Part shown: in pieces, positions 1-64,000 of the stretch
How the letters are laid out: every line of letters begins with the position of its first letter
Position numbering within the stretch: position 1 is the first letter of the stretch
NCBI GenBank assembly: GCA_041287365.1
Contig: JBEULL010000030.1
Span: 11,782 to 75,781, forward strand
From: Dissulfuribacterales bacterium
Lineage (GTDB): Bacteria; Desulfobacterota; Dissulfuribacteria; Dissulfuribacterales; DYLC01
Direction: 5' to 3'
DNA length: 64,000 nucleotides
The notes under the pieces: model-generated
What the model was told of the DNA's origin: nothing
Database searches by the model: none
Seen by the model: only the letters and a program-made list of their open reading frames with translations
Translations under genes and position numbers: made by a program

Positions 1-406
1 TAGGTGGCGCTGGAGGCTCTGCAGTAGATAATACCGTTAAATTTACGACATAGTCTATTGTGCTACCATCAGCAGGATTGATTATATAAAATTTACTGGA
101 ATAATTCCCAACCAACATATTAGTTGCATCCAAAGTAACCTTGATACTGTAAGTAGCGGCATCTGCGCCGGAAACAGCATCGAAACCCAACCACTCTCCT
201 CCGGGAGATGTAGCGATTCTCCAAGAGAAATTGACATTCGTATCCTCATCCAATACCAGATAGAATGAAGTGGAAGCACCTTTCGCCACTGACAAACTGA
301 CTGTTCTGGTATCAGGATTGGGATAGACTTTTATCGCAGCAAGGCAATCCGCAGCTGCAAACAAGATTAATATACTGAAGATACTAAAAATCGCTTTCTT
401 AAACAT
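1..406 (-). CDS. Secreted protein with BACON/Ig-like beta-sandwich domain (5' part only, runs off the window)
   Basis: Not in the ORF track. ATG at 406-404 with GGAGG SD at 417-413. Hand translation MFKKAIFSIFSILILFAAADCLAAIKVYPNP...FSWRIATSPGGEWLGF...YSIKVTLDATNMLVGNYSSKFYI...VNLTVL..EPPAPP is open to the edge and has a signal peptide and a Pro linker. Confidence 0.75.
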   Translation of the reverse strand, partial: MFKKAIFSIFSILILFAAADCLAAIKVYPNPDTRTVSLSVAKGASTSFYLVLDEDTNVNFSWRIATSPGGEWLGFDAVSGADAATYSIKVTLDATNMLVGNYSSKFYIINPADGSTIDYVVNLTVLSTAEPPAPP

Positions 407-460
407 CTGATGCCTCCTCATCTCGATTGAAACCCACACAAAACACCGAATACGATTGTC

Positions 461-1672
461 TTATGACCCTCTAAGCGCCGGAGGAAGCTCAGCAGGCTTT
501 TCCAGTTTGGGCATCTGAAGCCTTTCAGGCTGCTGCTTCACAGGGGCTGGAGCTGCCCAGTTCACTGCATAATTAGGCTCGCTGTGAGGCTGCCAGTTCA
601 AACGATGGCTGTATTTCACAAAATCACAGATCAAGGTCTTGGCCGCCTCTTCCACAGCCCTGTCCATGAGGTTTCTGGCCTGGGCATCCCCCCATGCACT
701 CTGAGAGGCTACCTGCACCTCGGCCCTATTGGACCATACCACCACACCCGTATCCGCCTCCTGGGCCGCTAAATACACCTGCACCACAGCAAGGGGTCTT
801 GCACCACCTTGCTTGGCCAGATATGCAGCAGCGGCACCGGCAGTACCCCACACAGCGGCGTTATACCCCTGATAATGGGCGTCTCCGCCCTGTTCAACCA
901 GGGTCATAAAGGCAGGATGAGGACCGCCTGCAACAACCTTATCCGGCGGGCTGAATGGATGAGTGGCCTCTGAGCCAAACAGGGCCCCGAGGCTGCCGCC
1001 AATGGCCATATTCTGCCACAGGTCATATTCATCGGATTTGGCTACACCGAAGATGGTGGCGTTGGTTGTATCAAAGAAGAACGGCAGAAGCCCCCTCTGG
1101 AATGGATTCAGGGTGTGTTCCTTGCGCATCTCATATTCCACTATACGGCCGCGCAGGATATAGTTGGCGCCGAAGTAATTCCCGAGCTCCCTGATGGTCT
1201 CTTTCTCGAAACCCACCTTGGCGACCTCCATCTTGTTCCGCTTAGACATGGCTTCGTTGGCGGCTATGAGACGATCAATCTCTCCACGCATTTCGTCTGA
1301 CCACCCATTGCCCATCTCGCGTGCAAGGTATTGGCCATAACGGTCATGCTGACCCTCGATGATGCGGATAATTCCATGATCGGCCAGAAATTGCACGACA
1401 TCTTCCTGCACCGGCGTGAGAAAACCATAGTCGGCCAGAGAATGATTGATGGCCCCGAGCACCTTTACCTGCCTGCGCATGAACTCATCTGGTCTGGCGC
1501 CTCGCGTATAATCTGCAAAGGGAAGTATCACCAAACGCTTCTGTGGATTCTGTTCATAACCAGGATACGTGGACTGTACAGGAGAGATGGATTCCTTCAC
1601 CACCTGCTCACAAGCGCCCAAAAAAAAGAGACACATCAACACAGATACAAGACCCGCCAGTTTGAATCTCAT
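461..1672 (-). CDS. Lipoprotein, CsgG/LpoB/DUF799-like fold with glycine-rich hydrophobic insert
   Basis: Lipobox FLGA-C after MRFKL; GGAGG SD before ATG 1672; motifs RLVILPFADY, GANYILRGRIVEY, DTGVVVWSNR. Confidence 0.65.
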   Translation of the reverse strand: MRFKLAGLVSVLMCLFFLGACEQVVKESISPVQSTYPGYEQNPQKRLVILPFADYTRGARPDEFMRRQVKVLGAINHSLADYGFLTPVQEDVVQFLADHGIIRIIEGQHDRYGQYLAREMGNGWSDEMRGEIDRLIAANEAMSKRNKMEVAKVGFEKETIRELGNYFGANYILRGRIVEYEMRKEHTLNPFQRGLLPFFFDTTNATIFGVAKSDEYDLWQNMAIGGSLGALFGSEATHPFSPPDKVVAGGPHPAFMTLVEQGGDAHYQGYNAAVWGTAGAAAAYLAKQGGARPLAVVQVYLAAQEADTGVVVWSNRAEVQVASQSAWGDAQARNLMDRAVEEAAKTLICDFVKYSHRLNWQPHSEPNYAVNWAAPAPVKQQPERLQMPKLEKPAELPPALRGS

Positions 1673-1934
1673 AAACACCCCTCCTGACAAATTGACATGC
1701 TCAAGCTAAATACAGCATGATAATGTTATAGTATTTATTCATATCCAACTAAAATGGCATAATACAAAATTCTAAAAAAAAGTCACTAAAAAATAAACAC
1801 AAAAAAAACACACTCGAAACGATTTTTCAGATAGCCCTCACAAAAGATGCGCACCCTTTAGTATCTACGCCAAACCAGGCTGCGTACGGGCATCGGCCTT
1901 AACTCGCTATGGCCTGTGCCATATAAAAAAATGA

Positions 1935-4896
<2,962 letters not shown>

Positions 4897-5361
4897 TCAC
4901 GCACCATTTATCAAGGCCTCAAAGGCCGCCTTGACCTCCTGCACATGGCCTTTAACCTTTACCTTGCGCCACTCCCGGCGCAGTTCACCGTTTGAATCAA
5001 ATAGAAATGTGCTGCGAATCACGCCCATACACTCACTGCCGCACATGACATTCGGCCCCCAGGTCCCCAATGCCTGGAGCATCTGTTTTTCCGAATCGCT
5101 CAGAAGCGTGATGGCAAGGTTGTGCTTGGTTGTAAAATTCTTGTGACTTTTTACGGAATTTGGGCTGACACCCAGTATCTCTGCACCACGTGCACGAAAC
5201 CATTCCGCTTCACTGGAAAAATCCACCGCCTCCTGTGTGCAGCCGCTGGTATTGTCCTTGGGATAGACATAGAGCACCAGCCACTTGCCCAGGAAATCCT
5301 TCAATCGAACCTCATTGCCGTCTTGATTGGGCAAGGCCATGTCAAAAAGCCCCTGATACAT
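4897..5361 (-). CDS. bcp: Peroxiredoxin, BCP/PrxQ family
   Basis: YPKDNTSGCTQEA peroxidatic motif; RSTFLFD; VKVKGH. Confidence 0.92.
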   Translation of the reverse strand: MYQGLFDMALPNQDGNEVRLKDFLGKWLVLYVYPKDNTSGCTQEAVDFSSEAEWFRARGAEILGVSPNSVKSHKNFTTKHNLAITLLSDSEKQMLQALGTWGPNVMCGSECMGVIRSTFLFDSNGELRREWRKVKVKGHVQEVKAAFEALINGA

Positions 5362-5495
5362 AGAATATTCTCCTGGTTATGCAATGCTTGTTATTTAATG
5401 TAACAGAATCAATGATTTTTTGAAAGCCGACAATCAGCATGATCTTTTTTTAAAACAGATTGTCATTTTCTATATTATCTGGTAATCAAATTGGC

Positions 5496-6116
5496 ATGAA
5501 ATTTCAGCAGATTCTCTGTATTCATCGAAAGTCTTTAATACCGCTGTTCGGCACGCCTCTTTTTTCAGATATCAGGCCCTCGCCGCCTTCTCTACAGGAC
5601 GTGCTGCGCCTGCCCTTTGAATTCGTAAACAGGGAACAGGCAGAGGTGAACGACAACTTGAAGCAGCTCATCCCTTATGTCATCATTCGCCATCAAGACC
5701 GTTTCTTCGTGTATAAACGCGAAAAAAGAGTGAAGGAAGGCAGACTCGCAGGGCTCAAATCCATTGGCATAGGCGGGCACATCGACAGAGAAGACGCAGA
5801 AAGTACTGCTGATGCACACGCAATATATGAAAAGGCCATGAGACGCGAATTGGCGGAAGAGCTTAAGGGCGCAGGACAGTTTTCATTTCCTCGATTTCTG
5901 GGCTGGATAAACGATGAATCCAATGCAGTAGGCAGAGTGCACCTGGGAGCCGTGCATGTACTGGAGATGCTGAATGCCGACGGCCTTGGAATAAATCACG
6001 GCGAACACCTGACACACTTGGGCTGGATGACGGCTCAGGAGGTCATAAATGAAGCGACCACATTTGAAACCTGGTCGGTGTTTGCGGCCAAACTTGCAAT
6101 AATATCAACTCCATGA
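5496..6116 (+). CDS. NUDIX-family phosphoesterase (YmaB-like)
   Basis: KQLIPY, E.RL.G..SIGIGGHI, RELAEEL, VGRVHLG, FETWS. Start placed at ATG 5496. Confidence 0.8.
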   Translation: MKFQQILCIHRKSLIPLFGTPLFSDIRPSPPSLQDVLRLPFEFVNREQAEVNDNLKQLIPYVIIRHQDRFFVYKREKRVKEGRLAGLKSIGIGGHIDREDAESTADAHAIYEKAMRRELAEELKGAGQFSFPRFLGWINDESNAVGRVHLGAVHVLEMLNADGLGINHGEHLTHLGWMTAQEVINEATTFETWSVFAAKLAIISTP

Positions 6117-6142
6117 AATACCCTTCAAAAAGGAGATAACTT

Positions 6143-6328
6143 ATGACTACTCCAGTAGTGAATGAGGAACTATGTGTGGGCTGTGGAAGCTGTGCGGAGG
6201 TCTGTCCAGAGGTCTTTGAACTACAAGACGACAAGGCACAAGTAATCGGTCCTGACAAGTGCCATACCTGCGACTGCGAATCGGCGGCAGCCATGTGTCC
6301 TGCAGGGGCCATCACGATTCAGGATTGA
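6143..6328 (+). CDS. Small [4Fe-4S] ferredoxin
   Basis: CVGCGSCAEVCP and C-terminal CP; AGGAG SD. Confidence 0.93.
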   Translation: MTTPVVNEELCVGCGSCAEVCPEVFELQDDKAQVIGPDKCHTCDCESAAAMCPAGAITIQD

Positions 6329-6354
6329 ACCAAAGACTTACAGATACGGCCTCA

Positions 6355-7293
6355 ATGCAGTTACCGGAACAATTCCATCGAAGGTTGCAGCTCATTTTGC
6401 CTTCAGAGGCCGTTTATCAACAAGTGATCGCCTCTTTTCTGAAGCCCAAGGCCGTCTCATTCCGTATCAATCGCCTGAAGGCAGAGGTTCCCACTGTATT
6501 GACCGGCCTTAAAGAGGCGGATATTCCAACTACAGTCTTTGAATTCTGGCCGTATATGTTTCATTGCCCCGCTGAAAACAGGGCAATGCTGCTTTCGCAT
6601 TCACTCGTGCAAAATGGGCTCATCTACATTCAAAATCCATCCAGTCTGCTGGCGGCGCTTCTTCTTGCACCGATGATAAACGAAACCGTACTGGATCTGG
6701 CGGCAGCCCCGGGCGGCAAGACACTTATCCTTTCCGAACTCATGGAGAATACCGGAGGCATCTCAGCGGTGGAAGCTGTAAAACCACGTTTTTTCAAGCT
6801 ACGGCATATTCTTGACCTGCATGGCGCGAAAAACGTAAATACCTACCTGCAAGACGGCAAAACCGTTGGATTCAAATGCCAGGGCCGATTTGACCGCACA
6901 CTGCTGGACGCACCCTGCTCTTCCGAGGCCAGATTTTGTGTGCAAGAACCAAAGACATGGGCCAATTGGAGCGAAAAAAAGATACTGGAACTGGCCCGAA
7001 AACAGAAGCAGCTTTTATTTTCAGCCATTCAGGCCACAAAACCAGGCGGAAGGATCGTGTATTGCACATGTTCCTTCGCCCCTGAGGAAAATGAACTGGT
7101 GGTGAACCATGTGCTAAAAAAGATGCAGGAAAGCATCAGGCTATTACCGGTGGAACTTCCCATCACAAACATTCAGCAGGGCATCACTCACTGGAATGGC
7201 AAGGAGCTGTCGCCAGAACTCGCAAAAACCACACGCATTCTACCGAACAACATTTACAACGCCATGTATCTGGCTGTACTCATTAAAAAATAA
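6355..7293 (+). CDS. RsmB/NOP (RsmF-like) RNA m5C methyltransferase
   Basis: VLDLAAAPGGKT, LLDAPCS, VYCTCSFAPEENE. Start placed at the ATG after the ferredoxin stop. Confidence 0.9.
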   Translation: MQLPEQFHRRLQLILPSEAVYQQVIASFLKPKAVSFRINRLKAEVPTVLTGLKEADIPTTVFEFWPYMFHCPAENRAMLLSHSLVQNGLIYIQNPSSLLAALLLAPMINETVLDLAAAPGGKTLILSELMENTGGISAVEAVKPRFFKLRHILDLHGAKNVNTYLQDGKTVGFKCQGRFDRTLLDAPCSSEARFCVQEPKTWANWSEKKILELARKQKQLLFSAIQATKPGGRIVYCTCSFAPEENELVVNHVLKKMQESIRLLPVELPITNIQQGITHWNGKELSPELAKTTRILPNNIYNAMYLAVLIKK

Positions 7294-7307
7294 ACTGACA
7301 GGCCATC

Positions 7308-8327
7308 TTAACATACAAAAAAAGAAACACCTAGCACATCTTTGTCAAACACCGGCCGCGCCAGGCCACGGTCTCCACAGGTATGAAACAGCAATTCCTG
7401 CCATGAAATCCCTGCATAAAGCGTACAGTTCAGGGTGATGGTCTTGGGGTCTCGCGTTGAAATCCGCTCCGCTGTTACACGAATATTCTCCGCTGCATCC
7501 TCCAGGCGCCTGACTCCATCTTCGGCATTGTTTTGTACTGAAACGAAATGACTCAGGATATCTAAAAAGTCCCGCCATGTCCGCAGGAATTCAAGGGAAT
7601 CTTTGAGTAGCGGCAAATCCACCGAAGACAGATGAAGAGACAGGATTTCCTGCGCCGTACGCCCTGAAAAAATGGCCTCGTAAGTGCTGTCCAGCAGGTC
7701 CTTCACGCCGATATCCTGGCCTAACGGCAACAGGTTAGCCGCATCTGCTTCGGCCAGATATCTCCTCGCAAATTCGGTCCAGTTTACAAGCCGTTTTCTG
7801 ACCTGTGACAGGGGTTCCAGCCTTGCAGCAGGTGCTTTCACCGTAAAATCCGCTGCATTCCCCAGTGATTCACGCAGAAAGGCATCTTCGGCAGGCAGAC
7901 TCTCGAGAGAGACGCGAACATCGTCCTCAGTCCTGTCGGTCTGATGGGCTATCCACAAGAAAAATCTCGCCATGAGCAGGGGGTCGTTCTCGGCATCCCC
8001 CTTGATGCATTCCATTATGGCCTGCATGGTTTCTTCCTGACCGCTGGACATGGAGAAAAAGCTCTGCCCCGAAAGCCTCTCTCCTATGCCAAGAGAAGAT
8101 GCCCAGCCTGTCCACTGCCTGAATCTCTGAAGCATGTCGAAAAGACTCTCATTCAAAGGCGCAGGGCAATATGCCTGTAATGCAACGTCGGCTGTGGCTG
8201 CAACGGCCTGTATCTCAGCTAACAGGTCTTCGGTGGGCACCAACAGAGTATTTTGCGAAAAAAATGGTGACAATATCCTCAACAGGACTCGACTGGGATA
8301 TGTGATGGGATACAAGATGGTCTGCAT
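7308..8327 (-). CDS. Hypothetical protein
   Basis: Long ORF fills the gap between convergent and divergent genes; no recognisable motif; start uncertain (8327 or 8369). Confidence 0.7.
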   Translation of the reverse strand: MQTILYPITYPSRVLLRILSPFFSQNTLLVPTEDLLAEIQAVAATADVALQAYCPAPLNESLFDMLQRFRQWTGWASSLGIGERLSGQSFFSMSSGQEETMQAIMECIKGDAENDPLLMARFFLWIAHQTDRTEDDVRVSLESLPAEDAFLRESLGNAADFTVKAPAARLEPLSQVRKRLVNWTEFARRYLAEADAANLLPLGQDIGVKDLLDSTYEAIFSGRTAQEILSLHLSSVDLPLLKDSLEFLRTWRDFLDILSHFVSVQNNAEDGVRRLEDAAENIRVTAERISTRDPKTITLNCTLYAGISWQELLFHTCGDRGLARPVFDKDVLGVSFFVC

Positions 8328-8417
8328 AACTATAAAATCCTTTGCATCAGTGTCGAATAAAAACTTCAAGAATGGTTGCTGGTTTCAAGGCAATCTTCCT
8401 GTATTTCATGAAAATGC

Positions 8418-8445
8418 TTGACGATTGCATTCTACAGACTAAAAT
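8418..8445 (+). promoter_or_regulatory. Putative sigma-70 promoter of the tolC efflux operon
   Basis: TTGACG-N16-TAAAAT, 85 bp upstream of the tolC ATG. Confidence 0.4.
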
Positions 8446-8530
8446 TCTGTTGTTTAAGCAAAAAATGCTCAAGGCTTTTTGATACAACAATTTTCAAAAG
8501 ATTGAAAGTGGTGAAGGAGAGAAGACCATC

Positions 8531-9883
8531 ATGCGCACAAGTATGCTGCTGTTTTTCTGTTTCATATGCTGTGTGGTATTCCTGATAACAGCCGCAGGCC
8601 GTGCTGAAGAAACCCTTACGCTGGACCAGGCCATTCAAAATGCCATGAAAAACAACCAGCTCATTCAGGGTTCCAAGGCCAGACTGCAGGCGGCCTCGGA
8701 GAACGTAACGGTGGGCTTCAGCCGTTTTCTGCCCAGACTGGACGTGCAGGAACGCATGGAGCATACCAATTCCCCCCCTCTGGTTTTCACACAAAAACTG
8801 CAACAGGAGGCGTTCACGGCTCAAGATTTTCAATTGAACAACCTCAATCACCCGTCCGCCTACAACAATTGGAAGACCCAGTTTATCCTCACACAGCCCA
8901 TCTTCGATCAGGGTAGGGAGTGGATCGGCTATCGGGCCGCCAAGGTGCAGGAATCCAAAACAGACATAGAACTCGCCAGGATGCGGCAGAACATCCGTTT
9001 TCTGGTGGAAAAGGCATATTACGACACACTGCTCGCCCAGGGCAATCTGGATGTGTTGAACAGTTCCCTGAAAACCGTATCCGCCCTGGAGGCCCTGGCA
9101 TTCAAACGGCACACGGCAGGAAACGCCCTTCTATCCGACCTCACATCCGCCAGAGTACACAAGGCACGAGTGGAAATGGAGAAGATAAAGGCCGAAGGCG
9201 ATCTGCAGGTAGCCTTTGCAAGGCTCAACAAACTGATGGGAATGCCTCAGGACACTTCATGGCATCTGAGCGATGCGTCTGATTTTTTGAACAACCAACC
9301 GGAAATGCTGAAGAAATCCCTGAACGAACTCACTGAAACCGCTGTCCAAAAACGGCCGGACATGGCCATTGTTCAAAAAGACCTGGAACTCGGACGCCTG
9401 AACACAAAACAGGCCAGTTTCAGCTATCTGCCTTCTGTTTCCCTGCAAGGCGCCTATGAAATGAACGCCAAAGATTTTGTGGGCTCCGATGGAGATGCAT
9501 GGGCCGTGGCGGGCGTCATCTCGTTCAATCTTTTCAACGGCACCGGAGACAAAGCCCGCATAGCGGCGGCCAAATCCGAAGAGCAGGCCGTCTTCCATCG
9601 AGTCAAAGACATGGAGGAACAGGTTCGAATGGAGGTGAGAGAGGCCTACTACAATCTACGGACAGCCGTTCAGCAAAGGGAAGTGGCAAGACGCTCCATA
9701 GAAAATGCACAGGAGGCCCTCCGCATTCTGCAAAACCGCTACAACAACGGCCTCGCATTGATGATAGAGGTGCTGACAGCGGAAACCGCACTCAAACAGG
9801 CAGGGCTCGACCTACAGCATACGGCCTTCGATGTGCTGACAGCGGAAACCGCACTCAAACTGCGCACCGGCATTCTTGATTGA
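8531..9883 (+). CDS. TolC-family outer membrane efflux protein
   Basis: Signal peptide, LTLDQAIQNA, FLPRLD, LTQPIFDQG, YLPSVSL, RYNNG; first gene of an OMF-MFP-RND operon. Confidence 0.93.
   Translation: MRTSMLLFFCFICCVVFLITAAGRAEETLTLDQAIQNAMKNNQLIQGSKARLQAASENVTVGFSRFLPRLDVQERMEHTNSPPLVFTQKLQQEAFTAQDFQLNNLNHPSAYNNWKTQFILTQPIFDQGREWIGYRAAKVQESKTDIELARMRQNIRFLVEKAYYDTLLAQGNLDVLNSSLKTVSALEALAFKRHTAGNALLSDLTSARVHKARVEMEKIKAEGDLQVAFARLNKLMGMPQDTSWHLSDASDFLNNQPEMLKKSLNELTETAVQKRPDMAIVQKDLELGRLNTKQASFSYLPSVSLQGAYEMNAKDFVGSDGDAWAVAGVISFNLFNGTGDKARIAAAKSEEQAVFHRVKDMEEQVRMEVREAYYNLRTAVQQREVARRSIENAQEALRILQNRYNNGLALMIEVLTAETALKQAGLDLQHTAFDVLTAETALKLRTGILD
9770..9860 (+). repeat. Exact 28-bp direct repeat inside tolC
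   Basis: GTGCTGACAGCGGAAACCGCACTCAAAC at 9770-9797 and 9833-9860, in frame (VLTAETALK twice). Confidence 0.95.
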
Positions 9884-9911
9884 AAATAACCTTGAAACAT
9901 TTAGTGAACCT

Positions 9912-10036
9912 TGATGAAATCGTGAAAAAGTAATGTCGAATGTTTAATGCTGAATGTTGCATTAATGTAATAGTCAATTATATGAAGTGAATTAAACCAT
10001 AATTAAGCATTAAGCATTACAACTTAAACATTTTTA
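9912..10036 (+). repeat. Intergenic TIR/heptamer element copy A (internally deleted, right end decayed)
   Basis: Left end TGATGAAATCGTGAAAAAGT, then AATGTCG AATGTTT AATGCTG AATGTTG, a spacer ending GTGAATTAAACCAT, and an inverse arm AATTAAGCATTAAGCATTACAACTTAAACATT. Confidence 0.75.
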
Positions 10037-10055
10037 TATGATAGTGAGGAACGTT

Positions 10056-11231
10056 ATGAAGAAAAAACTGTTTTTTTACTACCTCTGCACATGCCTTGTG
10101 TTCGGAATGACGGCCTGTGTCTCCAAAAAGGATGAAGCACCCAAAAAGATTTCATCCACTGTAAAGGCGGATGTCATGGAGATAACACCCAAAACCGCCG
10201 CGTCCGAAGCGGTTTTCACCGGTCGAGTGCAGGCAAAAAGGCAGGTAATTCTGGCATCGAAGATATCGGGTTATATCAAAAATATGACCGTAAACGCAGG
10301 GGATGCCGTGTCCGGCGGCAGTCTTCTGGTGCAGATGGATGATGCAGAGGTCATGTCCAAACTGAATGCCCTTAACGCTGAAAAAGATGCCCTTAAAAGG
10401 CAGAAAATGGCCATGGAAGCCGATCTGGTCTATGTAAAAGCCAATTTCAAGCGAATCGAACGCCTGAAAAATGAAAACGCCGCCACGGAAGACGAATTTG
10501 AACGGGCGCAGAGCGCTCTAAACGCAGCGGAAGAACGCCTGAACGCCATGAATGCAAACATCAGGGCTGTGGATGCCCGTATTCAAGAAGTGCACAACCT
10601 TCTCCAATACACAGACATCGTTTCTCCTTTAAGCGGTTGGGTAGTGGAAAAGCTCATGGATACAGGTAGTTATGTCAATGCAGGCACGCCTATCTTGAAA
10701 ATTGATTCAAAGAACGATGGATTCTGGTTCGAGGCGAATGTGGATCAGGCATTCCTGCACCGACTGACCCTAGGTCAGAAGGTCTGGATATCCATTCCAG
10801 CCCTCGGCTCTGATGCCCCGCTTACGGCCACCATAAGCGAGATAGTGCCGCAGGTAAATACCGCCACCAACACATTCACCGTAAAAGCGGATCTTAACCT
10901 CAAGGGCCTGAGAAGCGGCATGTTCGGTAGAATAGCCATACCAACAGGCACAAGACAGATTATCGCTGTGCCGCAAAAGGCATTGATTCATCGCGGTGGA
11001 ATCACAGGTGTCTACACCATCGGCAGGGACCGCATAGCCCATTGGCGTGTGGTGAAGCTGGGCAGCAAATGGTCGGAGGTCAATGCCTCACAGGCTTCAG
11101 CCAAGGGTGGTCAAACAGGACATGAAACAATAGAAGAATCGTGGGTGGAGGTCCTTGGAGGACTGGACTCAAAGGAAACCATAGCGATCTCCAACCTCGA
11201 ACAGGTCCGGGAGGGCATAAGGATTGAATAA
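10056..11231 (+). CDS. RND efflux periplasmic adaptor subunit (lipoprotein)
   Basis: Lipobox MTAC, SKISGYI..V.AGD.V, coiled hairpin, SPLSGWV, LRSGMFGR. ATG 10056 with GAGGA SD. Confidence 0.93.
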   Translation: MKKKLFFYYLCTCLVFGMTACVSKKDEAPKKISSTVKADVMEITPKTAASEAVFTGRVQAKRQVILASKISGYIKNMTVNAGDAVSGGSLLVQMDDAEVMSKLNALNAEKDALKRQKMAMEADLVYVKANFKRIERLKNENAATEDEFERAQSALNAAEERLNAMNANIRAVDARIQEVHNLLQYTDIVSPLSGWVVEKLMDTGSYVNAGTPILKIDSKNDGFWFEANVDQAFLHRLTLGQKVWISIPALGSDAPLTATISEIVPQVNTATNTFTVKADLNLKGLRSGMFGRIAIPTGTRQIIAVPQKALIHRGGITGVYTIGRDRIAHWRVVKLGSKWSEVNASQASAKGGQTGHETIEESWVEVLGGLDSKETIAISNLEQVREGIRIE

Positions 11232-14200
11232 CCACAGTTTTTTGCAAAAAATTACTGGTTTTTTCGTTGACTCCAAGCTCACTCCCCTGGCCATAGGTGC
11301 CAGCTTATTGCTGGGACTCTTCGCCGTTTTCTTTACGCCGAGTGAAGAAGAACCACAGATCGTGGTGCCCATGATAGATGTCCTGGTTTCCATGCCAGGG
11401 GCCTCGCCCAAGGAGATGGAAAATCGTGTCATCGGCCCTATGGAAAAACTTATCTGGGAGATTCCTGGCGTGGAGTATGTCTATTCCACGGCTGAAAACG
11501 GCAAGGCCATAACCATTGTGCGTTTTTATGTGGGAGAGGACACCGAAAAGAGCGCTGTGCGGCTGTATGACAAACTCTATTCTCACTTCGACTGGATACC
11601 GCCCGGATGCTCAAAACCGCTTTTGAAGATGCATTCCATCGACGATGTGCCCATACTCGCCATGACCTTCTGGTCAGACAGGCATGACTCCATGACCCTG
11701 CGACAGATCATCACTCAGTTGAATGACGAGATACGTAGCATTCCAGGTATCAGCGATACCAAAGTCATAGGAGGACTGAAAAGAGAGGTCCGCATTCTTC
11801 CCAAAGAAGACGCCCTTTATTCCATGGGTCTGGACTTTCAGGCGGTCATGGCCGCCCTCTCCTCACAGAACCAGGCCTCATGGGTTACAGAACTTACTGA
11901 AAACAATCAAAATATCTCCATTCGGCTCAACAATTTCTTTCGCACTGTTCAGGATGTGGCAGACACCGTAGTATATGTGCACAACGGCAAACCCGTATTT
12001 CTTAAGGAAATCGCGGAACTTGTAGACGGTCCTGAGGAGCCTGTCTCCTATGTGATGATAGGCGGTGGAAAGGCCGCTGCGCAAAAGGGCGTCCAGGTGC
12101 CCCAATCCGGCCTGAAAAACGCCGTTACACTACAAGTAGCCAAGAAAAAGGGCGAAAACGCTACTGATCTGGCAAAAAAGGTTCTTGAAAAAACGGAAGC
12201 GCTGCGCGGGCATCTGCTGCCATACGATGTACACATGGTGGTCACGCGGGACTACGGCGAAACCGCCAAGATGAAGTCTGATGAGCTTCTGGAACACCTC
12301 GCCCTTGCCACCTTGTCCGTGGCCATTTTGATGGCCCTGCTCTTGGGTTTCAGGGCCAGTCTGGTGGTGTTGGTGGCCATTCCAGTCACTCTGGCCCTGA
12401 CCCTCTTCATCTACTATCTCTATGGCTATACCTTGAACAGGGTAACGCTCTTCGCCCTCATATTCTGCATCGGCATTCTGGTGGATGACCCCATAGTAGG
12501 CGTAGAAAACATCATGCGACACCTGCGGCTGCCGGAAAACAAGGGGTTACCCGTTCGTGACATCATCACAAAAGCAGTTGTGGAGGTGGGAAGCCCTCTG
12601 ATTCTGGCCACGTTTACGGTCATAGCCGCCATTCTGCCGCTGGCCTTCGTGCGTGGGCTCATGGGGCCATATATGCGCCCCATGCCTGTAGGTGCATCCG
12701 TGGCCATGTTTTTGTCCATGGTGATCTCCTTCGTGATCACACCCTGGGCTGCATACCACATACTGAAAGGCGTCCCTGAGCACGAAACCGAGCAGGAAGG
12801 CCTGCTCACTCGCATATACCGCTGGATCATGGGGCACCTCATTAAAAACCCCATGTGGCGATGGAGTTTTCTCGGCATCATGGCCTGCTGTTTTTTGTTG
12901 GCCTGTTCACTCATTTATACAAAGGTGGTCAAGGTCAAGATGCTGCCGTTTGACAACAAGAGCGAGTTTCAGGTGGTCATCGACATGCCCAACGGCACAT
13001 CTCTGGAAAAGACCGCGGCTGTAGCGGAGGAACTGGCCAGATACCTAATGGAACAGCCTGTCGTGACCGATTGCGTGATATATGCCGGCACCGCATCGCC
13101 GTTCAATTTCAACGGGTTAGTGCGCCATTATTACATGCGAAGCGGCCCCACTGTAGCGGACATTCAGGTAAACCTGCTGCCCAAAAGGCTGCGCGACGAG
13201 CAGAGCCACTCCCTCACCAAACGCCTGCGGCCTGAGCTGACGGCCATAGCTCAAAGGCATGGTGCGCGCATAAAGGTGACGGAGATACCGCCAGGGCCGC
13301 CAGTGCTTCAGACCCTGGTGGCCGAGATCTATGGGCCTGATTACGAAAAACAGATAGAGATCGCTCGACGTGTCAAGAAGATATTTCAGGAAACGGAAGG
13401 CGTTGTGGATGTGGACTGGTACATGACGGATTCGCAAAAGGAGTTGGTGCTTACCGTAGAACGGGACAAGGCCGTGACAATGGGCATAACACCTGAACAC
13501 CTGCTCGGGGTGGTACAAACCGGCCTGAACGGCAGCAGTGTGGGGCTTCTGCACGACACCGGCAGCAAAGAAGATGTGCCCATTGTGATAAAACTACCAT
13601 TGGCGGACAGAAATCTGGTTAGCAACCTGCAAAACATTCAGGTAGCTGGCGCCAGAGGCATGGTCAGACTTTCAGAACTGGTAAAAGTGGAAGAAAAAAC
13701 CCTTGAACACCCCATCTACCACAAAAACCTTCAGCCCGTGGTGTATGTAACAAGTGATGTCTCTGGCGAGGAAGAAAGCCCTGTTTACGCCATTTTGAAG
13801 CTGAACAAAAAGCTGGAGAACCTACCTGTAAACCACTCAGATAATGGCGAACGCCTGAACATCTTTTATACCACGCAACCCTTCTCCACAAAAGACTGGA
13901 GTATGAAGTGGGATGGAGAATGGCATATAACCTACGAAGTCTTCAGAGACATGGGTGGTGCCTTTGCCGTGGTGGTGGTGATCATCTTCATTTTGGTAGT
14001 GGGCTGGTTCAGGTCATATACCGTGCCGTTGGTCATTCTCTCGCCAATTCCCCTATCCTTGATCGGGATTATACCTGCCCATGCCTTGATGGGTGCGTTT
14101 TTCACTGCAACTTCTATGATAGGCTTCATCGCTGGCGCTGGAATAGTAGTCAGAAACTCCATCATTCTGGTGGACTTCATAGAGCTGCGTCTGAAAGAAG

Positions 14201-14439
14201 GACTTTCCATCGAGGAGGCAGTGATAGATGCCGGAGCCGTACGGTTCAGGCCCATGCTGCTTACGGCATCAGCGGTGGTGGTGGGTTCATTTGTGATACT
14301 CTTCGACCCCATATTCCAGGGACTGGCCATCGCCTTGATGTCTGGTGAGATAGCGGCGACTCTCTTTTCAAGACTGGTGGTTCCTGTGTTATATTATCTT
14401 GACTATCGCATGACCACTGAAAAACGGTTGATTCTATAA
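11224..14439 (+). CDS. RND efflux permease (AcrB/CzcA family)
   Basis: 1071 aa; [37 protein letters not shown]. Confidence 0.96.
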
Positions 14440-14459
14440 AAAACAAGGGATGACGACAC

Positions 14460-15443
14460 ATGGAACCTGACATGAGCCCCAAACAGAGAACAGCCCTGTT
14501 ACTGTTGGGCCTTCTGGCTACACTCACCATTCTTGCCCAGATATTCACCATTCTGACCACAGGCAAGTCATTCTGCCCCAGCGATGGGTGTGAGGTGGTC
14601 CACGACCTCACACGTGTCTCGCAGATATATATCAATCTGGCTGGAATCATCTATTTCCAACTGCTTTTCTGGCTGACGGTGGGCAGCAGACAGGGGCATA
14701 CGCACAGACATTATCTCTTCGATCCCTACAACCGTTCCAAAACGGCCTCTTGCTCCCTATTGCAATTCATGCTGCTCATGGGCATGGTAGCCGAGGGCAT
14801 TCTGTTGGGCTTTCAGATGTTCGTGGTCAAGACCGTCTGTCTGTATTGCTTCATCATTTTCGGCTTCATCGTACTCATGAATGCAGCTCTGGGAATCAGA
14901 CAACTCATACAGGCATGTATCATCCTGGGCGCCCAGCTTGCAGTCTTTGCGTCCCTGAACTTCAACACCTCCTCCACATTGAATCTGAATGAACTGTCGC
15001 TGGACAAGGGCACCTATGCAGTCAAGAACTGTGAAAAACCCAAACACCGCATGTATCTCGTATTTTCAGAGAATTGCCCTCACTGCCAGGCGGTTTTGAA
15101 GGAATTGTCAAACTGCTCTCTGTGTGAGTTTCATTTCAACCCTGTCACAAGGCTGACAAATGCCCAAGAGATGTTCAAAGACCTGACTGCCATTCCGGAC
15201 TACAATCCCGACGTCAACAAGGCCATGCTCAAAATGCTGGGCATCTATACTATACCAATTTTGATCTCCGAGACATCCAGCGGCCTGGAACTGGTAAAGG
15301 GGCAGGAAAACATTGTAAATTATGTGCGCGACCACTGCATTTTATCTGAGACGCCAAAGGGTATAGACTCCCTGTTATCCAATCCGCTTCTGCCTTCTGA
15401 CAGCCAAGAAGGGGCATGTCAAGTGGAAAAGGAATGCAAATGA
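14460..15443 (+). CDS. VKOR-like membrane domain fused to a thioredoxin-fold domain
   Basis: CPSDGC loop, CLYC in a TM segment, FSENCPHC in the C-terminal domain, cis-Pro-like TIP. Confidence 0.75.
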   Translation: MEPDMSPKQRTALLLLGLLATLTILAQIFTILTTGKSFCPSDGCEVVHDLTRVSQIYINLAGIIYFQLLFWLTVGSRQGHTHRHYLFDPYNRSKTASCSLLQFMLLMGMVAEGILLGFQMFVVKTVCLYCFIIFGFIVLMNAALGIRQLIQACIILGAQLAVFASLNFNTSSTLNLNELSLDKGTYAVKNCEKPKHRMYLVFSENCPHCQAVLKELSNCSLCEFHFNPVTRLTNAQEMFKDLTAIPDYNPDVNKAMLKMLGIYTIPILISETSSGLELVKGQENIVNYVRDHCILSETPKGIDSLLSNPLLPSDSQEGACQVEKECK

Positions 15444-16306
15444 AGGTCATTTGTTCCATACAAGAGATACGCGATGAGTGTATGCAGTATAAAAAGGCAG
15501 GGCTTACCATTGGTTTTGTGCCCACCATGGGATATTTTCATGCAGGCCATACAGCCTTGATGAAGCGGGCGAGGCAACTCACAGATCGCGTGGTGGTAAG
15601 CCTTTTCGTAAACCCAACGCAGTTCAGCCCCAACGAAGACCTCTCCCGCTACCCCCGCAACATAGAAAGGGATACAAAAATAGCCGAAGAAGCCAATGTG
15701 GATATACTTTTCACTCCTGATGCAAAAGAACTGTATCCAAAGGATTTCAGCACCTGGGTTCATGTGGAAGGCATTTCCGAGCATCTGTGCGGCAAAAGCA
15801 GACCAGGTCACTTTCGAGGAGTGGCCACCATCGTAGCCAAACTCTTCGGTATCGTGCAACCTGACAAGGCGGTGTTCGGACAGAAGGACTTTCAGCAACT
15901 CGCAATCATCAGGCGTATGGTGCGTGATTTGAACATGCCTGTGGAGATCGTCAGCCATGAAACAGTGAGAGAACCTGACGGCCTGGCCATGAGCTCCCGA
16001 AATATATATCTCTCTCAGGAAGAGCGCTCATTAGCGACCTGCCTTTATCATGCCCTGTGCATTACAGGAAATGCGTTAAAAAGGCAAGAGACAACCCTGT
16101 CATCCCTGCAAACAGCCATTGTCAGTGCTATATCGGTCAGCCCCCTTGTAAGGATCGACTATATATTCATAGGCGATCCGCACTCACTTCAACCATACGA
16201 TGAAGACGGATTTCAAAAGGCGAAAGAGGTGCTGGCAGCCCTGGCCGTTTGGGTGGGCAAGACCAGACTCATCGACAACCTGTGTTTCACCAAAGAGCCG
16301 CAATAA
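15434..16306 (+). CDS. panC: Pantoate--beta-alanine ligase
   Basis: GFVPTMGYFHAGH, FVNPTQF, RPGHFRGV, FGQKDFQQ, GLAMSSRN, TRLIDN. Confidence 0.98.
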   Translation: MQMKVICSIQEIRDECMQYKKAGLTIGFVPTMGYFHAGHTALMKRARQLTDRVVVSLFVNPTQFSPNEDLSRYPRNIERDTKIAEEANVDILFTPDAKELYPKDFSTWVHVEGISEHLCGKSRPGHFRGVATIVAKLFGIVQPDKAVFGQKDFQQLAIIRRMVRDLNMPVEIVSHETVREPDGLAMSSRNIYLSQEERSLATCLYHALCITGNALKRQETTLSSLQTAIVSAISVSPLVRIDYIFIGDPHSLQPYDEDGFQKAKEVLAALAVWVGKTRLIDNLCFTKEPQ

Positions 16307-16345
16307 CCTAACGAAATATTTACATCACATCAAAAAGAGGACATC

Positions 16346-16732
16346 ATGCTTCGTTCCATGCTCAAATCCAAGATACACAGGGCCACGGTTACACAGACCG
16401 CCCTGCACTATGAAGGCAGCCTATCCCTTGACAAGGACCTGATAGAAGCGGCCCAGCTACTTCCCTTCGAGCAGATCATGGTCTATAACATCTCAAACGG
16501 CGAACGCTTCGACACCTATGTGATAGAGGCGGAAAGGGGTTCCGGTACGGTATGCCTGAACGGCGCAGCTGCCAGAAAAGGTGAACCCGGAGACCTCATC
16601 ATCATTGCATCCTACGGCCTTTTCGACAAACAGGAGTGCCTCACGGGGGAAAGCCGCATAGTAGCTGTGGACAGCAATAACCGAATAACTGACGTCATGA
16701 CACACAACTGGTCGCATTGGAGTGCCAAATGA
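16346..16732 (+). CDS. panD: Aspartate 1-decarboxylase
   Basis: MLKSKIHRATVT, YEGS autocleavage site, NGERFDTY, LNGAAAR. Confidence 0.97.
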   Translation: MLRSMLKSKIHRATVTQTALHYEGSLSLDKDLIEAAQLLPFEQIMVYNISNGERFDTYVIEAERGSGTVCLNGAAARKGEPGDLIIIASYGLFDKQECLTGESRIVAVDSNNRITDVMTHNWSHWSAK

Positions 16733-18168
16733 ACAAGACCTATTCAAAAAGCGAGATAAAGCAGCTCAAAAAACGACTTCTTTCCGAAAGACAAAATATC
16801 TGGTCTCAACTCACGGATGACGAACGCAAAAAGGCCATGGATTATGCCGTTGACTACATCCATTTCCTGAGCGAGGTCAAGACAGAACGGGAAGCCGTGA
16901 AATTTATGGCAAAAACAGCTCAGGAGGCCGGTTTTGAGCCGATTACCAAGACTAAAGGGGCAAACAAACTCTTCTGGCAAATAAATGGAAAGGCGGCGGC
17001 CCTCGTTCACTTGGGCAAACAGGACATACTGGACGGCATTCACCTCATCGCATCCCACATCGACGCACCCAGACTGGACCTGAAACAGAATCCCCTTTAT
17101 GAGGAACTGGATATGGCCTATCTGAAAACCCACTACTATGGCGGGATAAAGAAATTCCAGTGGCTTGCCAGGCCGCTGGCCATACACGGCGTTGTCCTGA
17201 CGCAGACCGGCAAAACCATCGAGCTCGTGCTTGGAGAACATACCTCCGATCCCGTCTTCACCATCAACGACCTGCTTCCACACCTAGCCGGCAAGGTGCA
17301 GGCCGACAAGAAACTTTCCGAGGCCATACCAGGCGAAAAACTTAATGTACTTTTCGGCGGCCTGCCGATTTTGGGGCCGGAAGATATGAAAGAAACGGTA
17401 AAGCTGAACATCCTCAGAATGCTGCACGAGCAATACGGCATCACGGAAGAGGATTTCATCAGTGCGGAGATCGAGATTACGCCGGCAGGCCCTGCCAGGG
17501 ACGTGGGGCTGGATCGGGCATTTGTGGGCGGATATGGTCAGGATGACCGCATATGTGCATACACCTCCATGAAGGCCATTCTGAATACGCAAAGGCCTGC
17601 CCACACCTGCATCGCCCTTTTCATGGACAAGGAAGAGATCGGAAGCGACGGCAATACCGGCGCCAAATCCCGCATCCTCGAACTGCTGGTTCACGACCTT
17701 CTGAATTACATAGGCAAAAAGACAAACCCTGACACCCTGTTACAGATATTCCGCAATTCCAGGGCCATCAGCGCCGATGTAACCGCCGGCATCGATCCGG
17801 ATTATCAGGAGGTACACGAAAAGCGCAACGACGCCCTTATGGGATACGGCATCTGTCTCACGAAATACACCGGTTCACGCGGCAAATACGGCGCCAACGA
17901 CGCCCACGCCGAGTACGTAAACTGGATTCGACGCACATGGAACCAGGCTAAAATCATCTGGCAGACAGGCGAGTTAGGTCGTGTGGACGAAGGCGGAGGA
18001 GGAACCGTGGCCAAATACCTCGCCTATCACGGCATGAGCGTGGTGGATGCAGGACCGCCTCTTTTGAGCATGCACTCTCCCTTTGAAATAGCACACAAGG
18101 CAGATATTCTGATGACACACAAGGCATACGAAGCCTTTTATGCAAGCTCAATAAAAACGGCCTCATAA
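16729..18168 (+). CDS. M18-family aminopeptidase
   Basis: SHIDAPRLDLK, THYYGGIKK, YGQDDR, DKEEIGS, SMHSPFE. Confidence 0.93.
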   Translation: MNKTYSKSEIKQLKKRLLSERQNIWSQLTDDERKKAMDYAVDYIHFLSEVKTEREAVKFMAKTAQEAGFEPITKTKGANKLFWQINGKAAALVHLGKQDILDGIHLIASHIDAPRLDLKQNPLYEELDMAYLKTHYYGGIKKFQWLARPLAIHGVVLTQTGKTIELVLGEHTSDPVFTINDLLPHLAGKVQADKKLSEAIPGEKLNVLFGGLPILGPEDMKETVKLNILRMLHEQYGITEEDFISAEIEITPAGPARDVGLDRAFVGGYGQDDRICAYTSMKAILNTQRPAHTCIALFMDKEEIGSDGNTGAKSRILELLVHDLLNYIGKKTNPDTLLQIFRNSRAISADVTAGIDPDYQEVHEKRNDALMGYGICLTKYTGSRGKYGANDAHAEYVNWIRRTWNQAKIIWQTGELGRVDEGGGGTVAKYLAYHGMSVVDAGPPLLSMHSPFEIAHKADILMTHKAYEAFYASSIKTAS

Positions 18169-18342
18169 AAAATCATTATCGGTGAATGGCTATGACAAAA
18201 AGCGCCGAATGCAAGACGAGCAAATCAATGTTGAATGTTAAATGCTGAATGTTGAATTAAGGTAGATTTACCACAATTAAACACTAAAAATTCAACATTA
18301 AACATTTATAATTGCAGTCGGTGAATTTTTGTGGTTCCATCA
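18155..18342 (+). repeat. Intergenic TIR/heptamer element copy B
   Basis: Ends AAACGGCCTCATAAAAAATC ... GAATTTTTGTGGTTCCATCA (12/20 inverted); four AATGYTR heptamers at 18227-18254, inverse arm 18275-18306; TCAATAAAA repeated at 18148 and 18340. Confidence 0.9.
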
Positions 18343-18360
18343 ATAAAAGGGGTAACGAAC

Positions 18361-19308
18361 ATGCAGGTGATAGAACCGGACTGTCGTATCATCGAGGAAT
18401 ATTTTCAGGAAGGCCGTCTGCTGCAACAAATCGAGCGCTGCGGCCGCATCTGCTACAAGAGTGAGGACAAAATCACTTCCACCTCTGCAAACGCCTTCAT
18501 AAAGGGCATCGTGGAGCGAGGACACTTTTCCGTTATCGAAATGGGACAGATAGTCATCGATGTCTTTGCAGACAGCGAAGCGGTGCTCCAAAAGCTCTTC
18601 GAGACCATACCCCGTTTCATCACAGCAGACCGCCTTGAAAAGAAACACTTTCTGCTATCAGGCAACCCAAGGGCCTTTCGCGAACTGATTCTGAACCATG
18701 GTCCGCTCAAGATATCCAAGGCCGTTCTGAAACTCCTGTCAGCGGCTTACCCTGTGCTCTACGCAGACCTGTTTCCCAAACACGGCCTGGTGGAGCCGGA
18801 CGGCGTAGCCGTTCGCATGCTTTCTCCTCAAGAAATAGACGCCTTACCGGTATATCTCAAAAAACGGCATCGTACCGTTTTGGTACACCTAACCGTCAAC
18901 AGGGCTGTAACCCATGAATTGGTCAGACATCGTGTGGCCTCCTATCTGCAAGAATCTCAGCGCTATTGCCGCTACGACCAGGAGAGATTCGGGGGTGAAG
19001 TGGTCTTCATCAAACCATGTTTTTATGAAGAAGGCTCGCACGAATACCAATTATGGCAAAAAGCCATGAAAGAAACCGAAAAAATCTATATAGAACTGCT
19101 CAAGACCTCCTCTCCTCAGGCGGCCAGAACTGTGCTCCCCAATTCCTGCAAAACGGAGATCATGGTGCACGCCACCATGGAGGAGTGGGGGCATATCTTC
19201 AGGCTGCGCACATCCAAATGGGCCGACCCGTCCATGCAGGAGATCATGCTGAAACTTCAAAAACAGATGTCGAATAGATTCCCTGACATATTCAGCCATG
19301 AAATTTGA
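18361..19308 (+). CDS. thyX: FAD-dependent thymidylate synthase (long form)
   Basis: GRICYKSE, GHFSVIE, RAVTHELVRHR..S..QESQRY, ARTVLPN. Confidence 0.93.
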   Translation: MQVIEPDCRIIEEYFQEGRLLQQIERCGRICYKSEDKITSTSANAFIKGIVERGHFSVIEMGQIVIDVFADSEAVLQKLFETIPRFITADRLEKKHFLLSGNPRAFRELILNHGPLKISKAVLKLLSAAYPVLYADLFPKHGLVEPDGVAVRMLSPQEIDALPVYLKKRHRTVLVHLTVNRAVTHELVRHRVASYLQESQRYCRYDQERFGGEVVFIKPCFYEEGSHEYQLWQKAMKETEKIYIELLKTSSPQAARTVLPNSCKTEIMVHATMEEWGHIFRLRTSKWADPSMQEIMLKLQKQMSNRFPDIFSHEI

Positions 19309-20980
19309 AACAGATTTCCTCATTGTAGGAAGCGGCATATCCGGCCTGAGTCTGGCCATAAAGCTGAGCGAACTGGGCCGCGTCACGATTCTAACCAAAA
19401 AAAAGGTCAACGACACCGCCACAAACCTGGCCCAGGGTGGTGTGTGTTGCGTCACCGGAGAAGACGATGACTTCGGACTGCACGAATATGATACCATAAA
19501 GGCCGGAGACGGACTCTGTCACGAAGACATAGTCAGACTCATCGTAAGACAGGCCCCTGAACGCATGGCGGAACTGGAATCATATGGCTTGCAATTCGAT
19601 AGAGACAAAAAAGGGCGTATAAATCTGGGGAAAGAAGGCGGTCATGCCAGAAGACGTATTTGGCACGTGGGAGACTATACCGGCCGGGCCATACAGGAGG
19701 TCTTGACACGCCGCGCCAGAGAGTGCGGGAACATCACACTGCTGGAAGACCATACGGCAGTGGACCTCATCGTCATGAATGCCAATGGATGTTTTCAAGG
19801 ACACTGCGAGGCCATGCCGGACGAAACGGTCATAACCACACAACAGGAACTCAGGCCGGCTGAAAGTTCGCATGAAAAACGCAGGGTTGTGGGATTGTAT
19901 GCCCTGAACGGGGCCACTGGCGAAATCGATGCATTTCTGTCCCGCTGTACTGTATTGTCCACCGGCGGGTGCGGGAAGGTCTATCTCTACACCACCAATC
20001 CAGATGTAGCCACCGGAGATGGAATCGCCATGGCGTACAGGGCTGGCGCCAGAGTGGCCAATCTGGAATTTGTGCAGTTTCATCCCACTTGCCTCTACCA
20101 CCCCCAGCGCAAAAACTTCCTCATCTCCGAGGCATTGAGGGGAGAGGGAGCCAGGCTTATCAACTGTGAGGGTGAGGCATTCATGAAGAAATACGCCCCT
20201 CATGAGATGGAACTGGCCAACAGGGATGTTATTGCCAGAGCCATAGATGCCGAACTCAAAAAAAGCGGCCGCGACTACGTGTATCTGGACATCACTCATA
20301 AGAAGCCGGATTTTCTCAAAAAACGCTTTCCCCAAATATATGCCGTATGCCTGAAACTGGGTATCGATATAACAAGAGAGCCCATTCCGGTAGTACCTGC
20401 CGCTCATTATATGTGCGGCGGCGTGGTCACGGACTCATACGGCCAGACCGACATACCAGGCCTGTTCGCCATAGGAGAGACGGCATGCACTGGTTTCCAT
20501 GGCGCCAACCGCCTTGCATCCAACTCCCTTCTTGAAAATCTGGTCATGGCGCATCAAGCATTTGTGCGAATTCACTCCATTTGGCGCCACCTGAAATCCT
20601 TGTCTTTTACAGCCCCACCGGAATGGGAGACAGGCAAGGCCGTGGACATGCAGGAAGGGGTGCTGGTATCGCACAACTGGGACACCATCCGCAGGCTCAT
20701 GTGGGACTATGTGGGCATAGTGCGCAGCGCCAAACGACTGTCTCTGGCGACTCAACGCATCGAACCCATTCTGAAAGAGATTCATCAACACTACTGGGAT
20801 TACCTGCTGACCAGCGATTTCATAGAACTCCGTAATCTGGCCCAGGTAGCCAGTCTTGTAATTCGTGCAGCCAATGCAAGGCTTGAAAGCAGAGGAGGCC
20901 ATTACATGATGGATTACCCCCAAAAAGACGACTGGAACTGGCGCAGAGACACTCTGCTTTTGCGTAATCATACAACATAA
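19298..20980 (+). CDS. nadB: L-aspartate oxidase
   Basis: GSGISGL, AQGGV, EGGH, FVQFHPT, ISEALRGEG, HYMCGG, HGANRLASNSLLE. Confidence 0.96.
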   Translation: MKFETDFLIVGSGISGLSLAIKLSELGRVTILTKKKVNDTATNLAQGGVCCVTGEDDDFGLHEYDTIKAGDGLCHEDIVRLIVRQAPERMAELESYGLQFDRDKKGRINLGKEGGHARRRIWHVGDYTGRAIQEVLTRRARECGNITLLEDHTAVDLIVMNANGCFQGHCEAMPDETVITTQQELRPAESSHEKRRVVGLYALNGATGEIDAFLSRCTVLSTGGCGKVYLYTTNPDVATGDGIAMAYRAGARVANLEFVQFHPTCLYHPQRKNFLISEALRGEGARLINCEGEAFMKKYAPHEMELANRDVIARAIDAELKKSGRDYVYLDITHKKPDFLKKRFPQIYAVCLKLGIDITREPIPVVPAAHYMCGGVVTDSYGQTDIPGLFAIGETACTGFHGANRLASNSLLENLVMAHQAFVRIHSIWRHLKSLSFTAPPEWETGKAVDMQEGVLVSHNWDTIRRLMWDYVGIVRSAKRLSLATQRIEPILKEIHQHYWDYLLTSDFIELRNLAQVASLVIRAANARLESRGGHYMMDYPQKDDWNWRRDTLLLRNHTT

Positions 20981-21014
20981 AAACTATTCCAACCTGTCAT
21001 TGTAACTCATTGAA

Positions 21015-21746
21015 ATGAAAAATTTTCAACCTGGACACATCAGAAAAAAACATATGGTGCTGTATATTCTGCTGGGTATCCTGTTCGCTCTGTCCATTGC
21101 AGCATTTGTCTTGCTTCCCGAAGGTTCCCTGCGCATTGCATGGAATATGATGATGAACATCTATGAAGAACGTGCCAAAGTACGCACCCTCTTTGCGGAA
21201 TGGCCTATTCTCGCCCCGATTTTCTTTATAGCACTTCAAATTACACAAGTGGTCATCTCCTTTGTACCTGGTGAGGCCACCGGCATTTTAGGAGGTTTTC
21301 TCTTCGGACCATGGCTCGGCCTCATATACTCCATCATCGGGCTCACCATAGGCAGCATGGCTTCGTTTTTTGCAGGCAGGTATTTCAGGGCATTGATCAA
21401 ACACTACATCGAACAGACCAACATCTACAATCGCCTTGAAAACCTGGCAGAGCATCAGGGCATTTTCATCACATTCATCTTCTATCTGATTCCAGGCTTT
21501 CCCAAGGACATCCTGTGTTACATCATGGGATTCAGCCGCATACCGTGGCAGGCCTTCTTCATCATCAGCACCATAGGCCGCATACCTGGCACATGGCTTC
21601 TGACCATACAGGGCGCAGATCTCTATGACGGCAATATCCACCATGCCCTTGCCATCTTCACAGTTTCTCTGCTGTGCATGGTGCCGGTCTGGTTTTACAG
21701 AGAAAAGATATATACATGGATAGAGAAACATACCCTGAAAGACTGA
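21015..21746 (+). CDS. TVP38/TMEM64 (DedA/SNARE-associated) membrane protein
   Basis: QVVISFVPGE..GILGGFLFG, LIPGFPKD, GRIPG. Confidence 0.9.
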   Translation: MKNFQPGHIRKKHMVLYILLGILFALSIAAFVLLPEGSLRIAWNMMMNIYEERAKVRTLFAEWPILAPIFFIALQITQVVISFVPGEATGILGGFLFGPWLGLIYSIIGLTIGSMASFFAGRYFRALIKHYIEQTNIYNRLENLAEHQGIFITFIFYLIPGFPKDILCYIMGFSRIPWQAFFIISTIGRIPGTWLLTIQGADLYDGNIHHALAIFTVSLLCMVPVWFYREKIYTWIEKHTLKD

Positions 21747-22210
21747 CAACAACGGCCATAAAACGCCTGTCCATCGCCGTGGCATCCGGCCTGGGCGCAG
21801 GATATTCACCTTATGCACCGGGCACATGCGGGAGTGTGGTGGGGCTGTTCATCTTTTTGGTTACAAAGCGCTTCGCATATCAGCACAGCTTGACATTTCA
21901 AATAATTTGCGCCATCTTTCTTGTTGTAATCGGTATAATAACAGCAGATGTGACAAGCCAGATGCTTCGTGTCAAAGACCCGTCTCTTGTAGTTATCGAC
22001 GAGATTGCGGGAATGTTCATCACACTTGTGGGACATGAACCGACCATTTTACATCTGTTGGCAGGGTTTGTTCTCTTTCGCATACTGGATATACTCAAGC
22101 CTTTTCCGATAAGGCAACTGGAGCGCTTGAAAGGAGGCCTGGGGATCATGGCGGATGATATCATGGCCGGCATTCTCGCCAATATCTGTCTGTATCTCAT
22201 TCCCCGGTAA
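21716..22210 (+). CDS. pgpA: Phosphatidylglycerophosphatase A
   Basis: GAGYSPYAPGTCGS, DPSLVVIDEIAG, FRILDILKPFPI, GGLGIMADD. Confidence 0.95.
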   Translation: MDRETYPERLTTTAIKRLSIAVASGLGAGYSPYAPGTCGSVVGLFIFLVTKRFAYQHSLTFQIICAIFLVVIGIITADVTSQMLRVKDPSLVVIDEIAGMFITLVGHEPTILHLLAGFVLFRILDILKPFPIRQLERLKGGLGIMADDIMAGILANICLYLIPR

Positions 22211-22216
22211 GACACC

Positions 22217-23515
22217 ATGTCCTACGAGATCATAGCCATAGGAGACGAACTGCTGCTGGGCTCCACCCTCAACACCACAAGTCACACTATCGCCCGTAAA
22301 CTGTTCGAGGCAGGCTGGACATGCCGGCGCATAACTACTGTGGGTGACGATATAGCTAATATTCAGGAGGTACTGCTCCCAGCCATAGCACGCACTGATT
22401 TTATCATTCTAACAGGCGGCCTTGGTCCGACCACCGATGACATCACATCAGAGGCCGCTGCCCATGCCTTGAACCTGCCTCTAACCATCAATGAAGATGT
22501 CCTGCACACACTGAACACACATAATGGATTTTCTCAAAAGATAAAGGAAAAACTGGCGGCCATGCCATTGGGCTCCGTGCCCCTGAAACCTGAAGGAGAC
22601 GCCTCGGGTTATTTCCTGATGCATGGCGGCATCCCTCTTTTCTTTCTTCCTGGTGTGCCTGGACAGGCCGTCGCCCTGTTACAGGAAAAGGTCATTCCAT
22701 GGCTGCAAAATCACCTGCCATCACAGACTGTTCATTACCGTATCATGCGGACATTCGGCCTCACTGAAACAGAGATTAACCGCCTGGTTTCTGCCTCGTC
22801 CATGCCCGAAAACATAACCATCGGATACTATCCTGTATTCCCGGAGGTTTTGATCTCCATGCTCTATAAAAGGCAAAAAAATGGATCGGCTGACTCCGTT
22901 TCAGATGAACATGGACTCGAGAATGCCCTGAATTTTTGGCGAAGGCTCGTATCCATGTTGAACAGACATGTAATTTGTGAAGGGGAAGATACGCTGGAGA
23001 CCGTTGTCGGCAATCTGCTGCTACAAAAAGGCGCCACTGTGGCCGTAGCTGAATCATGCACAGGCGGACTGATCGCAAGCCGCATAACATCCGTTGCAGG
23101 CAGTTCCCAATGGTTCGAACGAGGCGTGATAACATACAGCAATCAGGCCAAAATGGACATATTGAAGGTGCGGCAAGACACGTTGGAACAGTTCGGCGCT
23201 GTCAGTGAACAGACCGCCATTCAGATGGCGGAAGGCCTGCGCAGCCTTGCCGGAACCGATTACGCCATTGCAGTCACAGGTATAGCAGGACCTACCGGCG
23301 GCAGTTCACAGAAACCTACAGGCACCGTTTACATAGCTATAGCCGATTCAAAACAGACATTCTGCCGGCATTTTCTGTTTGCAGCAACCGAAAACGGCGG
23401 CAAGACCCTCACAAGAACCAGCATTCAGCAACTGACAGCCGAGACCGCCCTGGATTGGCTGCGTATCTCCCTGCAATATGGCGCGCATATTTATAGCTCT
23501 CGATATACCGAATGA
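22217..23515 (+). CDS. cinA: CinA-family competence/damage-inducible protein (NMN deamidase domain)
   Basis: IGDELL.G, TGGLGPTTDDIT, LPGVP, AESCTGG, TYSNQAK, VTGIAGP.GG. Confidence 0.94.
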   Translation: MSYEIIAIGDELLLGSTLNTTSHTIARKLFEAGWTCRRITTVGDDIANIQEVLLPAIARTDFIILTGGLGPTTDDITSEAAAHALNLPLTINEDVLHTLNTHNGFSQKIKEKLAAMPLGSVPLKPEGDASGYFLMHGGIPLFFLPGVPGQAVALLQEKVIPWLQNHLPSQTVHYRIMRTFGLTETEINRLVSASSMPENITIGYYPVFPEVLISMLYKRQKNGSADSVSDEHGLENALNFWRRLVSMLNRHVICEGEDTLETVVGNLLLQKGATVAVAESCTGGLIASRITSVAGSSQWFERGVITYSNQAKMDILKVRQDTLEQFGAVSEQTAIQMAEGLRSLAGTDYAIAVTGIAGPTGGSSQKPTGTVYIAIADSKQTFCRHFLFAATENGGKTLTRTSIQQLTAETALDWLRISLQYGAHIYSSRYTE

Positions 23516-24038
23516 GGTCAAGGCCATGCTGGGCCGCCTTATAAAAAGATGGCGGATAGGGCCACAGTCCACGGTTCGATGGGTCAATCCGCTTCAACTG
23601 CACATAACCCTGGCCTTCCTCGGCGACATAACAGATGAACTGCTGGAACGAGTCTGCAATGCCGCTCAAGACATAGCCTGCGCTACACATCCGTTTACCA
23701 TAGCCATTCACGGCACAGGGGTATTTCCAAGGCCGCAAAGCCCGCGTGTACTCTGGTGCGGATTCAGAGGGGATATTCGATTCATAGAAACCTTGCAAAA
23801 AGACATACAAACCGCCTTGGAAAGGCTTGGGCTACCCGTTGAAAAGCGGCCATTCAGTCCACATATAACATTGGGTCGTATTCGATTCGAATCGCCTTCG
23901 GCCTTCATTACGGAATTCCTACGTTCTCCATGTAAATCCGAACCATTCAATGTCCATGAAATGACAATATATAAAAGCAGGTTACTGGCAAGCGGACCGG
24001 AATATGAAAAACACAGACAATATCCTTTCACGGCATGA
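23478..24038 (+). CDS. thpR: RNA 2',3'-cyclic phosphodiesterase (2H family)
   Basis: RIFIAL and two HxT motifs (LHITLAFLG, PHITLGR). Confidence 0.93.
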   Translation: MARIFIALDIPNEVKAMLGRLIKRWRIGPQSTVRWVNPLQLHITLAFLGDITDELLERVCNAAQDIACATHPFTIAIHGTGVFPRPQSPRVLWCGFRGDIRFIETLQKDIQTALERLGLPVEKRPFSPHITLGRIRFESPSAFITEFLRSPCKSEPFNVHEMTIYKSRLLASGPEYEKHRQYPFTA

Positions 24039-24177
24039 GCCATAAGCAAATACATCAAAAAACTGTCGATATTTTCATTAAGATATGTTAATTGTAAAAA
24101 ACATCATAAAGACTGCCTGAAGCGCTGGCATGCTTCTTGATGGATCTGATAATTGCGATTGGAGTCGGAAAATATCC

Positions 24178-24690
24178 ATGACTGATGCAAGTTCCACCAT
24201 TCAAGACGGCACAACCCAATATACCCCCCTGAAAGTCCTTGTCCTGCTCATAGCAGGCCGTGAAAGCGCCATAGAGCTATCTCAAGTCAAAGAGATATTA
24301 CCTGCCGCGCACACCGAATACCTGCCCAATGCAGTCCCATCAATCACAGGCATACTGAACGTCAGAGGGGACGTAATCCCTATCGTTGATCTCAAATACT
24401 TTCTTTCTGAGGAATACCAGGCGCTCGACACCAGCGCATCAAATCCTAAAATCGTTCTGGTGGAGTCCGAATGCGGCCCTCACGGCCTGATGGTCAATTC
24501 CGTCTTGAGAGTGGAAGACGGTCTGTGGGAGACACACGCTCCATCCGACAGCCTGAAATACATACAACGGGAAAACATACTTTTTACAAAAGCCATAACG
24601 AATTCAAAAGGCTACAGCTTACCTGTCATCGACATTCAAAAGATCATAGCCCATATAGCAAGAATAAAACAAGACTCGACACAAACATAA
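24178..24690 (+). CDS. cheW: Chemotaxis coupling protein CheW
   Basis: [34 protein letters not shown]; precedes an MCP. Confidence 0.88.
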
Positions 24691-24725
24691 CCAGTATAAT
24701 ATATTTCTCATGGAGGGAGCATGAT

Positions 24726-27104
24726 ATGTTCAATTTATTCAATGTAAGCTTGAAGGTTAAACTCTTTGGCATAGTGGCTGTAATTGGTTTATTGATACTT
24801 GCAGCCAACGCCCTTTATACCTGGTACAGCACCATTCCACTGAAAGAAACAGAGATAAAAAACCGTATAGGTGTCTCTGCAAAATTATTACAGGAAGACA
24901 TCAATAAATGGTTCGATATAGGCAAAACCAACATAGTTGCCATAGCAGGTAACGGTACGCTTTCAAAGGCGCTCATAGAGAACAATCGTGAACTGGCGTT
25001 GAATCGCCTTTACAGCATGTTCGAAGACTATGACAAAATAGGCCTCAAAAACCTCAAGGTTCAGATTCATACGGCAGACATACACTCTTTTCTGCGTTCG
25101 TGGGCTCCAGATAGACATGGAGACGACCTGAAGGCATTCCGCAATTCCATCGTACAATTGAAGGCCACCAAAAAACCCTATTCTTTTTTTGAGGTGGGTA
25201 GAGACGGTCTGGCGCTGCGCAGCATAGCTCCCATAATTCGCGACAACGACTATGTCGGCTCCATAGAAATGCTTATGGGACTGGATATCATAGCCAAGGA
25301 CATGAAGGCGGAAAAGATACTCTATGCCACCCTACTCAAAGAAGATGTGGCCAAACTGGGCACCATAATAAGTGAACAGACCAAGACGGGCGGCGGCTAT
25401 GTCATAGCCAACGACAAGTGGTTCGATGATGCAGTCAGAAACCTGGCAAAGACCACCAATTACAACGAACTCGCATCCAAAGGCTATGTACTCACCGACA
25501 AATATCTCATCACCTCCATTCCACTCGTGGACTACGAGGGCAAAGTTATAGGCCTGCATCTGTTGGCCGAAGACGCCAACGCCCTAAATGAAAGCCTGAA
25601 CAACCTTTTTATAGATCGATTCAAATTCACAGGCGCATTGGCGGTCTATATATTCATTATGGGGACAGCCATAGCTGTCTTCTTCAACATGGTTATGATT
25701 CGACCCATCACAGAAACAGCATCCGCCATTCAGGTCATAACCAAGTATATGGACATCACTAAACGTGTGAAGGTGGCATACCGTGATGAAATAGGCATCA
25801 TGGCTGAATCCATCAACACCTTCCTTGACGCCCTTCAGAATACATTCAAAGACATAAAGACAACGGTAGCAGACGTCACACAGGCCAGCCAGAACGTGCA
25901 TACAAGTGCGCAACTGATTTCAGAAACAGCGGCATCTCAGGCTGAAAAGGCCAAAGATGTGTTGCAACGCGTCATGCTGATGGGACAGACAGCTACCGAG
26001 GTTGCCGAGCACGCCGAATCCTCCGCACAACTTTCAAAAGAAACCGCTGCCATCATAGAGCAAATGGCCACGGCCACACAGAAAATCGCAGAGATATCCT
26101 CTCAAGGCAAAGAGGTCTCCAGTACTGCAATTCAGACGGTCATCGCCATGGGTGAGACAGCAAAAGAGGTCCAGGCAAGGGCATTGGCCCAGTCCGAGGC
26201 CGCCAACAAGACGGCTCAGTCTCTGAATGACATGTCCAAACAACTGCAAAGAATGGCCGAAGAGGCACAGCAGTCCGCCAAAGAGGCACAAGATACCCTG
26301 TTATCCTCCACGGATGCAAAAGAGGCTATGGACAAGACCGTGCAAAGCATGGAGGCCATCGCGGACAGCTCGGAACAGGTCAAAGATATCGTAGCCTTGA
26401 TCTCAGACATAGCAGAGCAGACCAACCTTCTGGCCTTGAACGCCGCCATCGAGGCTGCTCGAGCAGGCGAGCATGGCCGTGGTTTTGCAGTCGTTGCAGA
26501 GGAAATCCGTAAACTGGCTGAAAGGACCGCTGAATCCACAAAAGAGATAGCTGAACTCATCAAACAGAGTACTGCAGCTATCACAGAGGGTCGAGCGCTG
26601 ACTCAAAAGACAGCCGCGGTCTTTGAACGCATCATTCAAAATATTGAAAGCACCTCACATCTCGTCATAGACATCTCCTCGACCACGATTCAACAGGCAG
26701 CCGGCACAACAGAACTGCTGAAAGAAACAGACAGGCTCAAAGAGGCGTCCAGCAGCATCGTGGAAATGACCAACAAACAGGCAGTACGCAGAAAGCTGGC
26801 CGAGGATTCGATTCAACAGGTCATATCGGTCAGTGATGACATCATGGATTCGGCTCACAATACCAACACTATATCCCGAACGGCGGTGGAAGGCGTTGGA
26901 CGAGTCGTGTTGAACTCCATGGAGATCACCAGCAGGACCAGCAAACAGAGGGAGCGGAGTGCTATCCTGCAGAAGGTCATGGCCGATATCGCTGAGACCG
27001 CCAAACAGAACGCCGAGAGTGCCGAGACCACTCTTGCCCTCATGGATAAGCTGCTCGAAAAGGCCAAGGCGGTGCAAGAAGAGATATCGAGGTTCAAGGT
27101 GTAG
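24726..27104 (+). CDS. Methyl-accepting chemotaxis protein (Cache sensor, HAMP, extended signalling domain)
   Basis: Two TMs, SFLRSW...FEVGR.GL Cache-type segment, [45 protein letters not shown]; GGAGG SD before ATG 24726. Confidence 0.96.
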
Positions 27105-27137
27105 GGAGAAAAACAGTACAAGAGAAGACAGACACAT

Positions 27138-27169
27138 AAATAACAGGGGCGTTGCAAAATACGCCCCTG
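27138..27169 (-). terminator. Stem-loop between convergent MCP and tsaE
   Basis: Perfect 9-bp stem CAGGGGCGT/ACGCCCCTG (27144-27169) followed by TTATTT on the minus strand. Confidence 0.6.
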
Positions 27170-27216
27170 CCTATCTCTTGCGGCAGCCAATTCCAACCGG
27201 CTCCTAAAAGGATATA

Positions 27217-27663
27217 TTAATGCATTGAGATTTCTATCTCCCTCTCTTCTTTTCCCATCCATAAAATATGAATAGCGATCGCATGGTCTCTCTCAACTAA
27301 TCTTGCAAAATCAGGGCAATGTTCCGGCCATTCCACAGCCAAAATCCATTTGCCGTCCAGATATTCATACAACCCGATTTCCTCAAGGCCCTCTTCGGAA
27401 ATATTCGGGCCAAGGCGATAGAGGTCTGCATGCGCCAATGGAATAACGCCTTCTTTATACTCGTGAATGAGCCCGAAACTCGGGCTGGTCACTCTGCGTT
27501 CCTCAATGCCAAGACCTGCGGCAATGCCCTTTACAAAAGCGGTTTTTCCTGCCCCCAGATCGCCGGACAGAAGCAATACATCGCCTGGCAGCAAGGTTTT
27601 GGCGAGTTCCATGCCGATTTTACATGTCTCCGAAGGGCTGTGGGATATGAACGTCCGTTTCAT
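27217..27663 (-). CDS. tsaE: tRNA threonylcarbamoyladenosine biosynthesis ATPase
   Basis: GDLGAGKT, VTSPSF, HADLYRL, VEW. Confidence 0.96.
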   Translation of the reverse strand: MKRTFISHSPSETCKIGMELAKTLLPGDVLLLSGDLGAGKTAFVKGIAAGLGIEERRVTSPSFGLIHEYKEGVIPLAHADLYRLGPNISEEGLEEIGLYEYLDGKWILAVEWPEHCPDFARLVERDHAIAIHILWMGKEEREIEISMH

Positions 27664-28406
27664 TTAATCAGCCGATTCTTGAGAAGTCTCAATGCGATCA
27701 TGGCGAGAAAAATCGCATATGAGATCAAGACCAGCAGATGCAGCCAACAATTATCCGTTGCACCATAGGTCAACCCCCTGTACAGCATAACCGCATGAGA
27801 GAGAGGCAGTACCAGAAACACCGCCTTGAGTGCTGAGTGCAGAGAATCCATGGGAAAGAGAATACCTGAGAATAAAAACAATGGGTTGATAAACAAGGTC
27901 ATAAAATAATTGAAAAACTCATAGCTTTGGGCTATGGCGGTCATGATGACGCCGCAGGAGGCAAATATGATACCCTCCAGAAACAACAAAAACGGAACTA
28001 AAAAAGTCCATAAAGACGGCTTGATACCAAACAAAGGAAACAGAGCAATCATGATGACACCTGAAATGAGCCCCTTGGTGGCACCCCACAATATCTCTCC
28101 CAGGGCCAGGTCATAGACCGAAACCGGTGTCATGAGAATGGCCTCATAGGTCTTCTGTGTCGCAAGCCGGGTATAAGAGCCGTAGGTGGTCTCCAATGCC
28201 GCACTGAACATCACGGCGGATGCAGCCAGGCCCGGGGCAATGAACTCCAGATAATTCATTCCTGCCAACACCGGCATGGTCCTGCCCAGCCCGTAGCCCA
28301 TGGCGACCAGGAAAAGAAACGGCTCCCCCAGATTTCCTATTATGCTGGCCTTGAAGTGCTTACGCCAGACCATGGCATTTCTTTTCCATACCTTTAAGGC
28401 CAGCAT
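27660..28406 (-). CDS. ABC-2 permease, NodJ-like
   Basis: EPFLFLVAMGYGLG, YLEFIAPG, FSGILFP, LPLSHAV. Confidence 0.9.
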   Translation of the reverse strand: MLALKVWKRNAMVWRKHFKASIIGNLGEPFLFLVAMGYGLGRTMPVLAGMNYLEFIAPGLAASAVMFSAALETTYGSYTRLATQKTYEAILMTPVSVYDLALGEILWGATKGLISGVIMIALFPLFGIKPSLWTFLVPFLLFLEGIIFASCGVIMTAIAQSYEFFNYFMTLFINPLFLFSGILFPMDSLHSALKAVFLVLPLSHAVMLYRGLTYGATDNCWLHLLVLISYAIFLAMIALRLLKNRLIK

Positions 28407-28408
28407 AT

Positions 28409-29356
28409 TTAATTCTCCCTTAATTCGTTGCCGGTCAGTCTCAAAAACAGATCCTCCAGTCCGGCCGGCCTACGAGTGACATGTGACTGCCCCAATACAA
28501 GGGCATCCAGTTCGGGGCAGGCCTCTCTCACAAATATACGCAGTACATCCTGACCTGTCTCGAAGTCTGCCTTACAGGAGGCAAGAAGGGGTTCAAGCCG
28601 TGTCAATTGTTCACGGCTGCCTCTAATCTCATAGACCTCCCTGCCCACGTGCCGCTGCACAAGCGTCTCAGGGATACCGTAGGCCACAGCCTTGCCGCCA
28701 TCCATGATCAACACCTGTGTGGCCAGCTTGGAAACCTCTTCCATGTAATGACTGGTCAAAAGCATGGTAGTGCCGTTTTTACGCAGCATCTCCAGACAGT
28801 CCCAGATAAGTCTTCTGGCCTGTGGATCGAGACCTATGGTCGGTTCATCAAGAATCAGCATATCTGGATTATTGATAAGAGCGCGAGCTATGAGAAGCCT
28901 ACGCCTCTGCCCGCCTGAAAATGCAGAGATAATTTCATTTTTGCGGTTTTTGAGGGCAAAAAAATCCAGCAACTCATCAGCCCTGGCCGAGGCAGTGGTG
29001 TAGTCTATACCGAAATAGGAGGCATAGACCGTCAGATTCTCAATGGCTGTGAGATCGGGGTCCAGGTTGTCCATCTGAGGAGCTACTCCTATACGTTGCT
29101 TCAATTCAGAGAGATGCCGCGCTGCATTCACGCCAAAAAAATAGATGTCTCCGCTCATAGGCGTCACCAACCCCAGAAGCATGTGAATGGTAGTGGTTTT
29201 ACCTGCGCCATTCGGTCCAAGCAGACCAAGGCACTCGCCTTTTCTTACCACAAAATCAAGGCCATGCACCGCCACACGTTCTCCAAAGGCCTTACGCAGG
29301 CCTTGAATCTCCAGGAGAACCGCCGCATCGTTCAGTGTATCCGCTTTCGGTTCCAT
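28409..29356 (-). CDS. ABC transporter ATP-binding protein, NodI-like
   Basis: GPNGAGKTT, PQMDNLDPDLT, SGGQRRR, LDEPTIGLDPQAR. Confidence 0.92.
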   Translation of the reverse strand: MEPKADTLNDAAVLLEIQGLRKAFGERVAVHGLDFVVRKGECLGLLGPNGAGKTTTIHMLLGLVTPMSGDIYFFGVNAARHLSELKQRIGVAPQMDNLDPDLTAIENLTVYASYFGIDYTTASARADELLDFFALKNRKNEIISAFSGGQRRRLLIARALINNPDMLILDEPTIGLDPQARRLIWDCLEMLRKNGTTMLLTSHYMEEVSKLATQVLIMDGGKAVAYGIPETLVQRHVGREVYEIRGSREQLTRLEPLLASCKADFETGQDVLRIFVREACPELDALVLGQSHVTRRPAGLEDLFLRLTGNELREN

Positions 29357-29361
29357 ATTGC

Positions 29362-30762
29362 TCAGTCCTTCATCTCCTCGATCCTGTCTTCCAATCCAAG
29401 CTGCTGTATCTTTCTGTGCAGATGACGTCTTTCTATACCGATGGCCTCGGCGGTCTTCGTGATATTGCCGTTGTTCTCCGCAAGCTTCTTGGCTATATAT
29501 TCCCGCTCGAACATGGCCTTGGCGCTTCGAAAGTCCTCACAATACAACATGGTGCATGGCATCTCATGGGCATCCACTCGGCTTCTGGAAGCTGCACGAT
29601 AGGATTGGGGCAGGTCATCACATGTGAGGACGTCATGCCTTGACAGAATGACCATACGTTCCGCCAGATTGCGCAATTCCCGCACATTTCCAGGCCAATT
29701 ATATGCCTGAAGGCATTCGTATATCTTTGCATCGATCTTCAGGGGTTCTTTCCCCATCTTTCTGGCAAAACCGGCCACAAACGTCTCCAGAAGCAAGGGG
29801 ATATCCTCTATGCGCTCCCTCAGAGGTGGAATCTCTATGGGTATTACATTGAGCCGGTAATACAGGTCTTCCCTGAACCTGCCTTCGGCTATCTCTTTTT
29901 CCATATCCTTGTTGGTAGCCGCTATGATGCGCACATCCACGAATATGGTCTTGTTGCCACCCACCCGCTCGAAACGCTGCTCCTGAAGGATACGCAACAC
30001 CTTCGCCTGAGTCTTGAGGCTCATGTCGCCTATCTCATCCAGGAATAAAGCGCCGCCATTGGCAAGATCGAACTTACCCCGCTTCGTGACACCTGCGCCG
30101 GTAAACGCCCCTTTTTCGTAACCGAACAACTCGCTTTCTATCAGCTCTTCCGGAATGGCAGCGCAGTTCACCTCGACAAGGGGTTTGTGACTGCGTTTGC
30201 TCATGCGATGAATGGTCTGGGCCACCAATTCCTTGCCGGTACCGTTTTCACCACGAATCAGAACCCATGCGTCAGTGGGTGCAATGATGGTAATCTGTTC
30301 CTTCAGCTTCAACATCACAGGGCTCATACCGATTATGTCCTGCACAGACGCATCGGTATGCTGGCGGAGAATGACATTTTCATCCTCCAATTCCTTGTAT
30401 TTCAGGGCATTTGCCACGGAAAGCAAAAGGGCTTCGTATGAAAGGGGTTTTTCAATGAAATCATGGGCCCCCATGCGAGTAGCCTTTACAGCGGTCTCGA
30501 TGGTGCCGTGCCCTGTCATGATAACCACTGGCAGAAAAGGCCAATCCTTTTTGACCCGTTGCAAGACCTCCAGGCCATCCATGCCGGGCATCCAGATGTC
30601 CAGCACCACCAGGTCAACAGGAACCGTCTTCAATACCTCGAGACATGCTTTACCGCTCGACACAACCGTCACCTCGTAGCCTTCATCCTCCAGAATGCCC
30701 TTCACACTATCGAGAATGGTGTTTTCGTCATCCACTACCAATATTCGTTTTTTCACAACCAT
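29362..30762 (-). CDS. Sigma-54-dependent response regulator, NtrX-like
   Basis: Receiver ([10 protein letters not shown]), [23 protein letters not shown]-terminal Fis HTH. Confidence 0.94.
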
Positions 30763-30865
30763 AACCTCACAGAAAATACATAAAAACACCCACAAAACGA
30801 GTAGCTAGGCCTTCGGCAAGTTGTGCGGAATACGACATAGGACCGGCATAGGTTACAAAGGAGCT

Positions 30866-32977
30866 TCATAAGAGATTGTCCACAAAATTGAAACGTCTTC
30901 CCATATGAAAGGCCGTCGTCCAATCTCGGCGCCTACGGAACTCGGGCAGACGTCTTCGTGCAGGCCAAAACCTGAGATCTATCACCTGCACCGTTATGCC
31001 CATCTCCTGTATTCGATTCTGAAGATTGAACAGGGAAAACGGCTTGTCAGGCAGACAACAACCTGTCTGGAATGTATTCCGCCACCAGAACACCTCACCT
31101 TTCGGGCTTATGATTTCAACACGCTCCGGCCGTTCAAATAATTTGACACGACTGATAAAAAGTGGCAGATAACCGAATATGGTCATGCTCACGGCCATGG
31201 ACCTCGCATTGGACAGCGCAATGGCCAGATTTCTCTCATCCGTCTCCACGGAAAACATGGCATTTTTCACGCCCAGGTCCCTAACCGCCTGCAACGACTG
31301 GGAATTCAGAAGATTCATGGCATAGCCGCTCCAGAGTTCCACACCGTGGCCGCGCACATTTGTGGCAAGATGCTGTAACCATGCTATATGACTCAAATTG
31401 TTCACCATAAAAAACCGATGGCCCATGCGCAACAGGCGTAAAACCTGCTGTTCCATGAGACGCAGGTCATTTTCATAAGTAATGGCCGGAATGGACCAGC
31501 AGACCTCATTCCTCCAGTGTCTTAGAAAAAAATTCGTGTATTTCGCATTCAATTCCACGATAATGCCGCGAGGGCTCAATGCCCTGGCCATCTCCAGCAT
31601 GGCAGGACTTTGAAGCCTGACCCATAATTCATGTCTCTTACGAGAAACGGCCGCTTGCGGCGGCGCAGCCTTTTGCTCCGTCAGTTGCTTCATGAGCCGC
31701 GCGGCATTGTCATGCGCTTTTTTTTCACATATCTTTCCTTCCGCAACCAGACCCTGCCAGCGGTCCTTCCATGAACTCGTATCGAAAAAAGGCGCACCCA
31801 ATGCCTGTTGCGCACGCTGATCCGTCTTGAAGACAAGCGAATTCACGGGAACAGCCGCTGATCTGTGACTGAAAATACGAAAAAGACCATCACTGTCCCT
31901 TTCCACAGAATGGCAGGTAAATGAAAGCTGTTCCATTACATCAGGGAAAACTATACGCAATCTATCGCCTTTCTGCACAATGGAATCGGTCCTGACACAC
32001 AACGCACCGTTTTTTTGTGCCGTCACCCGTCCGAGGTACTTACCTGTATTAGCGGTCCTGCCGGCATTCAGTACGTCTTTCGGAGTATCGGTCTGAAAAA
32101 AACCCCGCGCATAATCCCTTCCCATGGCATCGTTAAGTAACGCCCTGGACTCCTGCAAAACCTCGTGATACATCTCCGGCCGGGTATTCCGAAGCGGTAG
32201 GGCATTCAGTAGTATTCTGTATGCCCTAATCACGGCCCCCACATAACTTGCAGGCTTCAATCTGCCCTCTATCTTAACGGAGGTTACGCCCATATCTGCC
32301 AGATCGGGCAGCACATCAATGCCACACAGATCGAGCATGGAAAAATGAAATCCCTTAACTCCGTTCACATCGTACTGCCTTCGACATGGCTGCACACACC
32401 TACCCCGCATGCTGGATTTTCCGCCAAAATAACTGCTCATGAGGCAACTGCCGGAACAGGTGAAACACATGGCGCCGTGCACAAATACCTCGATCTCCAC
32501 ATTAGCTGCATTGACCGCCTGCTGAATCTCATGCAGAGTCATTTCACGAGCCAATACCACACGTTTGAAACCCATCTGTTCTGCCTGCCTTACACCCCAA
32601 GAATTATGAATGCCAGTAAGTGTACTGACATGCAATCTGAGATCAGGGAAATATAGTCTTGCAAGCCTCCAGACGGCCAAGTCTTGAATGATTAAGGCAT
32701 CCACGCCTGCCTCGTGCAACCCTGCAAGCGATTCCATAACAACTGGCAGTTCCGTCTCTTTCACAAGGGAATTCAATGCCACAAAGAGTTTCACCCCTGC
32801 CTCGTGGGCAAGAGTGGTAAGGGCAGACACTTCGGCAAGAGAAAAATTCGTGGCCAAGGCACGTGCATTCAATGTCTTGAGCCCCACATAAACGGCATCG
32901 GCACCGTTTTCTATGGCGCTGAAAAAGGCCTCTCTTGTACCGGCAGGCGCCAGGAGTTCCATCTTCTTTAAGGCCAT
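30866..32977 (-). CDS. U32-family peptidase/RNA hydroxylase (RlhA-like)
   Basis: ELLAPAG, GADAVYVG, EVFVHGAMC...SG.C, RGRCVQPCR, KIEGR. Start placed at MALKK. Confidence 0.9.
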   Translation of the reverse strand: MALKKMELLAPAGTREAFFSAIENGADAVYVGLKTLNARALATNFSLAEVSALTTLAHEAGVKLFVALNSLVKETELPVVMESLAGLHEAGVDALIIQDLAVWRLARLYFPDLRLHVSTLTGIHNSWGVRQAEQMGFKRVVLAREMTLHEIQQAVNAANVEIEVFVHGAMCFTCSGSCLMSSYFGGKSSMRGRCVQPCRRQYDVNGVKGFHFSMLDLCGIDVLPDLADMGVTSVKIEGRLKPASYVGAVIRAYRILLNALPLRNTRPEMYHEVLQESRALLNDAMGRDYARGFFQTDTPKDVLNAGRTANTGKYLGRVTAQKNGALCVRTDSIVQKGDRLRIVFPDVMEQLSFTCHSVERDSDGLFRIFSHRSAAVPVNSLVFKTDQRAQQALGAPFFDTSSWKDRWQGLVAEGKICEKKAHDNAARLMKQLTEQKAAPPQAAVSRKRHELWVRLQSPAMLEMARALSPRGIIVELNAKYTNFFLRHWRNEVCWSIPAITYENDLRLMEQQVLRLLRMGHRFFMVNNLSHIAWLQHLATNVRGHGVELWSGYAMNLLNSQSLQAVRDLGVKNAMFSVETDERNLAIALSNARSMAVSMTIFGYLPLFISRVKLFERPERVEIISPKGEVFWWRNTFQTGCCLPDKPFSLFNLQNRIQEMGITVQVIDLRFWPARRRLPEFRRRRDWTTAFHMGRRFNFVDNLL

Positions 32978-33101
32978 TTTTCCGCCAGGCGTGCTCCTTT
33001 CTAAAGGTTCAGACCCTTGAGACAGCGCCTCACGGCCAATGAGTGAAATGGTCTTATTCAAGGCCTGCGGCCCAACCTGCCTTTCAAGAATAAAGGCACG
33101 G

Positions 33102-33314
33102 CTATGAGGACGACGGGGCATAGTTTATTTCGACCAGCAGGTCCTGAATCGCCTTTTCCGAGGCAGGAGGGTCATATACGACCATTAATCTCTTTCGCTC
33201 CACATCCACTTGAACGGATTTGATACCTTCCAGTTCCATGAGTTCCATCTGAATGGTATGGGCACAGTGTTTACAGGAGATACGGGGGATATAAGCCGAA
33301 TAGGTATTGGACAT
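33102..33314 (-). CDS. Heavy-metal-associated (CopZ-like) chaperone
   Basis: 70 aa with ISCKHC metal motif. Confidence 0.88.
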   Translation of the reverse strand: MSNTYSAYIPRISCKHCAHTIQMELMELEGIKSVQVDVERKRLMVVYDPPASEKAIQDLLVEINYAPSSS

Positions 33315-33324
33315 GACAGCCTCC

Positions 33325-34332
33325 TTATATCTTGAAATTCATATAACGTAATTCCGCCACCAACCGCTCGAAGTCCACAGGCAGTAGTGACTGGGGACCA
33401 TCGGACATGGCCTTCTCAGGGCAACTATGTACCTCTATCAAAAGACCTGCCGCACCCACCGCAGCCCCTGCCCTGGCAAGGGGTATGACCTGATCCCGTC
33501 TGCCTGCGGCATGGCTCGGGTCTATGAAAACAGGCAAATGGCTCTCTTTCTGAATATAAGGCACGGCGTTCAAGTCAAGGGTATTGCGGGAATGAGTGGC
33601 AAATGTCCGAATACCCCTTTCGCACAAAATGACTCGATCATTCCCCCCGGACATGATGTATTCCGCTGCCATGAAAAACTCGTCTATGGTGGCGCTCATA
33701 CCTCGTTTGAGCAATACAGGTTTTCTGGCCTGACCAGCCCTTCTGAGGAGTCGGTAGTTCTGCATATTCCGCGTACCTATTTGAATTATATCTGCATATT
33801 CCTCCACCAGGTCGCAGACCTCATGGTCGGTGGCCTCAGATACGATGAACAACCCAGTCTCCTCGCGCACTTTGGCCAAAATCTGAAGCCCTTTTTCACC
33901 AAGACCCTGAAAGGCATAAGGCGAAGTGCGCGGTTTGAATGCACCAGCCCTGAACAGGACGGCACCCGCCTTTTTTACGGCCTTGGCGATCTCAATGGCC
34001 TGTCTCTCACTCTCTACTGCGCAGGGTCCGGCTGCCAAAATGAGTTTGTCGCCGCCGATAACCACCTCGCCGTTACCAAGCGAAATGATGGTATTCTCCA
34101 TCTTCATCTCTCGGCTCACCAGCTTGTATGGTTTGGATACAGGTATGGCGTCCCTGACTCCTGGCATTCCAAGAAAGATCGCTGAATCCACCGGCCCCGT
34201 GTTGCGCAGAATACCTATAGCCGTTCTTTCTCCACCGGGTATGAGCTTGGCCTGCCAACCGTGCGCCTCTATGGCGGCCATGACATTGTCCAGTTCTTCC
34301 TTGCCGGCATGATTCGACATAACTATCAACAT
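33325..34332 (-). CDS. aroF: DAHP synthase type I-beta with N-terminal ACT-like domain
   Basis: [48 protein letters not shown]. Confidence 0.95.
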
Positions 34333-34366
34333 ATCACACTCCAAATAATGAACATTACCTCTTGAC

Positions 34367-34395
34367 TTGAGGGGAATAACCTTCGAATATATAAT
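34367..34395 (+). promoter_or_regulatory. Putative sigma-70 promoter upstream of the ftsB-like gene
   Basis: TTGAGG-N17-TATAAT in the divergent intergenic region. Confidence 0.4.
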
Positions 34396-34428
34396 TTCTC
34401 AAATTTCATCGATATTGAGTGAACCACA

Positions 34429-34767
34429 TTGAAAACCACACATTCTCATTTTATACAACGAAATCAAACCCATTCAAAGGGAAGTTTGTGGCCTTTTTTA
34501 TTGCCGATCGTTGCAGGACTCCTGCTATGGATATTCTTCGGACCAAACGGTCTGTGGAATCTATATAAAATAACTGTCAAAAACAGGGAACTTAACCAGC
34601 TTCTTGCAGAAAAAACAAAGGAAAACAAACAATTAGAAAAACAGATTGCAAGGCTGAAAACCGACTCATCCTATCAGGAAGAGATGGCCAGAAAGGAACT
34701 CGGATGGATCAAAGAAAATGAAATCATCTATCAATTCGAACCATTAAAAAACAAGCAAGCAAAATGA
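34429..34767 (+). CDS. ftsB: Septum formation initiator FtsB/DivIC family
   Basis: Single TM, FGPNGL, coiled coil, E.MARKELG.IKENEIIY. Confidence 0.85.
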   Translation: MKTTHSHFIQRNQTHSKGSLWPFLLPIVAGLLLWIFFGPNGLWNLYKITVKNRELNQLLAEKTKENKQLEKQIARLKTDSSYQEEMARKELGWIKENEIIYQFEPLKNKQAK

Positions 34768-34777
34768 AACCCTTCGC

Positions 34778-35860
34778 ATGAACGCATCAGACAAAACACC
34801 ACCCTCACATACAGTTCACAAAAAACGTAGTCAGGCCTTTCTCTCCATTCTGATCAGCTTTCTCATAGTGGTATTCCTGCTCAATTATGCAGGAAAAGGC
34901 CTGGATTTCGCTCTGCACAGAATCGGATGGCCGGTGCTTCGTATGCTTGTACTTATCGCCATAGTGCTGGCAGCCACCTCCCTGCTGGAAGCCAGGGGTT
35001 ATTTCAGGGTTATGGCGCGCATTTTTCATCCCCTGCTTCGCATAGGCCGTTTCAGCGCCGTAACCGCCTCGGCGTTTACAGCCGCCTTTTTTTCAGGAAT
35101 TGTTGCAAATACCATTCTGGCCAAGGCATACCAGGACAAAACCATATCGAAACGGGAATTGTTCCTGGCGAACCTGCTGAACGTAGGTTTTCCGGCATAC
35201 ACCCTCCACTTTCCCACTGCCATGGCCATTCTGCTGCCGATGGTGGGCAAGGCCGGAGTCATCTATCTGGTGCTGACCGTCTTGGCGGCCATGATGCGCA
35301 CGGTTTTTGTGCTGACGATAGCCCGTATTTACCGACCCGAGTGCACAGGACAGGCAGACACTATAGCTCCATGTAATGAGAACCCATCGATTCCATTCAA
35401 ATCACAGGTGACACCCGCTGATAACATATGGGAACAACTCATCAAAAGACTCTGGCGAATCGCCATTTATACAGTGCCTATCTACACATTTGTGGTGGTT
35501 TTGCAGGAAAAAGGCTTTTTCAAATGGCTGGAACAAAGTGCCGCCCATATTTTCACTACTACATTTCTTCCTGTAGAAGGGGTATCCGTGGTGGTGTTCA
35601 GCATAGTTTCGGAGTTTACTGCAGGCGCGGCTGCTGCCGGCGCAATGTTACATGGCGGGATATTGACTCACAAGGAAACGGTCATAGCCCTGCTGATCGG
35701 CAATATAATAGCAACGCCTGTCAGGGCGTTACGCCATCAGCTTCCAACATATCTTGGCATATTTACTCCAAGCATAGGCATACAAATACTATTTATGGGT
35801 CAGGCATTGCGTGTTATTAGCATTGTCATAATATTAATATGCTATTGTTTATTACCATAA
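34778..35860 (+). CDS. Nucleoside-recognition (Gate) domain membrane protein
   Basis: Multiple TMs; AFFSGIVANT, ALRHQLP.Y.GIF. Confidence 0.75.
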   Translation: MNASDKTPPSHTVHKKRSQAFLSILISFLIVVFLLNYAGKGLDFALHRIGWPVLRMLVLIAIVLAATSLLEARGYFRVMARIFHPLLRIGRFSAVTASAFTAAFFSGIVANTILAKAYQDKTISKRELFLANLLNVGFPAYTLHFPTAMAILLPMVGKAGVIYLVLTVLAAMMRTVFVLTIARIYRPECTGQADTIAPCNENPSIPFKSQVTPADNIWEQLIKRLWRIAIYTVPIYTFVVVLQEKGFFKWLEQSAAHIFTTTFLPVEGVSVVVFSIVSEFTAGAAAAGAMLHGGILTHKETVIALLIGNIIATPVRALRHQLPTYLGIFTPSIGIQILFMGQALRVISIVIILICYCLLP

Positions 35861-35894
35861 AATAAAACAATTCTACAATATAATTTAAACAAAA

Positions 35895-36659
35895 ATGAAG
35901 TCAGACGAAATAACAGATGATGGCCTTATACGTATCAACAAATTCATCGCAGAGGCTGGAATATGTTCAAGAAGACAGGCTGATTTATTGATCGCCAATG
36001 GAAGAGTCATGTTAAACGGACAAAAAATAACTGAACTTGGAATAAAAATCAATCCATATATCGACATAATAGAAATAGACCATAAAAGACTAACTACTAA
36101 AAATCAACATTTTATATATCTAATACTCAATAAACCAAGGGGTGTTCTGACAACCGTCCGAGACCCTTTCAACAGACCAACTGTTATGGATTTAGTAAAC
36201 ATTCCGGCCAGGGTATATCCTGTGGGCAGGCTGGACCAAGACAGTGAGGGTCTATTACTGTTTACCAACGATGGTAAGCTCGCCAATCGGCTCATACATC
36301 CCAGGCACAAAATCAAAAAGCTATATAACGTACGCGTCACCGGGCATCCTTCGGAATCCGCCATCGCCCACCTCACCACCGGTATAAATATAGACGGTAG
36401 AATGACGCTGCCATGCACCATCCATAAGCTCGCTCAAGATACACATTCCACTAAATTTGAGATTGAGATCAGGGAAGGCAGGAAACGACAGATTAGACAC
36501 ATGTTTCAGGCCATCGGGCATGAAGTAATAACGCTTAGAAGAATTCAAATAGGACCCATCAAACTTGCGGGACTACCACTAGGGAAATGGCGCTACCTGA
36601 CTGAGCATGAGGTCAAGGCCATTCAAAAAGAAACGGGCATCCGTTTAGATGCCCGCTGA
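35895..36659 (+). CDS. rRNA pseudouridine synthase, RluB/RsuA family
   Basis: S4 domain RINKFIAEAGICSRR, PVGRLD, EGRKRQIR. Confidence 0.94.
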   Translation: MKSDEITDDGLIRINKFIAEAGICSRRQADLLIANGRVMLNGQKITELGIKINPYIDIIEIDHKRLTTKNQHFIYLILNKPRGVLTTVRDPFNRPTVMDLVNIPARVYPVGRLDQDSEGLLLFTNDGKLANRLIHPRHKIKKLYNVRVTGHPSESAIAHLTTGINIDGRMTLPCTIHKLAQDTHSTKFEIEIREGRKRQIRHMFQAIGHEVITLRRIQIGPIKLAGLPLGKWRYLTEHEVKAIQKETGIRLDAR

Positions 36660-36686
36660 ACGCAATACCTACAAGATATTGGAAAA

Positions 36687-36890
36687 TTAACCCTTGAGTT
36701 TCACATTGGATGCCTGAGGCCCCTTAGGACCATTCTCCACCTCAAACTCCACTGACTGTCCCTCTTTTAGAGTGCGAAAACCATTGGCCTCGATTTTACT
36801 GTAATGTACGAATACATCCGGACCCTGTTCCTGAGAAATAAACCCATAACCCTTTTGATCATTGAACCACTTTACCTTCCCTTGCGCCAT
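36687..36890 (-). CDS. Cold-shock protein
   Basis: [30 protein letters not shown]. Confidence 0.97.
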
Positions 36891-37040
36891 GGAAAAACTC
36901 CTTTACATAAAAATAATGGGCTACCACCCTATATAGCAAAACAGATGATTTCAGCAATACGATCGAAACCATGCTGCCATGCGTTAATGATACTAAAAAT
37001 ATCTTAAGCCAGCTTTGTATGAGCGTCAAGTGGTTTTTAC

Positions 37041-37070
37041 AGCAGGGGCACACCAGGCCGCACCCCTGCT
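37041..37070. terminator. GC-rich hairpin downstream of the beta-barrel gene
   Basis: AGCAGGGG...CCCCTGCT inverted repeat 23 bp past the stop; no good U tract on the minus strand. Confidence 0.4.
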
Positions 37071-37092
37071 TTCAACCACGCAGAAAAGGCCT

Positions 37093-38088
37093 CTAAAACT
37101 TCCAGAGACTCCCGATATAAACCATGTCGGAATCGAACTTCTCCATGCCCAGGACCTTTTTATAACCTCCTGTAAGATTAAAGGTTTCTGTGGCCTGATA
37201 CGCCATCTCTATGCCAGCATCCCAATAAAGGTCATCGGTAACCGTCACATTTTTGGGATAATCAGTCTCATCGAAGTTGGCAAGGCCATATAAATTCAGT
37301 GCAATGGTCTTGTTGGAATATATGGCTAGGTTCATACCGGTTCGAATCAGGTGATGATCACCGATCTCACCATCATCATGGCCATAGTGATACATCACCA
37401 TCACGGACGGCTCAAACATATCGGAGCACCTGGCCTTGAGGCTCATACCCACAGAACCACCCAATGTGTTGATATCGTCGTCATTTACCTTACGATTTAT
37501 GCCCTCCCAGATGTAATCAAGGGTGGCATGAAATGACAATTCATAGCGGTCCTTGATGGGCATTCTGTACTGGGCAAAGGCCACTCCGCCCAACTGATTG
37601 ATATCCTTGATATCAGACCGCCTGAAATCCATGTAATTATACGGCGCAATCACACCAAAGGTGAACTGCTCAGTATCCATGGCAAAACCCAGCATGCCAC
37701 CATAGATATCCGCCTCGGGCATGGCGCCGGTGCGGAATTTGGCGTTTTCGTACTTCAACATAGCGCCAAGAGTACGAATGCGCATACCTGACTGCATGGT
37801 TGCCTTGTCCTTTTCCTGAGTAATCAGTGGCACCACTGAGGGCATGACCACATTGGTTGTAATGGCATTTACCACCGTGCCGGTAGCACCCACTGTATTG
37901 GAATAAGAAGGGCTATCTGTCACAGCTCCAGCGCAATACTGCTGATACAGAACACTTCCCGGCGACAACAGATTGCAGGCATTGAAATTGGGAGTAGGCA
38001 GATTCATAGGGCTTGCCCATACGCTTGCCGCACATGTGAGACATACTCCGGCTGTAAGAGCACAAATTTTCATTCTATTTCTTTTCAT
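37093..38088 (-). CDS. Outer-membrane beta-barrel protein (autotransporter beta-domain-like)
   Basis: Signal peptide (ASVWA), amphipathic beta-strand pattern, C-terminal aromatic BAM signal YIGSLWKF. Confidence 0.7.
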   Translation of the reverse strand: MKRNRMKICALTAGVCLTCAASVWASPMNLPTPNFNACNLLSPGSVLYQQYCAGAVTDSPSYSNTVGATGTVVNAITTNVVMPSVVPLITQEKDKATMQSGMRIRTLGAMLKYENAKFRTGAMPEADIYGGMLGFAMDTEQFTFGVIAPYNYMDFRRSDIKDINQLGGVAFAQYRMPIKDRYELSFHATLDYIWEGINRKVNDDDINTLGGSVGMSLKARCSDMFEPSVMVMYHYGHDDGEIGDHHLIRTGMNLAIYSNKTIALNLYGLANFDETDYPKNVTVTDDLYWDAGIEMAYQATETFNLTGGYKKVLGMEKFDSDMVYIGSLWKF

Positions 38089-38106
38089 ATTCTCACCTCG
38101 TTATAA

Positions 38107-39518
38107 TTATTGCATGAAATAGACTGAATAACCATCAGTCTGATTGGCGGTAAAAGACTTGACCCCTGCTGATACGGTGGCGGAACCACTATAGAACGTA
38201 TCAGTGGATGGCGTCCCCACATCGCAGACAGCATTGGGCCATGTGGATACCACACAGTGTCTCACAACCTGGCCAGTCCGTAGATCATAACCGGTTTTCT
38301 CCTCATAACGATAGGAAAGCTGGCCATTGGCATAAGACCATGTGCCTTTGAATACATGTCTGTAAGATGGCTGCTGCTCATCATAGATGAAGGTGCCATC
38401 GGAATTAAATGACCAAGGGCCGGAACCTATAAATACACTTGACGACATCCTTTCAGCGGTCCAGTTACTCACGAGGAAGGTCCCTGATGGCTGCTGCTGG
38501 ACTAGATTGGCCACCACAGTGCAATTGGCATTCACTGGATTGCTGGTAAATACATTGCCGCTCAATGTACCGCCGCAGGTCCCTGTCACACTGGAAATGG
38601 CGTAGCCGCTGTTGGGAGTTATAGTACAACTGGACGTACCACCGGATGCCACAGGATTGGGAGTGCAGGAGATACTGCCAGAACCAGTAGGAGCCACTGA
38701 TGAATCAATGGAGTACTGAGATGGATGAGGCGGTGTGGAAGGTTGAGGTGCCGGCGCTGCATGTATATCAAATGATACACTGGCCACATTGGAAATAGGG
38801 CTTACACCAGAAGGCCCGGTAAGACCACCTAAAAACGCCTCAAATGCGTGTTGTCCCTCTCCCAACAATGCAACCGGAAACTCCAGAAAACAAGGGGCAT
38901 GAGTACAATCCAGATTATAGGCTTGCACTGGCAATAAAAGCGGCAGAATCGGAGTTGGGTTCGAGAAAATACCCGTTGCAGAAAGATATGTATTCCACAT
39001 ATCCACCCAGCTGTTGCTGGCCTGCAAATACTTGAGATAAATGGCAGCCGTTGTATCAGGCGCGCCACCGAAGGCCGATAAGCCGATTTTCACCGTCTCG
39101 TCTGTATGGAATGATGAGCCATTGGGCAAAACAAAATTCAAACTCACGCTGGAGATAGGCGGCTGTGAGGCATAACAACCATAAACTACCAATGTGGTAT
39201 TTCCACTTGGATCAGTACAGATAGAACTTGTTGGAATGGTAAGGGTATAGGCACCAGGAGCCATGTCCTGATTTAGAGAGACCCATGCCTCACACTAGTT
39301 GGTCTGATACACATCGCAATTACCCTTTGTAGTGCTGCCCGAAAAGCTGTAACCGCCAGGGCCTGTAATGGTCACAGGCGGCGGCGTGGTGCCGGTGAGA
39401 TTGGTATTATGCCAGATTCTAATACTTGTCACAAAAGCCGATTGCCCCAGATTGAATGTTTGCACATTGCTTACACCGCAGGCGCCTATGTATTTAGAAT
39501 TGATCAGCTCTTGTTCAC
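38107..39518 (-). pseudogene. 5'-truncated, amber-interrupted extracellular multidomain protein with InlB-B/bacterial-repeat domain
   Basis: The frame of ORF 38107-39264 continues upstream through one TAG (39297-39295) for about 75 more protein-like codons up to the purH terminator; no start or signal peptide. The GSGSISC..NPV..GGTSSCTITPNSGYAISSVTGTCGG repeat domain is present. Confidence 0.7.
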
Positions 39519-39548
39519 AAAAAAAGGCAAGGTGTTAGCCTGCCTTTT
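39519..39548 (-). terminator. Rho-independent terminator of the purH-like operon
   Basis: Minus strand AAAAGGCAGG-CTAACA-CCTTGCC-TTTTTTT. Confidence 0.8.
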
Positions 39549-39605
39549 CATTCTCCATCTATTTCCTTTGAAATTTTAAGCGATAACGAAGCGGTGCACA
39601 GCCAA

Positions 39606-40901
39606 TCAATGCTTGAACGCCCGCTGGCCGGTAAATACCATAGTCACCGGTGGTTCAGCCTCGTTACAGGCCTCTATCGCCTCCCAATCCCTAAGTGATC
39701 CGCCTGGATGCACTATGGCGCTTACGCCTTGGCGAATACCCACATCCACGCCGTCTCTAAACGGGAAAAAGGCATCCGACACCATAACCGAGCCAGGCAG
39801 CCCTGCCCTGTCCTTCTTCGTCTGCTCATCTATCTCTGTCTTCTGCTCCTGAGCCGTCTTGTCACCCTTCTCTGCCTTGAGCTCCAACTCCTTATATGGA
39901 ATACCAAATCTGTCGTAACACAGAATATCCGCGTACTTGGTATAGGCCTTGTAAACCGCTATCTCCGCTACACCTACTCGATCCTGCTCACCAGTGCCGA
40001 TACCCACGGTCACACCGTCCTTTACATAGATGACGGAATTGGAGGTAATGCCTTGCTCCACCGCCCAGCCAAAGATGATGTCTTCATACTCCTTTTCTGT
40101 AGGCAACCGCTTGATTTTATAATTTTTTCCCTGATATTCACACTCTGCTGGCTTTAAATCCGCCTTTGTGCGAATGCGATTTATGGGAGATTGCTGAATA
40201 ATGATGCCGCCATCAATCAGGCTCTTAAAGTCCACAAAACGCTTGTCCCAATACTGGGCCAGCTGCTCGATGCGCCTAATCTCGATGATGCGCAGGTTCT
40301 TCTTTTTGCTCAAAACCTCCAATGCCCCAGGCTCAAAGGCAGTGGCACACACCACCTCCAGATACTGGGCAGCCATGGCCTCGGCCAATGTCTTGTCTAC
40401 AGGCCTGTTTACTGACACACAACCACCAAAGGCAGCCACTCGATCCGCCCGCAGGGCACGAATGAATGCCTTTTCTATAGTCTCGCCATAGGCCACACCA
40501 CAGGGATTATTGTGCTTGACTATGACCGCAGCGGGCTTATCCATCAAAAATTTCAAGATATTCAATGAGTTATCAATATCGGTAAGATTTATCTTCCCTG
40601 GATGCTTGCCTGATTGAAGCATGGCCTTTTCATCAATTGCACTTACCAGGCCCAGACCCGGTTCTATATAGGCGCAATCACCCAAGATCAGATTACCGTT
40701 TACCAGCTCATAAAGGGCCGCCTCCTGATCTGGATTTTCACCATAACGCACACCACGCTCTTCGAGCTGGCCTGTCTTTTCGTTGGGAAATGTCCAGGTA
40801 CGCTTGCGATAAACCAAAGTGGTATCACCGAAGGAGATGCGCATCTCCCCGGGGAAATGGTCACCGATGATGGTCTTGTACATCTGTTTCATATCAGCCA
40901 T
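39606..40901 (-). CDS. purH: PurH-like AICAR formyltransferase domain protein lacking the N-terminal IMP cyclohydrolase domain
   Basis: RYGENP near residue 52, VKHNNPCGVA, SNSV, GIGTGEQDRV, SDAFFPFRDG, PGGS.RD, FTGQRAFKH. Confidence 0.88.
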   Translation of the reverse strand: MADMKQMYKTIIGDHFPGEMRISFGDTTLVYRKRTWTFPNEKTGQLEERGVRYGENPDQEAALYELVNGNLILGDCAYIEPGLGLVSAIDEKAMLQSGKHPGKINLTDIDNSLNILKFLMDKPAAVIVKHNNPCGVAYGETIEKAFIRALRADRVAAFGGCVSVNRPVDKTLAEAMAAQYLEVVCATAFEPGALEVLSKKKNLRIIEIRRIEQLAQYWDKRFVDFKSLIDGGIIIQQSPINRIRTKADLKPAECEYQGKNYKIKRLPTEKEYEDIIFGWAVEQGITSNSVIYVKDGVTVGIGTGEQDRVGVAEIAVYKAYTKYADILCYDRFGIPYKELELKAEKGDKTAQEQKTEIDEQTKKDRAGLPGSVMVSDAFFPFRDGVDVGIRQGVSAIVHPGGSLRDWEAIEACNEAEPPVTMVFTGQRAFKH

Positions 40902-40912
40902 GATTCGCCCTC

Positions 40913-41653
40913 CTACTTCAACTTCTGTTTCAGTTGATTCTCATCCAATACACCCGATTGAAAACGTCCGTCCGTGAATATATAGGTCGGTGTGGCGGTT
41001 ATGCCCTTCTGCTGCAAAAAGGCTGTTCCGTCATCGATCTTCTTTATGCCTTCTCCACACTGGTTCTCGGAACGATACCGGGACCGCAGGCCTTCGATGG
41101 CCTTTTTATCGCAAATGATAGACACACTCTCTTCCTTGGCCCCCTTGTGAAAGGGCAGGGGCATCAATATGTATTTTACCTGCACCTCACCCTTTTTGGC
41201 CATCTCGCTCAAAACCGCCTCGGCCTTCTGGCAATACGGACACTGAGGGTCGGTCACCAGATAGACCACCTTGCCCTTGTTGCCGTCAGTAAATGCCACG
41301 AATTTATCCAACTGCGCCATCTCCATCACGCTTAAACGATTTAGATCAGAAATGGTCGCTTGAGTTAGATTGGTGCCATCGGATGCCTTGAGCACCTGAC
41401 CCGCTATGAGATACTGACCTGCCGCATCCGTATAGACTATGCGTTTCTGGCCCTTCTGTTCCACTTCCACATCGCACAGACCCGGCACCGAGCCCTGGGT
41501 TACGTTCACGACCCTGATATCATTCTGTTTGAAGGCAACCTCCACGGCCTTCTGCACCGCATCTTTGGAAGGACACTGGGCAAAAGACAGGACAGAAGAA
41601 AACGACAAAATAAGAGAAACCAGTATCAAAACCACACTTGACCTACGATTCAT
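40913..41653 (-). CDS. DsbC-family thiol:disulfide interchange protein
   Basis: Signal peptide, N-terminal dimerisation domain, TDPQCPYC, GITATPT. Confidence 0.9.
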   Translation of the reverse strand: MNRRSSVVLILVSLILSFSSVLSFAQCPSKDAVQKAVEVAFKQNDIRVVNVTQGSVPGLCDVEVEQKGQKRIVYTDAAGQYLIAGQVLKASDGTNLTQATISDLNRLSVMEMAQLDKFVAFTDGNKGKVVYLVTDPQCPYCQKAEAVLSEMAKKGEVQVKYILMPLPFHKGAKEESVSIICDKKAIEGLRSRYRSENQCGEGIKKIDDGTAFLQQKGITATPTYIFTDGRFQSGVLDENQLKQKLK

Positions 41654-41676
41654 AAATCGCTCCTTATTTTTAATTT

Positions 41677-43392
41677 TTACAGCAACCAGGCTGGCTTCAA
41701 TCTGTTTATCACATTGAGGCCGCCGGTCAATACCAATGTATCGGTCAGGCCTATGCTGCGCAAAAAGACCTGCACCTCATAGGCACGGGTGCCAGCGTTA
41801 CAAAGAAGAATCAGGGTCTTGCCATTGGGAAGTTTTTCGTAGTTGTTTCTCACCTCATTATAAGGAATAGCCATCCACCGGTCTGAATACTGCTTCACAT
41901 ATGGTTCGGATTCTCGAATGTGCCTGAGATCCAATACCATCCAGTCGGAATGCTCCTGTTCTCCGTTCATCCAAGCCACAAACTCCAAGGGAGAAACATA
42001 GGTCATGCGGCCTGAAAGCACATTGTCCGCTACATTGGCCACTGCATTCAGGATATCTACGGCAGTGGAAAACGGCGGGGCATAGGCCAACTCCAGATTG
42101 CTGAAATCGCTCACCACGGCCCGTCTCTCGATAAGCCCTGCCGCTGCATTGATACGGGCCATGAGCCCATCTCCCATCTGACCCACACCCTGAAGGCCGA
42201 GCACTCTGTTTGTGCGCCTGTCCACTACCATATTCAGAAACATAAGCCTTTGGGTAGGAAAGAAATGGGCGCGATCCGACTGCACACAAAAAACCTCAAA
42301 GACATCGAAGCCCTCGGCCCTGGCCACCTCCAGGCTGATGCCGGTGGCACCCACCGCCAAATCGAATATCTTCATCACAAAGCTGTTGATGCAGCCGCTG
42401 AATGTGCTGGGGATGCCAGCAATATTATCACCCACCACTCTGCCCTGGCGGTTGGCTATGGAACCCATGGGGGCATAGCCCTTTTTGCCCGTAACCAGGT
42501 TCAAAAGCTCCACACAGTCGCCTGCTGCATAAATATCAGGGTCAGAGGTCTGCATACGCTGATTCACAACGATAGCGCCGGCCGCCGAGGTATGAAGCCC
42601 TGCCGCACGGGCCAATTCGCCTCGAGGCAACACGCCTGCGGCCGTTATCACCAGTTGTGCAGGAAGCTCCCGTTTGTTGGTGATGACCTTTACAACACGG
42701 CCATTTTCATCCGCTACGAGTTCCTTGGCATATTCTTCGGTCAAGACCTGCACATTGTGCTCCTTCATGTGCTCCATGACCATGCGGGCAAACACAGGGC
42801 TCACGATACGCGGCAGAATCTGAGGCATAACTTCGATGACCGTGGTCTCGATACCCCAGAGGTCTGCCAGCCCTTCTGCCATCTCCAGACCAATGGCGCC
42901 GCCTCCCACGATAACCGCCTGCGAGACCTCTCCCTTTTCGATGGAACGTTTGATCTCGATGGCCTTGTGCAAGCTGGCCACGGAAAAGACACCCTTACAA
43001 TCACTGCCAGGAATGGGAAGTGCACGCGGCTGGCTTCCTGTGGCCAGCACCAATTTGTCATAGGAGATGGTATATCGCTCGCCGGTTTTGAGGTTCTCCA
43101 CCTCGATGGCCTTGGCCTTTCTGTCTATGGAAAGGCAACGGGTAGATGTAATGGTCTTTACGCCCTTGGCATTTTCAAAATATCCTTCATCCCTTACCAG
43201 ATGATAACTAGTGGAACGCAATTCCTTTTCATCGCTCACATCGCCGGATACGAAATATGGAATACCACAACCGCCGTAAGAAATGAGATCATCCTGATCC
43301 ACCAAAATGACCTCGGCATTGGGCAGCAGCCTCTTCACACGACAGGCGGCCTTGGGCCCTGCCGCAACTGCACCAACTATGACTACTTTCAT
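41677..43392 (-). CDS. CoA-disulfide/persulfide reductase-type flavoprotein with C-terminal rhodanese domain
   Basis: GAVAAG, SYGGCGIPY redox Cys, GGGAIGLE, IYAAGD, YAPPFS, rhodanese LCNAGTRAY. Confidence 0.9.
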   Translation of the reverse strand: MKVVIVGAVAAGPKAACRVKRLLPNAEVILVDQDDLISYGGCGIPYFVSGDVSDEKELRSTSYHLVRDEGYFENAKGVKTITSTRCLSIDRKAKAIEVENLKTGERYTISYDKLVLATGSQPRALPIPGSDCKGVFSVASLHKAIEIKRSIEKGEVSQAVIVGGGAIGLEMAEGLADLWGIETTVIEVMPQILPRIVSPVFARMVMEHMKEHNVQVLTEEYAKELVADENGRVVKVITNKRELPAQLVITAAGVLPRGELARAAGLHTSAAGAIVVNQRMQTSDPDIYAAGDCVELLNLVTGKKGYAPMGSIANRQGRVVGDNIAGIPSTFSGCINSFVMKIFDLAVGATGISLEVARAEGFDVFEVFCVQSDRAHFFPTQRLMFLNMVVDRRTNRVLGLQGVGQMGDGLMARINAAAGLIERRAVVSDFSNLELAYAPPFSTAVDILNAVANVADNVLSGRMTYVSPLEFVAWMNGEQEHSDWMVLDLRHIRESEPYVKQYSDRWMAIPYNEVRNNYEKLPNGKTLILLCNAGTRAYEVQVFLRSIGLTDTLVLTGGLNVINRLKPAWLL

Positions 43393-43524
43393 GTAACCTC
43401 CTTATCTACTAAAAAATTAAAAATATACTCAAAGAAACCTCGAAAAATTAAAGATTCCCTAAAAATACCCCTGTTCCACGGTCATCGCCACAGGTAATTG
43501 CAAAAAACTAACAGATCTCATCAG

Positions 43525-43695
43525 TGACGGTTTAGTAAAAAGTCATTTTGGTAAATGGCTAAGCAAAAAACGCCCAATACAAGGCGCGCAAATCCTACTT
43601 GTTAATGTTGAATTGAGATGAATTTAACCACAATTTAACATTCAACATTCAACATTGTTAACTACAGCAGTTGGCGAATTTTTACGACACCGTCA
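43525..43695 (+). repeat. Intergenic TIR/heptamer element copy C
   Basis: TGACGGTTTAGTAAAAAGTC ... GAATTTTTACGACACCGTCA (17/20 inverted); TAACATT CAACATT CAACATT arm; terminal TCA is the mfd stop. Confidence 0.93.
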
Positions 43696-46600
43696 CAAGT
43701 TCTTTATCATCTGCACTGTATCCAATACCGCATTCAAACCCTTACCCTGCAAAGGGACCATCAGACGACCGTCCGGCAGCAGACGCCAGGTCTTGTGCTT
43801 GGGCAGGGCCGATAGCACGCCATTTAGATTTACAGGCCCCTCCGGACCATATGTGAGGACAAGCATATCCTGCTCCTTCACTCTGCTTTTGTCCAGACGG
43901 CTACAGTTCATTGCAACCAAGACCCGCTTTATTGCCATAAGCTGTAAGAGTGTGGTAACCTCTTGAGGATATTCACCGAAACGATCCGTCAATTCCCGCT
44001 CGAACTCGGCAGCCTCATCCTCGCTCTCTATACGGCTGAGTCTGCGGTACAGTCTGAGCCTTTCTTCGATATCTGGGCAATATTCCTCAGGGATGAAGGC
44101 AGAGACCCCGAGGTTGACCTCGGGATCGAACACCCGCTTGATAGGCTGCCCTTTGATCTCCTGCACCGCCTCTTCCAGAATATTCAAGTAAAGCTCATAA
44201 CCCACCTCGGCTATCTGACCCGATTGCGACATGCCTATGATATTACCGGCCCCCCGCATCTGCAGGTCTTCCATGGCCAAAGCGAAACCGCCGCCAGAAG
44301 AGATGGAATCCATCACCGCCTTGATGCGCTTCAACGCCCCTTTTTCTGTGTGTGCACCGGGCGGCACAAAAAAATAGGCATAGGCCTGCTCGGTGGAACG
44401 GCCCACTCGGCCTCTAAGCTGATAGAGCTCGGCAACACCAAACAGATCGGCCCTGTCTATAAGGATGGTGTTGGCCGCAGGTATATCGATACCCGATTCG
44501 ATGATGGCGGTGCAGACCAGACAATCGATTTCACCACGCACGAACCTAATCATTACATCCTCCAACTGGGACGCATCCATTTGACCATGGGCCACCTCCA
44601 CTCTTATACCAGGCACAAGGGTTCTTACATGCTCCGCCAACCGCTCGATACCCTGTATGCGGTTTCGCACAAAAAATATCTGGCCGTTTCGTTCCAGTTC
44701 CCTTTTAATGGCCTGAGAGATGATGGTATCGTCAAACTCTGCCACAAAGGTCTTGATGGGCAGACGGTCCTGAGGCGGCGTTTTTATTATGGACATATCC
44801 CGTAAACCCAGCAAGGAAAGCTGTAATGTGCGTGGAATGGGTGTAGCGGTCAGGGTCAGACAATCTATGTGCTGTTTGAGCCCTTTTAGTTTTTCCTTGT
44901 GTTTTACGCCGAAACGGTGCTCCTCATCCACAACCAACAGGCCAAGCGACCTAAACTGCACATCCTTCTGAAGGAGTCTGTGAGTCCCTATGACTATATC
45001 AATCTGGCCGCTTGCCAGACCTGTCAAGGTCTCTTTTATCTGCCTTGGAGACTTTAATCGGTTAAGCGCCGCTATCCGCACGGGAAATTTCTCGAATCTT
45101 GCCTTGAAACTGCGTTCGTGCTGTTCCGCCAACAAAGTGGTGGGCACGAGCACGGCCACCTGTTTGCCATCGGAAACGGCCTTGAAGGCAGCCCGCATCA
45201 CCACCTCGGTCTTGCCGTAACCCACATCCCCACAGATCAATCGATCCATGGGCACCGGACTCTGCATGTCTTTGAGCACATCCTCGATGGCGCTGGCCTG
45301 ATCCGGAGTCTCATCATAGGGGAAGGCCGCCTCGAACTGCCTGTACATGGCGTCCGGCTCCGAAAATACGATACCCTCCTGCACTTGCCTCCTTGCATAG
45401 AGCTCCACCAGTTCATGGGCTACCTCATAGACAGCCTTTCGCACCTTCTTTTGTTTGAGCTGCCAGGCCGAACCTCCCAGTTTATCCAGAGCTGGTTCTC
45501 GGCCATCGATGCCCACATACCTCTGAACAAGTCCCAGACGGTCCACGGGCAGGTACAGCCTGTCACCGTCTCTGTATTCGATATAAAGGAACTCGCCCTG
45601 CACACCTTGCAGGTCCATACGCACCAATCCCTTGTAACGACCCACACCATAATCCCTGTGCACTATCAGACTTTCGTGAGTGATATCCAGGGATACGACA
45701 TCGGCCAATTTGGTCCTTTTATCAGCTTTTCGTGTAGCCTTCTTGCCTTTTGCAAAGGGCCTACCTCCAAAGAGCTCATCCTCGGAGATGACGATCAATT
45801 CAGCAGCCGGCGAATAAAATCTTTTGGAAGGACTGCCCACAAAAAGAGATATGGCGCCGGCAGGAGGTGCATAGTCCAAGATTTCGTTTTCAGCGCGCAG
45901 GGAAATCCGTGATGTCTTTGGTTCCTGCTCCGCGTAATAACCAAGAAGCGACAACAACCTGTCCCTGTGCAGAATGGAGCGTGCAAAAACCGCCACACGT
46001 TTTCCCTCACGGGCCCATTCAGCCAGAGTATGCCATACAGGCCGCAGGAGTTCTTCTCCCACATGATGAAACACGGGCACAGGCAGGGACGGAGTAACCA
46101 CCAGCGATTCAATGGCATGAACCCGAGATGTCGAGTGGCACTGCAAGACCTGCTCCCCTTGGGCGATTTTTGCCTCACCTTGCCTCTCGATTCCAATCGC
46201 TGAAAAACTTAACGTTGCGCAGGCATGCACTCGATTGAAAACCACGTCAGGCGGCAAAACCAGGGCAGACAATTCGGACAGGACGTGAAAGGATGCACGG
46301 GCGGATTCATAGGCATGCCTTGCAGTCTCCCAAAAGGCATACAAGCCATTGTACACCTCTTCATATCCATCCATGACAAATAGAGTATGCTCAGGCAAAT
46401 AATCCAAAACAGTGCTGTTGCCGTCATAAAAAATTGGCAGTAAAGATTGAGCCCCTTCCCAGAACCGCCGTGACTCCAAAAGCTCCATCCACTCGGTCAA
46501 CTGACGGGCAGGCCAATCCATGAGGCGGGCCTGCTGAATCATGGCATCCTGAACCTTTTTTATCAAATCATCCTCGAATAACAGCTCCGAACAAGGTAAC

Positions 46601-47274
46601 ACAGTGAACTCTGTAAGGGGATCACTGGACTTCTGAGTTAAGGGGTCGAAATAATGCATCTCCTCCACAAAATCCCCAAAGAAATCCAGACGTACAGGAA
46701 ATAGGCTGTTACAGGGATAAACATCGAGGATTCCGCCACGCAAACTGAATTGTCCGACAGACTGGACTATCGGTACGTTTTCATAACCCACCTTCAGCAG
46801 CCAGGACACCAGAGCATCCCGATCCGTTTCCTCACCGGTCTGAATATATTCCACATTCCTGCTCAGAACAGTCCTGGGCACAGTGGGCTCACATAAGGCC
46901 TGAACAGGAACAACGAGCAGAAAAGGCTCACGGCTTACAGCCAGTTGATACAATACCGAGATGCGCTGAATGACAGTCTCAACGGCCGGAACAATGGGAA
47001 CAAAAGGCAGATTTTCATGAGAAGGAAACAACAAGACAGGATAATCCGTAAAACATGCGAGGTCGGCACACACCCTTTCAGCATCTTTCAAACCATTCGT
47101 CAACCATACCAGGGGTCGATGTATCTTCTGAAAGATATGGGCCGCGCACCAGGCTGCAGCGGCCTTTTCCATGCCTGTTACAGAGACCTTGACATCTCCG
47201 TGACCCTGCAATAAATCCACTAAGGAATCAAACACACAATCCGCCTTTGTATGAATAAACAACAAGGCAGACAC
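43693..47274 (-). CDS. mfd: Transcription-repair coupling factor
   Basis: UvrB-like N-terminus, VHRDYGVG, CGDVGYGKTEV, DEEHRFG, TATPIPRT, QLRGRVGRS, TRCF domain. Confidence 0.97.
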   Translation of the reverse strand: MSALLFIHTKADCVFDSLVDLLQGHGDVKVSVTGMEKAAAAWCAAHIFQKIHRPLVWLTNGLKDAERVCADLACFTDYPVLLFPSHENLPFVPIVPAVETVIQRISVLYQLAVSREPFLLVVPVQALCEPTVPRTVLSRNVEYIQTGEETDRDALVSWLLKVGYENVPIVQSVGQFSLRGGILDVYPCNSLFPVRLDFFGDFVEEMHYFDPLTQKSSDPLTEFTVLPCSELLFEDDLIKKVQDAMIQQARLMDWPARQLTEWMELLESRRFWEGAQSLLPIFYDGNSTVLDYLPEHTLFVMDGYEEVYNGLYAFWETARHAYESARASFHVLSELSALVLPPDVVFNRVHACATLSFSAIGIERQGEAKIAQGEQVLQCHSTSRVHAIESLVVTPSLPVPVFHHVGEELLRPVWHTLAEWAREGKRVAVFARSILHRDRLLSLLGYYAEQEPKTSRISLRAENEILDYAPPAGAISLFVGSPSKRFYSPAAELIVISEDELFGGRPFAKGKKATRKADKRTKLADVVSLDITHESLIVHRDYGVGRYKGLVRMDLQGVQGEFLYIEYRDGDRLYLPVDRLGLVQRYVGIDGREPALDKLGGSAWQLKQKKVRKAVYEVAHELVELYARRQVQEGIVFSEPDAMYRQFEAAFPYDETPDQASAIEDVLKDMQSPVPMDRLICGDVGYGKTEVVMRAAFKAVSDGKQVAVLVPTTLLAEQHERSFKARFEKFPVRIAALNRLKSPRQIKETLTGLASGQIDIVIGTHRLLQKDVQFRSLGLLVVDEEHRFGVKHKEKLKGLKQHIDCLTLTATPIPRTLQLSLLGLRDMSIIKTPPQDRLPIKTFVAEFDDTIISQAIKRELERNGQIFFVRNRIQGIERLAEHVRTLVPGIRVEVAHGQMDASQLEDVMIRFVRGEIDCLVCTAIIESGIDIPAANTILIDRADLFGVAELYQLRGRVGRSTEQAYAYFFVPPGAHTEKGALKRIKAVMDSISSGGGFALAMEDLQMRGAGNIIGMSQSGQIAEVGYELYLNILEEAVQEIKGQPIKRVFDPEVNLGVSAFIPEEYCPDIEERLRLYRRLSRIESEDEAAEFERELTDRFGEYPQEVTTLLQLMAIKRVLVAMNCSRLDKSRVKEQDMLVLTYGPEGPVNLNGVLSALPKHKTWRLLPDGRLMVPLQGKGLNAVLDTVQMIKNL

Positions 47275-47321
47275 ACGGGTCTGCCTTGCAACAAAAATTT
47301 TTTACAGGTTACCACCAATTT

Positions 47322-47501
47322 TGATTGTCTCGTAAAAAGTCATTTTGGATGGATGGCTAAACAAAAAGCGCCAAATGCAAGGCACGCACATTAATGTAAC
47401 ATATTAAATGTTGGACTAAGGTTAATTTATCACAATCAAACATTAAAAATTTAACATTAATCATTTGCAATTGCAGTCATCGAATTTTTGCAACGCCATC
47501 A
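47322..47501 (+). repeat. Intergenic TIR/heptamer element copy D
   Basis: TGATTGTCTCGTAAAAAGTC ... GAATTTTTGCAACGCCATCA (14/20 inverted); shared ATGGCT..CAAAAAGCGCCAAATGCAAGGC segment; degenerate heptamer arms. Confidence 0.9.
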
Positions 47502-47504
47502 GTT

Positions 47505-48155
47505 CTATGGCCTTAAAAAGGCTGACCAGGCACCGGATTCATTCTGCAGCTCTATCCAACCGCCCTTGCCCAACATGCCTGGATTTATAATGACGGTTCT
47601 GCCGATTCTGTCCAATGACCTGGCCTCATGAATGTGACCGGTCAGACAGAAATCGGGCTGAATACGCTCTATGAACTCGCGGACCGCCTTGCTGCCCACA
47701 TGCATACCATTTGAGATTCTATCCGCGGCAGTATCGTAAGGTGGGGCATGGGACACCATGATCTTGATGCGGGCATGACTTACTGTTGCATGACCCTGTT
47801 CCAATAATAGGCCAATTTCATCCTCCGAGAATTCCGTAGGTGTGTTGAAAGGTGTGGGATTGGAACCGCCTACTCCAAACACCCCCACATCTTCAAATAA
47901 AAAACCCCTGCCATGCAGATTGATGCCCAATTCATTCAAATAGGTCATGACAGAGACATCATCCAGATTGCCCGGCTGGGCATATATGTTGGGATTTATA
48001 TCGCGAATAGCAGAGATTACTTGATGAGCTGCTTCATGATTTCCAAAATTGGTCAAATCTCCTGTCACGATTACCATATCAGCACCTGCAAGGCCGGAAA
48101 CGGCCTGCAATGCACCATATTCCATGTGAATGTCACCAAACGCTATGATTTTCAT
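47505..48155 (-). CDS. Calcineurin-like metallophosphoesterase
   Basis: GDIH, TGDLT, PGNLD, SHAPP, TGHIHE, NPG; GGAGG SD before MKIIAF. Confidence 0.92.
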   Translation of the reverse strand: MKIIAFGDIHMEYGALQAVSGLAGADMVIVTGDLTNFGNHEAAHQVISAIRDINPNIYAQPGNLDDVSVMTYLNELGINLHGRGFLFEDVGVFGVGGSNPTPFNTPTEFSEDEIGLLLEQGHATVSHARIKIMVSHAPPYDTAADRISNGMHVGSKAVREFIERIQPDFCLTGHIHEARSLDRIGRTVIINPGMLGKGGWIELQNESGAWSAFLRP

Positions 48156-48187
48156 ACTACCACCTCCTGTTTTCCAATACCCGCGGC

Positions 48188-48580
48188 TCATGATGCCCTG
48201 TCCAACTGAATGATCAACGGAATGACATTTACCTTGGGTGCATATGGTGTGGTCCGGCCCAATGACCACTCCACTACACGATAGCCGTTTCCCAGCCGCT
48301 GCCCTATTTTCTCAACCGTTCCCTTGATATCTATGACGGGATGACGCTCCATAACCTGCGGCAGTCCATAAGTCAGACTGCATGCCATGCACTTGCCCGG
48401 CCGCTCCGTCAGCCGGTACTCCAGTACCAGTCTGCTTTTTTCCGCTTCAAACGAAACAAACGCCAAGGCAATATCGAACGCCCCCTCCTCGGCACCGCCA
48501 TAAAGGGCATCGAAGAACTGGTCGTCCCTGCCCCTTGGAAAAAGTTCCTGCAAAAAACCCTCTGTAAAAAGCTCTTTCAT
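48188..48580 (-). CDS. Conserved hypothetical protein with CxxC
   Basis: 130 aa; FFDALYG.AEEGAFDI and RPGKCMACSLTYGLPQV..RHP motifs recalled from deltaproteobacterial hypotheticals. Confidence 0.8.
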   Translation of the reverse strand: MKELFTEGFLQELFPRGRDDQFFDALYGGAEEGAFDIALAFVSFEAEKSRLVLEYRLTERPGKCMACSLTYGLPQVMERHPVIDIKGTVEKIGQRLGNGYRVVEWSLGRTTPYAPKVNVIPLIIQLDRAS

Positions 48581-48783
48581 GACTTATCCTCTCGATGGCA
48601 TTTTTTATGCTTTGACAAAATAGAATATCCGTGTTTTTAATCGAAAAAACAGGAACTGGTCAACCCCCAAAGAAATAAAGGCGAAACTCTCGAAAAAATA
48701 ACCCCATATTCCACATGACAACCGCCCATAACATACAAAAATGTCGAGCAGGAAAGAAAAATGTCGGGACCAGGCAAACTGCT

Positions 48784-49170
48784 ATGAAATTCATCTTTGT
48801 GACCGTGCTGGCGGCCGGATTCCTATTGTCTCACACATTCGGTTCCTTTGCAGAGGAACAGCCAGCAGGGCAAAAAGACTCAGGTCCAGCACAGCTTCTG
48901 CCGGTGAACACCCTGACAAAACCTGCTGAAAAGACGCAGGAACCGGACAATGTACAGATGCCTGACAAAGACCCTGAAGATACCTCATGGCAGAGCATAA
49001 AAATAAACAAATCAGCAAGTGATGCACCCGCAGCAAACAACAGTTGCCCCTGTGACAGCACTGGAGTGCGTTCACGGCTGATTCGCATGGGAGATATGTC
49101 AGAAAACAGCGGCCCAGGCTATGGCGGCAGGGGAATGAGGGGTGGAGGCATGGGCAGAGGGAGACGCTGA
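48784..49170 (+). CDS. Secreted low-complexity protein with Gly/Arg-rich tail
   Basis: Signal peptide MKFIFV..SFA; CPC; GPGYGGRGMRGGGMGRGRR; TTGACA-N18-TTTAAT upstream at 48612-48641. Confidence 0.6.
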   Translation: MKFIFVTVLAAGFLLSHTFGSFAEEQPAGQKDSGPAQLLPVNTLTKPAEKTQEPDNVQMPDKDPEDTSWQSIKINKSASDAPAANNSCPCDSTGVRSRLIRMGDMSENSGPGYGGRGMRGGGMGRGRR

Positions 49171-49182
49171 CCTTCCCTTATG

Positions 49183-49809
49183 TCATCCCCACAATCTTGC
49201 AGTTAGGTTGGCCACATACTCCCCTTGAAAACGTGCACCTGCCAGTTCGTTTTCACTGGGCATACGCCTGCCGTCCTCGCCTGCTATGGTGGAAGCCCCG
49301 TAAGGTGAGCAGCCCGTCACCTCTTTCGAGGTCATCTGCGCCGAAAAGGTATATGGAAGCCCCGCGATTATCATACCGTGGTGCAACAGAGTGATATGAA
49401 AACTCAGAATAGTGGACTCCTGACCACCGTGCTGAGTGTTGGAACTGGTGATCACGCTGCCCACCTTGCCCACCAATGCACCTTTTTGCCAGATGTTACC
49501 GGTGGAGTCCAAAAACTGACGCATCTGACCGCACATATTGCCAAAACGCGTAGGGGTTCCGAAGATGACGGCGTGGGCATCACTCAATTCATTTAAACTG
49601 CAAACAGGTATCACCTCCTGTTCTTTTTGGGGCTGGACTGCACCCATCTTTTCAATGACCTCGCCTGGCAAGGTTTCCGGCACCCTGCGCATAACCGCCT
49701 CCACACCGGTAACCCGTTGAACCCCCTCCGCCGCTGCCTGTATCATACGATACACATGACCATACAGAGAATAATAGACCAGCAAGACCTTCACTGATGA
49801 AACACCCAT
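49183..49809 (-). CDS. wrbA: NAD(P)H:quinone oxidoreductase WrbA
   Basis: YYSLYGH, GTPTRFGNM, QHGGQEST, SPYGAST. Confidence 0.95.
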   Translation of the reverse strand: MGVSSVKVLLVYYSLYGHVYRMIQAAAEGVQRVTGVEAVMRRVPETLPGEVIEKMGAVQPQKEQEVIPVCSLNELSDAHAVIFGTPTRFGNMCGQMRQFLDSTGNIWQKGALVGKVGSVITSSNTQHGGQESTILSFHITLLHHGMIIAGLPYTFSAQMTSKEVTGCSPYGASTIAGEDGRRMPSENELAGARFQGEYVANLTARLWG

Positions 49810-49820
49810 GAGCTGCCTCC

Positions 49821-51113
49821 TTACAATCGCCAATACCGGCAATCTGAAAACTCCTGTCTTTGAAACAAGCCCTTGACATCCACCACAACACCGCCGTTTT
49901 TACCCTGATTCTTCAACATATTTCTGATGAAACCCGAGCCGGCCTGCTTGAAAACACCGTGGGCCACGGCGATAATCACTCCATCCTGTTCCACGGGCGG
50001 CTCATGCAATAACTCTATGGAATACTCACGTTTTGCATCCTCCCTGTCCGCAACCGGATCAAAAACCACTGGTTGCATGCCATATTCCCGCAATTCATTC
50101 AGGATGTCCACCACCCTTGTATTGCGTATATCAGGGCAATTCTCCTTAAAAGACAGGCCCAGAACAGCCACCCTGGCACCGTCCACACGTACTCCAGCGC
50201 GAATCAACTCCTTTACGGCACACTGAGCCACATAAGTACCCATGGAATCGTTTATACGCCTACCTGCCAAAATCACCTCCGGATGATAACCAAGCTTTTG
50301 TGCACAGTGAGTAAGATAATAGGGATCCACGCCGATACAGTGCCCTCCCACCAATCCAGGCTTAAACGGAAGAAAATTCCATTTGGTTGAAGCTGCCTTT
50401 AATACCTCTTGAGTGTCCAGGCCCAGCCTGTGAAAGATGAGGGCCAACTCGTTCATAAAGGCTATATTCAGGTCCCGCTGCGCATTCTCGATAACCTTGG
50501 CCGCTTCAGCGGTCTTGATTCCTAAAACAGGATAAACACCTGCTGTCGCCACGAGCGAATAAATACGCTTCAACCGCTCCAGTATCTTCTCATCCTGAGC
50601 AGCCACAATCTTTACGATAGTTTGCAGAGTGTGTTCCATATCGCCTGGATTGATGCGTTCGGGCGAATAGCCCAGATAGAAATCCTTACCGCAACGCAGG
50701 CATGAAACCTCTTCCAGAACAGCAGCGCAGACGTCCTCCGTGACACCCGGATATACAGTGGACTCATACACCACCACAGCGCCCTTCTGAAGATGATGGC
50801 CGATGAGACGTGAAGCTGAAATCAGATGTGAGAGGTCAGGCTGCTTGCTGGCGTCGATGGGAGTCGGCACAGCCACGATAATCACACTGGCCCTGCGCAA
50901 TTGGGCCGCATCGGTGGTAAATGTAAGATGCCCTGCACTAGCAAAATCCTGTTGCGATACCTGACCGGTGGTATCCTGACATGCCTTGTAACGGCGAATC
51001 TTTTCTTCGGACAGGTCAAAACCTATAGTCTCGATCTTTTTGCCGAAAGAAACAGCAAGAGGGAGACCGACATATCCTAAACCAACTACGGCGACTGTCT
51101 CATGAACATTCAT
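49821..51113 (-). CDS. Nucleotide-sugar (UDP-HexNAc) dehydrogenase, WbpO/TviB family
   Basis: GLGYVGLPLA, YESTVYPG, YSPERINPGD, GGHCIGVDP, FKENCPDIRN. Confidence 0.95.
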   Translation of the reverse strand: MNVHETVAVVGLGYVGLPLAVSFGKKIETIGFDLSEEKIRRYKACQDTTGQVSQQDFASAGHLTFTTDAAQLRRASVIIVAVPTPIDASKQPDLSHLISASRLIGHHLQKGAVVVYESTVYPGVTEDVCAAVLEEVSCLRCGKDFYLGYSPERINPGDMEHTLQTIVKIVAAQDEKILERLKRIYSLVATAGVYPVLGIKTAEAAKVIENAQRDLNIAFMNELALIFHRLGLDTQEVLKAASTKWNFLPFKPGLVGGHCIGVDPYYLTHCAQKLGYHPEVILAGRRINDSMGTYVAQCAVKELIRAGVRVDGARVAVLGLSFKENCPDIRNTRVVDILNELREYGMQPVVFDPVADREDAKREYSIELLHEPPVEQDGVIIAVAHGVFKQAGSGFIRNMLKNQGKNGGVVVDVKGLFQRQEFSDCRYWRL

Positions 51114-51128
51114 TTACAACTCACCTCT

Positions 51129-51313
51129 TGCTGATTTCATAAAAAATCATTACCAGGAATGGCTGAACGAAAACTGCCAAATGCAAGGTGCTCAAATCAA
51201 TGTTAAATATTGAATGGTTAATGTTGAATTAAGGCTAATTTAACCACAATTTAACATTCACCATTAAAAATTAAACATTATTGTGCAGTCGGCGAGTCTT
51301 TGCGATATCATCA
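51129..51313 (+). repeat. Intergenic TIR/heptamer element copy E
   Basis: TGCTGATTTCATAAAAAATC ... GAGTCTTTGCGATATCATCA (14/20 inverted); AATGTTA AATATTG AATGGTT AATGTTG arm and TAACATT CACCATT AAAAATT AAACATT arm; terminal TCA is the FmdB-gene stop. Confidence 0.92.
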
Positions 51314-51574
51314 ACCCTTGCTATGCCCTGGTAGCTCTATGGTGGAACAACTGCCCGAGCCGCAGGAGTGGTGCTGGACTGTAGGCATACCGGAGGGACT
51401 GGTGACACGACCCGGAGCACCATCCGCTACAGCCATATTGGAAGCGCTCATAAGTTTTTGCACCTCAGGGCTCTGGCATCGAGTGCATTTGATATTTGCA
51501 ATTTCGTCTTTCTGCATCACCAATACCTCAAAAACATGATCACAACTGCTACAACGGAATTCATGTATAGGCAT
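51311..51574 (-). CDS. FmdB-family zinc-ribbon protein
   Basis: MPIHEFRCSSC.HVFE...CTRCQS..V.KLMS; AGGAGG SD. Confidence 0.9.
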   Translation of the reverse strand: MPIHEFRCSSCDHVFEVLVMQKDEIANIKCTRCQSPEVQKLMSASNMAVADGAPGRVTSPSGMPTVQHHSCGSGSCSTIELPGHSKG

Positions 51575-51583
51575 AATACCTCC

Positions 51584-52450
51584 TTATTGCTCTATCGCCG
51601 CGGCCTTGGGAATCTCCTTTTTCAGCCTGTTTTTTTTGTAACATACAAACACCAGATTCTCCACACCAAAGGCGATGGATGCCACGAGAATAATCGTAGC
51701 ACCAGTAGATATATTATAAAGATATGATAACCAGATACCACATATAGTAAAGACCAGGCTGAAAATACTTGAAAGCAACATCATACTCCAGATGGAACGG
51801 CAGTACTTCTCGGCCATGTGTGGTGGAATGGAAAAAAGAGCTATCACCAGAAGGAGCCCCACTGCACGCATGGTAATCACCACTGCACAGGTCATAAGCC
51901 CCACCAGCAAAAAATGCAAAAAAGTAACCGGCACCCCCTTAAGCAAGGCCATTTCTCTGTCATAGGAGAGCAACACAAATTGATTCCTGAACAAAAACAA
52001 GGCCAGCAGAATCAAGACATTCATGCCAGCCATCAGCCACAGCTCAGAGGTGGGAACCGCCACCATGCTGCCGAAGAGATAGGTCATGAGATCCACATTA
52101 TAGCCAGGGGTCAGATCCAATAATATGATACCTATAGCCATGCCGCCTGACCAGATGGCTCCGATGATGGCATCCGCCCTGTCCTGTTTTTTAAGAGTGA
52201 AAAACGCCATCAAAAAGGCCATGAAAAGCGAAAAACACAGAATGACTGGAAACGGTGACAATGCCAGAAAAAAGGCCAGCCCGACCCCTCCATAGGCCGC
52301 ATGGGCTATGCCTCCGGTGAACATCACCATTCTGTTCACAACGGCAAGGCTGCCCATGGAACCACAGGCCACACTGCACAAGATGCCGGCCAGTGCGGCG
52401 TTACGCATAAAATCAGGCAGTTCACGAAAAAATGCGGTTATATCAAGCAT
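51584..52450 (-). CDS. znuB: Zn/Mn ABC transporter permease
   Basis: GIAHAAYGG, DLMTYLFGS, VGLLLVIALF.IP; start ATG at 52450. Confidence 0.92.
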   Translation of the reverse strand: MLDITAFFRELPDFMRNAALAGILCSVACGSMGSLAVVNRMVMFTGGIAHAAYGGVGLAFFLALSPFPVILCFSLFMAFLMAFFTLKKQDRADAIIGAIWSGGMAIGIILLDLTPGYNVDLMTYLFGSMVAVPTSELWLMAGMNVLILLALFLFRNQFVLLSYDREMALLKGVPVTFLHFLLVGLMTCAVVITMRAVGLLLVIALFSIPPHMAEKYCRSIWSMMLLSSIFSLVFTICGIWLSYLYNISTGATIILVASIAFGVENLVFVCYKKNRLKKEIPKAAAIEQ

Positions 52451-52603
52451 GATGCCCTCACAAAAAGTCATTGTCGTGAATGGCTACGGCAAAAAACGCC
52501 AAATGCAAGGCGTGCAAATCCCGAGAAACGAGGTGTACTCAAGGTACGCAGTTACGAGGGATGCAGCACAACACAGCAGCGGCGGGTTTTTGCGATGCCA
52601 TCA
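52450..52603 (+). mobile_element. MITE-like element copy F (GC-rich core, no heptamers) with flanking direct repeat
   Basis: TGATGCCCTCACAAAAAGTC ... GGGTTTTTGCGATGCCATCA (15/20 inverted); same left 70 bp as B-E; ATCAAGCATGAT at 52442-52453 and 52600-52611. Confidence 0.85.
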
Positions 52604-53380
52604 AGCATGATTCAAACCGTTGCCGTTGAAATGCAGATGCGTCAACAACTCCACAGGACAGACCTCTTTGGCAGGACATTTGAACGAAGATACAGGGCCT
52701 CCTCTTTCGGGAGAGACATGGAGATAAAGGGTATGGTTAACACAGGCTATCCGTTTGATGCCCTTGGAAAAAAGGTCCAAATCATGACTCACCATGACCA
52801 GAGTGGTTTTCCTGTTGATATCGGCGAACAACTCCGTAAATTGCATCTTACCTTTTACGTCGATATTGGCCGTTGGCTCGTCCAGGAGCAGAATTTCGGG
52901 TCTGTTAACCATTGCCCTGGCCAAAAGCGCCCTCTGCACCTGGCCGCCTGAAAGCTCTTCCATTCCGGCTTTTTTGCATTCTGCCAGACCGGTCAACTCC
53001 AGCGCCTCTTCAGCGGCACGGCGGTCATTTTTATCATAACCTCTTACAAAAAAACCGGATTTGAGACGACCGCTCAAGACCATATCAAACACGGTGATAG
53101 GAAAGGACGTGTTATACGAAGGCCTTTGCGGCATATAACCGATTTTTGAACGCGCCTTTTCCGGTGGCATGCCAAACACGGTCACAGTCCCCTTGGATGG
53201 GGATACAAACCCGAGAATGAGCTTGAGCAGTGTGGTCTTGCCACCTCCATTCGGCCCCACTACAGCCAGAAAATCCCGAGAAGGCACTGCAAGATTGATG
53301 TCTAATAGAATGGGTGTCTGCCCATAAAAAAAACAGACATTCTGAAATGCTATGACCGGTTCATCAGTTAGCATTTTCAT
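52601..53380 (-). CDS. znuC: Zn/Mn ABC transporter ATP-binding protein
   Basis: GPNGGGKTT, IGYMPQ, LSGGQVQR, LDEPTANID, VSHDL. Confidence 0.93.
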   Translation of the reverse strand: MKMLTDEPVIAFQNVCFFYGQTPILLDINLAVPSRDFLAVVGPNGGGKTTLLKLILGFVSPSKGTVTVFGMPPEKARSKIGYMPQRPSYNTSFPITVFDMVLSGRLKSGFFVRGYDKNDRRAAEEALELTGLAECKKAGMEELSGGQVQRALLARAMVNRPEILLLDEPTANIDVKGKMQFTELFADINRKTTLVMVSHDLDLFSKGIKRIACVNHTLYLHVSPERGGPVSSFKCPAKEVCPVELLTHLHFNGNGLNHA

Positions 53381-54275
53381 TCAATGCCTGACCAGCCTCT
53401 CTGAGTGTCTTGAACCAATCGTAGGCCAAGGGATCCAGTGTAATAAGTCTAGCCCCGATAGCCCTTGCGATAACCTCTGCTGACCTTTTGGCAAACTGAG
53501 GCTGTACAAAAATGACCTTCAAACCCTCTTGCTGCGCCATTCGAATGAACTCTTTGAGCTGTGCAGGTTTAGGCTCCTTGCCTTCCAGTTCCACAGGCAA
53601 TTGAATCAGGCCGTACGTCTTGGCAAAATATCCCCATGCGGGGTGAAAAACCATAAATTTTCTTGGACCATGGACTGAATGAGTGCTGAATATCCTATGC
53701 AACTCTGCATCCAGCCCGTTGATCTCGCAAGACAGCCGATCATAATTGGCCTGATAGTAAGAGGCATTTTCAGGGTCCTGCCGCATCATGGCATTCAACA
53801 TATTTTTGGCCATCAAAATCGCATAGGGCGGTGAAAGCCAGACATGCGGATCTTTCAGACCTACCTCATGATGGCAATGCTCATGATCACCAGACTCTCC
53901 TGCATCTTCGTGCGTATGGGCGGCCATGTCCATCAGCTCCATTCCCTCCGTGACATCCACCACCTCGAGATTTGAATACATCGAACGGAATTTCTGCACC
54001 CACACTCTTTCAAACGGCACACGAATAGCAAAATAGAGCTGACATGCGCTCAATTTTCTGAGCTGATCGGGCTTGGGGTCATAGACGGCCGGGTTGGCGC
54101 CAGGCGGAATCATCACCTCCACAGTGACCTTATCTCCACCTATGCGATCCACAAAATACTTCTCAGGCAGGATGCTCACGGCTATCTTCAAAGGCGAAGC
54201 CCAACAGATATGCGGCAACCATCCCAGCACCAAAACAACCATGAAAATAAATAAATGCATCACATTCCCCATCAC
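53364..54275 (-). CDS. znuA: Zn ABC transporter substrate-binding protein
   Basis: VSILP, His-rich loop HTHEDAGESGDHEHCHHE, DPHVWLSP, FHPAWGYF, LDPL. Confidence 0.93.
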   Translation of the reverse strand: MMGNVMHLFIFMVVLVLGWLPHICWASPLKIAVSILPEKYFVDRIGGDKVTVEVMIPPGANPAVYDPKPDQLRKLSACQLYFAIRVPFERVWVQKFRSMYSNLEVVDVTEGMELMDMAAHTHEDAGESGDHEHCHHEVGLKDPHVWLSPPYAILMAKNMLNAMMRQDPENASYYQANYDRLSCEINGLDAELHRIFSTHSVHGPRKFMVFHPAWGYFAKTYGLIQLPVELEGKEPKPAQLKEFIRMAQQEGLKVIFVQPQFAKRSAEVIARAIGARLITLDPLAYDWFKTLREAGQALNENAN

Positions 54276-54306
54276 TATTACCTATGGCAATCAATGAATA
54301 ATACAC

Positions 54307-54349
54307 AAAAAGGGCTGCATCGGCATTATAAGCCAGAATACAGCCCTTT
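54307..54349 (-). terminator. Terminator after the porin gene
   Basis: AAAGGGCTG...CAGCCCTTT stem with a T run on the minus strand. Confidence 0.7.
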
Positions 54350-54401
54350 GAAAGCCTTCTATTTCAACGAAACGAATGTCACACCGCTTCGCATAAAGTG
54401 T

Positions 54402-56033
54402 TTAGAAGAACCAGAGCAGCTCCGCGGCCAACCTCAGAGATGGATCGTTGGAGGATTTACCCTTGTCGAAGGTCACACCGCGAGCAATGGCATTCAATGC
54501 CTTGGTGATATCTTCGGCACCAGAACCTGGGAAGATCACGGCTGCACCGCCTTTGAGTGTAACCTCCTTGTATATCTGATAGCGCAGCTCGTTGTTCCAC
54601 TCCACACCCATGAAGTTGTCAACCTTTACATTGGCCAGCTTCTGCAGTGCAAAATAGTTCTCCACCGCCTCCGGTTTGTCAAACCACATACCCATTACAT
54701 TGGTGATATATGTCCATTTCTCGTAACCTGCCTTCAGACCACCACCAAACATGACAAAGCCAGGGTTGTCCAGGGCAGCAGCGCCATTGATGCCTGCGCC
54801 CCTCACGCTGCCGTAATACATGGGAAACATACTGTAAAGTGTCTGACCGAATATGGGATTGCCGTCGTTGGAAATGCCCTGCTCGGTGCCGAAACGCGGG
54901 CTAAAGCGATCTATGCTCACTGCAGAGGCAAAGCCCTTTAACTTATTGTCGTGTGAGTCGTCATCGCCCTGCAGGTAGTATCCGCCCAGATGCGCCTCAA
55001 ATTCCTTGAGGGGCACCATCTCCTTGAGGTCGACGGCTACATCGGCAAAAAGGGCCCATGCGTCTATATCTTTGTTGGGCTTACCAGCTTCGCGATAGTC
55101 ACCGAAGGAATACACCGCCTCGAACAATGGCTTGAATATACCATAGGTAGCCTTGCCCTGAAGACCTATGAAGTGATGATCAATCTGCTTTGCGTTCAAG
55201 TGGTTGGCATCCAGAAAATAAAAGCCTTCCACATGCACATCCTTCATGACATCATAGCCCAACAAACCATAATAAAAGGTGCGGTCGGAATCCCTGACAT
55301 CAGTTGGATAGCCGATTGGGTTAACCGTATTTCCGCCATATGCATCCTTGTAGAAGCCGGCCTCCTTTTCGTCCTTCTTCAGATACCTGACATCCCAGTT
55401 GAAACCCGCCTCTTTACCGACGATTCCAATGCCCGGGTCATCATCCCCATAGACCAGACCGCCATAGCCGATATCCACGCCAAGGGCATCCCAACCGGCC
55501 TGAACACGGGAATGAAGAGCCTCCACATTGAAGGTTGCCATGAGTCTTTCGATGCCGAACTGCTGAGTGTCACGGCCATAGGCAAAGTCTGTGCGATCAG
55601 CGCTCTTGCGATCCAAAACGGTATCAGTCTCCAGGGCCATATAAACATCCCAGTCCTTACCTTTTGAGAAATTGAAGAACAGACGGTTTTCACCACGAAT
55701 ATAGCCGTCTTTGACCGCACCGCCTGCCTCTGTGAGATGCACACGTGTGCTGTCAGCACCAACACCCAATGGCCCCATAGCAGCCGCTGCCTTGGCCTCC
55801 TCCGCCGCCGTCAAATTCTGACCCAGACCAAAGTCCCTGTCCGTCTCAAGAGTGGGCACGATTCTTACCTGCGCACCCATCTTGATCTTGATGTCACCTA
55901 CTGTGGTAACCTCAACAGAGCCAGGCCCTGCAAAAGCGCTGCCTGCCATACCACCGGTCATACCAATGGCTACCATACCTCCCAAAACACCACTCAATAC
56001 ATGTTTTGCCTTGAACTGCCTGTTTTTCTTCAT
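54402..56033 (-). CDS. Outer-membrane porin (deltaproteobacterial homotrimeric-porin-like)
   Basis: Signal peptide ending AFA, many amphipathic strands, GGYYLQGDDD loop, C-terminal ELLWFF; GGAGG SD. Confidence 0.8.
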   Translation of the reverse strand: MKKNRQFKAKHVLSGVLGGMVAIGMTGGMAGSAFAGPGSVEVTTVGDIKIKMGAQVRIVPTLETDRDFGLGQNLTAAEEAKAAAAMGPLGVGADSTRVHLTEAGGAVKDGYIRGENRLFFNFSKGKDWDVYMALETDTVLDRKSADRTDFAYGRDTQQFGIERLMATFNVEALHSRVQAGWDALGVDIGYGGLVYGDDDPGIGIVGKEAGFNWDVRYLKKDEKEAGFYKDAYGGNTVNPIGYPTDVRDSDRTFYYGLLGYDVMKDVHVEGFYFLDANHLNAKQIDHHFIGLQGKATYGIFKPLFEAVYSFGDYREAGKPNKDIDAWALFADVAVDLKEMVPLKEFEAHLGGYYLQGDDDSHDNKLKGFASAVSIDRFSPRFGTEQGISNDGNPIFGQTLYSMFPMYYGSVRGAGINGAAALDNPGFVMFGGGLKAGYEKWTYITNVMGMWFDKPEAVENYFALQKLANVKVDNFMGVEWNNELRYQIYKEVTLKGGAAVIFPGSGAEDITKALNAIARGVTFDKGKSSNDPSLRLAAELLWFF

Positions 56034-56137
56034 TCTCCCTCCTGTTTTATTATCAATTGCGCCGCTTCCCTTTCCAGTTGTAAGCAACGTAATCCGTAAA
56101 GCGCTCTACCTCTATCAACGGAACAATATTACTGATG

Positions 56138-57265
56138 TTACGACATCTGCCTCACAAGGGCACGATTTGCAATGGCAACCCTTTTGGCATAGTTCTCTCT
56201 CACCGCCTGCATATCCTCGATAAACTGCTCCATCTGAGCGAAATTCAATGCCTGCTGGGAATCACAAAGGGCTGCCTCTGGCTCAGGGTGGCACTCAACA
56301 AGGATCATGTTGGCGCCGGTCACCACCCCCTGGGCCGCTGCATGAAAGATATCGAGAATGCCGTCAGAGGCCATGTCGCGTCTGCCCACTGAATGGCTTG
56401 GATCAATACAAACCGGCAGTCTCGTGAGGCGCTTAACCACGGGCACATGAATGAAATCCACCAGATTTCTGTGCGGCGCACCCAATTGGGTCTTGACGCC
56501 CCTGAGACAAAAGATGATCTTGTTATTGCCCTCGCTGGCGATATACTCACAAGCATTTAGGGACTCTTCCAGAGTGAGTCCCATGCCCCTTTTGTAGAGC
56601 ACAGGAAATTCATTCTGTGATCCCACAGCCTTCAATAATTCGAAATTCTGGGCATTACGTGTGCCTATCTGCAAAATCACACCGGTGGGTCTGCCGGCTG
56701 CCTCCAGGGTATTGAAGAGTTCTTCTATATGCTGCTCCTTCAGAACCTCCATGGCGATAGCCTTTATGCCGTATTTACCGGCCAATTCAAAAACCCATGG
56801 CAAACAGGCAGCACCATGGCCTTGAAAATCATATGGACTTGTCCTAGGCTTATAGGCGCCCATTCGGGCTGTGGTGATACCGGCGCCCTGCAAAAATCGA
56901 AAGAGCATCTCCGTATATTCAGGTGTATCCACAGCACATGGCCCTGCAACTATATGAAAGGAATCCTGATCGAAATGCAGACCCTGATACATAAAACCTA
57001 TTGGCGAGATACCTGGCTCGTGACGGCCTATCTGGCGATATTTGGTGGAGACGCGAATCACGCGCTCCACTCCGCGCATCTGCTCCAAGACATCGATAGG
57101 GATATTGTGAGTCTGGCCTATAAGATGCACCTCTACGACCGTTCTTGTCTCTCCCTGAAACTCCACCGGTTTGATTCTGACACCCGGAAATTTTTCTAAG
57201 TAGGCGTTAATATTAGCCAGTTCAGGCCCTTCTATACTGCATGTAGGCTTCAAAAATATAATCAT
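56138..57265 (-). CDS. Second, divergent DAHP synthase (type I-beta)
   Basis: AGPCAVD, AYKPRTSPYDFQG, QIGTRNAQNF, YKRG, DPSH; longer N-terminal domain. Confidence 0.9.
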   Translation of the reverse strand: MIIFLKPTCSIEGPELANINAYLEKFPGVRIKPVEFQGETRTVVEVHLIGQTHNIPIDVLEQMRGVERVIRVSTKYRQIGRHEPGISPIGFMYQGLHFDQDSFHIVAGPCAVDTPEYTEMLFRFLQGAGITTARMGAYKPRTSPYDFQGHGAACLPWVFELAGKYGIKAIAMEVLKEQHIEELFNTLEAAGRPTGVILQIGTRNAQNFELLKAVGSQNEFPVLYKRGMGLTLEESLNACEYIASEGNNKIIFCLRGVKTQLGAPHRNLVDFIHVPVVKRLTRLPVCIDPSHSVGRRDMASDGILDIFHAAAQGVVTGANMILVECHPEPEAALCDSQQALNFAQMEQFIEDMQAVRENYAKRVAIANRALVRQMS

Positions 57266-57453
57266 GCGTCTCTAACTCCATTTATTTGCGAATTTATTCT
57301 TATTTGTTAACATTTCATGGTTACAACGTCAACCCATATTGTAGAGAAAATAACCGCAATACCGTCAAATCGCCTTGGCAGAGGGCATAAACCCTGCTAT
57401 ATAAAAGCTCTCGAGTATATCTTGAGGGCATTTTTATTTGAGGAGCATATTCA

Positions 57454-57924
57454 ATGACCAGAACCCCTATCACCAAAGAAGGCTACGAACGGCTCAAAAA
57501 CGAACTGAAACAACTGGAAAAAATAGAACGTCCGACTGTCATTCAGGCCATAGCCGAGGCCCGGGGGCACGGAGATCTGTCGGAAAATGCGGAATACCAC
57601 GCAGCCAAAGAGCGTCAGGGACACATAGAAAGCCGAATTCAGCATCTGAACAAGATTTTGGCTAACTCAGAGGTAATAGACTGCACAAATCTCACCTGTG
57701 ACAAGGTCATCTTCGGGGTTCGCGTGAAATTACTCAATCTTGATACAGATGAAGAAGTCGTATATCAACTCGTAGGACCTGAAGAATCCAATATACAGGA
57801 AGGCCGTATTTCCATCTCTTCACCATTGGGCAAGGCACTGCTCGGCAAGACAAAGGGTGAAGAGATCGAATTCAGAAGTCCATCAGGCATCAAAAACTAT
57901 GAATTGATGGACATCTTCATCTGA
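57454..57924 (+). CDS. greA: Transcription elongation factor GreA
   Basis: EARGHGDLSENAEYHAAKERQ, ISISSPLGKALLG. Confidence 0.97.
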   Translation: MTRTPITKEGYERLKNELKQLEKIERPTVIQAIAEARGHGDLSENAEYHAAKERQGHIESRIQHLNKILANSEVIDCTNLTCDKVIFGVRVKLLNLDTDEEVVYQLVGPEESNIQEGRISISSPLGKALLGKTKGEEIEFRSPSGIKNYELMDIFI

Positions 57925-58387
57925 CATCATCGCTACTCCAGCCTATGGGCACACACAGGACAGGACATGGCAACAGACGAATCACCTTTTCAACAGTGCT
58001 GCCGAAAAATATTTCATCGATCATGCCACGCCCCATGCTGCCATACCCTCCCATTATGAGCATATCAGCCTGTAACTCACGGGCCTTGATCGCTATCTCC
58101 TGAAACGGTCTTCCGTAAGATATGATGGTATCCTTTATAACTTCCTGTTTTTTATATGGAATGAGAAATTTCCTCGACACTTGCTTCGCCTGATTAATAA
58201 GCCGTTCCTTCACCTTTGCAACAGGTTCCTTGATATAATTGGCAATCATCTCTGTTTCTCTGGAATCAATCACATGTATAAGAATGATTTCGGCACTCCA
58301 TGTAGCAGCCATTTTTATGGCATAGGACAATGCTGTAGCGGAACAATCGGAAAAATCAATCGGAACCAAAATCATTGAAATAGCCAT
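57917..58387 (-). CDS. Universal stress protein
   Basis: ILVPIDFS, LIHVID, ADMLIMG, FGSTVEKVIR..PCPVLCV. Confidence 0.93.
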   Translation of the reverse strand: MAISMILVPIDFSDCSATALSYAIKMAATWSAEIILIHVIDSRETEMIANYIKEPVAKVKERLINQAKQVSRKFLIPYKKQEVIKDTIISYGRPFQEIAIKARELQADMLIMGGYGSMGRGMIDEIFFGSTVEKVIRLLPCPVLCVPIGWSSDDVR

Positions 58388-58473
58388 TCATCCATCCTCC
58401 AGAAAACTAATTATCATATATTTAACCTATCCGTAACATAATAGTTGCAATTAAAAAACAAACTCGACGCATT

Positions 58474-59070
58474 TCAATGCATAAACTCTTTCTTGAAGAC
58501 ATCGACCATCAAGGCGGCATCATCGAATTGTTCCAATACAATGGCATGCTTTATATCACTTAAATAGAGCATGGCATCATCCTGCCTGTGACTTGCCTGA
58601 TTGTTCTGATTGGATTTGGACATATTCAACACATAAGCGTCCATCTCCAACAGGGCCTTTTGAAGCTGTTTTTCTTTAGCCGTCTTTACATCCGTAGCAT
58701 CCGCCAAGGCTGATTCAGTCGTTTCCTTGGCCTTTTTTGCATATAATATGGCCCTTTTATAACTCTGCTCTTTTGCATATCCTATAGCGGTATTCAATGC
58801 ATTTTCGGCTGCCTGCATCTTTTCCGGTGCGTATTTAGCTGCACCTGCATCATAAGCGCTCTGCATGGCCTGTTTGGTCTGCGCATACATTTCACGCCAC
58901 TGGTGCAATTCCTTGCCACCTGGCGTTTTTGAAATCAAAAGCTGCCATTTTTCCTGTAGTTGTCTTTTGATATCAATAGGTTGTGGAAACGTAAAACCGA
59001 TTAGTAATATAAGGATACCACACAAGCAAAAGACACATAAGAGTCGTATGAATCTTGTATACCTCTTCAT
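58474..59070 (-). CDS. Membrane-anchored helical protein, DUF4398-like
   Basis: N-terminal TM; AYDAGAAKYAPE..QAAE motif. Confidence 0.6.
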   Translation of the reverse strand: MKRYTRFIRLLCVFCLCGILILLIGFTFPQPIDIKRQLQEKWQLLISKTPGGKELHQWREMYAQTKQAMQSAYDAGAAKYAPEKMQAAENALNTAIGYAKEQSYKRAILYAKKAKETTESALADATDVKTAKEKQLQKALLEMDAYVLNMSKSNQNNQASHRQDDAMLYLSDIKHAIVLEQFDDAALMVDVFKKEFMH

Positions 59071-59075
59071 TTTCA

Positions 59076-60410
59076 CTAATGAAGATTATTAAAAATACGT
59101 TCCTGTAGCCACTTGGCGTCCCACCATTCTATAGGATTAACATAGACTCCATGAATCAACATACCATAGTGCAGATGGTCACCACCGGCCAAACCGGTCA
59201 TGCCGGTAAGTCCTATTACATCCCCCTGCTCCACCATATTATTGGCCAATGCCTTAATCTCGCTGAGATGAGAATAAAGACTGAACAGCCCCATGCCATG
59301 ATCGATGATGACCGAATTGCCATAAATACCTAGATATCCTGTAAAAACCACTCTACCTCTATTGGCAGCAGGGACTGGTGCATGCTCCAGCGATGCCAAA
59401 TCCACTCCCATATGATTTGTGACATCTACTTCCTTACCCTGATAGATGTAATGCCGCTCATCTCCGAAACCAGCCCTGAGCTGTGCGTTAGGTAGTCTTA
59501 AAAATGCCTTCTGAAACAAAAAAGCAGGCTCAGTGTGTGCAGTGACCGCACGAATCTCATCGTTGTTTTTTTGTCTGATATCTTTATTTATCTGTAAAAA
59601 CACCTCAAGAGGAGTACCTTTCAATTCAGGATAATGAGATGAAAATTCAGTAGCCTTACTGGAAATGAAATTGTCACTCAGATTGATTACATCTTTCCTG
59701 ATAAGTTTGTAAGCAATCTTATTGGGGACATTGAGCTTACTTGAATTGCCGGCTGTATCCTGGGCCTCCACAATGATATTAACGGGTGGTCTTGCATCAA
59801 ATGGCACCGCGATAAGGGCGGCGTAGTTTTTATCGGCACCGGTCTTACATGCAGGGAAAAACAACTCATTTACCCAGACCCCTGTTCTGGCAAGGGGTTT
59901 ATTGGCAGAATAGGAGACCAGACCAGCTCCTCCTGTATTGATATTGTGAAAGATACTCTTGATGGCAACAGACGGGGGTGTAAAATCAATTCTCACATCT
60001 TTTTGATATGTGGCGGCGTTGCCCTTAAAGGAATTACGCCATGAATAATCGTGCGCAACCAAAACGAGTTGGGCATCACCTTCGATAAAACCGTGTTCCG
60101 TCAGAACACCTGTCCAGTTGACCCGCACCCGTTTGACGTCCGAGCCGCGCCACCAGGACACAGATGGAAAGGTTTTGGGTTCAAATTCGATATGTTTTTT
60201 GCCCTGCGTCAAAAAACATCTCACGTCCCTTAAGCCGCGGCCCTCATCACTGACTTCCGCCTCGATATACACCTGTTTCCCCAATCTATCCTGTATAATT
60301 ACTGGCGTGATAACCGGCGGTGTGCCCTCCAATGTCAAAAAAGCGATGAAAGCGCCGCCCGACAAAATTATGAGCAAAACGACGATAACGATATAAATAA
60401 AAATTTTCAT
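59076..60410 (-). CDS. M23-family peptidoglycan metallopeptidase
   Basis: N-terminal anchor; HMGVDLA, YGNSVIIDHG, LYSHL, GDHLHY. Confidence 0.93.
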   Translation of the reverse strand: MKIFIYIVIVVLLIILSGGAFIAFLTLEGTPPVITPVIIQDRLGKQVYIEAEVSDEGRGLRDVRCFLTQGKKHIEFEPKTFPSVSWWRGSDVKRVRVNWTGVLTEHGFIEGDAQLVLVAHDYSWRNSFKGNAATYQKDVRIDFTPPSVAIKSIFHNINTGGAGLVSYSANKPLARTGVWVNELFFPACKTGADKNYAALIAVPFDARPPVNIIVEAQDTAGNSSKLNVPNKIAYKLIRKDVINLSDNFISSKATEFSSHYPELKGTPLEVFLQINKDIRQKNNDEIRAVTAHTEPAFLFQKAFLRLPNAQLRAGFGDERHYIYQGKEVDVTNHMGVDLASLEHAPVPAANRGRVVFTGYLGIYGNSVIIDHGMGLFSLYSHLSEIKALANNMVEQGDVIGLTGMTGLAGGDHLHYGMLIHGVYVNPIEWWDAKWLQERIFNNLH

Positions 60411-60621
60411 ATCACTTGCACCAAAGAGCAAAATAGAGATTAGGCATCATGGGCAAGCCAGTCAGACCGCCCAAGTCATATCCGGTATGTAATACGACAA
60501 CTCAACACACACCATGCAGAAGAGCTACAGCTACCAACAAGAATAACATGGTCCGGTTGTAAAAAACATATTTCTCAACATCCCTTAAGCAATAATACCG
60601 ACTGCCCACAAATATTGCCAC

Positions 60622-60651
60622 AAAAAAAACCGCACCTTAAACAAGGTGCGG
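60622..60651 (-). terminator. Rho-independent terminator of the alpha (rplQ) operon
   Basis: CCGCACCTT-GTTT-AAGGTGCGG followed by T8 on the minus strand. Confidence 0.9.
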
Positions 60652-60696
60652 CATGGTATTTTCTATCGATCCGAGAAAAGATCTCTATGACAAGCA

Positions 60697-61161
60697 TCAA
60701 GCATTTGCATCAGGAGAAGACGGTGTTACCTCTGAAGCAATTGGCTTAACAGGCGCTGGCTGTTTTGGGGCCGTCTGTGTAGGGACAGCCTTCTTTTTTT
60801 CTAGCGGTTCTTTTGCCAGCTCAAGTAGAGACATGGAAGCCCCATCGCCCTGGCGGCAACCTGTTTGTAGTACTCGACAATAGCCGCCATTTCTATCAGC
60901 GAATGCCTGAGCGATATCGCCAAACAAATTATTGACGGCTTTCTTGCTTTTTATAAATGCAAGCACCTGTCTTCTCGCATGGACACTACCATTTTTGGCA
61001 AGAGTTACCATTCTATCCGCCAATCGTTTAGCTTCTTTAGCCTTTGGTAACGTAGTCAATACTCTGCCATGCTCCATCAATGAGGTAATAAGATTACGCA
61101 ATACCGCTTGACGATGAGCAGTCTTCATGCCTAATTTTCGTGTTCGTGTTCTATGGCGCAT
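60697..61161 (-). CDS. rplQ: 50S ribosomal protein L17
   Basis: MRHR...KLG...HR.A..RNL, R.GGY.R, GDGA.M; low-complexity C-terminal tail. Confidence 0.97.
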   Translation of the reverse strand: MRHRTRTRKLGMKTAHRQAVLRNLITSLMEHGRVLTTLPKAKEAKRLADRMVTLAKNGSVHARRQVLAFIKSKKAVNNLFGDIAQAFADRNGGYCRVLQTGCRQGDGASMSLLELAKEPLEKKKAVPTQTAPKQPAPVKPIASEVTPSSPDANA

Positions 61162-61167
61162 ATAATT

Positions 61168-62205
61168 TTATTCCCTTTCAGCCTCTTGTTCATGATTATT
61201 ATCCGCCTTGGGAGGAGTCCATCCTTCCAATTTCATGCCAAGATGTAAATTCATATTACTCAGAATGTCTTTTATTTCTTTCAGCGACTTACGACCGAAG
61301 TTCTTTGTTTTCAACATCTCCTGTTCCGTTTTCTGCACTAACTCGCCAATATAATGTATATTAGCGCTTTTTAAGCAATTAGCCGAACGCACAGAAAACT
61401 CAAGCTCCTCTATGGAACGATTCAGGTAATCGCTTATTGCCGTGATATCGATTGCCGCCTGTTCTTCCTTTGGCTCCTGCATTTCATCAAAACATATAAA
61501 GATCGACAACTGTTCTTTCAATATCTTGGCGGCATAACCAAGCGCCTCTTCAGGTGTCACACTGCCATCAGTCCATATCTCCATGATCAACTTGTCATAA
61601 TCAGTCATCTGACCGACACGAGCCTGTGAAACAGTATAGTTGACCTTTTGCACCGGAGAAAATATGGAATCAATCGCAATAGTTCCTATGGGCTGATCAG
61701 GGTCCTTATTTCTTTCAGCAGGGACATAACCTCTTCCCCACTTGGCGACCAATTCCATATGCAACTCACCATCAGCGGAGAGGGTAGCGATTCTATGGTC
61801 TGGATTCAATATCTCCACACTGCTATTGGGAACAGCAAGATCTCTTGCATAAACTACACACGGCCCCTTCTTTTTTACTGTCAATATTTTTGGCTCATCT
61901 TGCAATAACTTCAGCCGCACTCCCTTAAGATTGAGAATAATATCAACTACATCTTCTACTACTCCCGAGAGACTGGAAAATTCATGCAATATGCCGTCTA
62001 TCTTGACAGAAACAATAGCGGCACCCTGCAAAGAAGAAAGCAAAACTCTTCTCAGGGCGTTACCTAATGTAACACCATAACCTCTTTCCAATGGCTCGCA
62101 TATAAACTTCCCATAGCGATTCGAATTATCCGGATGTTTTTCCAGTTTTTGAGGGAAAATCAAATCACGCCAATTTCTATAATTTGGAATCAGTCCATTA
62201 GTCAT
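61168..62205 (-). CDS. rpoA: RNA polymerase alpha subunit
   Basis: [38 protein letters not shown]. Confidence 0.99.
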
Positions 62206-62244
62206 AAAGGGTTTATATCCTGTTACTCCAAATGTTACAGAGTA

Positions 62245-62871
62245 TTATTTTGAGTAGAACTCAACGATAAACTGCTCTTGCACAGGCATGGTGATGTCAC
62301 GTCGCTCAGGCAATGCAACCACGGAACCCTTCAAACCATCTCGATCCAACTGCAACCACTCAGGCACACCACGACGAGCCACAGCATCCAACGCCTGGGT
62401 AATAGGGGCACAAACCTTTTCCTTGTTAAAAAGCTCTATGACATCACCTTTCCTGACTAAAAAAGAGGGAATATTCACACGACGTCCGTTGACCGCAAAA
62501 TGACCGTGTCCCACCAGCTGACGCGCCTGCACCCTTGAATCAGCGAAGCCAAGACGGTATATCACGTTATCCAAACGTCTTTCGAGCAAAACCAAGAGAT
62601 TAACGCCTGTCATGCCTTTCTGTCTGTCAGCTATCTCGAAATAACGCCTGAACTGCGCCTCCAATAAGCCATAAATTCTGCGCACACGCTGTTTCTCTCT
62701 AAGACGAATACCATAATCGGAAATTTTATGTCTTGTCTGACCGTGCTGGCCAGGCGCATAAGCAGACTTCTCAAAGGCACACTTATCCGAGTAACATCTG
62801 TCACCTTTCAGGAAAAGCTTCATCCCCTCCCTGCGGCACAATCTACAACGAGCTTCAGTATATCTAGCCAA
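62245..62871 (-). CDS. rpsD: 30S ribosomal protein S4 (Cys-containing form)
   Basis: MARY...[26 protein letters not shown]. Confidence 0.99.
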
Positions 62872-62921
62872 TTTCTTTTATCCTCCAATGAACCAAAAGC
62901 CAACACATAAAAGAAGATGCA

Positions 62922-63308
62922 TTAAACACGTCTTCTCTTGGGTGGTCTGCAACCATTATGTGGTATCGGCGTTATGTCTTTGATAATCTTTACGCTCAAA
63001 CCAGCCATCTGTAAAGCCCTCAACGCTGCCTCTCTGCCTGAACCAGGGCCATTGATATGGACTTCAACGCTCCGCATACCGTTTTCAGCAGCTTTTTTGG
63101 CAGCTGTTTCTGCGGCAATCTGAGCAGCAAAAGGCGTTCCTTTTCTCGACCCCTTGAAACCCTGTGCGCCGGAACTTGCCCATGATACGGTATTGCCTTG
63201 TTTATCCGTAATGGTAACGATGGTATTATTAAAAGTGGCCTGAATATGCGCGACCCCCTCAGGCACATTCTTACGTTCTTTGCGACCCCCACGTTTGGGT
63301 GGAGCCAT
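62922..63308 (-). CDS. rpsK: 30S ribosomal protein S11
   Basis: [29 protein letters not shown]. Confidence 0.99.
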
Positions 63309-63333
63309 AACAATTACCTCCTATAAAATAAAA

Positions 63334-63699
63334 CTACTTCTTTTTGATAGCGGAACGGCCAGGACCTTTGCGGGTTCTGGCATTTGTACGAGTACGCTGC
63401 CCTCTGACAGGCAATCCCTTGCGATGCCTGAGGCCACGATAACAGCCAAGATCCATCAATCTTTTGATATTGATACCGATTTCTCTGCGTAAATCACCTT
63501 CCACTTTATAATCGGCATCTATGATCTGACGCAATGCCTTGATATCATCATCGGTCAACGCGTCCGTTTTTTTACTGTAATCCAGAGAAGCCTTATTCAG
63601 AATCTCTTTTGCGGTGGAACGCCCTATACCATAAATATAGGTCAACGCCACCTCAAGACGCTTATTTTTTGGCAAATCTACTCCTGCAAGTCTGGCCAC
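63334..63699 (-). CDS. rpsM: 30S ribosomal protein S13
   Basis: [30 protein letters not shown]; GTG start. Confidence 0.99.
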
Positions 63700-63714
63700 A
63701 ACAACCCCCTTTTC

Positions 63715-63828
63715 TTAACCCTGACGCTGTTTATGTCTTGGATTGGTACAAATCACTCTTAATACACCATTACGTCTGATTATGACACATTTTTTACATC
63801 TACGTTTTACTGAAGCACTGACCTTCAT
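63715..63828 (-). CDS. rpmJ: 50S ribosomal protein L36 (zinc-binding form)
   Basis: Below the ORF-track cutoff; hand translation [37 protein letters not shown]; GAGG SD. Confidence 0.97.
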
Positions 63829-63851
63829 AATACACCTCGTTATTTTTTACC

Positions 63852-64000
63852 TTATTTAGCACGATATACTATGCGACCCTTGGTCAAATCATATGGTGAA
63901 ACTTCCACGATTACCTTATCACCTGGCAAAATTCTGATATAATTCATTCTCATTTTACCAGAAATATGCGCTAAAATTTTATAACCATTTTCCAATTCGA
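63852..64000 (-). CDS. infA: Translation initiation factor IF-1 (3' part, start outside the window)
   Basis: Hand translation [48 protein letters not shown]. Confidence 0.97.

Follow-up and report, generated by a model that had tools for sequence, protein, structure and literature searches.

Among the described elements closest in kind to the family reported here is the Chunjie miniature transposon (MITE), which is said to come originally from Chen et al. 2008. According to the available extracts of two later papers (PMC3184786, PMC10969869), Chunjie of Geobacter uraniireducens Rf4 is A+T-rich and 178–235 bp long, with 21-bp ends and 9-bp direct repeats. As far as those extracts go, our family resembles it in being small, non-coding and multicopy, with inverted ends and a stable hairpin, and in belonging to the same phylum; Chunjie, too, is reported there inside an operon without disrupting it. 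The family here is set apart from Chunjie, as described in the extracts, by its 4–5 bp duplications, its TGATGG ends and its GC-rich standard core. When its copies were searched for Chunjie-type 9-bp repeats, 0 of 18 had an in-register repeat of 8 bp.

A further precedent comes from Geobacter metallireducens, for which the available part of one paper describes tandem heptanucleotide repeats in palindromic arrays of four or five units, which it depicts as hairpins, and also 'short RNA elements' with a palindrome at their centre, located between the genes of operons (PMC2700814, Aklujkar et al. 2009). In that part of the paper the heptamer arrays have the same architecture as the AT-rich core discussed below, with different heptamers (MTYCTGA and GGACCGG, compared to AATGTTG here), and no ends, duplications or mobility are described for the repeats. 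Identity with the Geobacter 'short RNA element' palindrome, GRCGTAGCGCTGCTACGCC, was rejected, as 1 of 80 loci gave a weak partial match (E 7e-4), and none of the seven GRCGTAGCGCTGCTACGCC loci inspected had TGATG..CATCA ends.

Further afield, the Correia, RUP, ERIC and Nezha MITEs, as outlined in the available extract (PMC3184786), share with our family their size, inverted ends, target duplication, intergenic position and hairpin, and are likewise absent from orthologous sites of relatives. Compared to those outlines, the present family differs in its own end sequence, its duplicated left end, its A-N4/5-T target beside TGA stops, its occurrence in two classes of one phylum and its several interiors per end pair. 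Tn3 transposons make target duplications of 5 bp. TIMEs are mosaic non-autonomous transposons on Tn3-type ends and, in the part of their description available (PMC4133298), resemble our family in that one transposase-recognised end pair carries unrelated or nested modules; they differ in belonging to another transposon family, and the element here is known from sequence alone. A text search of the literature gave no published match to our end sequences and Rfam gave none either, in agreement with the preliminary description, which knew of no account of such a composite. The element class is a common genome parasite, and its present, tidy form appears to have been undescribed.

In the window, the 64,000-nucleotide stretch of a Dissulfuribacterales genome that was analysed, six related elements had been proposed. 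All six are present, and their sequences align:

A, 9912..10036, + strand: remnant of the left end (9912-9931), running straight into a heptamer palindrome with a long loop
B, 18155..18342, + strand: complete composite MITE whose AT heptamer core spans ~18227-18312
C, 43525..43695, + strand: composite MITE of junction class 2, in which CCT of the GC core is retained
D, 47322..47501, + strand: composite MITE, AT core; flanked by mfd and a metallophosphoesterase gene
E, 51129..51313, + strand: composite MITE, AT core; flanked by an 87-aa ORF and a UDP-glucose dehydrogenase gene
F, 52450..52603, + strand: standard MITE, with a GC-rich hairpin core at ~52521-52573

B–F are full copies of a non-autonomous DNA transposon, a MITE of ~155–190 bp, that is widespread in Desulfobulbales and Desulfuromonadales. 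A profile built from B–F recovered all five on their own contig (E 1e-54 to 9e-37). The break of their common scaffold at GCAAATC and its restart at GCAG were both seen as given in the preliminary description. The claim that all six are related held for B–F as full copies, whereas A has only the left ~20 nt of the scaffold (TGATGAAATCGTGAAAAAGT) and the core, with no recognisable right end. A lies upstream of an HlyD-type gene, in a spacer that is ~112 bp shorter in G002. The division into an AT-rich core in A–E and a GC-rich core in F was also seen, but the core of F proved to be the common type and not a one-off. The cores of B–E are AT-rich inverted heptamer arrays with a G+C of 0.20–0.26, compared to 0.53 for the 53-nt core of F.

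The ends common to the family are TGATGG..TCGYAAAAA on the left and TTTTTGCGACGCCATCA on the right. The outer left end, TGATGG.CTCGTAAAAAGTC, is followed on its 3' side by a second, direct copy of the end motif, GATGGCTAAGCAAAAA.CGCC; past this inner left motif lies the hairpin interior, and GGCGA.TTTTTGCGACGCCATCA forms the right end. Both the inner left motif and the interior pair with the right half, which makes the whole a single long imperfect palindrome to which the outer left end is added. TGATGG..TCG.AAAAA occurs in inverted form on both sides, and the terminal helix was 96% paired over 28 sequences. In B, the five outermost nucleotides on the left are degenerate and read AAACG in place of TGATG. 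The paired copies are 154–205 bp long, within the limit of ~500 bp for a MITE, and are non-coding and multicopy, as is typical of such elements. The genome-wide profile search and the count of copies per core type proposed in the preliminary description revealed, at E≤0.01, 28 left ends and 30 right ends across the 2.1 Mb of the genome. These gave 21 paired elements (ten AT-core, nine GC-core, one hybrid and one short), with further partial copies beside them, including a tenth GC-core copy that missed the cut-off because of a degenerate right end.

F carries the standard and probably ancestral interior of the family, the GC-rich core. This type was found in G000, G003, G005 and G008, which represent four families of the order, and in Desulfuromonadales/Geobacteraceae MAGs, while the two same-genus genomes gave 0 matches. 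The end motif (≤1 mismatch) occurred 74, 69 and 28 times per genome, compared to 0 for a reversed control. Among loci of named Desulfobacterota MAGs that were fetched by their right end, 65 of 80 matched the profile, 45 of them over nearly their full length. Pelovirga terrestris M08fum and MAGs labelled Desulfocapsa sulfexigens and Desulfobulbus propionicus were among the hits of the right-end scan. The MITE family is common in sulfate- and metal-reducing bacteria, and in other Desulfobacterota the ~20-bp ends flank several unrelated interiors. The GC core forms a long hairpin with compensatory changes. In the alignment, 82% of cells were paired compared to 29–54% when the structure was slid, a pairing inflated by the derivation of the structure from one member, and the covariation score (0.156 versus 0.118) was not reached by any of 500 shuffles. 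RNAalifold gave a structure signal from the cleaner alignment and none from the gappy MAFFT alignment. No Rfam family reached its gathering threshold in the window, and five loci with GC-type copies yielded only sub-threshold chance matches and a tRNA.

Target duplications were evident from the flanks. A perfect 4 bp duplication bordered 9 of 18 copies, compared to 2 of 306 mismatched pairs. In a census of 57 elements whose ends were placed exactly by the profile, 36 had a perfect duplication (28 of 4 bp and 8 of 5 bp) and 21 did not, while 56 of 3192 mismatched pairs were perfect at these lengths. The base just outside the duplication was A on the left in 35/36 and T on the right in 33/36, which gives the target pattern A-N4/5-T, often directly 5' of a TGA stop codon. 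In the window, B is flanked by ATAA (18151-18154 and 18343-18346) and F by AGCA (52446-52449 and 52604-52607). As the flanking A and T may belong to the target rather than to the element, the true length of the duplication is ambiguous, either 4–5 or 6–7 bp. The element could alternatively be delimited with a 6–7 bp duplication and ends GATG..CATC, and inspection of copy B by eye favours this.

Insertion takes place by a cut-and-paste or copy-in reaction, probably of DDE type, that duplicates 4 or 5 bp at A-N4/5-T. Very often the element lands directly 5' of a TGA stop, and its own terminal TGA then takes over as the stop, so that operons remain intact. C lies directly 3' of the mfd stop, and its terminal TGA is that stop codon; the terminal TGA of E is likewise the stop codon of the 87-aa ORF, and F is inserted in the ATGnnTGA overlap of znuC-like and znuB-like genes. 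Elements were antisense to the flanking genes in 13 of 16 co-directional contexts, supplied the stop codon of the upstream gene in 7 of the 13 antisense cases, and were absent from divergent spacers (0/22). Landing at stops and gene overlaps without breaking frames offers a selfish element a route to persistence in a tightly packed genome.

Comparison of orthologous loci, a check that had also been proposed, revealed empty sites. Two same-genus genomes of ~85% nt identity, L011 and L012, lack C, E and F at the corresponding sites, and for F the empty site is exact in both. The site of D is empty in L011 and holds a different ~270-bp repeat in L012, and G002 has a precise empty site for B. A ~94% identical strain, found in three other studies, carries C–F. 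Its contigs spanning C–F are longer by 14 and 7 nt, both inside heptamer arrays, corresponding to two more heptamers in C and one more in D. No empty allele among strains was seen in the sequencing-run contigs, nor did any contig join precisely across an element; the joints that were seen link different copies. Copies in G000 diverge by ~0.2 substitutions per site which, together with the lack of an empty allele among strains, suggests that the family may have been inactive in this genome for a long time. In G008, the copies appear almost identical when their alignment is inspected by eye.

The AT core consists of AATGTTG-like heptamers in an inverted array. This array is also present by itself in spacers, and 16 of its 29 loci in this genome are solo, without MITE ends. 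It is abundant, within a different scaffold, in 9/9 genomes of genus g3, which are without the MITE except for one isolated partial match in each of three. It was also present in G012, and was not found in G001, G002, G003 or G005. The heptamer palindrome is therefore a separate repeat, independent of the MITE. Eight composites at different sites have the same junctions, AAAT(C/T) followed by AAT.TT on the left and T.TAAT.. followed by GCAG on the right, and four of the eight have perfect duplications (three in the duplication test, the fourth by eye). As the eight share both junctions at different sites, several with duplications of their own, the composite itself transposed. These findings, with the separate distributions of the two repeats, bear out the earlier suggestion that the core of a first micro-element gave way to a second one, after which amplification followed.

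In a hybrid copy, the palindrome stands next to a retained right half of the GC core, and there are at least two junction classes of composites, as C and C11:68037 differ. The scaffold tree is a star in which AT-core and GC-core copies are unseparated (6 changes, compared to 6.1 in shuffles) and a single clade of composites has a p-AU of 0.30. Given this star shape, it is the junctions that argue for a single origin of the composites. The best explanation of the whole, and a highly probable one, is a MITE family with an AT heptamer palindrome in its centre, whose composite moved via the unchanged ends. In this lineage, the palindrome would have come to occupy the centre of a MITE copy, presumably replacing a GC core, either because it inserted at the hairpin tip and the old core was then lost, or through recombination. 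The composite would then have been mobilised through its unchanged MITE ends, with its heptamer arrays apparently continuing to change length by whole units. Palindromes nested in each other's centres account for 'exchangeable cores' without special machinery. Nesting was also seen elsewhere: a heptamer loop holds a GGGAAGTCCC element, the centre of a palindrome holds an IS200-like element, and the left arm of a MITE in G008 holds a degenerate IS481-like element with an rve fragment. Small dispersed repeats are known to be nested in cyanobacterial MITEs and heptamer repeats.

Could the heptamer core instead have arisen in place, from an AT-rich seed in the MITE centre that was expanded by replication slippage? 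The number of heptamers does differ among copies, and arrays differ between strains by whole units (+7 and +14 nt). However, the same central motif, GAATTAAGGT..ACCACAATT, is found at the 16 loci without MITE ends, palindromes are abundant in genomes without the MITE, and one palindrome replaces a terminator hairpin in an orthologous spacer, all of which make such an origin very unlikely. The preliminary description had also proposed a chassis with a swappable cassette. This idea survives in so far as the same ends flank unrelated interiors elsewhere, but nothing suggests a dedicated swapping mechanism. A dedicated exchange, such as integron-like site-specific recombination at GCAAATC/GCAG that swaps cores between copies, would fit the left junction, which is identical in the main class and the hybrid, and the many unrelated interiors behind the same ends across the phylum. 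Yet varied interiors are also expected from separate deletion derivatives of related transposons, the right junctions vary between classes, and the other nested inserts lie at other positions (heptamer loop, left arm, palindrome centre). With no recombinase or conserved recombination site found, we consider dedicated exchange extremely unlikely.

A different possibility concerns the GC-core element, which might be mainly a functional structured RNA or DNA module under selection, with mobility secondary; it might act as a terminator that moves, stabilise an RNA or bind a protein through its hairpin. This would fit the compensatory stem changes, the internal-loop bases conserved across two classes and the many G-U pairs on one strand only. 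The orientation bias, with its avoidance of divergent spacers, and the supply of upstream stops would also fit. Set against this, composites without the GC core still transposed, sites are unconserved between species of one genus, Rfam gave no match, no RNA run with this organism was listed among the sequencing runs, and the pairing is inflated by a structure taken from one member, so that we regard a primarily functional role, judged as it is from sequence, as highly improbable. Somewhat less remote, though still unlikely, is that the ~20-bp ends TGATGG..CCATCA form a phylum-wide, TGA-targeted chassis for interchangeable hairpin payloads. Insertion would then restore the stop and offer a GAG(A/G) ribosome-binding-like motif to the next gene, and one payload would be a structured module conserved by compensatory change in two classes. 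On this view, the family would be an RNA or DNA structural element that is both mobile and compatible with operons. Most carrier genomes would not encode its mobiliser, which may be a new or host-encoded enzyme.

For the MITE family with a captured palindrome, what could the mobiliser be? As stated in the preliminary description, there is no transposase in the window: in a search against Pfam, 0 of 56 non-overlapping ORFs of ≥110 aa had a transposase domain, and there was no rve match on this contig. No autonomous element with the MITE ends was found among the rve, ISNCY, DDE_Tnp_1 and Transposase_mut matches in G000, G003, G005 and G008, with G020 added for rve and ISNCY only, so the MITE label derives from the ends, duplications and empty sites. 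Several candidate partners were rejected. The ends of both IS3-like elements of G000 (C8, C28) are unrelated to those of the MITE, as are the ends of the other G008 IS copies and of the IS256-like element of G008. The G008 copy with an rve fragment is the IS481-like insertion inside a MITE noted above, the ISNCY fragments of G005 and G003 are without MITE ends, and pairs of ends 1.5–1.9 kb apart in G003 enclose ordinary genes. In G005, the 3' end of an IS256-type transposase lies 35 nt inside a right-type end. An IS256-type partner was unconfirmed, as the ends are absent from 20 IS256-type loci of the order, and the four relatives of this fragment in 401 genomes of the phylum are all without MITE ends. 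Our guess, a rather doubtful one, is that a transposase of rve type, as in IS3 or IS21, acted in trans and is now absent from the genome. For the heptamer palindrome, a RAYT/REPIN model was not supported, as no repeat-flanked master was found among six Y1_Tnp loci of heptamer-rich genomes. One Y1_Tnp gene does lie between heptamer arms; it is part of a 625-bp IS200-like element, a second copy of which is without heptamers.

In genomes as small as these (~2 Mb), the family occupies a visible part of the spacers. A profile of its ends would be useful for annotating Desulfobulbales, Desulfuromonadales and Geobacteraceae MAGs, would avoid miscalling the hairpins as sRNAs or terminators, and would provide presence/absence markers between close species. 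The family also breaks assemblies, with contigs ending inside copies in G003 and in the sequencing-run contigs. Two G003 contigs start in a MITE with another nested repeat, and in G003:C33 element ends were found 5.2 kb apart.

The six related elements lie at the positions assigned to them in the preliminary description, and a mutual alignment of them was obtained:

A, 9912–10036: AT-rich heptamer core
B, 18155–18342: MITE scaffold with AT-rich heptamer palindrome
C, 43525–43695: MITE scaffold with AT-rich heptamer palindrome
D, 47322–47501: MITE scaffold with AT-rich heptamer palindrome
E, 51129–51313: MITE scaffold with AT-rich heptamer palindrome
F, 52450–52603: MITE scaffold with GC-rich core

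The shared scaffold (TGATGG..CCATCA ends) held for B–F, which have a left block of ~72 nt and a right block of ~31 nt in common, but not for A, which shares only its first 20 nt and the AT-rich core with the others. The whole-genome profile search suggested earlier, run with a B–F profile, recovered the five source copies (E values 1e-54 to 9e-37) and many further places in the genome. Separate left-end and right-end profiles (cut-off E ≤ 0.01) found 28 left and 30 right ends, giving 21 pairs: 10 with the AT-rich heptamer palindrome, 9 with a GC-rich core as in F, 1 hybrid and 1 with a shortened core. With nine GC-core copies among the 21 pairs, the core of F, previously taken as the odd one out, is the common one. 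Rfam, also proposed as a check, contained no described RNA family matching the elements. The elements form a real, well-behaved MITE family with a nested second repeat. The window holds 5 of the 21 paired copies and 4 of the 10 AT-core composites; its five complete copies share one orientation and lie within 35 kb (18155–52603), a clustering that would fit local hopping.

In a first pass, perfect 4-bp repeats lay immediately outside TGATG...CATCA in 9 of 18 full copies, compared with 2 of 306 mismatched left/right pairs. In a strict set of 57 elements with ends fixed by full-length profile match, drawn from the source genome, named MAGs and three further members of the order, 28 had a perfect 4-bp and 8 a perfect 5-bp repeat (mismatched control, 56 of 3192). 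Adjoining the duplication, 35 of 36 left flanks have an A and 33 of 36 right flanks a T, which suggests a target that reads A-N4/5-T. Equally, the flanking A and T may belong to a 6–7 bp duplication, the element ends then being GATG..CATC; copy B, inspected by eye, favours this alternative.

Among 22 elements, 16 had co-directional ORFs on either side, 6 had convergent neighbours and none had divergent ones. Antisense elements, with the right end pointing to the upstream gene, made up 13 of the 16 co-directional cases (two-sided binomial p ~0.02). In 7 of these 13 cases the element's own terminal TGA serves as the upstream ORF's stop, and in 3 more the stop is 0–4 nt away. At C, E and F, the exact empty sites place the element immediately 5' of the TGA that was there before. 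The ATGnnTGA overlap between an ABC ATPase gene and the gene for its permease holds F, with both reading frames intact. On the gene's sense strand, the left end has a GAGA or GAGG a few bases 5' of several downstream start codons, a putative ribosome-binding sequence.

The source assembly comprises 34 contigs (2.1 Mb, 97.8% complete, ~49% G+C). Its nearest named records, an 'uncultured Desulfobulbaceae bacterium' MAG and a 'Deltaproteobacteria bacterium' MAG (together the same-genus genomes G001 and G002), are ~85% identical in DNA, and 79–80% in Mfd. Comparison of orthologous sites, another of the checks proposed, found empty alleles: C, E and F are absent from both relatives, and D is absent from one, the other having a different repeat there. 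G002 lacks B and has a single ATAA target in its place; its spacer at A is ~112 bp shorter. The same sites hold C, D, E and F in contigs of three further studies, which have ~94% identity to the window, and none of these contigs joins across an empty site. The insertions therefore date from after the species split and before the divergence of the ~94% strain. In exactly the spacers of A, B and D, G001 carries palindromic repeats of a family of its own (GATTTCTCGCTTYGCTCGAAATGACA / GTCATTCCGAGCGAAGCGAGGAATC):

L132: G001 palindromic repeat, site A
L133: G001 palindromic repeat, site B
L012:5723–6001: G001 palindromic repeat, site D

In another MAG, one TGATGG-ended element (L193) has this motif as its interior.

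What is the GC-rich core? Next to the outer left end the end motif recurs in direct orientation as GATGGCTAAGCAAAAA.CGCC; this inner repeat, together with the interior, is predicted to pair with the right half in a rod-like hairpin. For F the minimum free energy was -49.8 kcal/mol (z = -1.9) on the + strand and -44 kcal/mol (z = -0.7) on the opposite strand. When the structure of F was applied to 28 GC-core copies (source genome, G005 and G008 of the same order, and named MAGs), 82% of cells were paired compared to 29–54% with slid partners, the former figure being somewhat inflated because the structure derives from a single member. The covariation score was 0.156 versus 0.118, and none of 500 shuffles scored as high. 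At stem columns 74–76/127–129 both sides had changed in up to 9 sequences, and adjacent internal-loop bases were conserved.

By BLAST, the GC-core element occurs in the source genome, G003, G005 and G008, which represent four families, with isolated partial matches in four further genomes and no match in G001 or G002. The heptamer palindrome is present in the source genome, in all nine genomes of another genus and in G012, with single matches in G008 and G018 and none in G001, G002, G003 or G005. The nine genomes carry it within a different scaffold; at L127–L131 it is flanked by ATTCCGCTGAAAAAACCC.. and ..GGGCTTTTTGAGCGGAAT, which look like a second, different inverted-repeat scaffold around the same core. 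Of the 29 palindrome loci in the source genome, 11 are bounded by both MITE ends and 2 by one, and the remaining 16 lack them. Three solo loci were compared with the same-genus genomes: at one the palindrome replaces the relatives' ordinary GC-rich terminator-like hairpins, at another it flanks such a hairpin, and at the third it forms an insertion of ~85 bp where two genes overlap. The GC-core element and the heptamer palindrome are two independent modules.

How the two were combined is seen in a hybrid copy (C27:94350), where the palindrome occupies the place of the GC core's left part and the right part is kept; two more fragments have the same right-hand remnant. Both junctions are identical in eight composites, and C and one other copy have a second junction pair in common. 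Composites lie at different loci, with perfect duplications in 4 of 8 (one of them, C10:307756, judged by eye), which means that mobilisation acted on the composite as a whole, via its unchanged ends. A single composite origin cannot be confirmed by the scaffold tree (102 columns), which is a star in which core types do not cluster; one clade was not rejected (p-AU 0.30). The heptamer arrays still change length by whole units: in a related strain (~94%, sludge metagenome contigs) C has 14 additional nt (AATGTTGAATTTTG) at window position 43603, and D has 7 (TAAATGC) at 47404. A third small repeat, with ends GGGAAGTCCCAAAA and 24 exact matches in the source genome, lies inside the loop of one palindrome and splits another MITE copy. 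Outside the window it was located at:

C10:307756–307959: GGGAAGTCCCAAAA-ended repeat
C29:223951–224298: GGGAAGTCCCAAAA-ended repeat
C21:12002–12121: GGGAAGTCCCAAAA-ended repeat

In G012:C107 (L426:1395–2019) a 625-bp IS200-like element encoding a 156-aa Y1 transposase occupies a palindrome centre; its second copy elsewhere (96% identical) is without heptamers. Palindrome centres seem to attract insertions generally.

The window was described as free of transposases, and indeed none of its 56 non-overlapping ORFs of at least 110 aa, which are housekeeping or without Pfam match, has a Pfam transposase domain. No element bounded by MITE ends was found by searching the carrier genomes for rve, ISNCY, DDE_Tnp_1 and Transposase_mut domains, among IS256-type elements in 69 genomes of the order, or in a search of 401 genomes of the phylum for relatives of one remnant. 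In G005:C1 (L394:1303–1605) a remnant of an IS256-type (Transposase_mut) gene adjoins a right-type MITE end, with its stop codon and C-terminal region lying 35 nt inward of that end; no relative bounded by such ends turned up. IS256-family duplications are 8–9 bp and do not fit those found here. The combination of TG...CA ends, 4–5 bp duplications and repeated end motifs is presumably best fitted by IS3- or IS21-type elements. Two short source contigs of higher G+C (C8 and C28, 0.55–0.56) contain IS3-like orfA/orfB remnants, whose ends are unrelated to the MITE.

The MITE given for this phylum in the reviews consulted is Chunjie, which is A+T-rich with 21-bp ends and 9-bp repeats (PMC3184786, PMC10969869), a repeat length that does not fit the present family. 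Geobacter genome papers report heptanucleotide repeats in palindromic arrays and multicopy elements centred on palindromes (PMC2700814); the one such multicopy family compared was unrelated. The end strings were not found in the literature text searched, although supplementary alignments of the Geobacter papers may list the family. It is apparently undescribed so far, and its points of note are the target adjoining a stop codon, the conservation of its structured core, and a mobiliser that the searches did not reveal.

With up to one mismatch, the end motif occurs 74 times in G003, 69 in G005 and 28 in G008, and its reversed pattern not at all. An exact right-end search, with one genome per species, matched at least 127 stretches; the 80 loci taken from the matches listed were nearly all labelled Desulfobulbales or Desulfuromonadales/Geobacteraceae, and 65 of these 80 matched the MITE profile, 45 nearly at full length. 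In several subfamilies the ends and the GATGGCTAAGCAAAAA motif are constant and the interiors, again palindromic, differ; some copies have a wholly unrelated inner sequence, or are merely two abutted ends. The idea of a chassis thus extends to other carriers, in which one pair of ends surrounds several different interiors. A small element with ends GTAACTATCCAG is nested in, or forms the interior of, TGATGG-ended elements in G003 (L105:37–360) and another MAG (L216).

Follow-up and report, generated by a model that had tools for sequence, protein, structure and literature searches.

Heptamer-armed hairpins in a Dissulfuribacterales genome: probably gene-less palindromes of the intervening-sequence type, in part carried within a MITE

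Between the gene for an M18 aminopeptidase and thyX, in the 64-kb window studied here (the whole stretch of 64,000 nucleotides that was analysed), lies a short palindromic array of seven-base units. The question is what this array is, and whether it serves the genes on either side or is a guest between them. Positions 18227-18306 hold the left heptamers AATGTTG, AATGTTA, AATGCTG and AATGTTG, followed by AATT, the loop AAGGTAGATTTACCAC, a second AATT and four right heptamers, which is the layout that the initial annotation gave for this hairpin (hairpin B). The same annotation described four further copies, A, C, D and E, as following a common plan, and quoted their loops; all of these had been correctly read. 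The copies in the window and their parts are listed here.

18227..18306, plus strand: hairpin B, four plus four inverted heptamers around AATT-AAGGTAGATTTACCAC-AATT
18156..18341, plus strand: composite element B, 186 nt; its MITE-like frame has terminal inverted repeats, and its core is the heptamer hairpin
18150..18155, unstranded: left target-site duplication of B, AATAAA, 6/6 match
18342..18347, unstranded: right target-site duplication of B, AATAAA, with the thyX ribosome-binding site and start codon directly after it
9911..10033, plus strand: copy A, a long-loop hairpin with a remnant of the frame's left terminal repeat ahead of it
43526..43694, plus strand: copy C, 169 nt, a frame with the heptamer hairpin; its neighbours are mfd and a pyridine-nucleotide disulphide oxidoreductase gene
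47323..47500, plus strand: copy D, 178 nt, a frame whose heptamer hairpin is degenerate; its neighbours are a metallophosphoesterase gene and mfd
51130..51312, plus strand: copy E, frame and heptamer hairpin, 183 nt, upstream of a UDP-glucose-dehydrogenase-family gene
52451..52602, plus strand: copy F, 152 nt, in which the core of the frame is G+C-rich and lacks heptamers, duplication AAGCAT (6/6)
43570..43587, minus strand: terminator-like hairpin and T-run in the middle module of the frame of C, matching by consensus only, with 5-6 pairs in the stem
47368-47385 (D) and 52496-52513 (F): equivalents of this terminator-like hairpin and T-run

The gene content of the window is that of an ordinary chromosome, with ribosomal proteins, rpoA, mfd, thyX, panC/panD, an RND efflux operon and znuACB. 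All six copies are intergenic and lie between protein-coding genes, none of them being in helix 25 or 45 of 23S rRNA, and in a repeat search the hairpin copies fall into families D2-D4. Two are inside operons: copy A separates the outer-membrane-factor gene from the membrane-fusion gene of the RND efflux operon, and copy F is placed between the stop of znuC and the start of znuB in the znuA-znuC-znuB operon. Copies A and B point in the direction of gene transcription, and C to F are opposed to it. The elements also reach into their neighbours, in that the final codons and stop codon of the aminopeptidase gene (16717-18168) are the first 13 nt of element B, while the last bases of C and F are overlapped by the stop codons of mfd and znuC, respectively.

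The pattern is common in this genome (G000), which is assembled in 34 contigs of 2.1 Mb in total, with a G+C content of about 49% and a completeness of 97.8%. A profile built on copies B-F recovered the window copies with E values of 1e-37 to 1e-54, together with about 20 more full or partial copies on other contigs, and the same profile gave about 25 full or partial copies of the outer frame in the genome. With a profile of the hairpin only, 32 non-overlapping matches were obtained at E <= 0.01 over the whole genome. When these were sorted by eye, about 18 had frame sequence directly beside them, on one side or both, and about 14 had none. The 11-mer AATGTTGAATT occurs 32 times in a Hamming scan of the genome, where by our own arithmetic about one occurrence is expected from length alone. 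The heptamer hairpin pattern is far above chance.

The frame has a clear internal order. It starts with a left terminal repeat, GATGGTCTCGTAAAAA, continues with a middle module and the core, and ends with a right terminal repeat (...TTTTTGCGACGCCATC). In the middle module the terminal repeat occurs a second time, as an inner copy, and there is also a small hairpin, CGCC-AAATGCAA-GGCG. The terminal inverted repeats read GATGGNNTCGNAAAAA, and in the alignment both GATGGTCTCGTAAAAA and GATGGCGTCGCAAAAA (its reverse complement) are present in 21 of 21 full-length frames; the two ends of B are degenerate and depart from the consensus by 5 and 4 mismatches. Direct repeats of 6 bp flank the frames, matching at 6/6 positions in 8 of the 21 and at 5/6 in another 5, whereas none of 63 shifted controls reached 5/6. 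With lengths computed and cores assigned by eye, the full-length frames comprise 11 of the heptamer type (169-203 nt) and 10 of the G+C type (152-158 nt). Chimeras that combine both cores are found at C27:94350, C29:233370 and C9:154645. The hairpin has the same orientation in 11/11 heptamer-core frames, which suggests that it was captured once and then spread. In a search of 69 genomes of the order, the frame with the G+C core was found in nine, being multicopy in G003, G005 and G008, and was not found in either of the same-genus genomes, G001 and G002.

Site B provides a natural comparison, because it is empty in one of these two genomes (G002). The flanks there are 87% identical, the target motif is present once, as GATAAA (...CCCGATAAAGGGGTAAC...), and the aminopeptidase gene ends a few bases ahead of the thyX start; in G000 the same junction is split by element B. 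Classification of the frame as a MITE is well supported by its inverted repeats, its 6-bp duplication and this empty site, and it is also well supported that the frame moves by cut-and-paste or copy-in through a putative transposase that makes the 6-bp duplication. The other same-genus genome (G001) has a different repeat, GATTTCTCGCTTYGCTCGAAATGAC, at sites A and B, so these gene junctions collect different small elements in different species. A transposase-bearing parent was sought as pairs of frame ends 0.5-5 kb apart in G000, where no credible pair was found, and an autonomous element with the inverted repeats of the frame was not found in the complete genome G008. The sole long variant in G008 (about 1.05 kb) is a frame broken by foreign DNA, with disrupted open reading frames of 60-92 aa. 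Two other readings of the frame were tried and rejected. A short open reading frame (MTFYE...) on the minus strand of the left end stops after 4-13 codons in most copies, and is thus a by-product of the terminal repeat. Readings of the frame as a sigma-54 or sigma-70 promoter have the wrong spacing, as judged by eye, and a scan gave 13 sites against 10.7 +/- 3.3 in shuffled sequence.

The hairpins that stand outside a frame were compared in the same way. At the sites orthologous to A, C23:35397 and C29:141305 the hairpin is absent from both same-genus genomes, and since the free-standing hairpins and copy A are missing there, these are also insertions. No recognisable target duplication was found at the three copies compared. 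Given about 32 hairpins genome-wide and an empty site in a sister species, hairpin B is not a local regulatory site. In a relative about 93% identical, represented by sludge and biofilm metagenome contigs, contigs run from the aminopeptidase gene into the element and end inside it, and the summed depth over element B is about 26 times that of its flanks. Together, the depth and the contigs entering the element indicate that in that population site B is occupied and the repeat is present in many copies.

The hairpin is a separate family from the frame, and a much wider one. Its members share the junction GAATTAAGG ... CCACAATT and arms of AATGYTG / CARCATT. A query made of the arm and junction of B has matches in 8 of 31 related genomes, G000 included, among them G014 with 37 matches and G012 with 13, both in other families, and has no match in the two same-genus genomes or in one genome of the same family. 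In five other genomes, the left junction is present in 30-82 copies each, compared to 0-2 for a reversed control pattern. A scan of a public collection with one genome per species for AATNNTNAATGTTGAATTAAGG returned at least 112 loci. The matches listed are mostly complete hairpins, built as (AATGYTG)n-GAATTAAGG-loop-CCACAATTC-(AGCATTC)n, and their sources are Deltaproteobacteria/Thermodesulfobacteriota MAGs, Nitrospirota, Acidobacteriota, Binatia, Clostridia and Bacteroidota. Of 114 pattern matches among those listed, 54 have the right junction no more than 230 nt away and 45 have a loop of at most 45 nt. Also among the matches listed are seven public loci with the hairpin inside inverted repeats of a similar style (GATTCCGCTGAAAAA ... 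TTTTTGAGCGGAATC), as elements of 164-178 nt, and the arrangement of hairpin inside frame is therefore not peculiar to G000. A search of a plasmid collection gave no match. In the literature no description of dispersed AATGTTG-type hairpins was found, and two 14-mers were also unmatched. A phage collection contains one unannotated gut phage-like contig, MT836699.1, with an (AATGTTG)5 hairpin whose loop is different.

The initial annotation stated that similar arms flank small four-helix-bundle or GxxExxY genes in other bacteria. The first half of this statement is borne out. PF05635 genes are present in 33 of the 69 genomes of the order, and all of five hairpin-rich genomes tested have them, with 2-11 each. 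At G014:C40:2623-3100 there is a frameshifted PF05635 gene between AATGYTG arms with the GAATTAAGG junction, where the left arm is AATGTTG-AATGCTG-AATGCTG-AATGTTG-AATTAAGG and the right arm CCTTAATTC-AGCATTC-AACATTC; by its sequence this is a filled copy with the same arms as the hairpins of G000. Another broken PF05635 copy, on G012:C74, is flanked by AAATGGT arrays, and other PF05635 genes are flanked by inverted arrays of unlike heptamers (GTTAGCC, AGGYTGA, GTCAGAW and others). With a strict detector, a period-7 array was found near the PF05635 gene at 10 of 20 loci in the five genomes, and in a set of 25 loci taken one per genome it was found within 200 nt of the gene end at 12. Arrays on both sides of the gene were found at 3 of the 20 loci by the strict detector (a fourth by motif regex) and at 1 of the 25. 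The density of period-7 arrays is 1.71 per kb near the ends of PF05635 genes and 0.11 per kb further off, a 16-fold difference. Among the proteins tested that match PF05635, two have a match to TIGR02436 ('four helix bundle protein') and a weaker one to the DGR protein Avd. The second half was not confirmed in the genomes examined, where none of seven loci with GxxExxY (PF13366) genes has a strict period-7 array. In the part of it that concerns this family, one published account (PMC3936711) reports PF05635 genes inside cas loci.

The suggestion that such arms might enclose a gene is thus correct for the relative G014, with its frameshifted PF05635 gene, and does not apply to G000 itself, where no PF05635 or PF13366 gene was found at a completeness of 97.8%. 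Evidence for the link to the cassettes consequently comes from other genomes, with a single filled copy that has exactly these arms, and the window copies are classed as gene-less derivatives and not as full members of the IVS-type cassettes.

We consider it probable that the hairpin is a gene-less selfish palindrome of the type of the 23S rRNA intervening sequences (IVS), and that the hairpins of B-E form the central module of a MITE of 150-200 nt with a 6-bp duplication. Fuller relatives would carry in the loop a small gene for a four-helix-bundle protein (PF05635/TIGR02436), which is called 'S23p' in the intervening sequences of 23S rRNA. This cargo gene would have gone from G000, and the decayed cassette would have been taken up by the MITE. 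A single capture of the hairpin by the frame may then have been followed by spreading of the composite, with the frame presumably mobilised by a transposase acting in trans. The MITE inserts in very short spacers, where housekeeping genes of the same strand follow each other closely. By analogy with rRNA intervening sequences, the imperfect stem would on transcription become a substrate for RNase III, whose gene is present in G000, and at the molecular level the likeliest outcome of the insertion is that this enzyme cleaves the stem in the transcript. If RNase III does cut, the transcripts of the flanking genes would be uncoupled rather than regulated by design.

How far the stem itself is conserved was assessed by folding and by covariation. 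Hairpin B folds with -16.5 kcal/mol on the plus strand and -24 kcal/mol on the minus strand (z -3.1 and -4.9), and B and E alike form good folds on either strand (-16.5 to -24 kcal/mol, z -3.1 to -5.0, with E at about -5). C is marginal, with z values of -2.4 and -1.3, and D folds no better than its shuffles (-0.9 and -1.6). Element B as a whole folds into a single long, imperfect hairpin (-42/-43 kcal/mol, z -3.0/-4.7), the tip of which is the heptamer hairpin. Because C and D fold poorly, a conserved RNA or single-stranded DNA stem is not demonstrated. For covariation, 63 public elements among the matches listed were parsed, and the innermost pair, which is fixed by the search pattern, was dropped, leaving 134 heptamer pairs; the strict parser recovered seven hairpins from G000, so these tests bear mainly on public copies. 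Pairing at the variable positions 4, 5 and 7 of the 134 pairs was 0.562, compared to 0.569 +/- 0.020 in shuffled pairs, and with wobble pairs it was 0.659 against 0.668. Exactly mirrored heptamers are somewhat enriched, at 35 of 134 pairs against 23.7 +/- 4.1, a number reached by 16 of 2000 shuffles. When 19 public copies were aligned without gaps, 93.2% of the cells were paired, compared to 92.7% after shuffling (134 of 500 shuffles were as good), and the score for covariation was 0.068 against 0.064. If the partner is slid by 1-3 columns, pairing in these 19 copies falls from the 93.2% found in register to 26-51%. The arms are thus complementary because the fixed letters AAT..T(G) are complementary, not through compensatory change, and the covariation analysis that the initial annotation had proposed for the aligned cores found none between the arms, either in the 63 parsed elements or in the 19-copy alignment.

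The variation within the arms would fit a constraint on the single unit. Positions 1-3 and 6 of the heptamer are invariant while positions 4, 5 and 7 vary freely and without mirroring between the arms, both arms draw on one set of variants at similar frequencies, and the 7-bp register is kept while the number of units ranges from 2 to 5 per arm. A tentative and more far-reaching proposal is that the heptamer arrays and the junction are the working ends of an undescribed, phylum-spanning mobile element that also seeds rRNA intervening sequences, and that they are read unit by unit by a protein, for which the four-helix-bundle pentamer would be the obvious candidate. If this were true, G000 would show arms outliving their protein by hitch-hiking in an unrelated MITE, and the near-invariant loop beside hypervariable arms would mark a site of recognition or cleavage.

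Ribbon-helix-helix repressors read 7-bp heptads, and the array could in principle be a set of phased double-stranded sites for a protein that reads AATnnTG units, with rows of protomers converging on the loop and a role, for the host or for the element, in regulation, nucleoid structure or transposition. A pattern that fits constraint of the units rather than of their pairing, a variant set common to both arms and a constant register over 2 to 5 units are all what such sites would show. We nevertheless regard this as unlikely. No candidate binder was found, the cassette protein being absent from G000, and the copies lie in both orientations beside unrelated housekeeping genes. The same sites occur without the element in sister species, so no conserved host function is tied to the site.

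The loop raises a further possibility, namely that the hairpins are empty attachment sites, in which the loop is recognised for site-specific insertion and excision of cassettes. In 19 public copies among the matches listed, the arms are variable and the 23-nt loop TATATGTCTTTTAAATCTTCTTC shows almost no variation. The loop in G000 differs from it (T-N-AATTTA-A), and the junctions, GAATTAAGG and CCACAATT, are the same and conserved across phyla. Insertions are found in the loop directly after GAATTAAG(G), and comprise the PF05635 gene in G014, a 141-nt MITE at C29:224048-224188, a frame element in G008 and short inserts at several public loci. The earlier view of the loop as an insertion site is right to the extent that the loop does take insertions, but it is weakened by the 141-nt MITE, which has GGGAAGTCCC ends and 20 copies, only 3 of them within hairpins, and which makes 4-bp duplications at generic A+T-rich sites. 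Since the hairpins are A+T islands in a genome of 49% G+C, this is sufficient to explain why the MITE lands in loops. The related view that the hairpins are empty cassette sites finds no support, the hairpins being recent insertions themselves, absent from sister species, in a genome that has no PF05635 or PF13366 gene. Moreover, there is no recombinase gene near the window copies, and the PF05635 genes found elsewhere with unlike heptamer arms suggest that arms and gene travel together. Site-specific attachment is therefore very improbable.

The least probable reading, that the element is a structured RNA (a leader, a terminator or antiterminator, or a small RNA) controlling the adjacent genes, could appeal to its intergenic position, to the significant folding of B and E, to the minus-strand terminator-like hairpin and T-run in three of the four frames at 43400-52700, and to the innermost heptamer pair, which is T opposite G in 15 of 19 public copies and would be tolerated in RNA on one strand only, as U-G; it is opposed by the lack of any match to Rfam 15 at the gathering score in the whole window, by the lack of covariation, by the mixed orientation to transcription (A and B with it, C-F against it) beside functionally unrelated neighbours, and by the absence of the element at the same sites in sister species. 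In permissive Rfam scans of B and F, eukaryotic miRNA and lncRNA models came up at E values of 0.2-0.8, and these were dismissed as chance.

The gene-less palindrome of the IVS type carried in a MITE, which we prefer, can be set beside several known systems. The nearest is the intervening sequence in the 23S rRNA of Coxiella burnetii. In the sections of the published description that bear on the present case (PMC4990558), this has a terminal stem of 28 bp, a decaying S23p open reading frame and excision by RNase III, its tandem heptameric repeats, GACAGAT, vary in number between strains, and it is regarded as selfish, with an origin that the authors call unclear. As far as that description goes, the likeness is in the stem of terminal inverted repeats with a variable number of tandem 7-base units, in the S23p (PF05635) gene in the loop of the fuller forms, and in an open reading frame that decays while the stem persists. 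On the same basis there are clear differences: the copies in G000 are between protein genes and not in rRNA, they are without an open reading frame and dispersed in about 32 places, their heptamer is AATGYTG and not GACAGAT, and RNase III cleavage, shown in Coxiella, is here predicted.

The frame resembles bacterial MITEs in its inverted repeats, its fixed-length duplication, its non-coding sequence, its tens of copies, its position near gene ends and its presence or absence between related species. Elements of this kind in bacteria include the Correia/NEMIS elements of Neisseria, ERIC, RUP and Nezha. The frame differs from them in three respects, namely that no parental insertion sequence was found in G000 or G008, that it has two interchangeable cores with chimeras, and that at its left end the terminal repeat is present twice in tandem. 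Mosaic intergenic repeats are also known as the BOX elements of Streptococcus pneumoniae and the BIMEs/REPs of enterobacteria, of which REPs are tied to RAYT transposases. The present elements are like these in being modular, with a variable number of internal units, hairpin potential and a role as targets for other insertion sequences, and unlike them in the size and sequence of the units. The sole Y1_Tnp match in G000 is below threshold (22.5 against 23 bits) and is at the end of contig C20, with no match to hairpin or frame there. As for an integron, the copies are dispersed over many contigs, and no integrase or recombinase family was found among the 60 open reading frames of the window that were scanned.

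No explanation is known for how the rRNA intervening sequences, or the very large 'four helix bundle protein' family, arose and spread. In the present case the same heptamer-armed design is found scattered among ordinary genes, with a junction conserved across phyla. In G000 the arms occur without the gene and nested in a MITE, and the empty site of a sister species allows the insertion of this MITE to be dated. The repeats matter for annotation as well. They break assemblies, with contigs ending inside them, they separate closely spaced genes on the same strand, and they alter the ends of genes, as B does for the aminopeptidase.

Coding sequence is partly supplied by the element ends at window copies B, C and F. 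Element B (window 18156-18168) provides the M18 aminopeptidase gene with its last four codons and its stop codon, and the C-terminal end of the aminopeptidase protein of G002, a genome of the same genus, differs from the version in G000, the genome to which the window belongs. At window 43693-43695 (copy C) and 52601-52603 (copy F), the terminal ...ATCA of the element includes, on the minus strand, the stop codon of mfd and that of znuC, respectively.

In a second genome of the genus, G001, both gene junctions that hold elements in G000 are occupied by a repeat of roughly 100 nt, which has the core GATTTCTCGCTTYGCTCGAAATGAC and differs from the G000 elements:

L151, G001 repeat locus, orthologous to window 18150-18350
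L154, G001 repeat locus, orthologous to window 9890-10035

In G002, both junctions lack the G000 element and the G001 repeat.

Interrupted and nested forms of the frame, the MITE that carries either a heptamer hairpin or a G+C-rich core, are found in the complete genome G008. At G008:C1:1297650-1298704 (L180), foreign DNA of about 870 nt splits a frame element after the left end; this DNA contains broken ORFs of 60-92 aa and looks like a decayed insertion sequence. At G008:C1:324463-324680 (L007) the nesting is reversed, with the frame inside the hairpin: a short heptamer hairpin carries a G+C-core frame element in its loop, directly after GAATTAAG.

A further MITE, 141 nt long, makes up the third repeat family of G000. 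Its terminal inverted repeats are GGGAAGTCCCAAAAAT, and it duplicates 4 bp of A+T-rich target sequence. The G000 contigs contain 20 copies, counting 28- and 40-nt mini forms that consist of the two ends only; three of the 20 are hosted by heptamer hairpins, and the window itself has none. Example copies are:

C29:224048-224188, 141-nt MITE
C9:141025-141165, 141-nt MITE
C27:95591-95731, 141-nt MITE

In the commonest subfamily of hairpins from public sequences (L031, L052, L065, L086, L120), the loop is AAGG-N5-ATG. This ATG, which may be a remnant start site, begins short ORFs (MSFKSS..., MFFKSS...) that exit via the right arm; the G000 hairpin loops have no corresponding ATG. Arms of (AATGTTG)5 ... 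(CAACATT)4 around a different loop occur in an unannotated gut phage-like contig from a phage-collection record:

MT836699.1 6080-6200 (L209 580-700), heptamer hairpin, between two genes

One G000 ORF resembles a transposase in part:

G000:C20:3176-3609 (L211 1396-1830), minus strand, Y1-transposase-like ORF at a contig end

Its C-terminal half resembles Y1 (IS200/RAYT-type) transposase, with a score slightly under the Pfam cut-off, and the N-terminal part consists of a tandem repeat that translates as PLPHAV x8.
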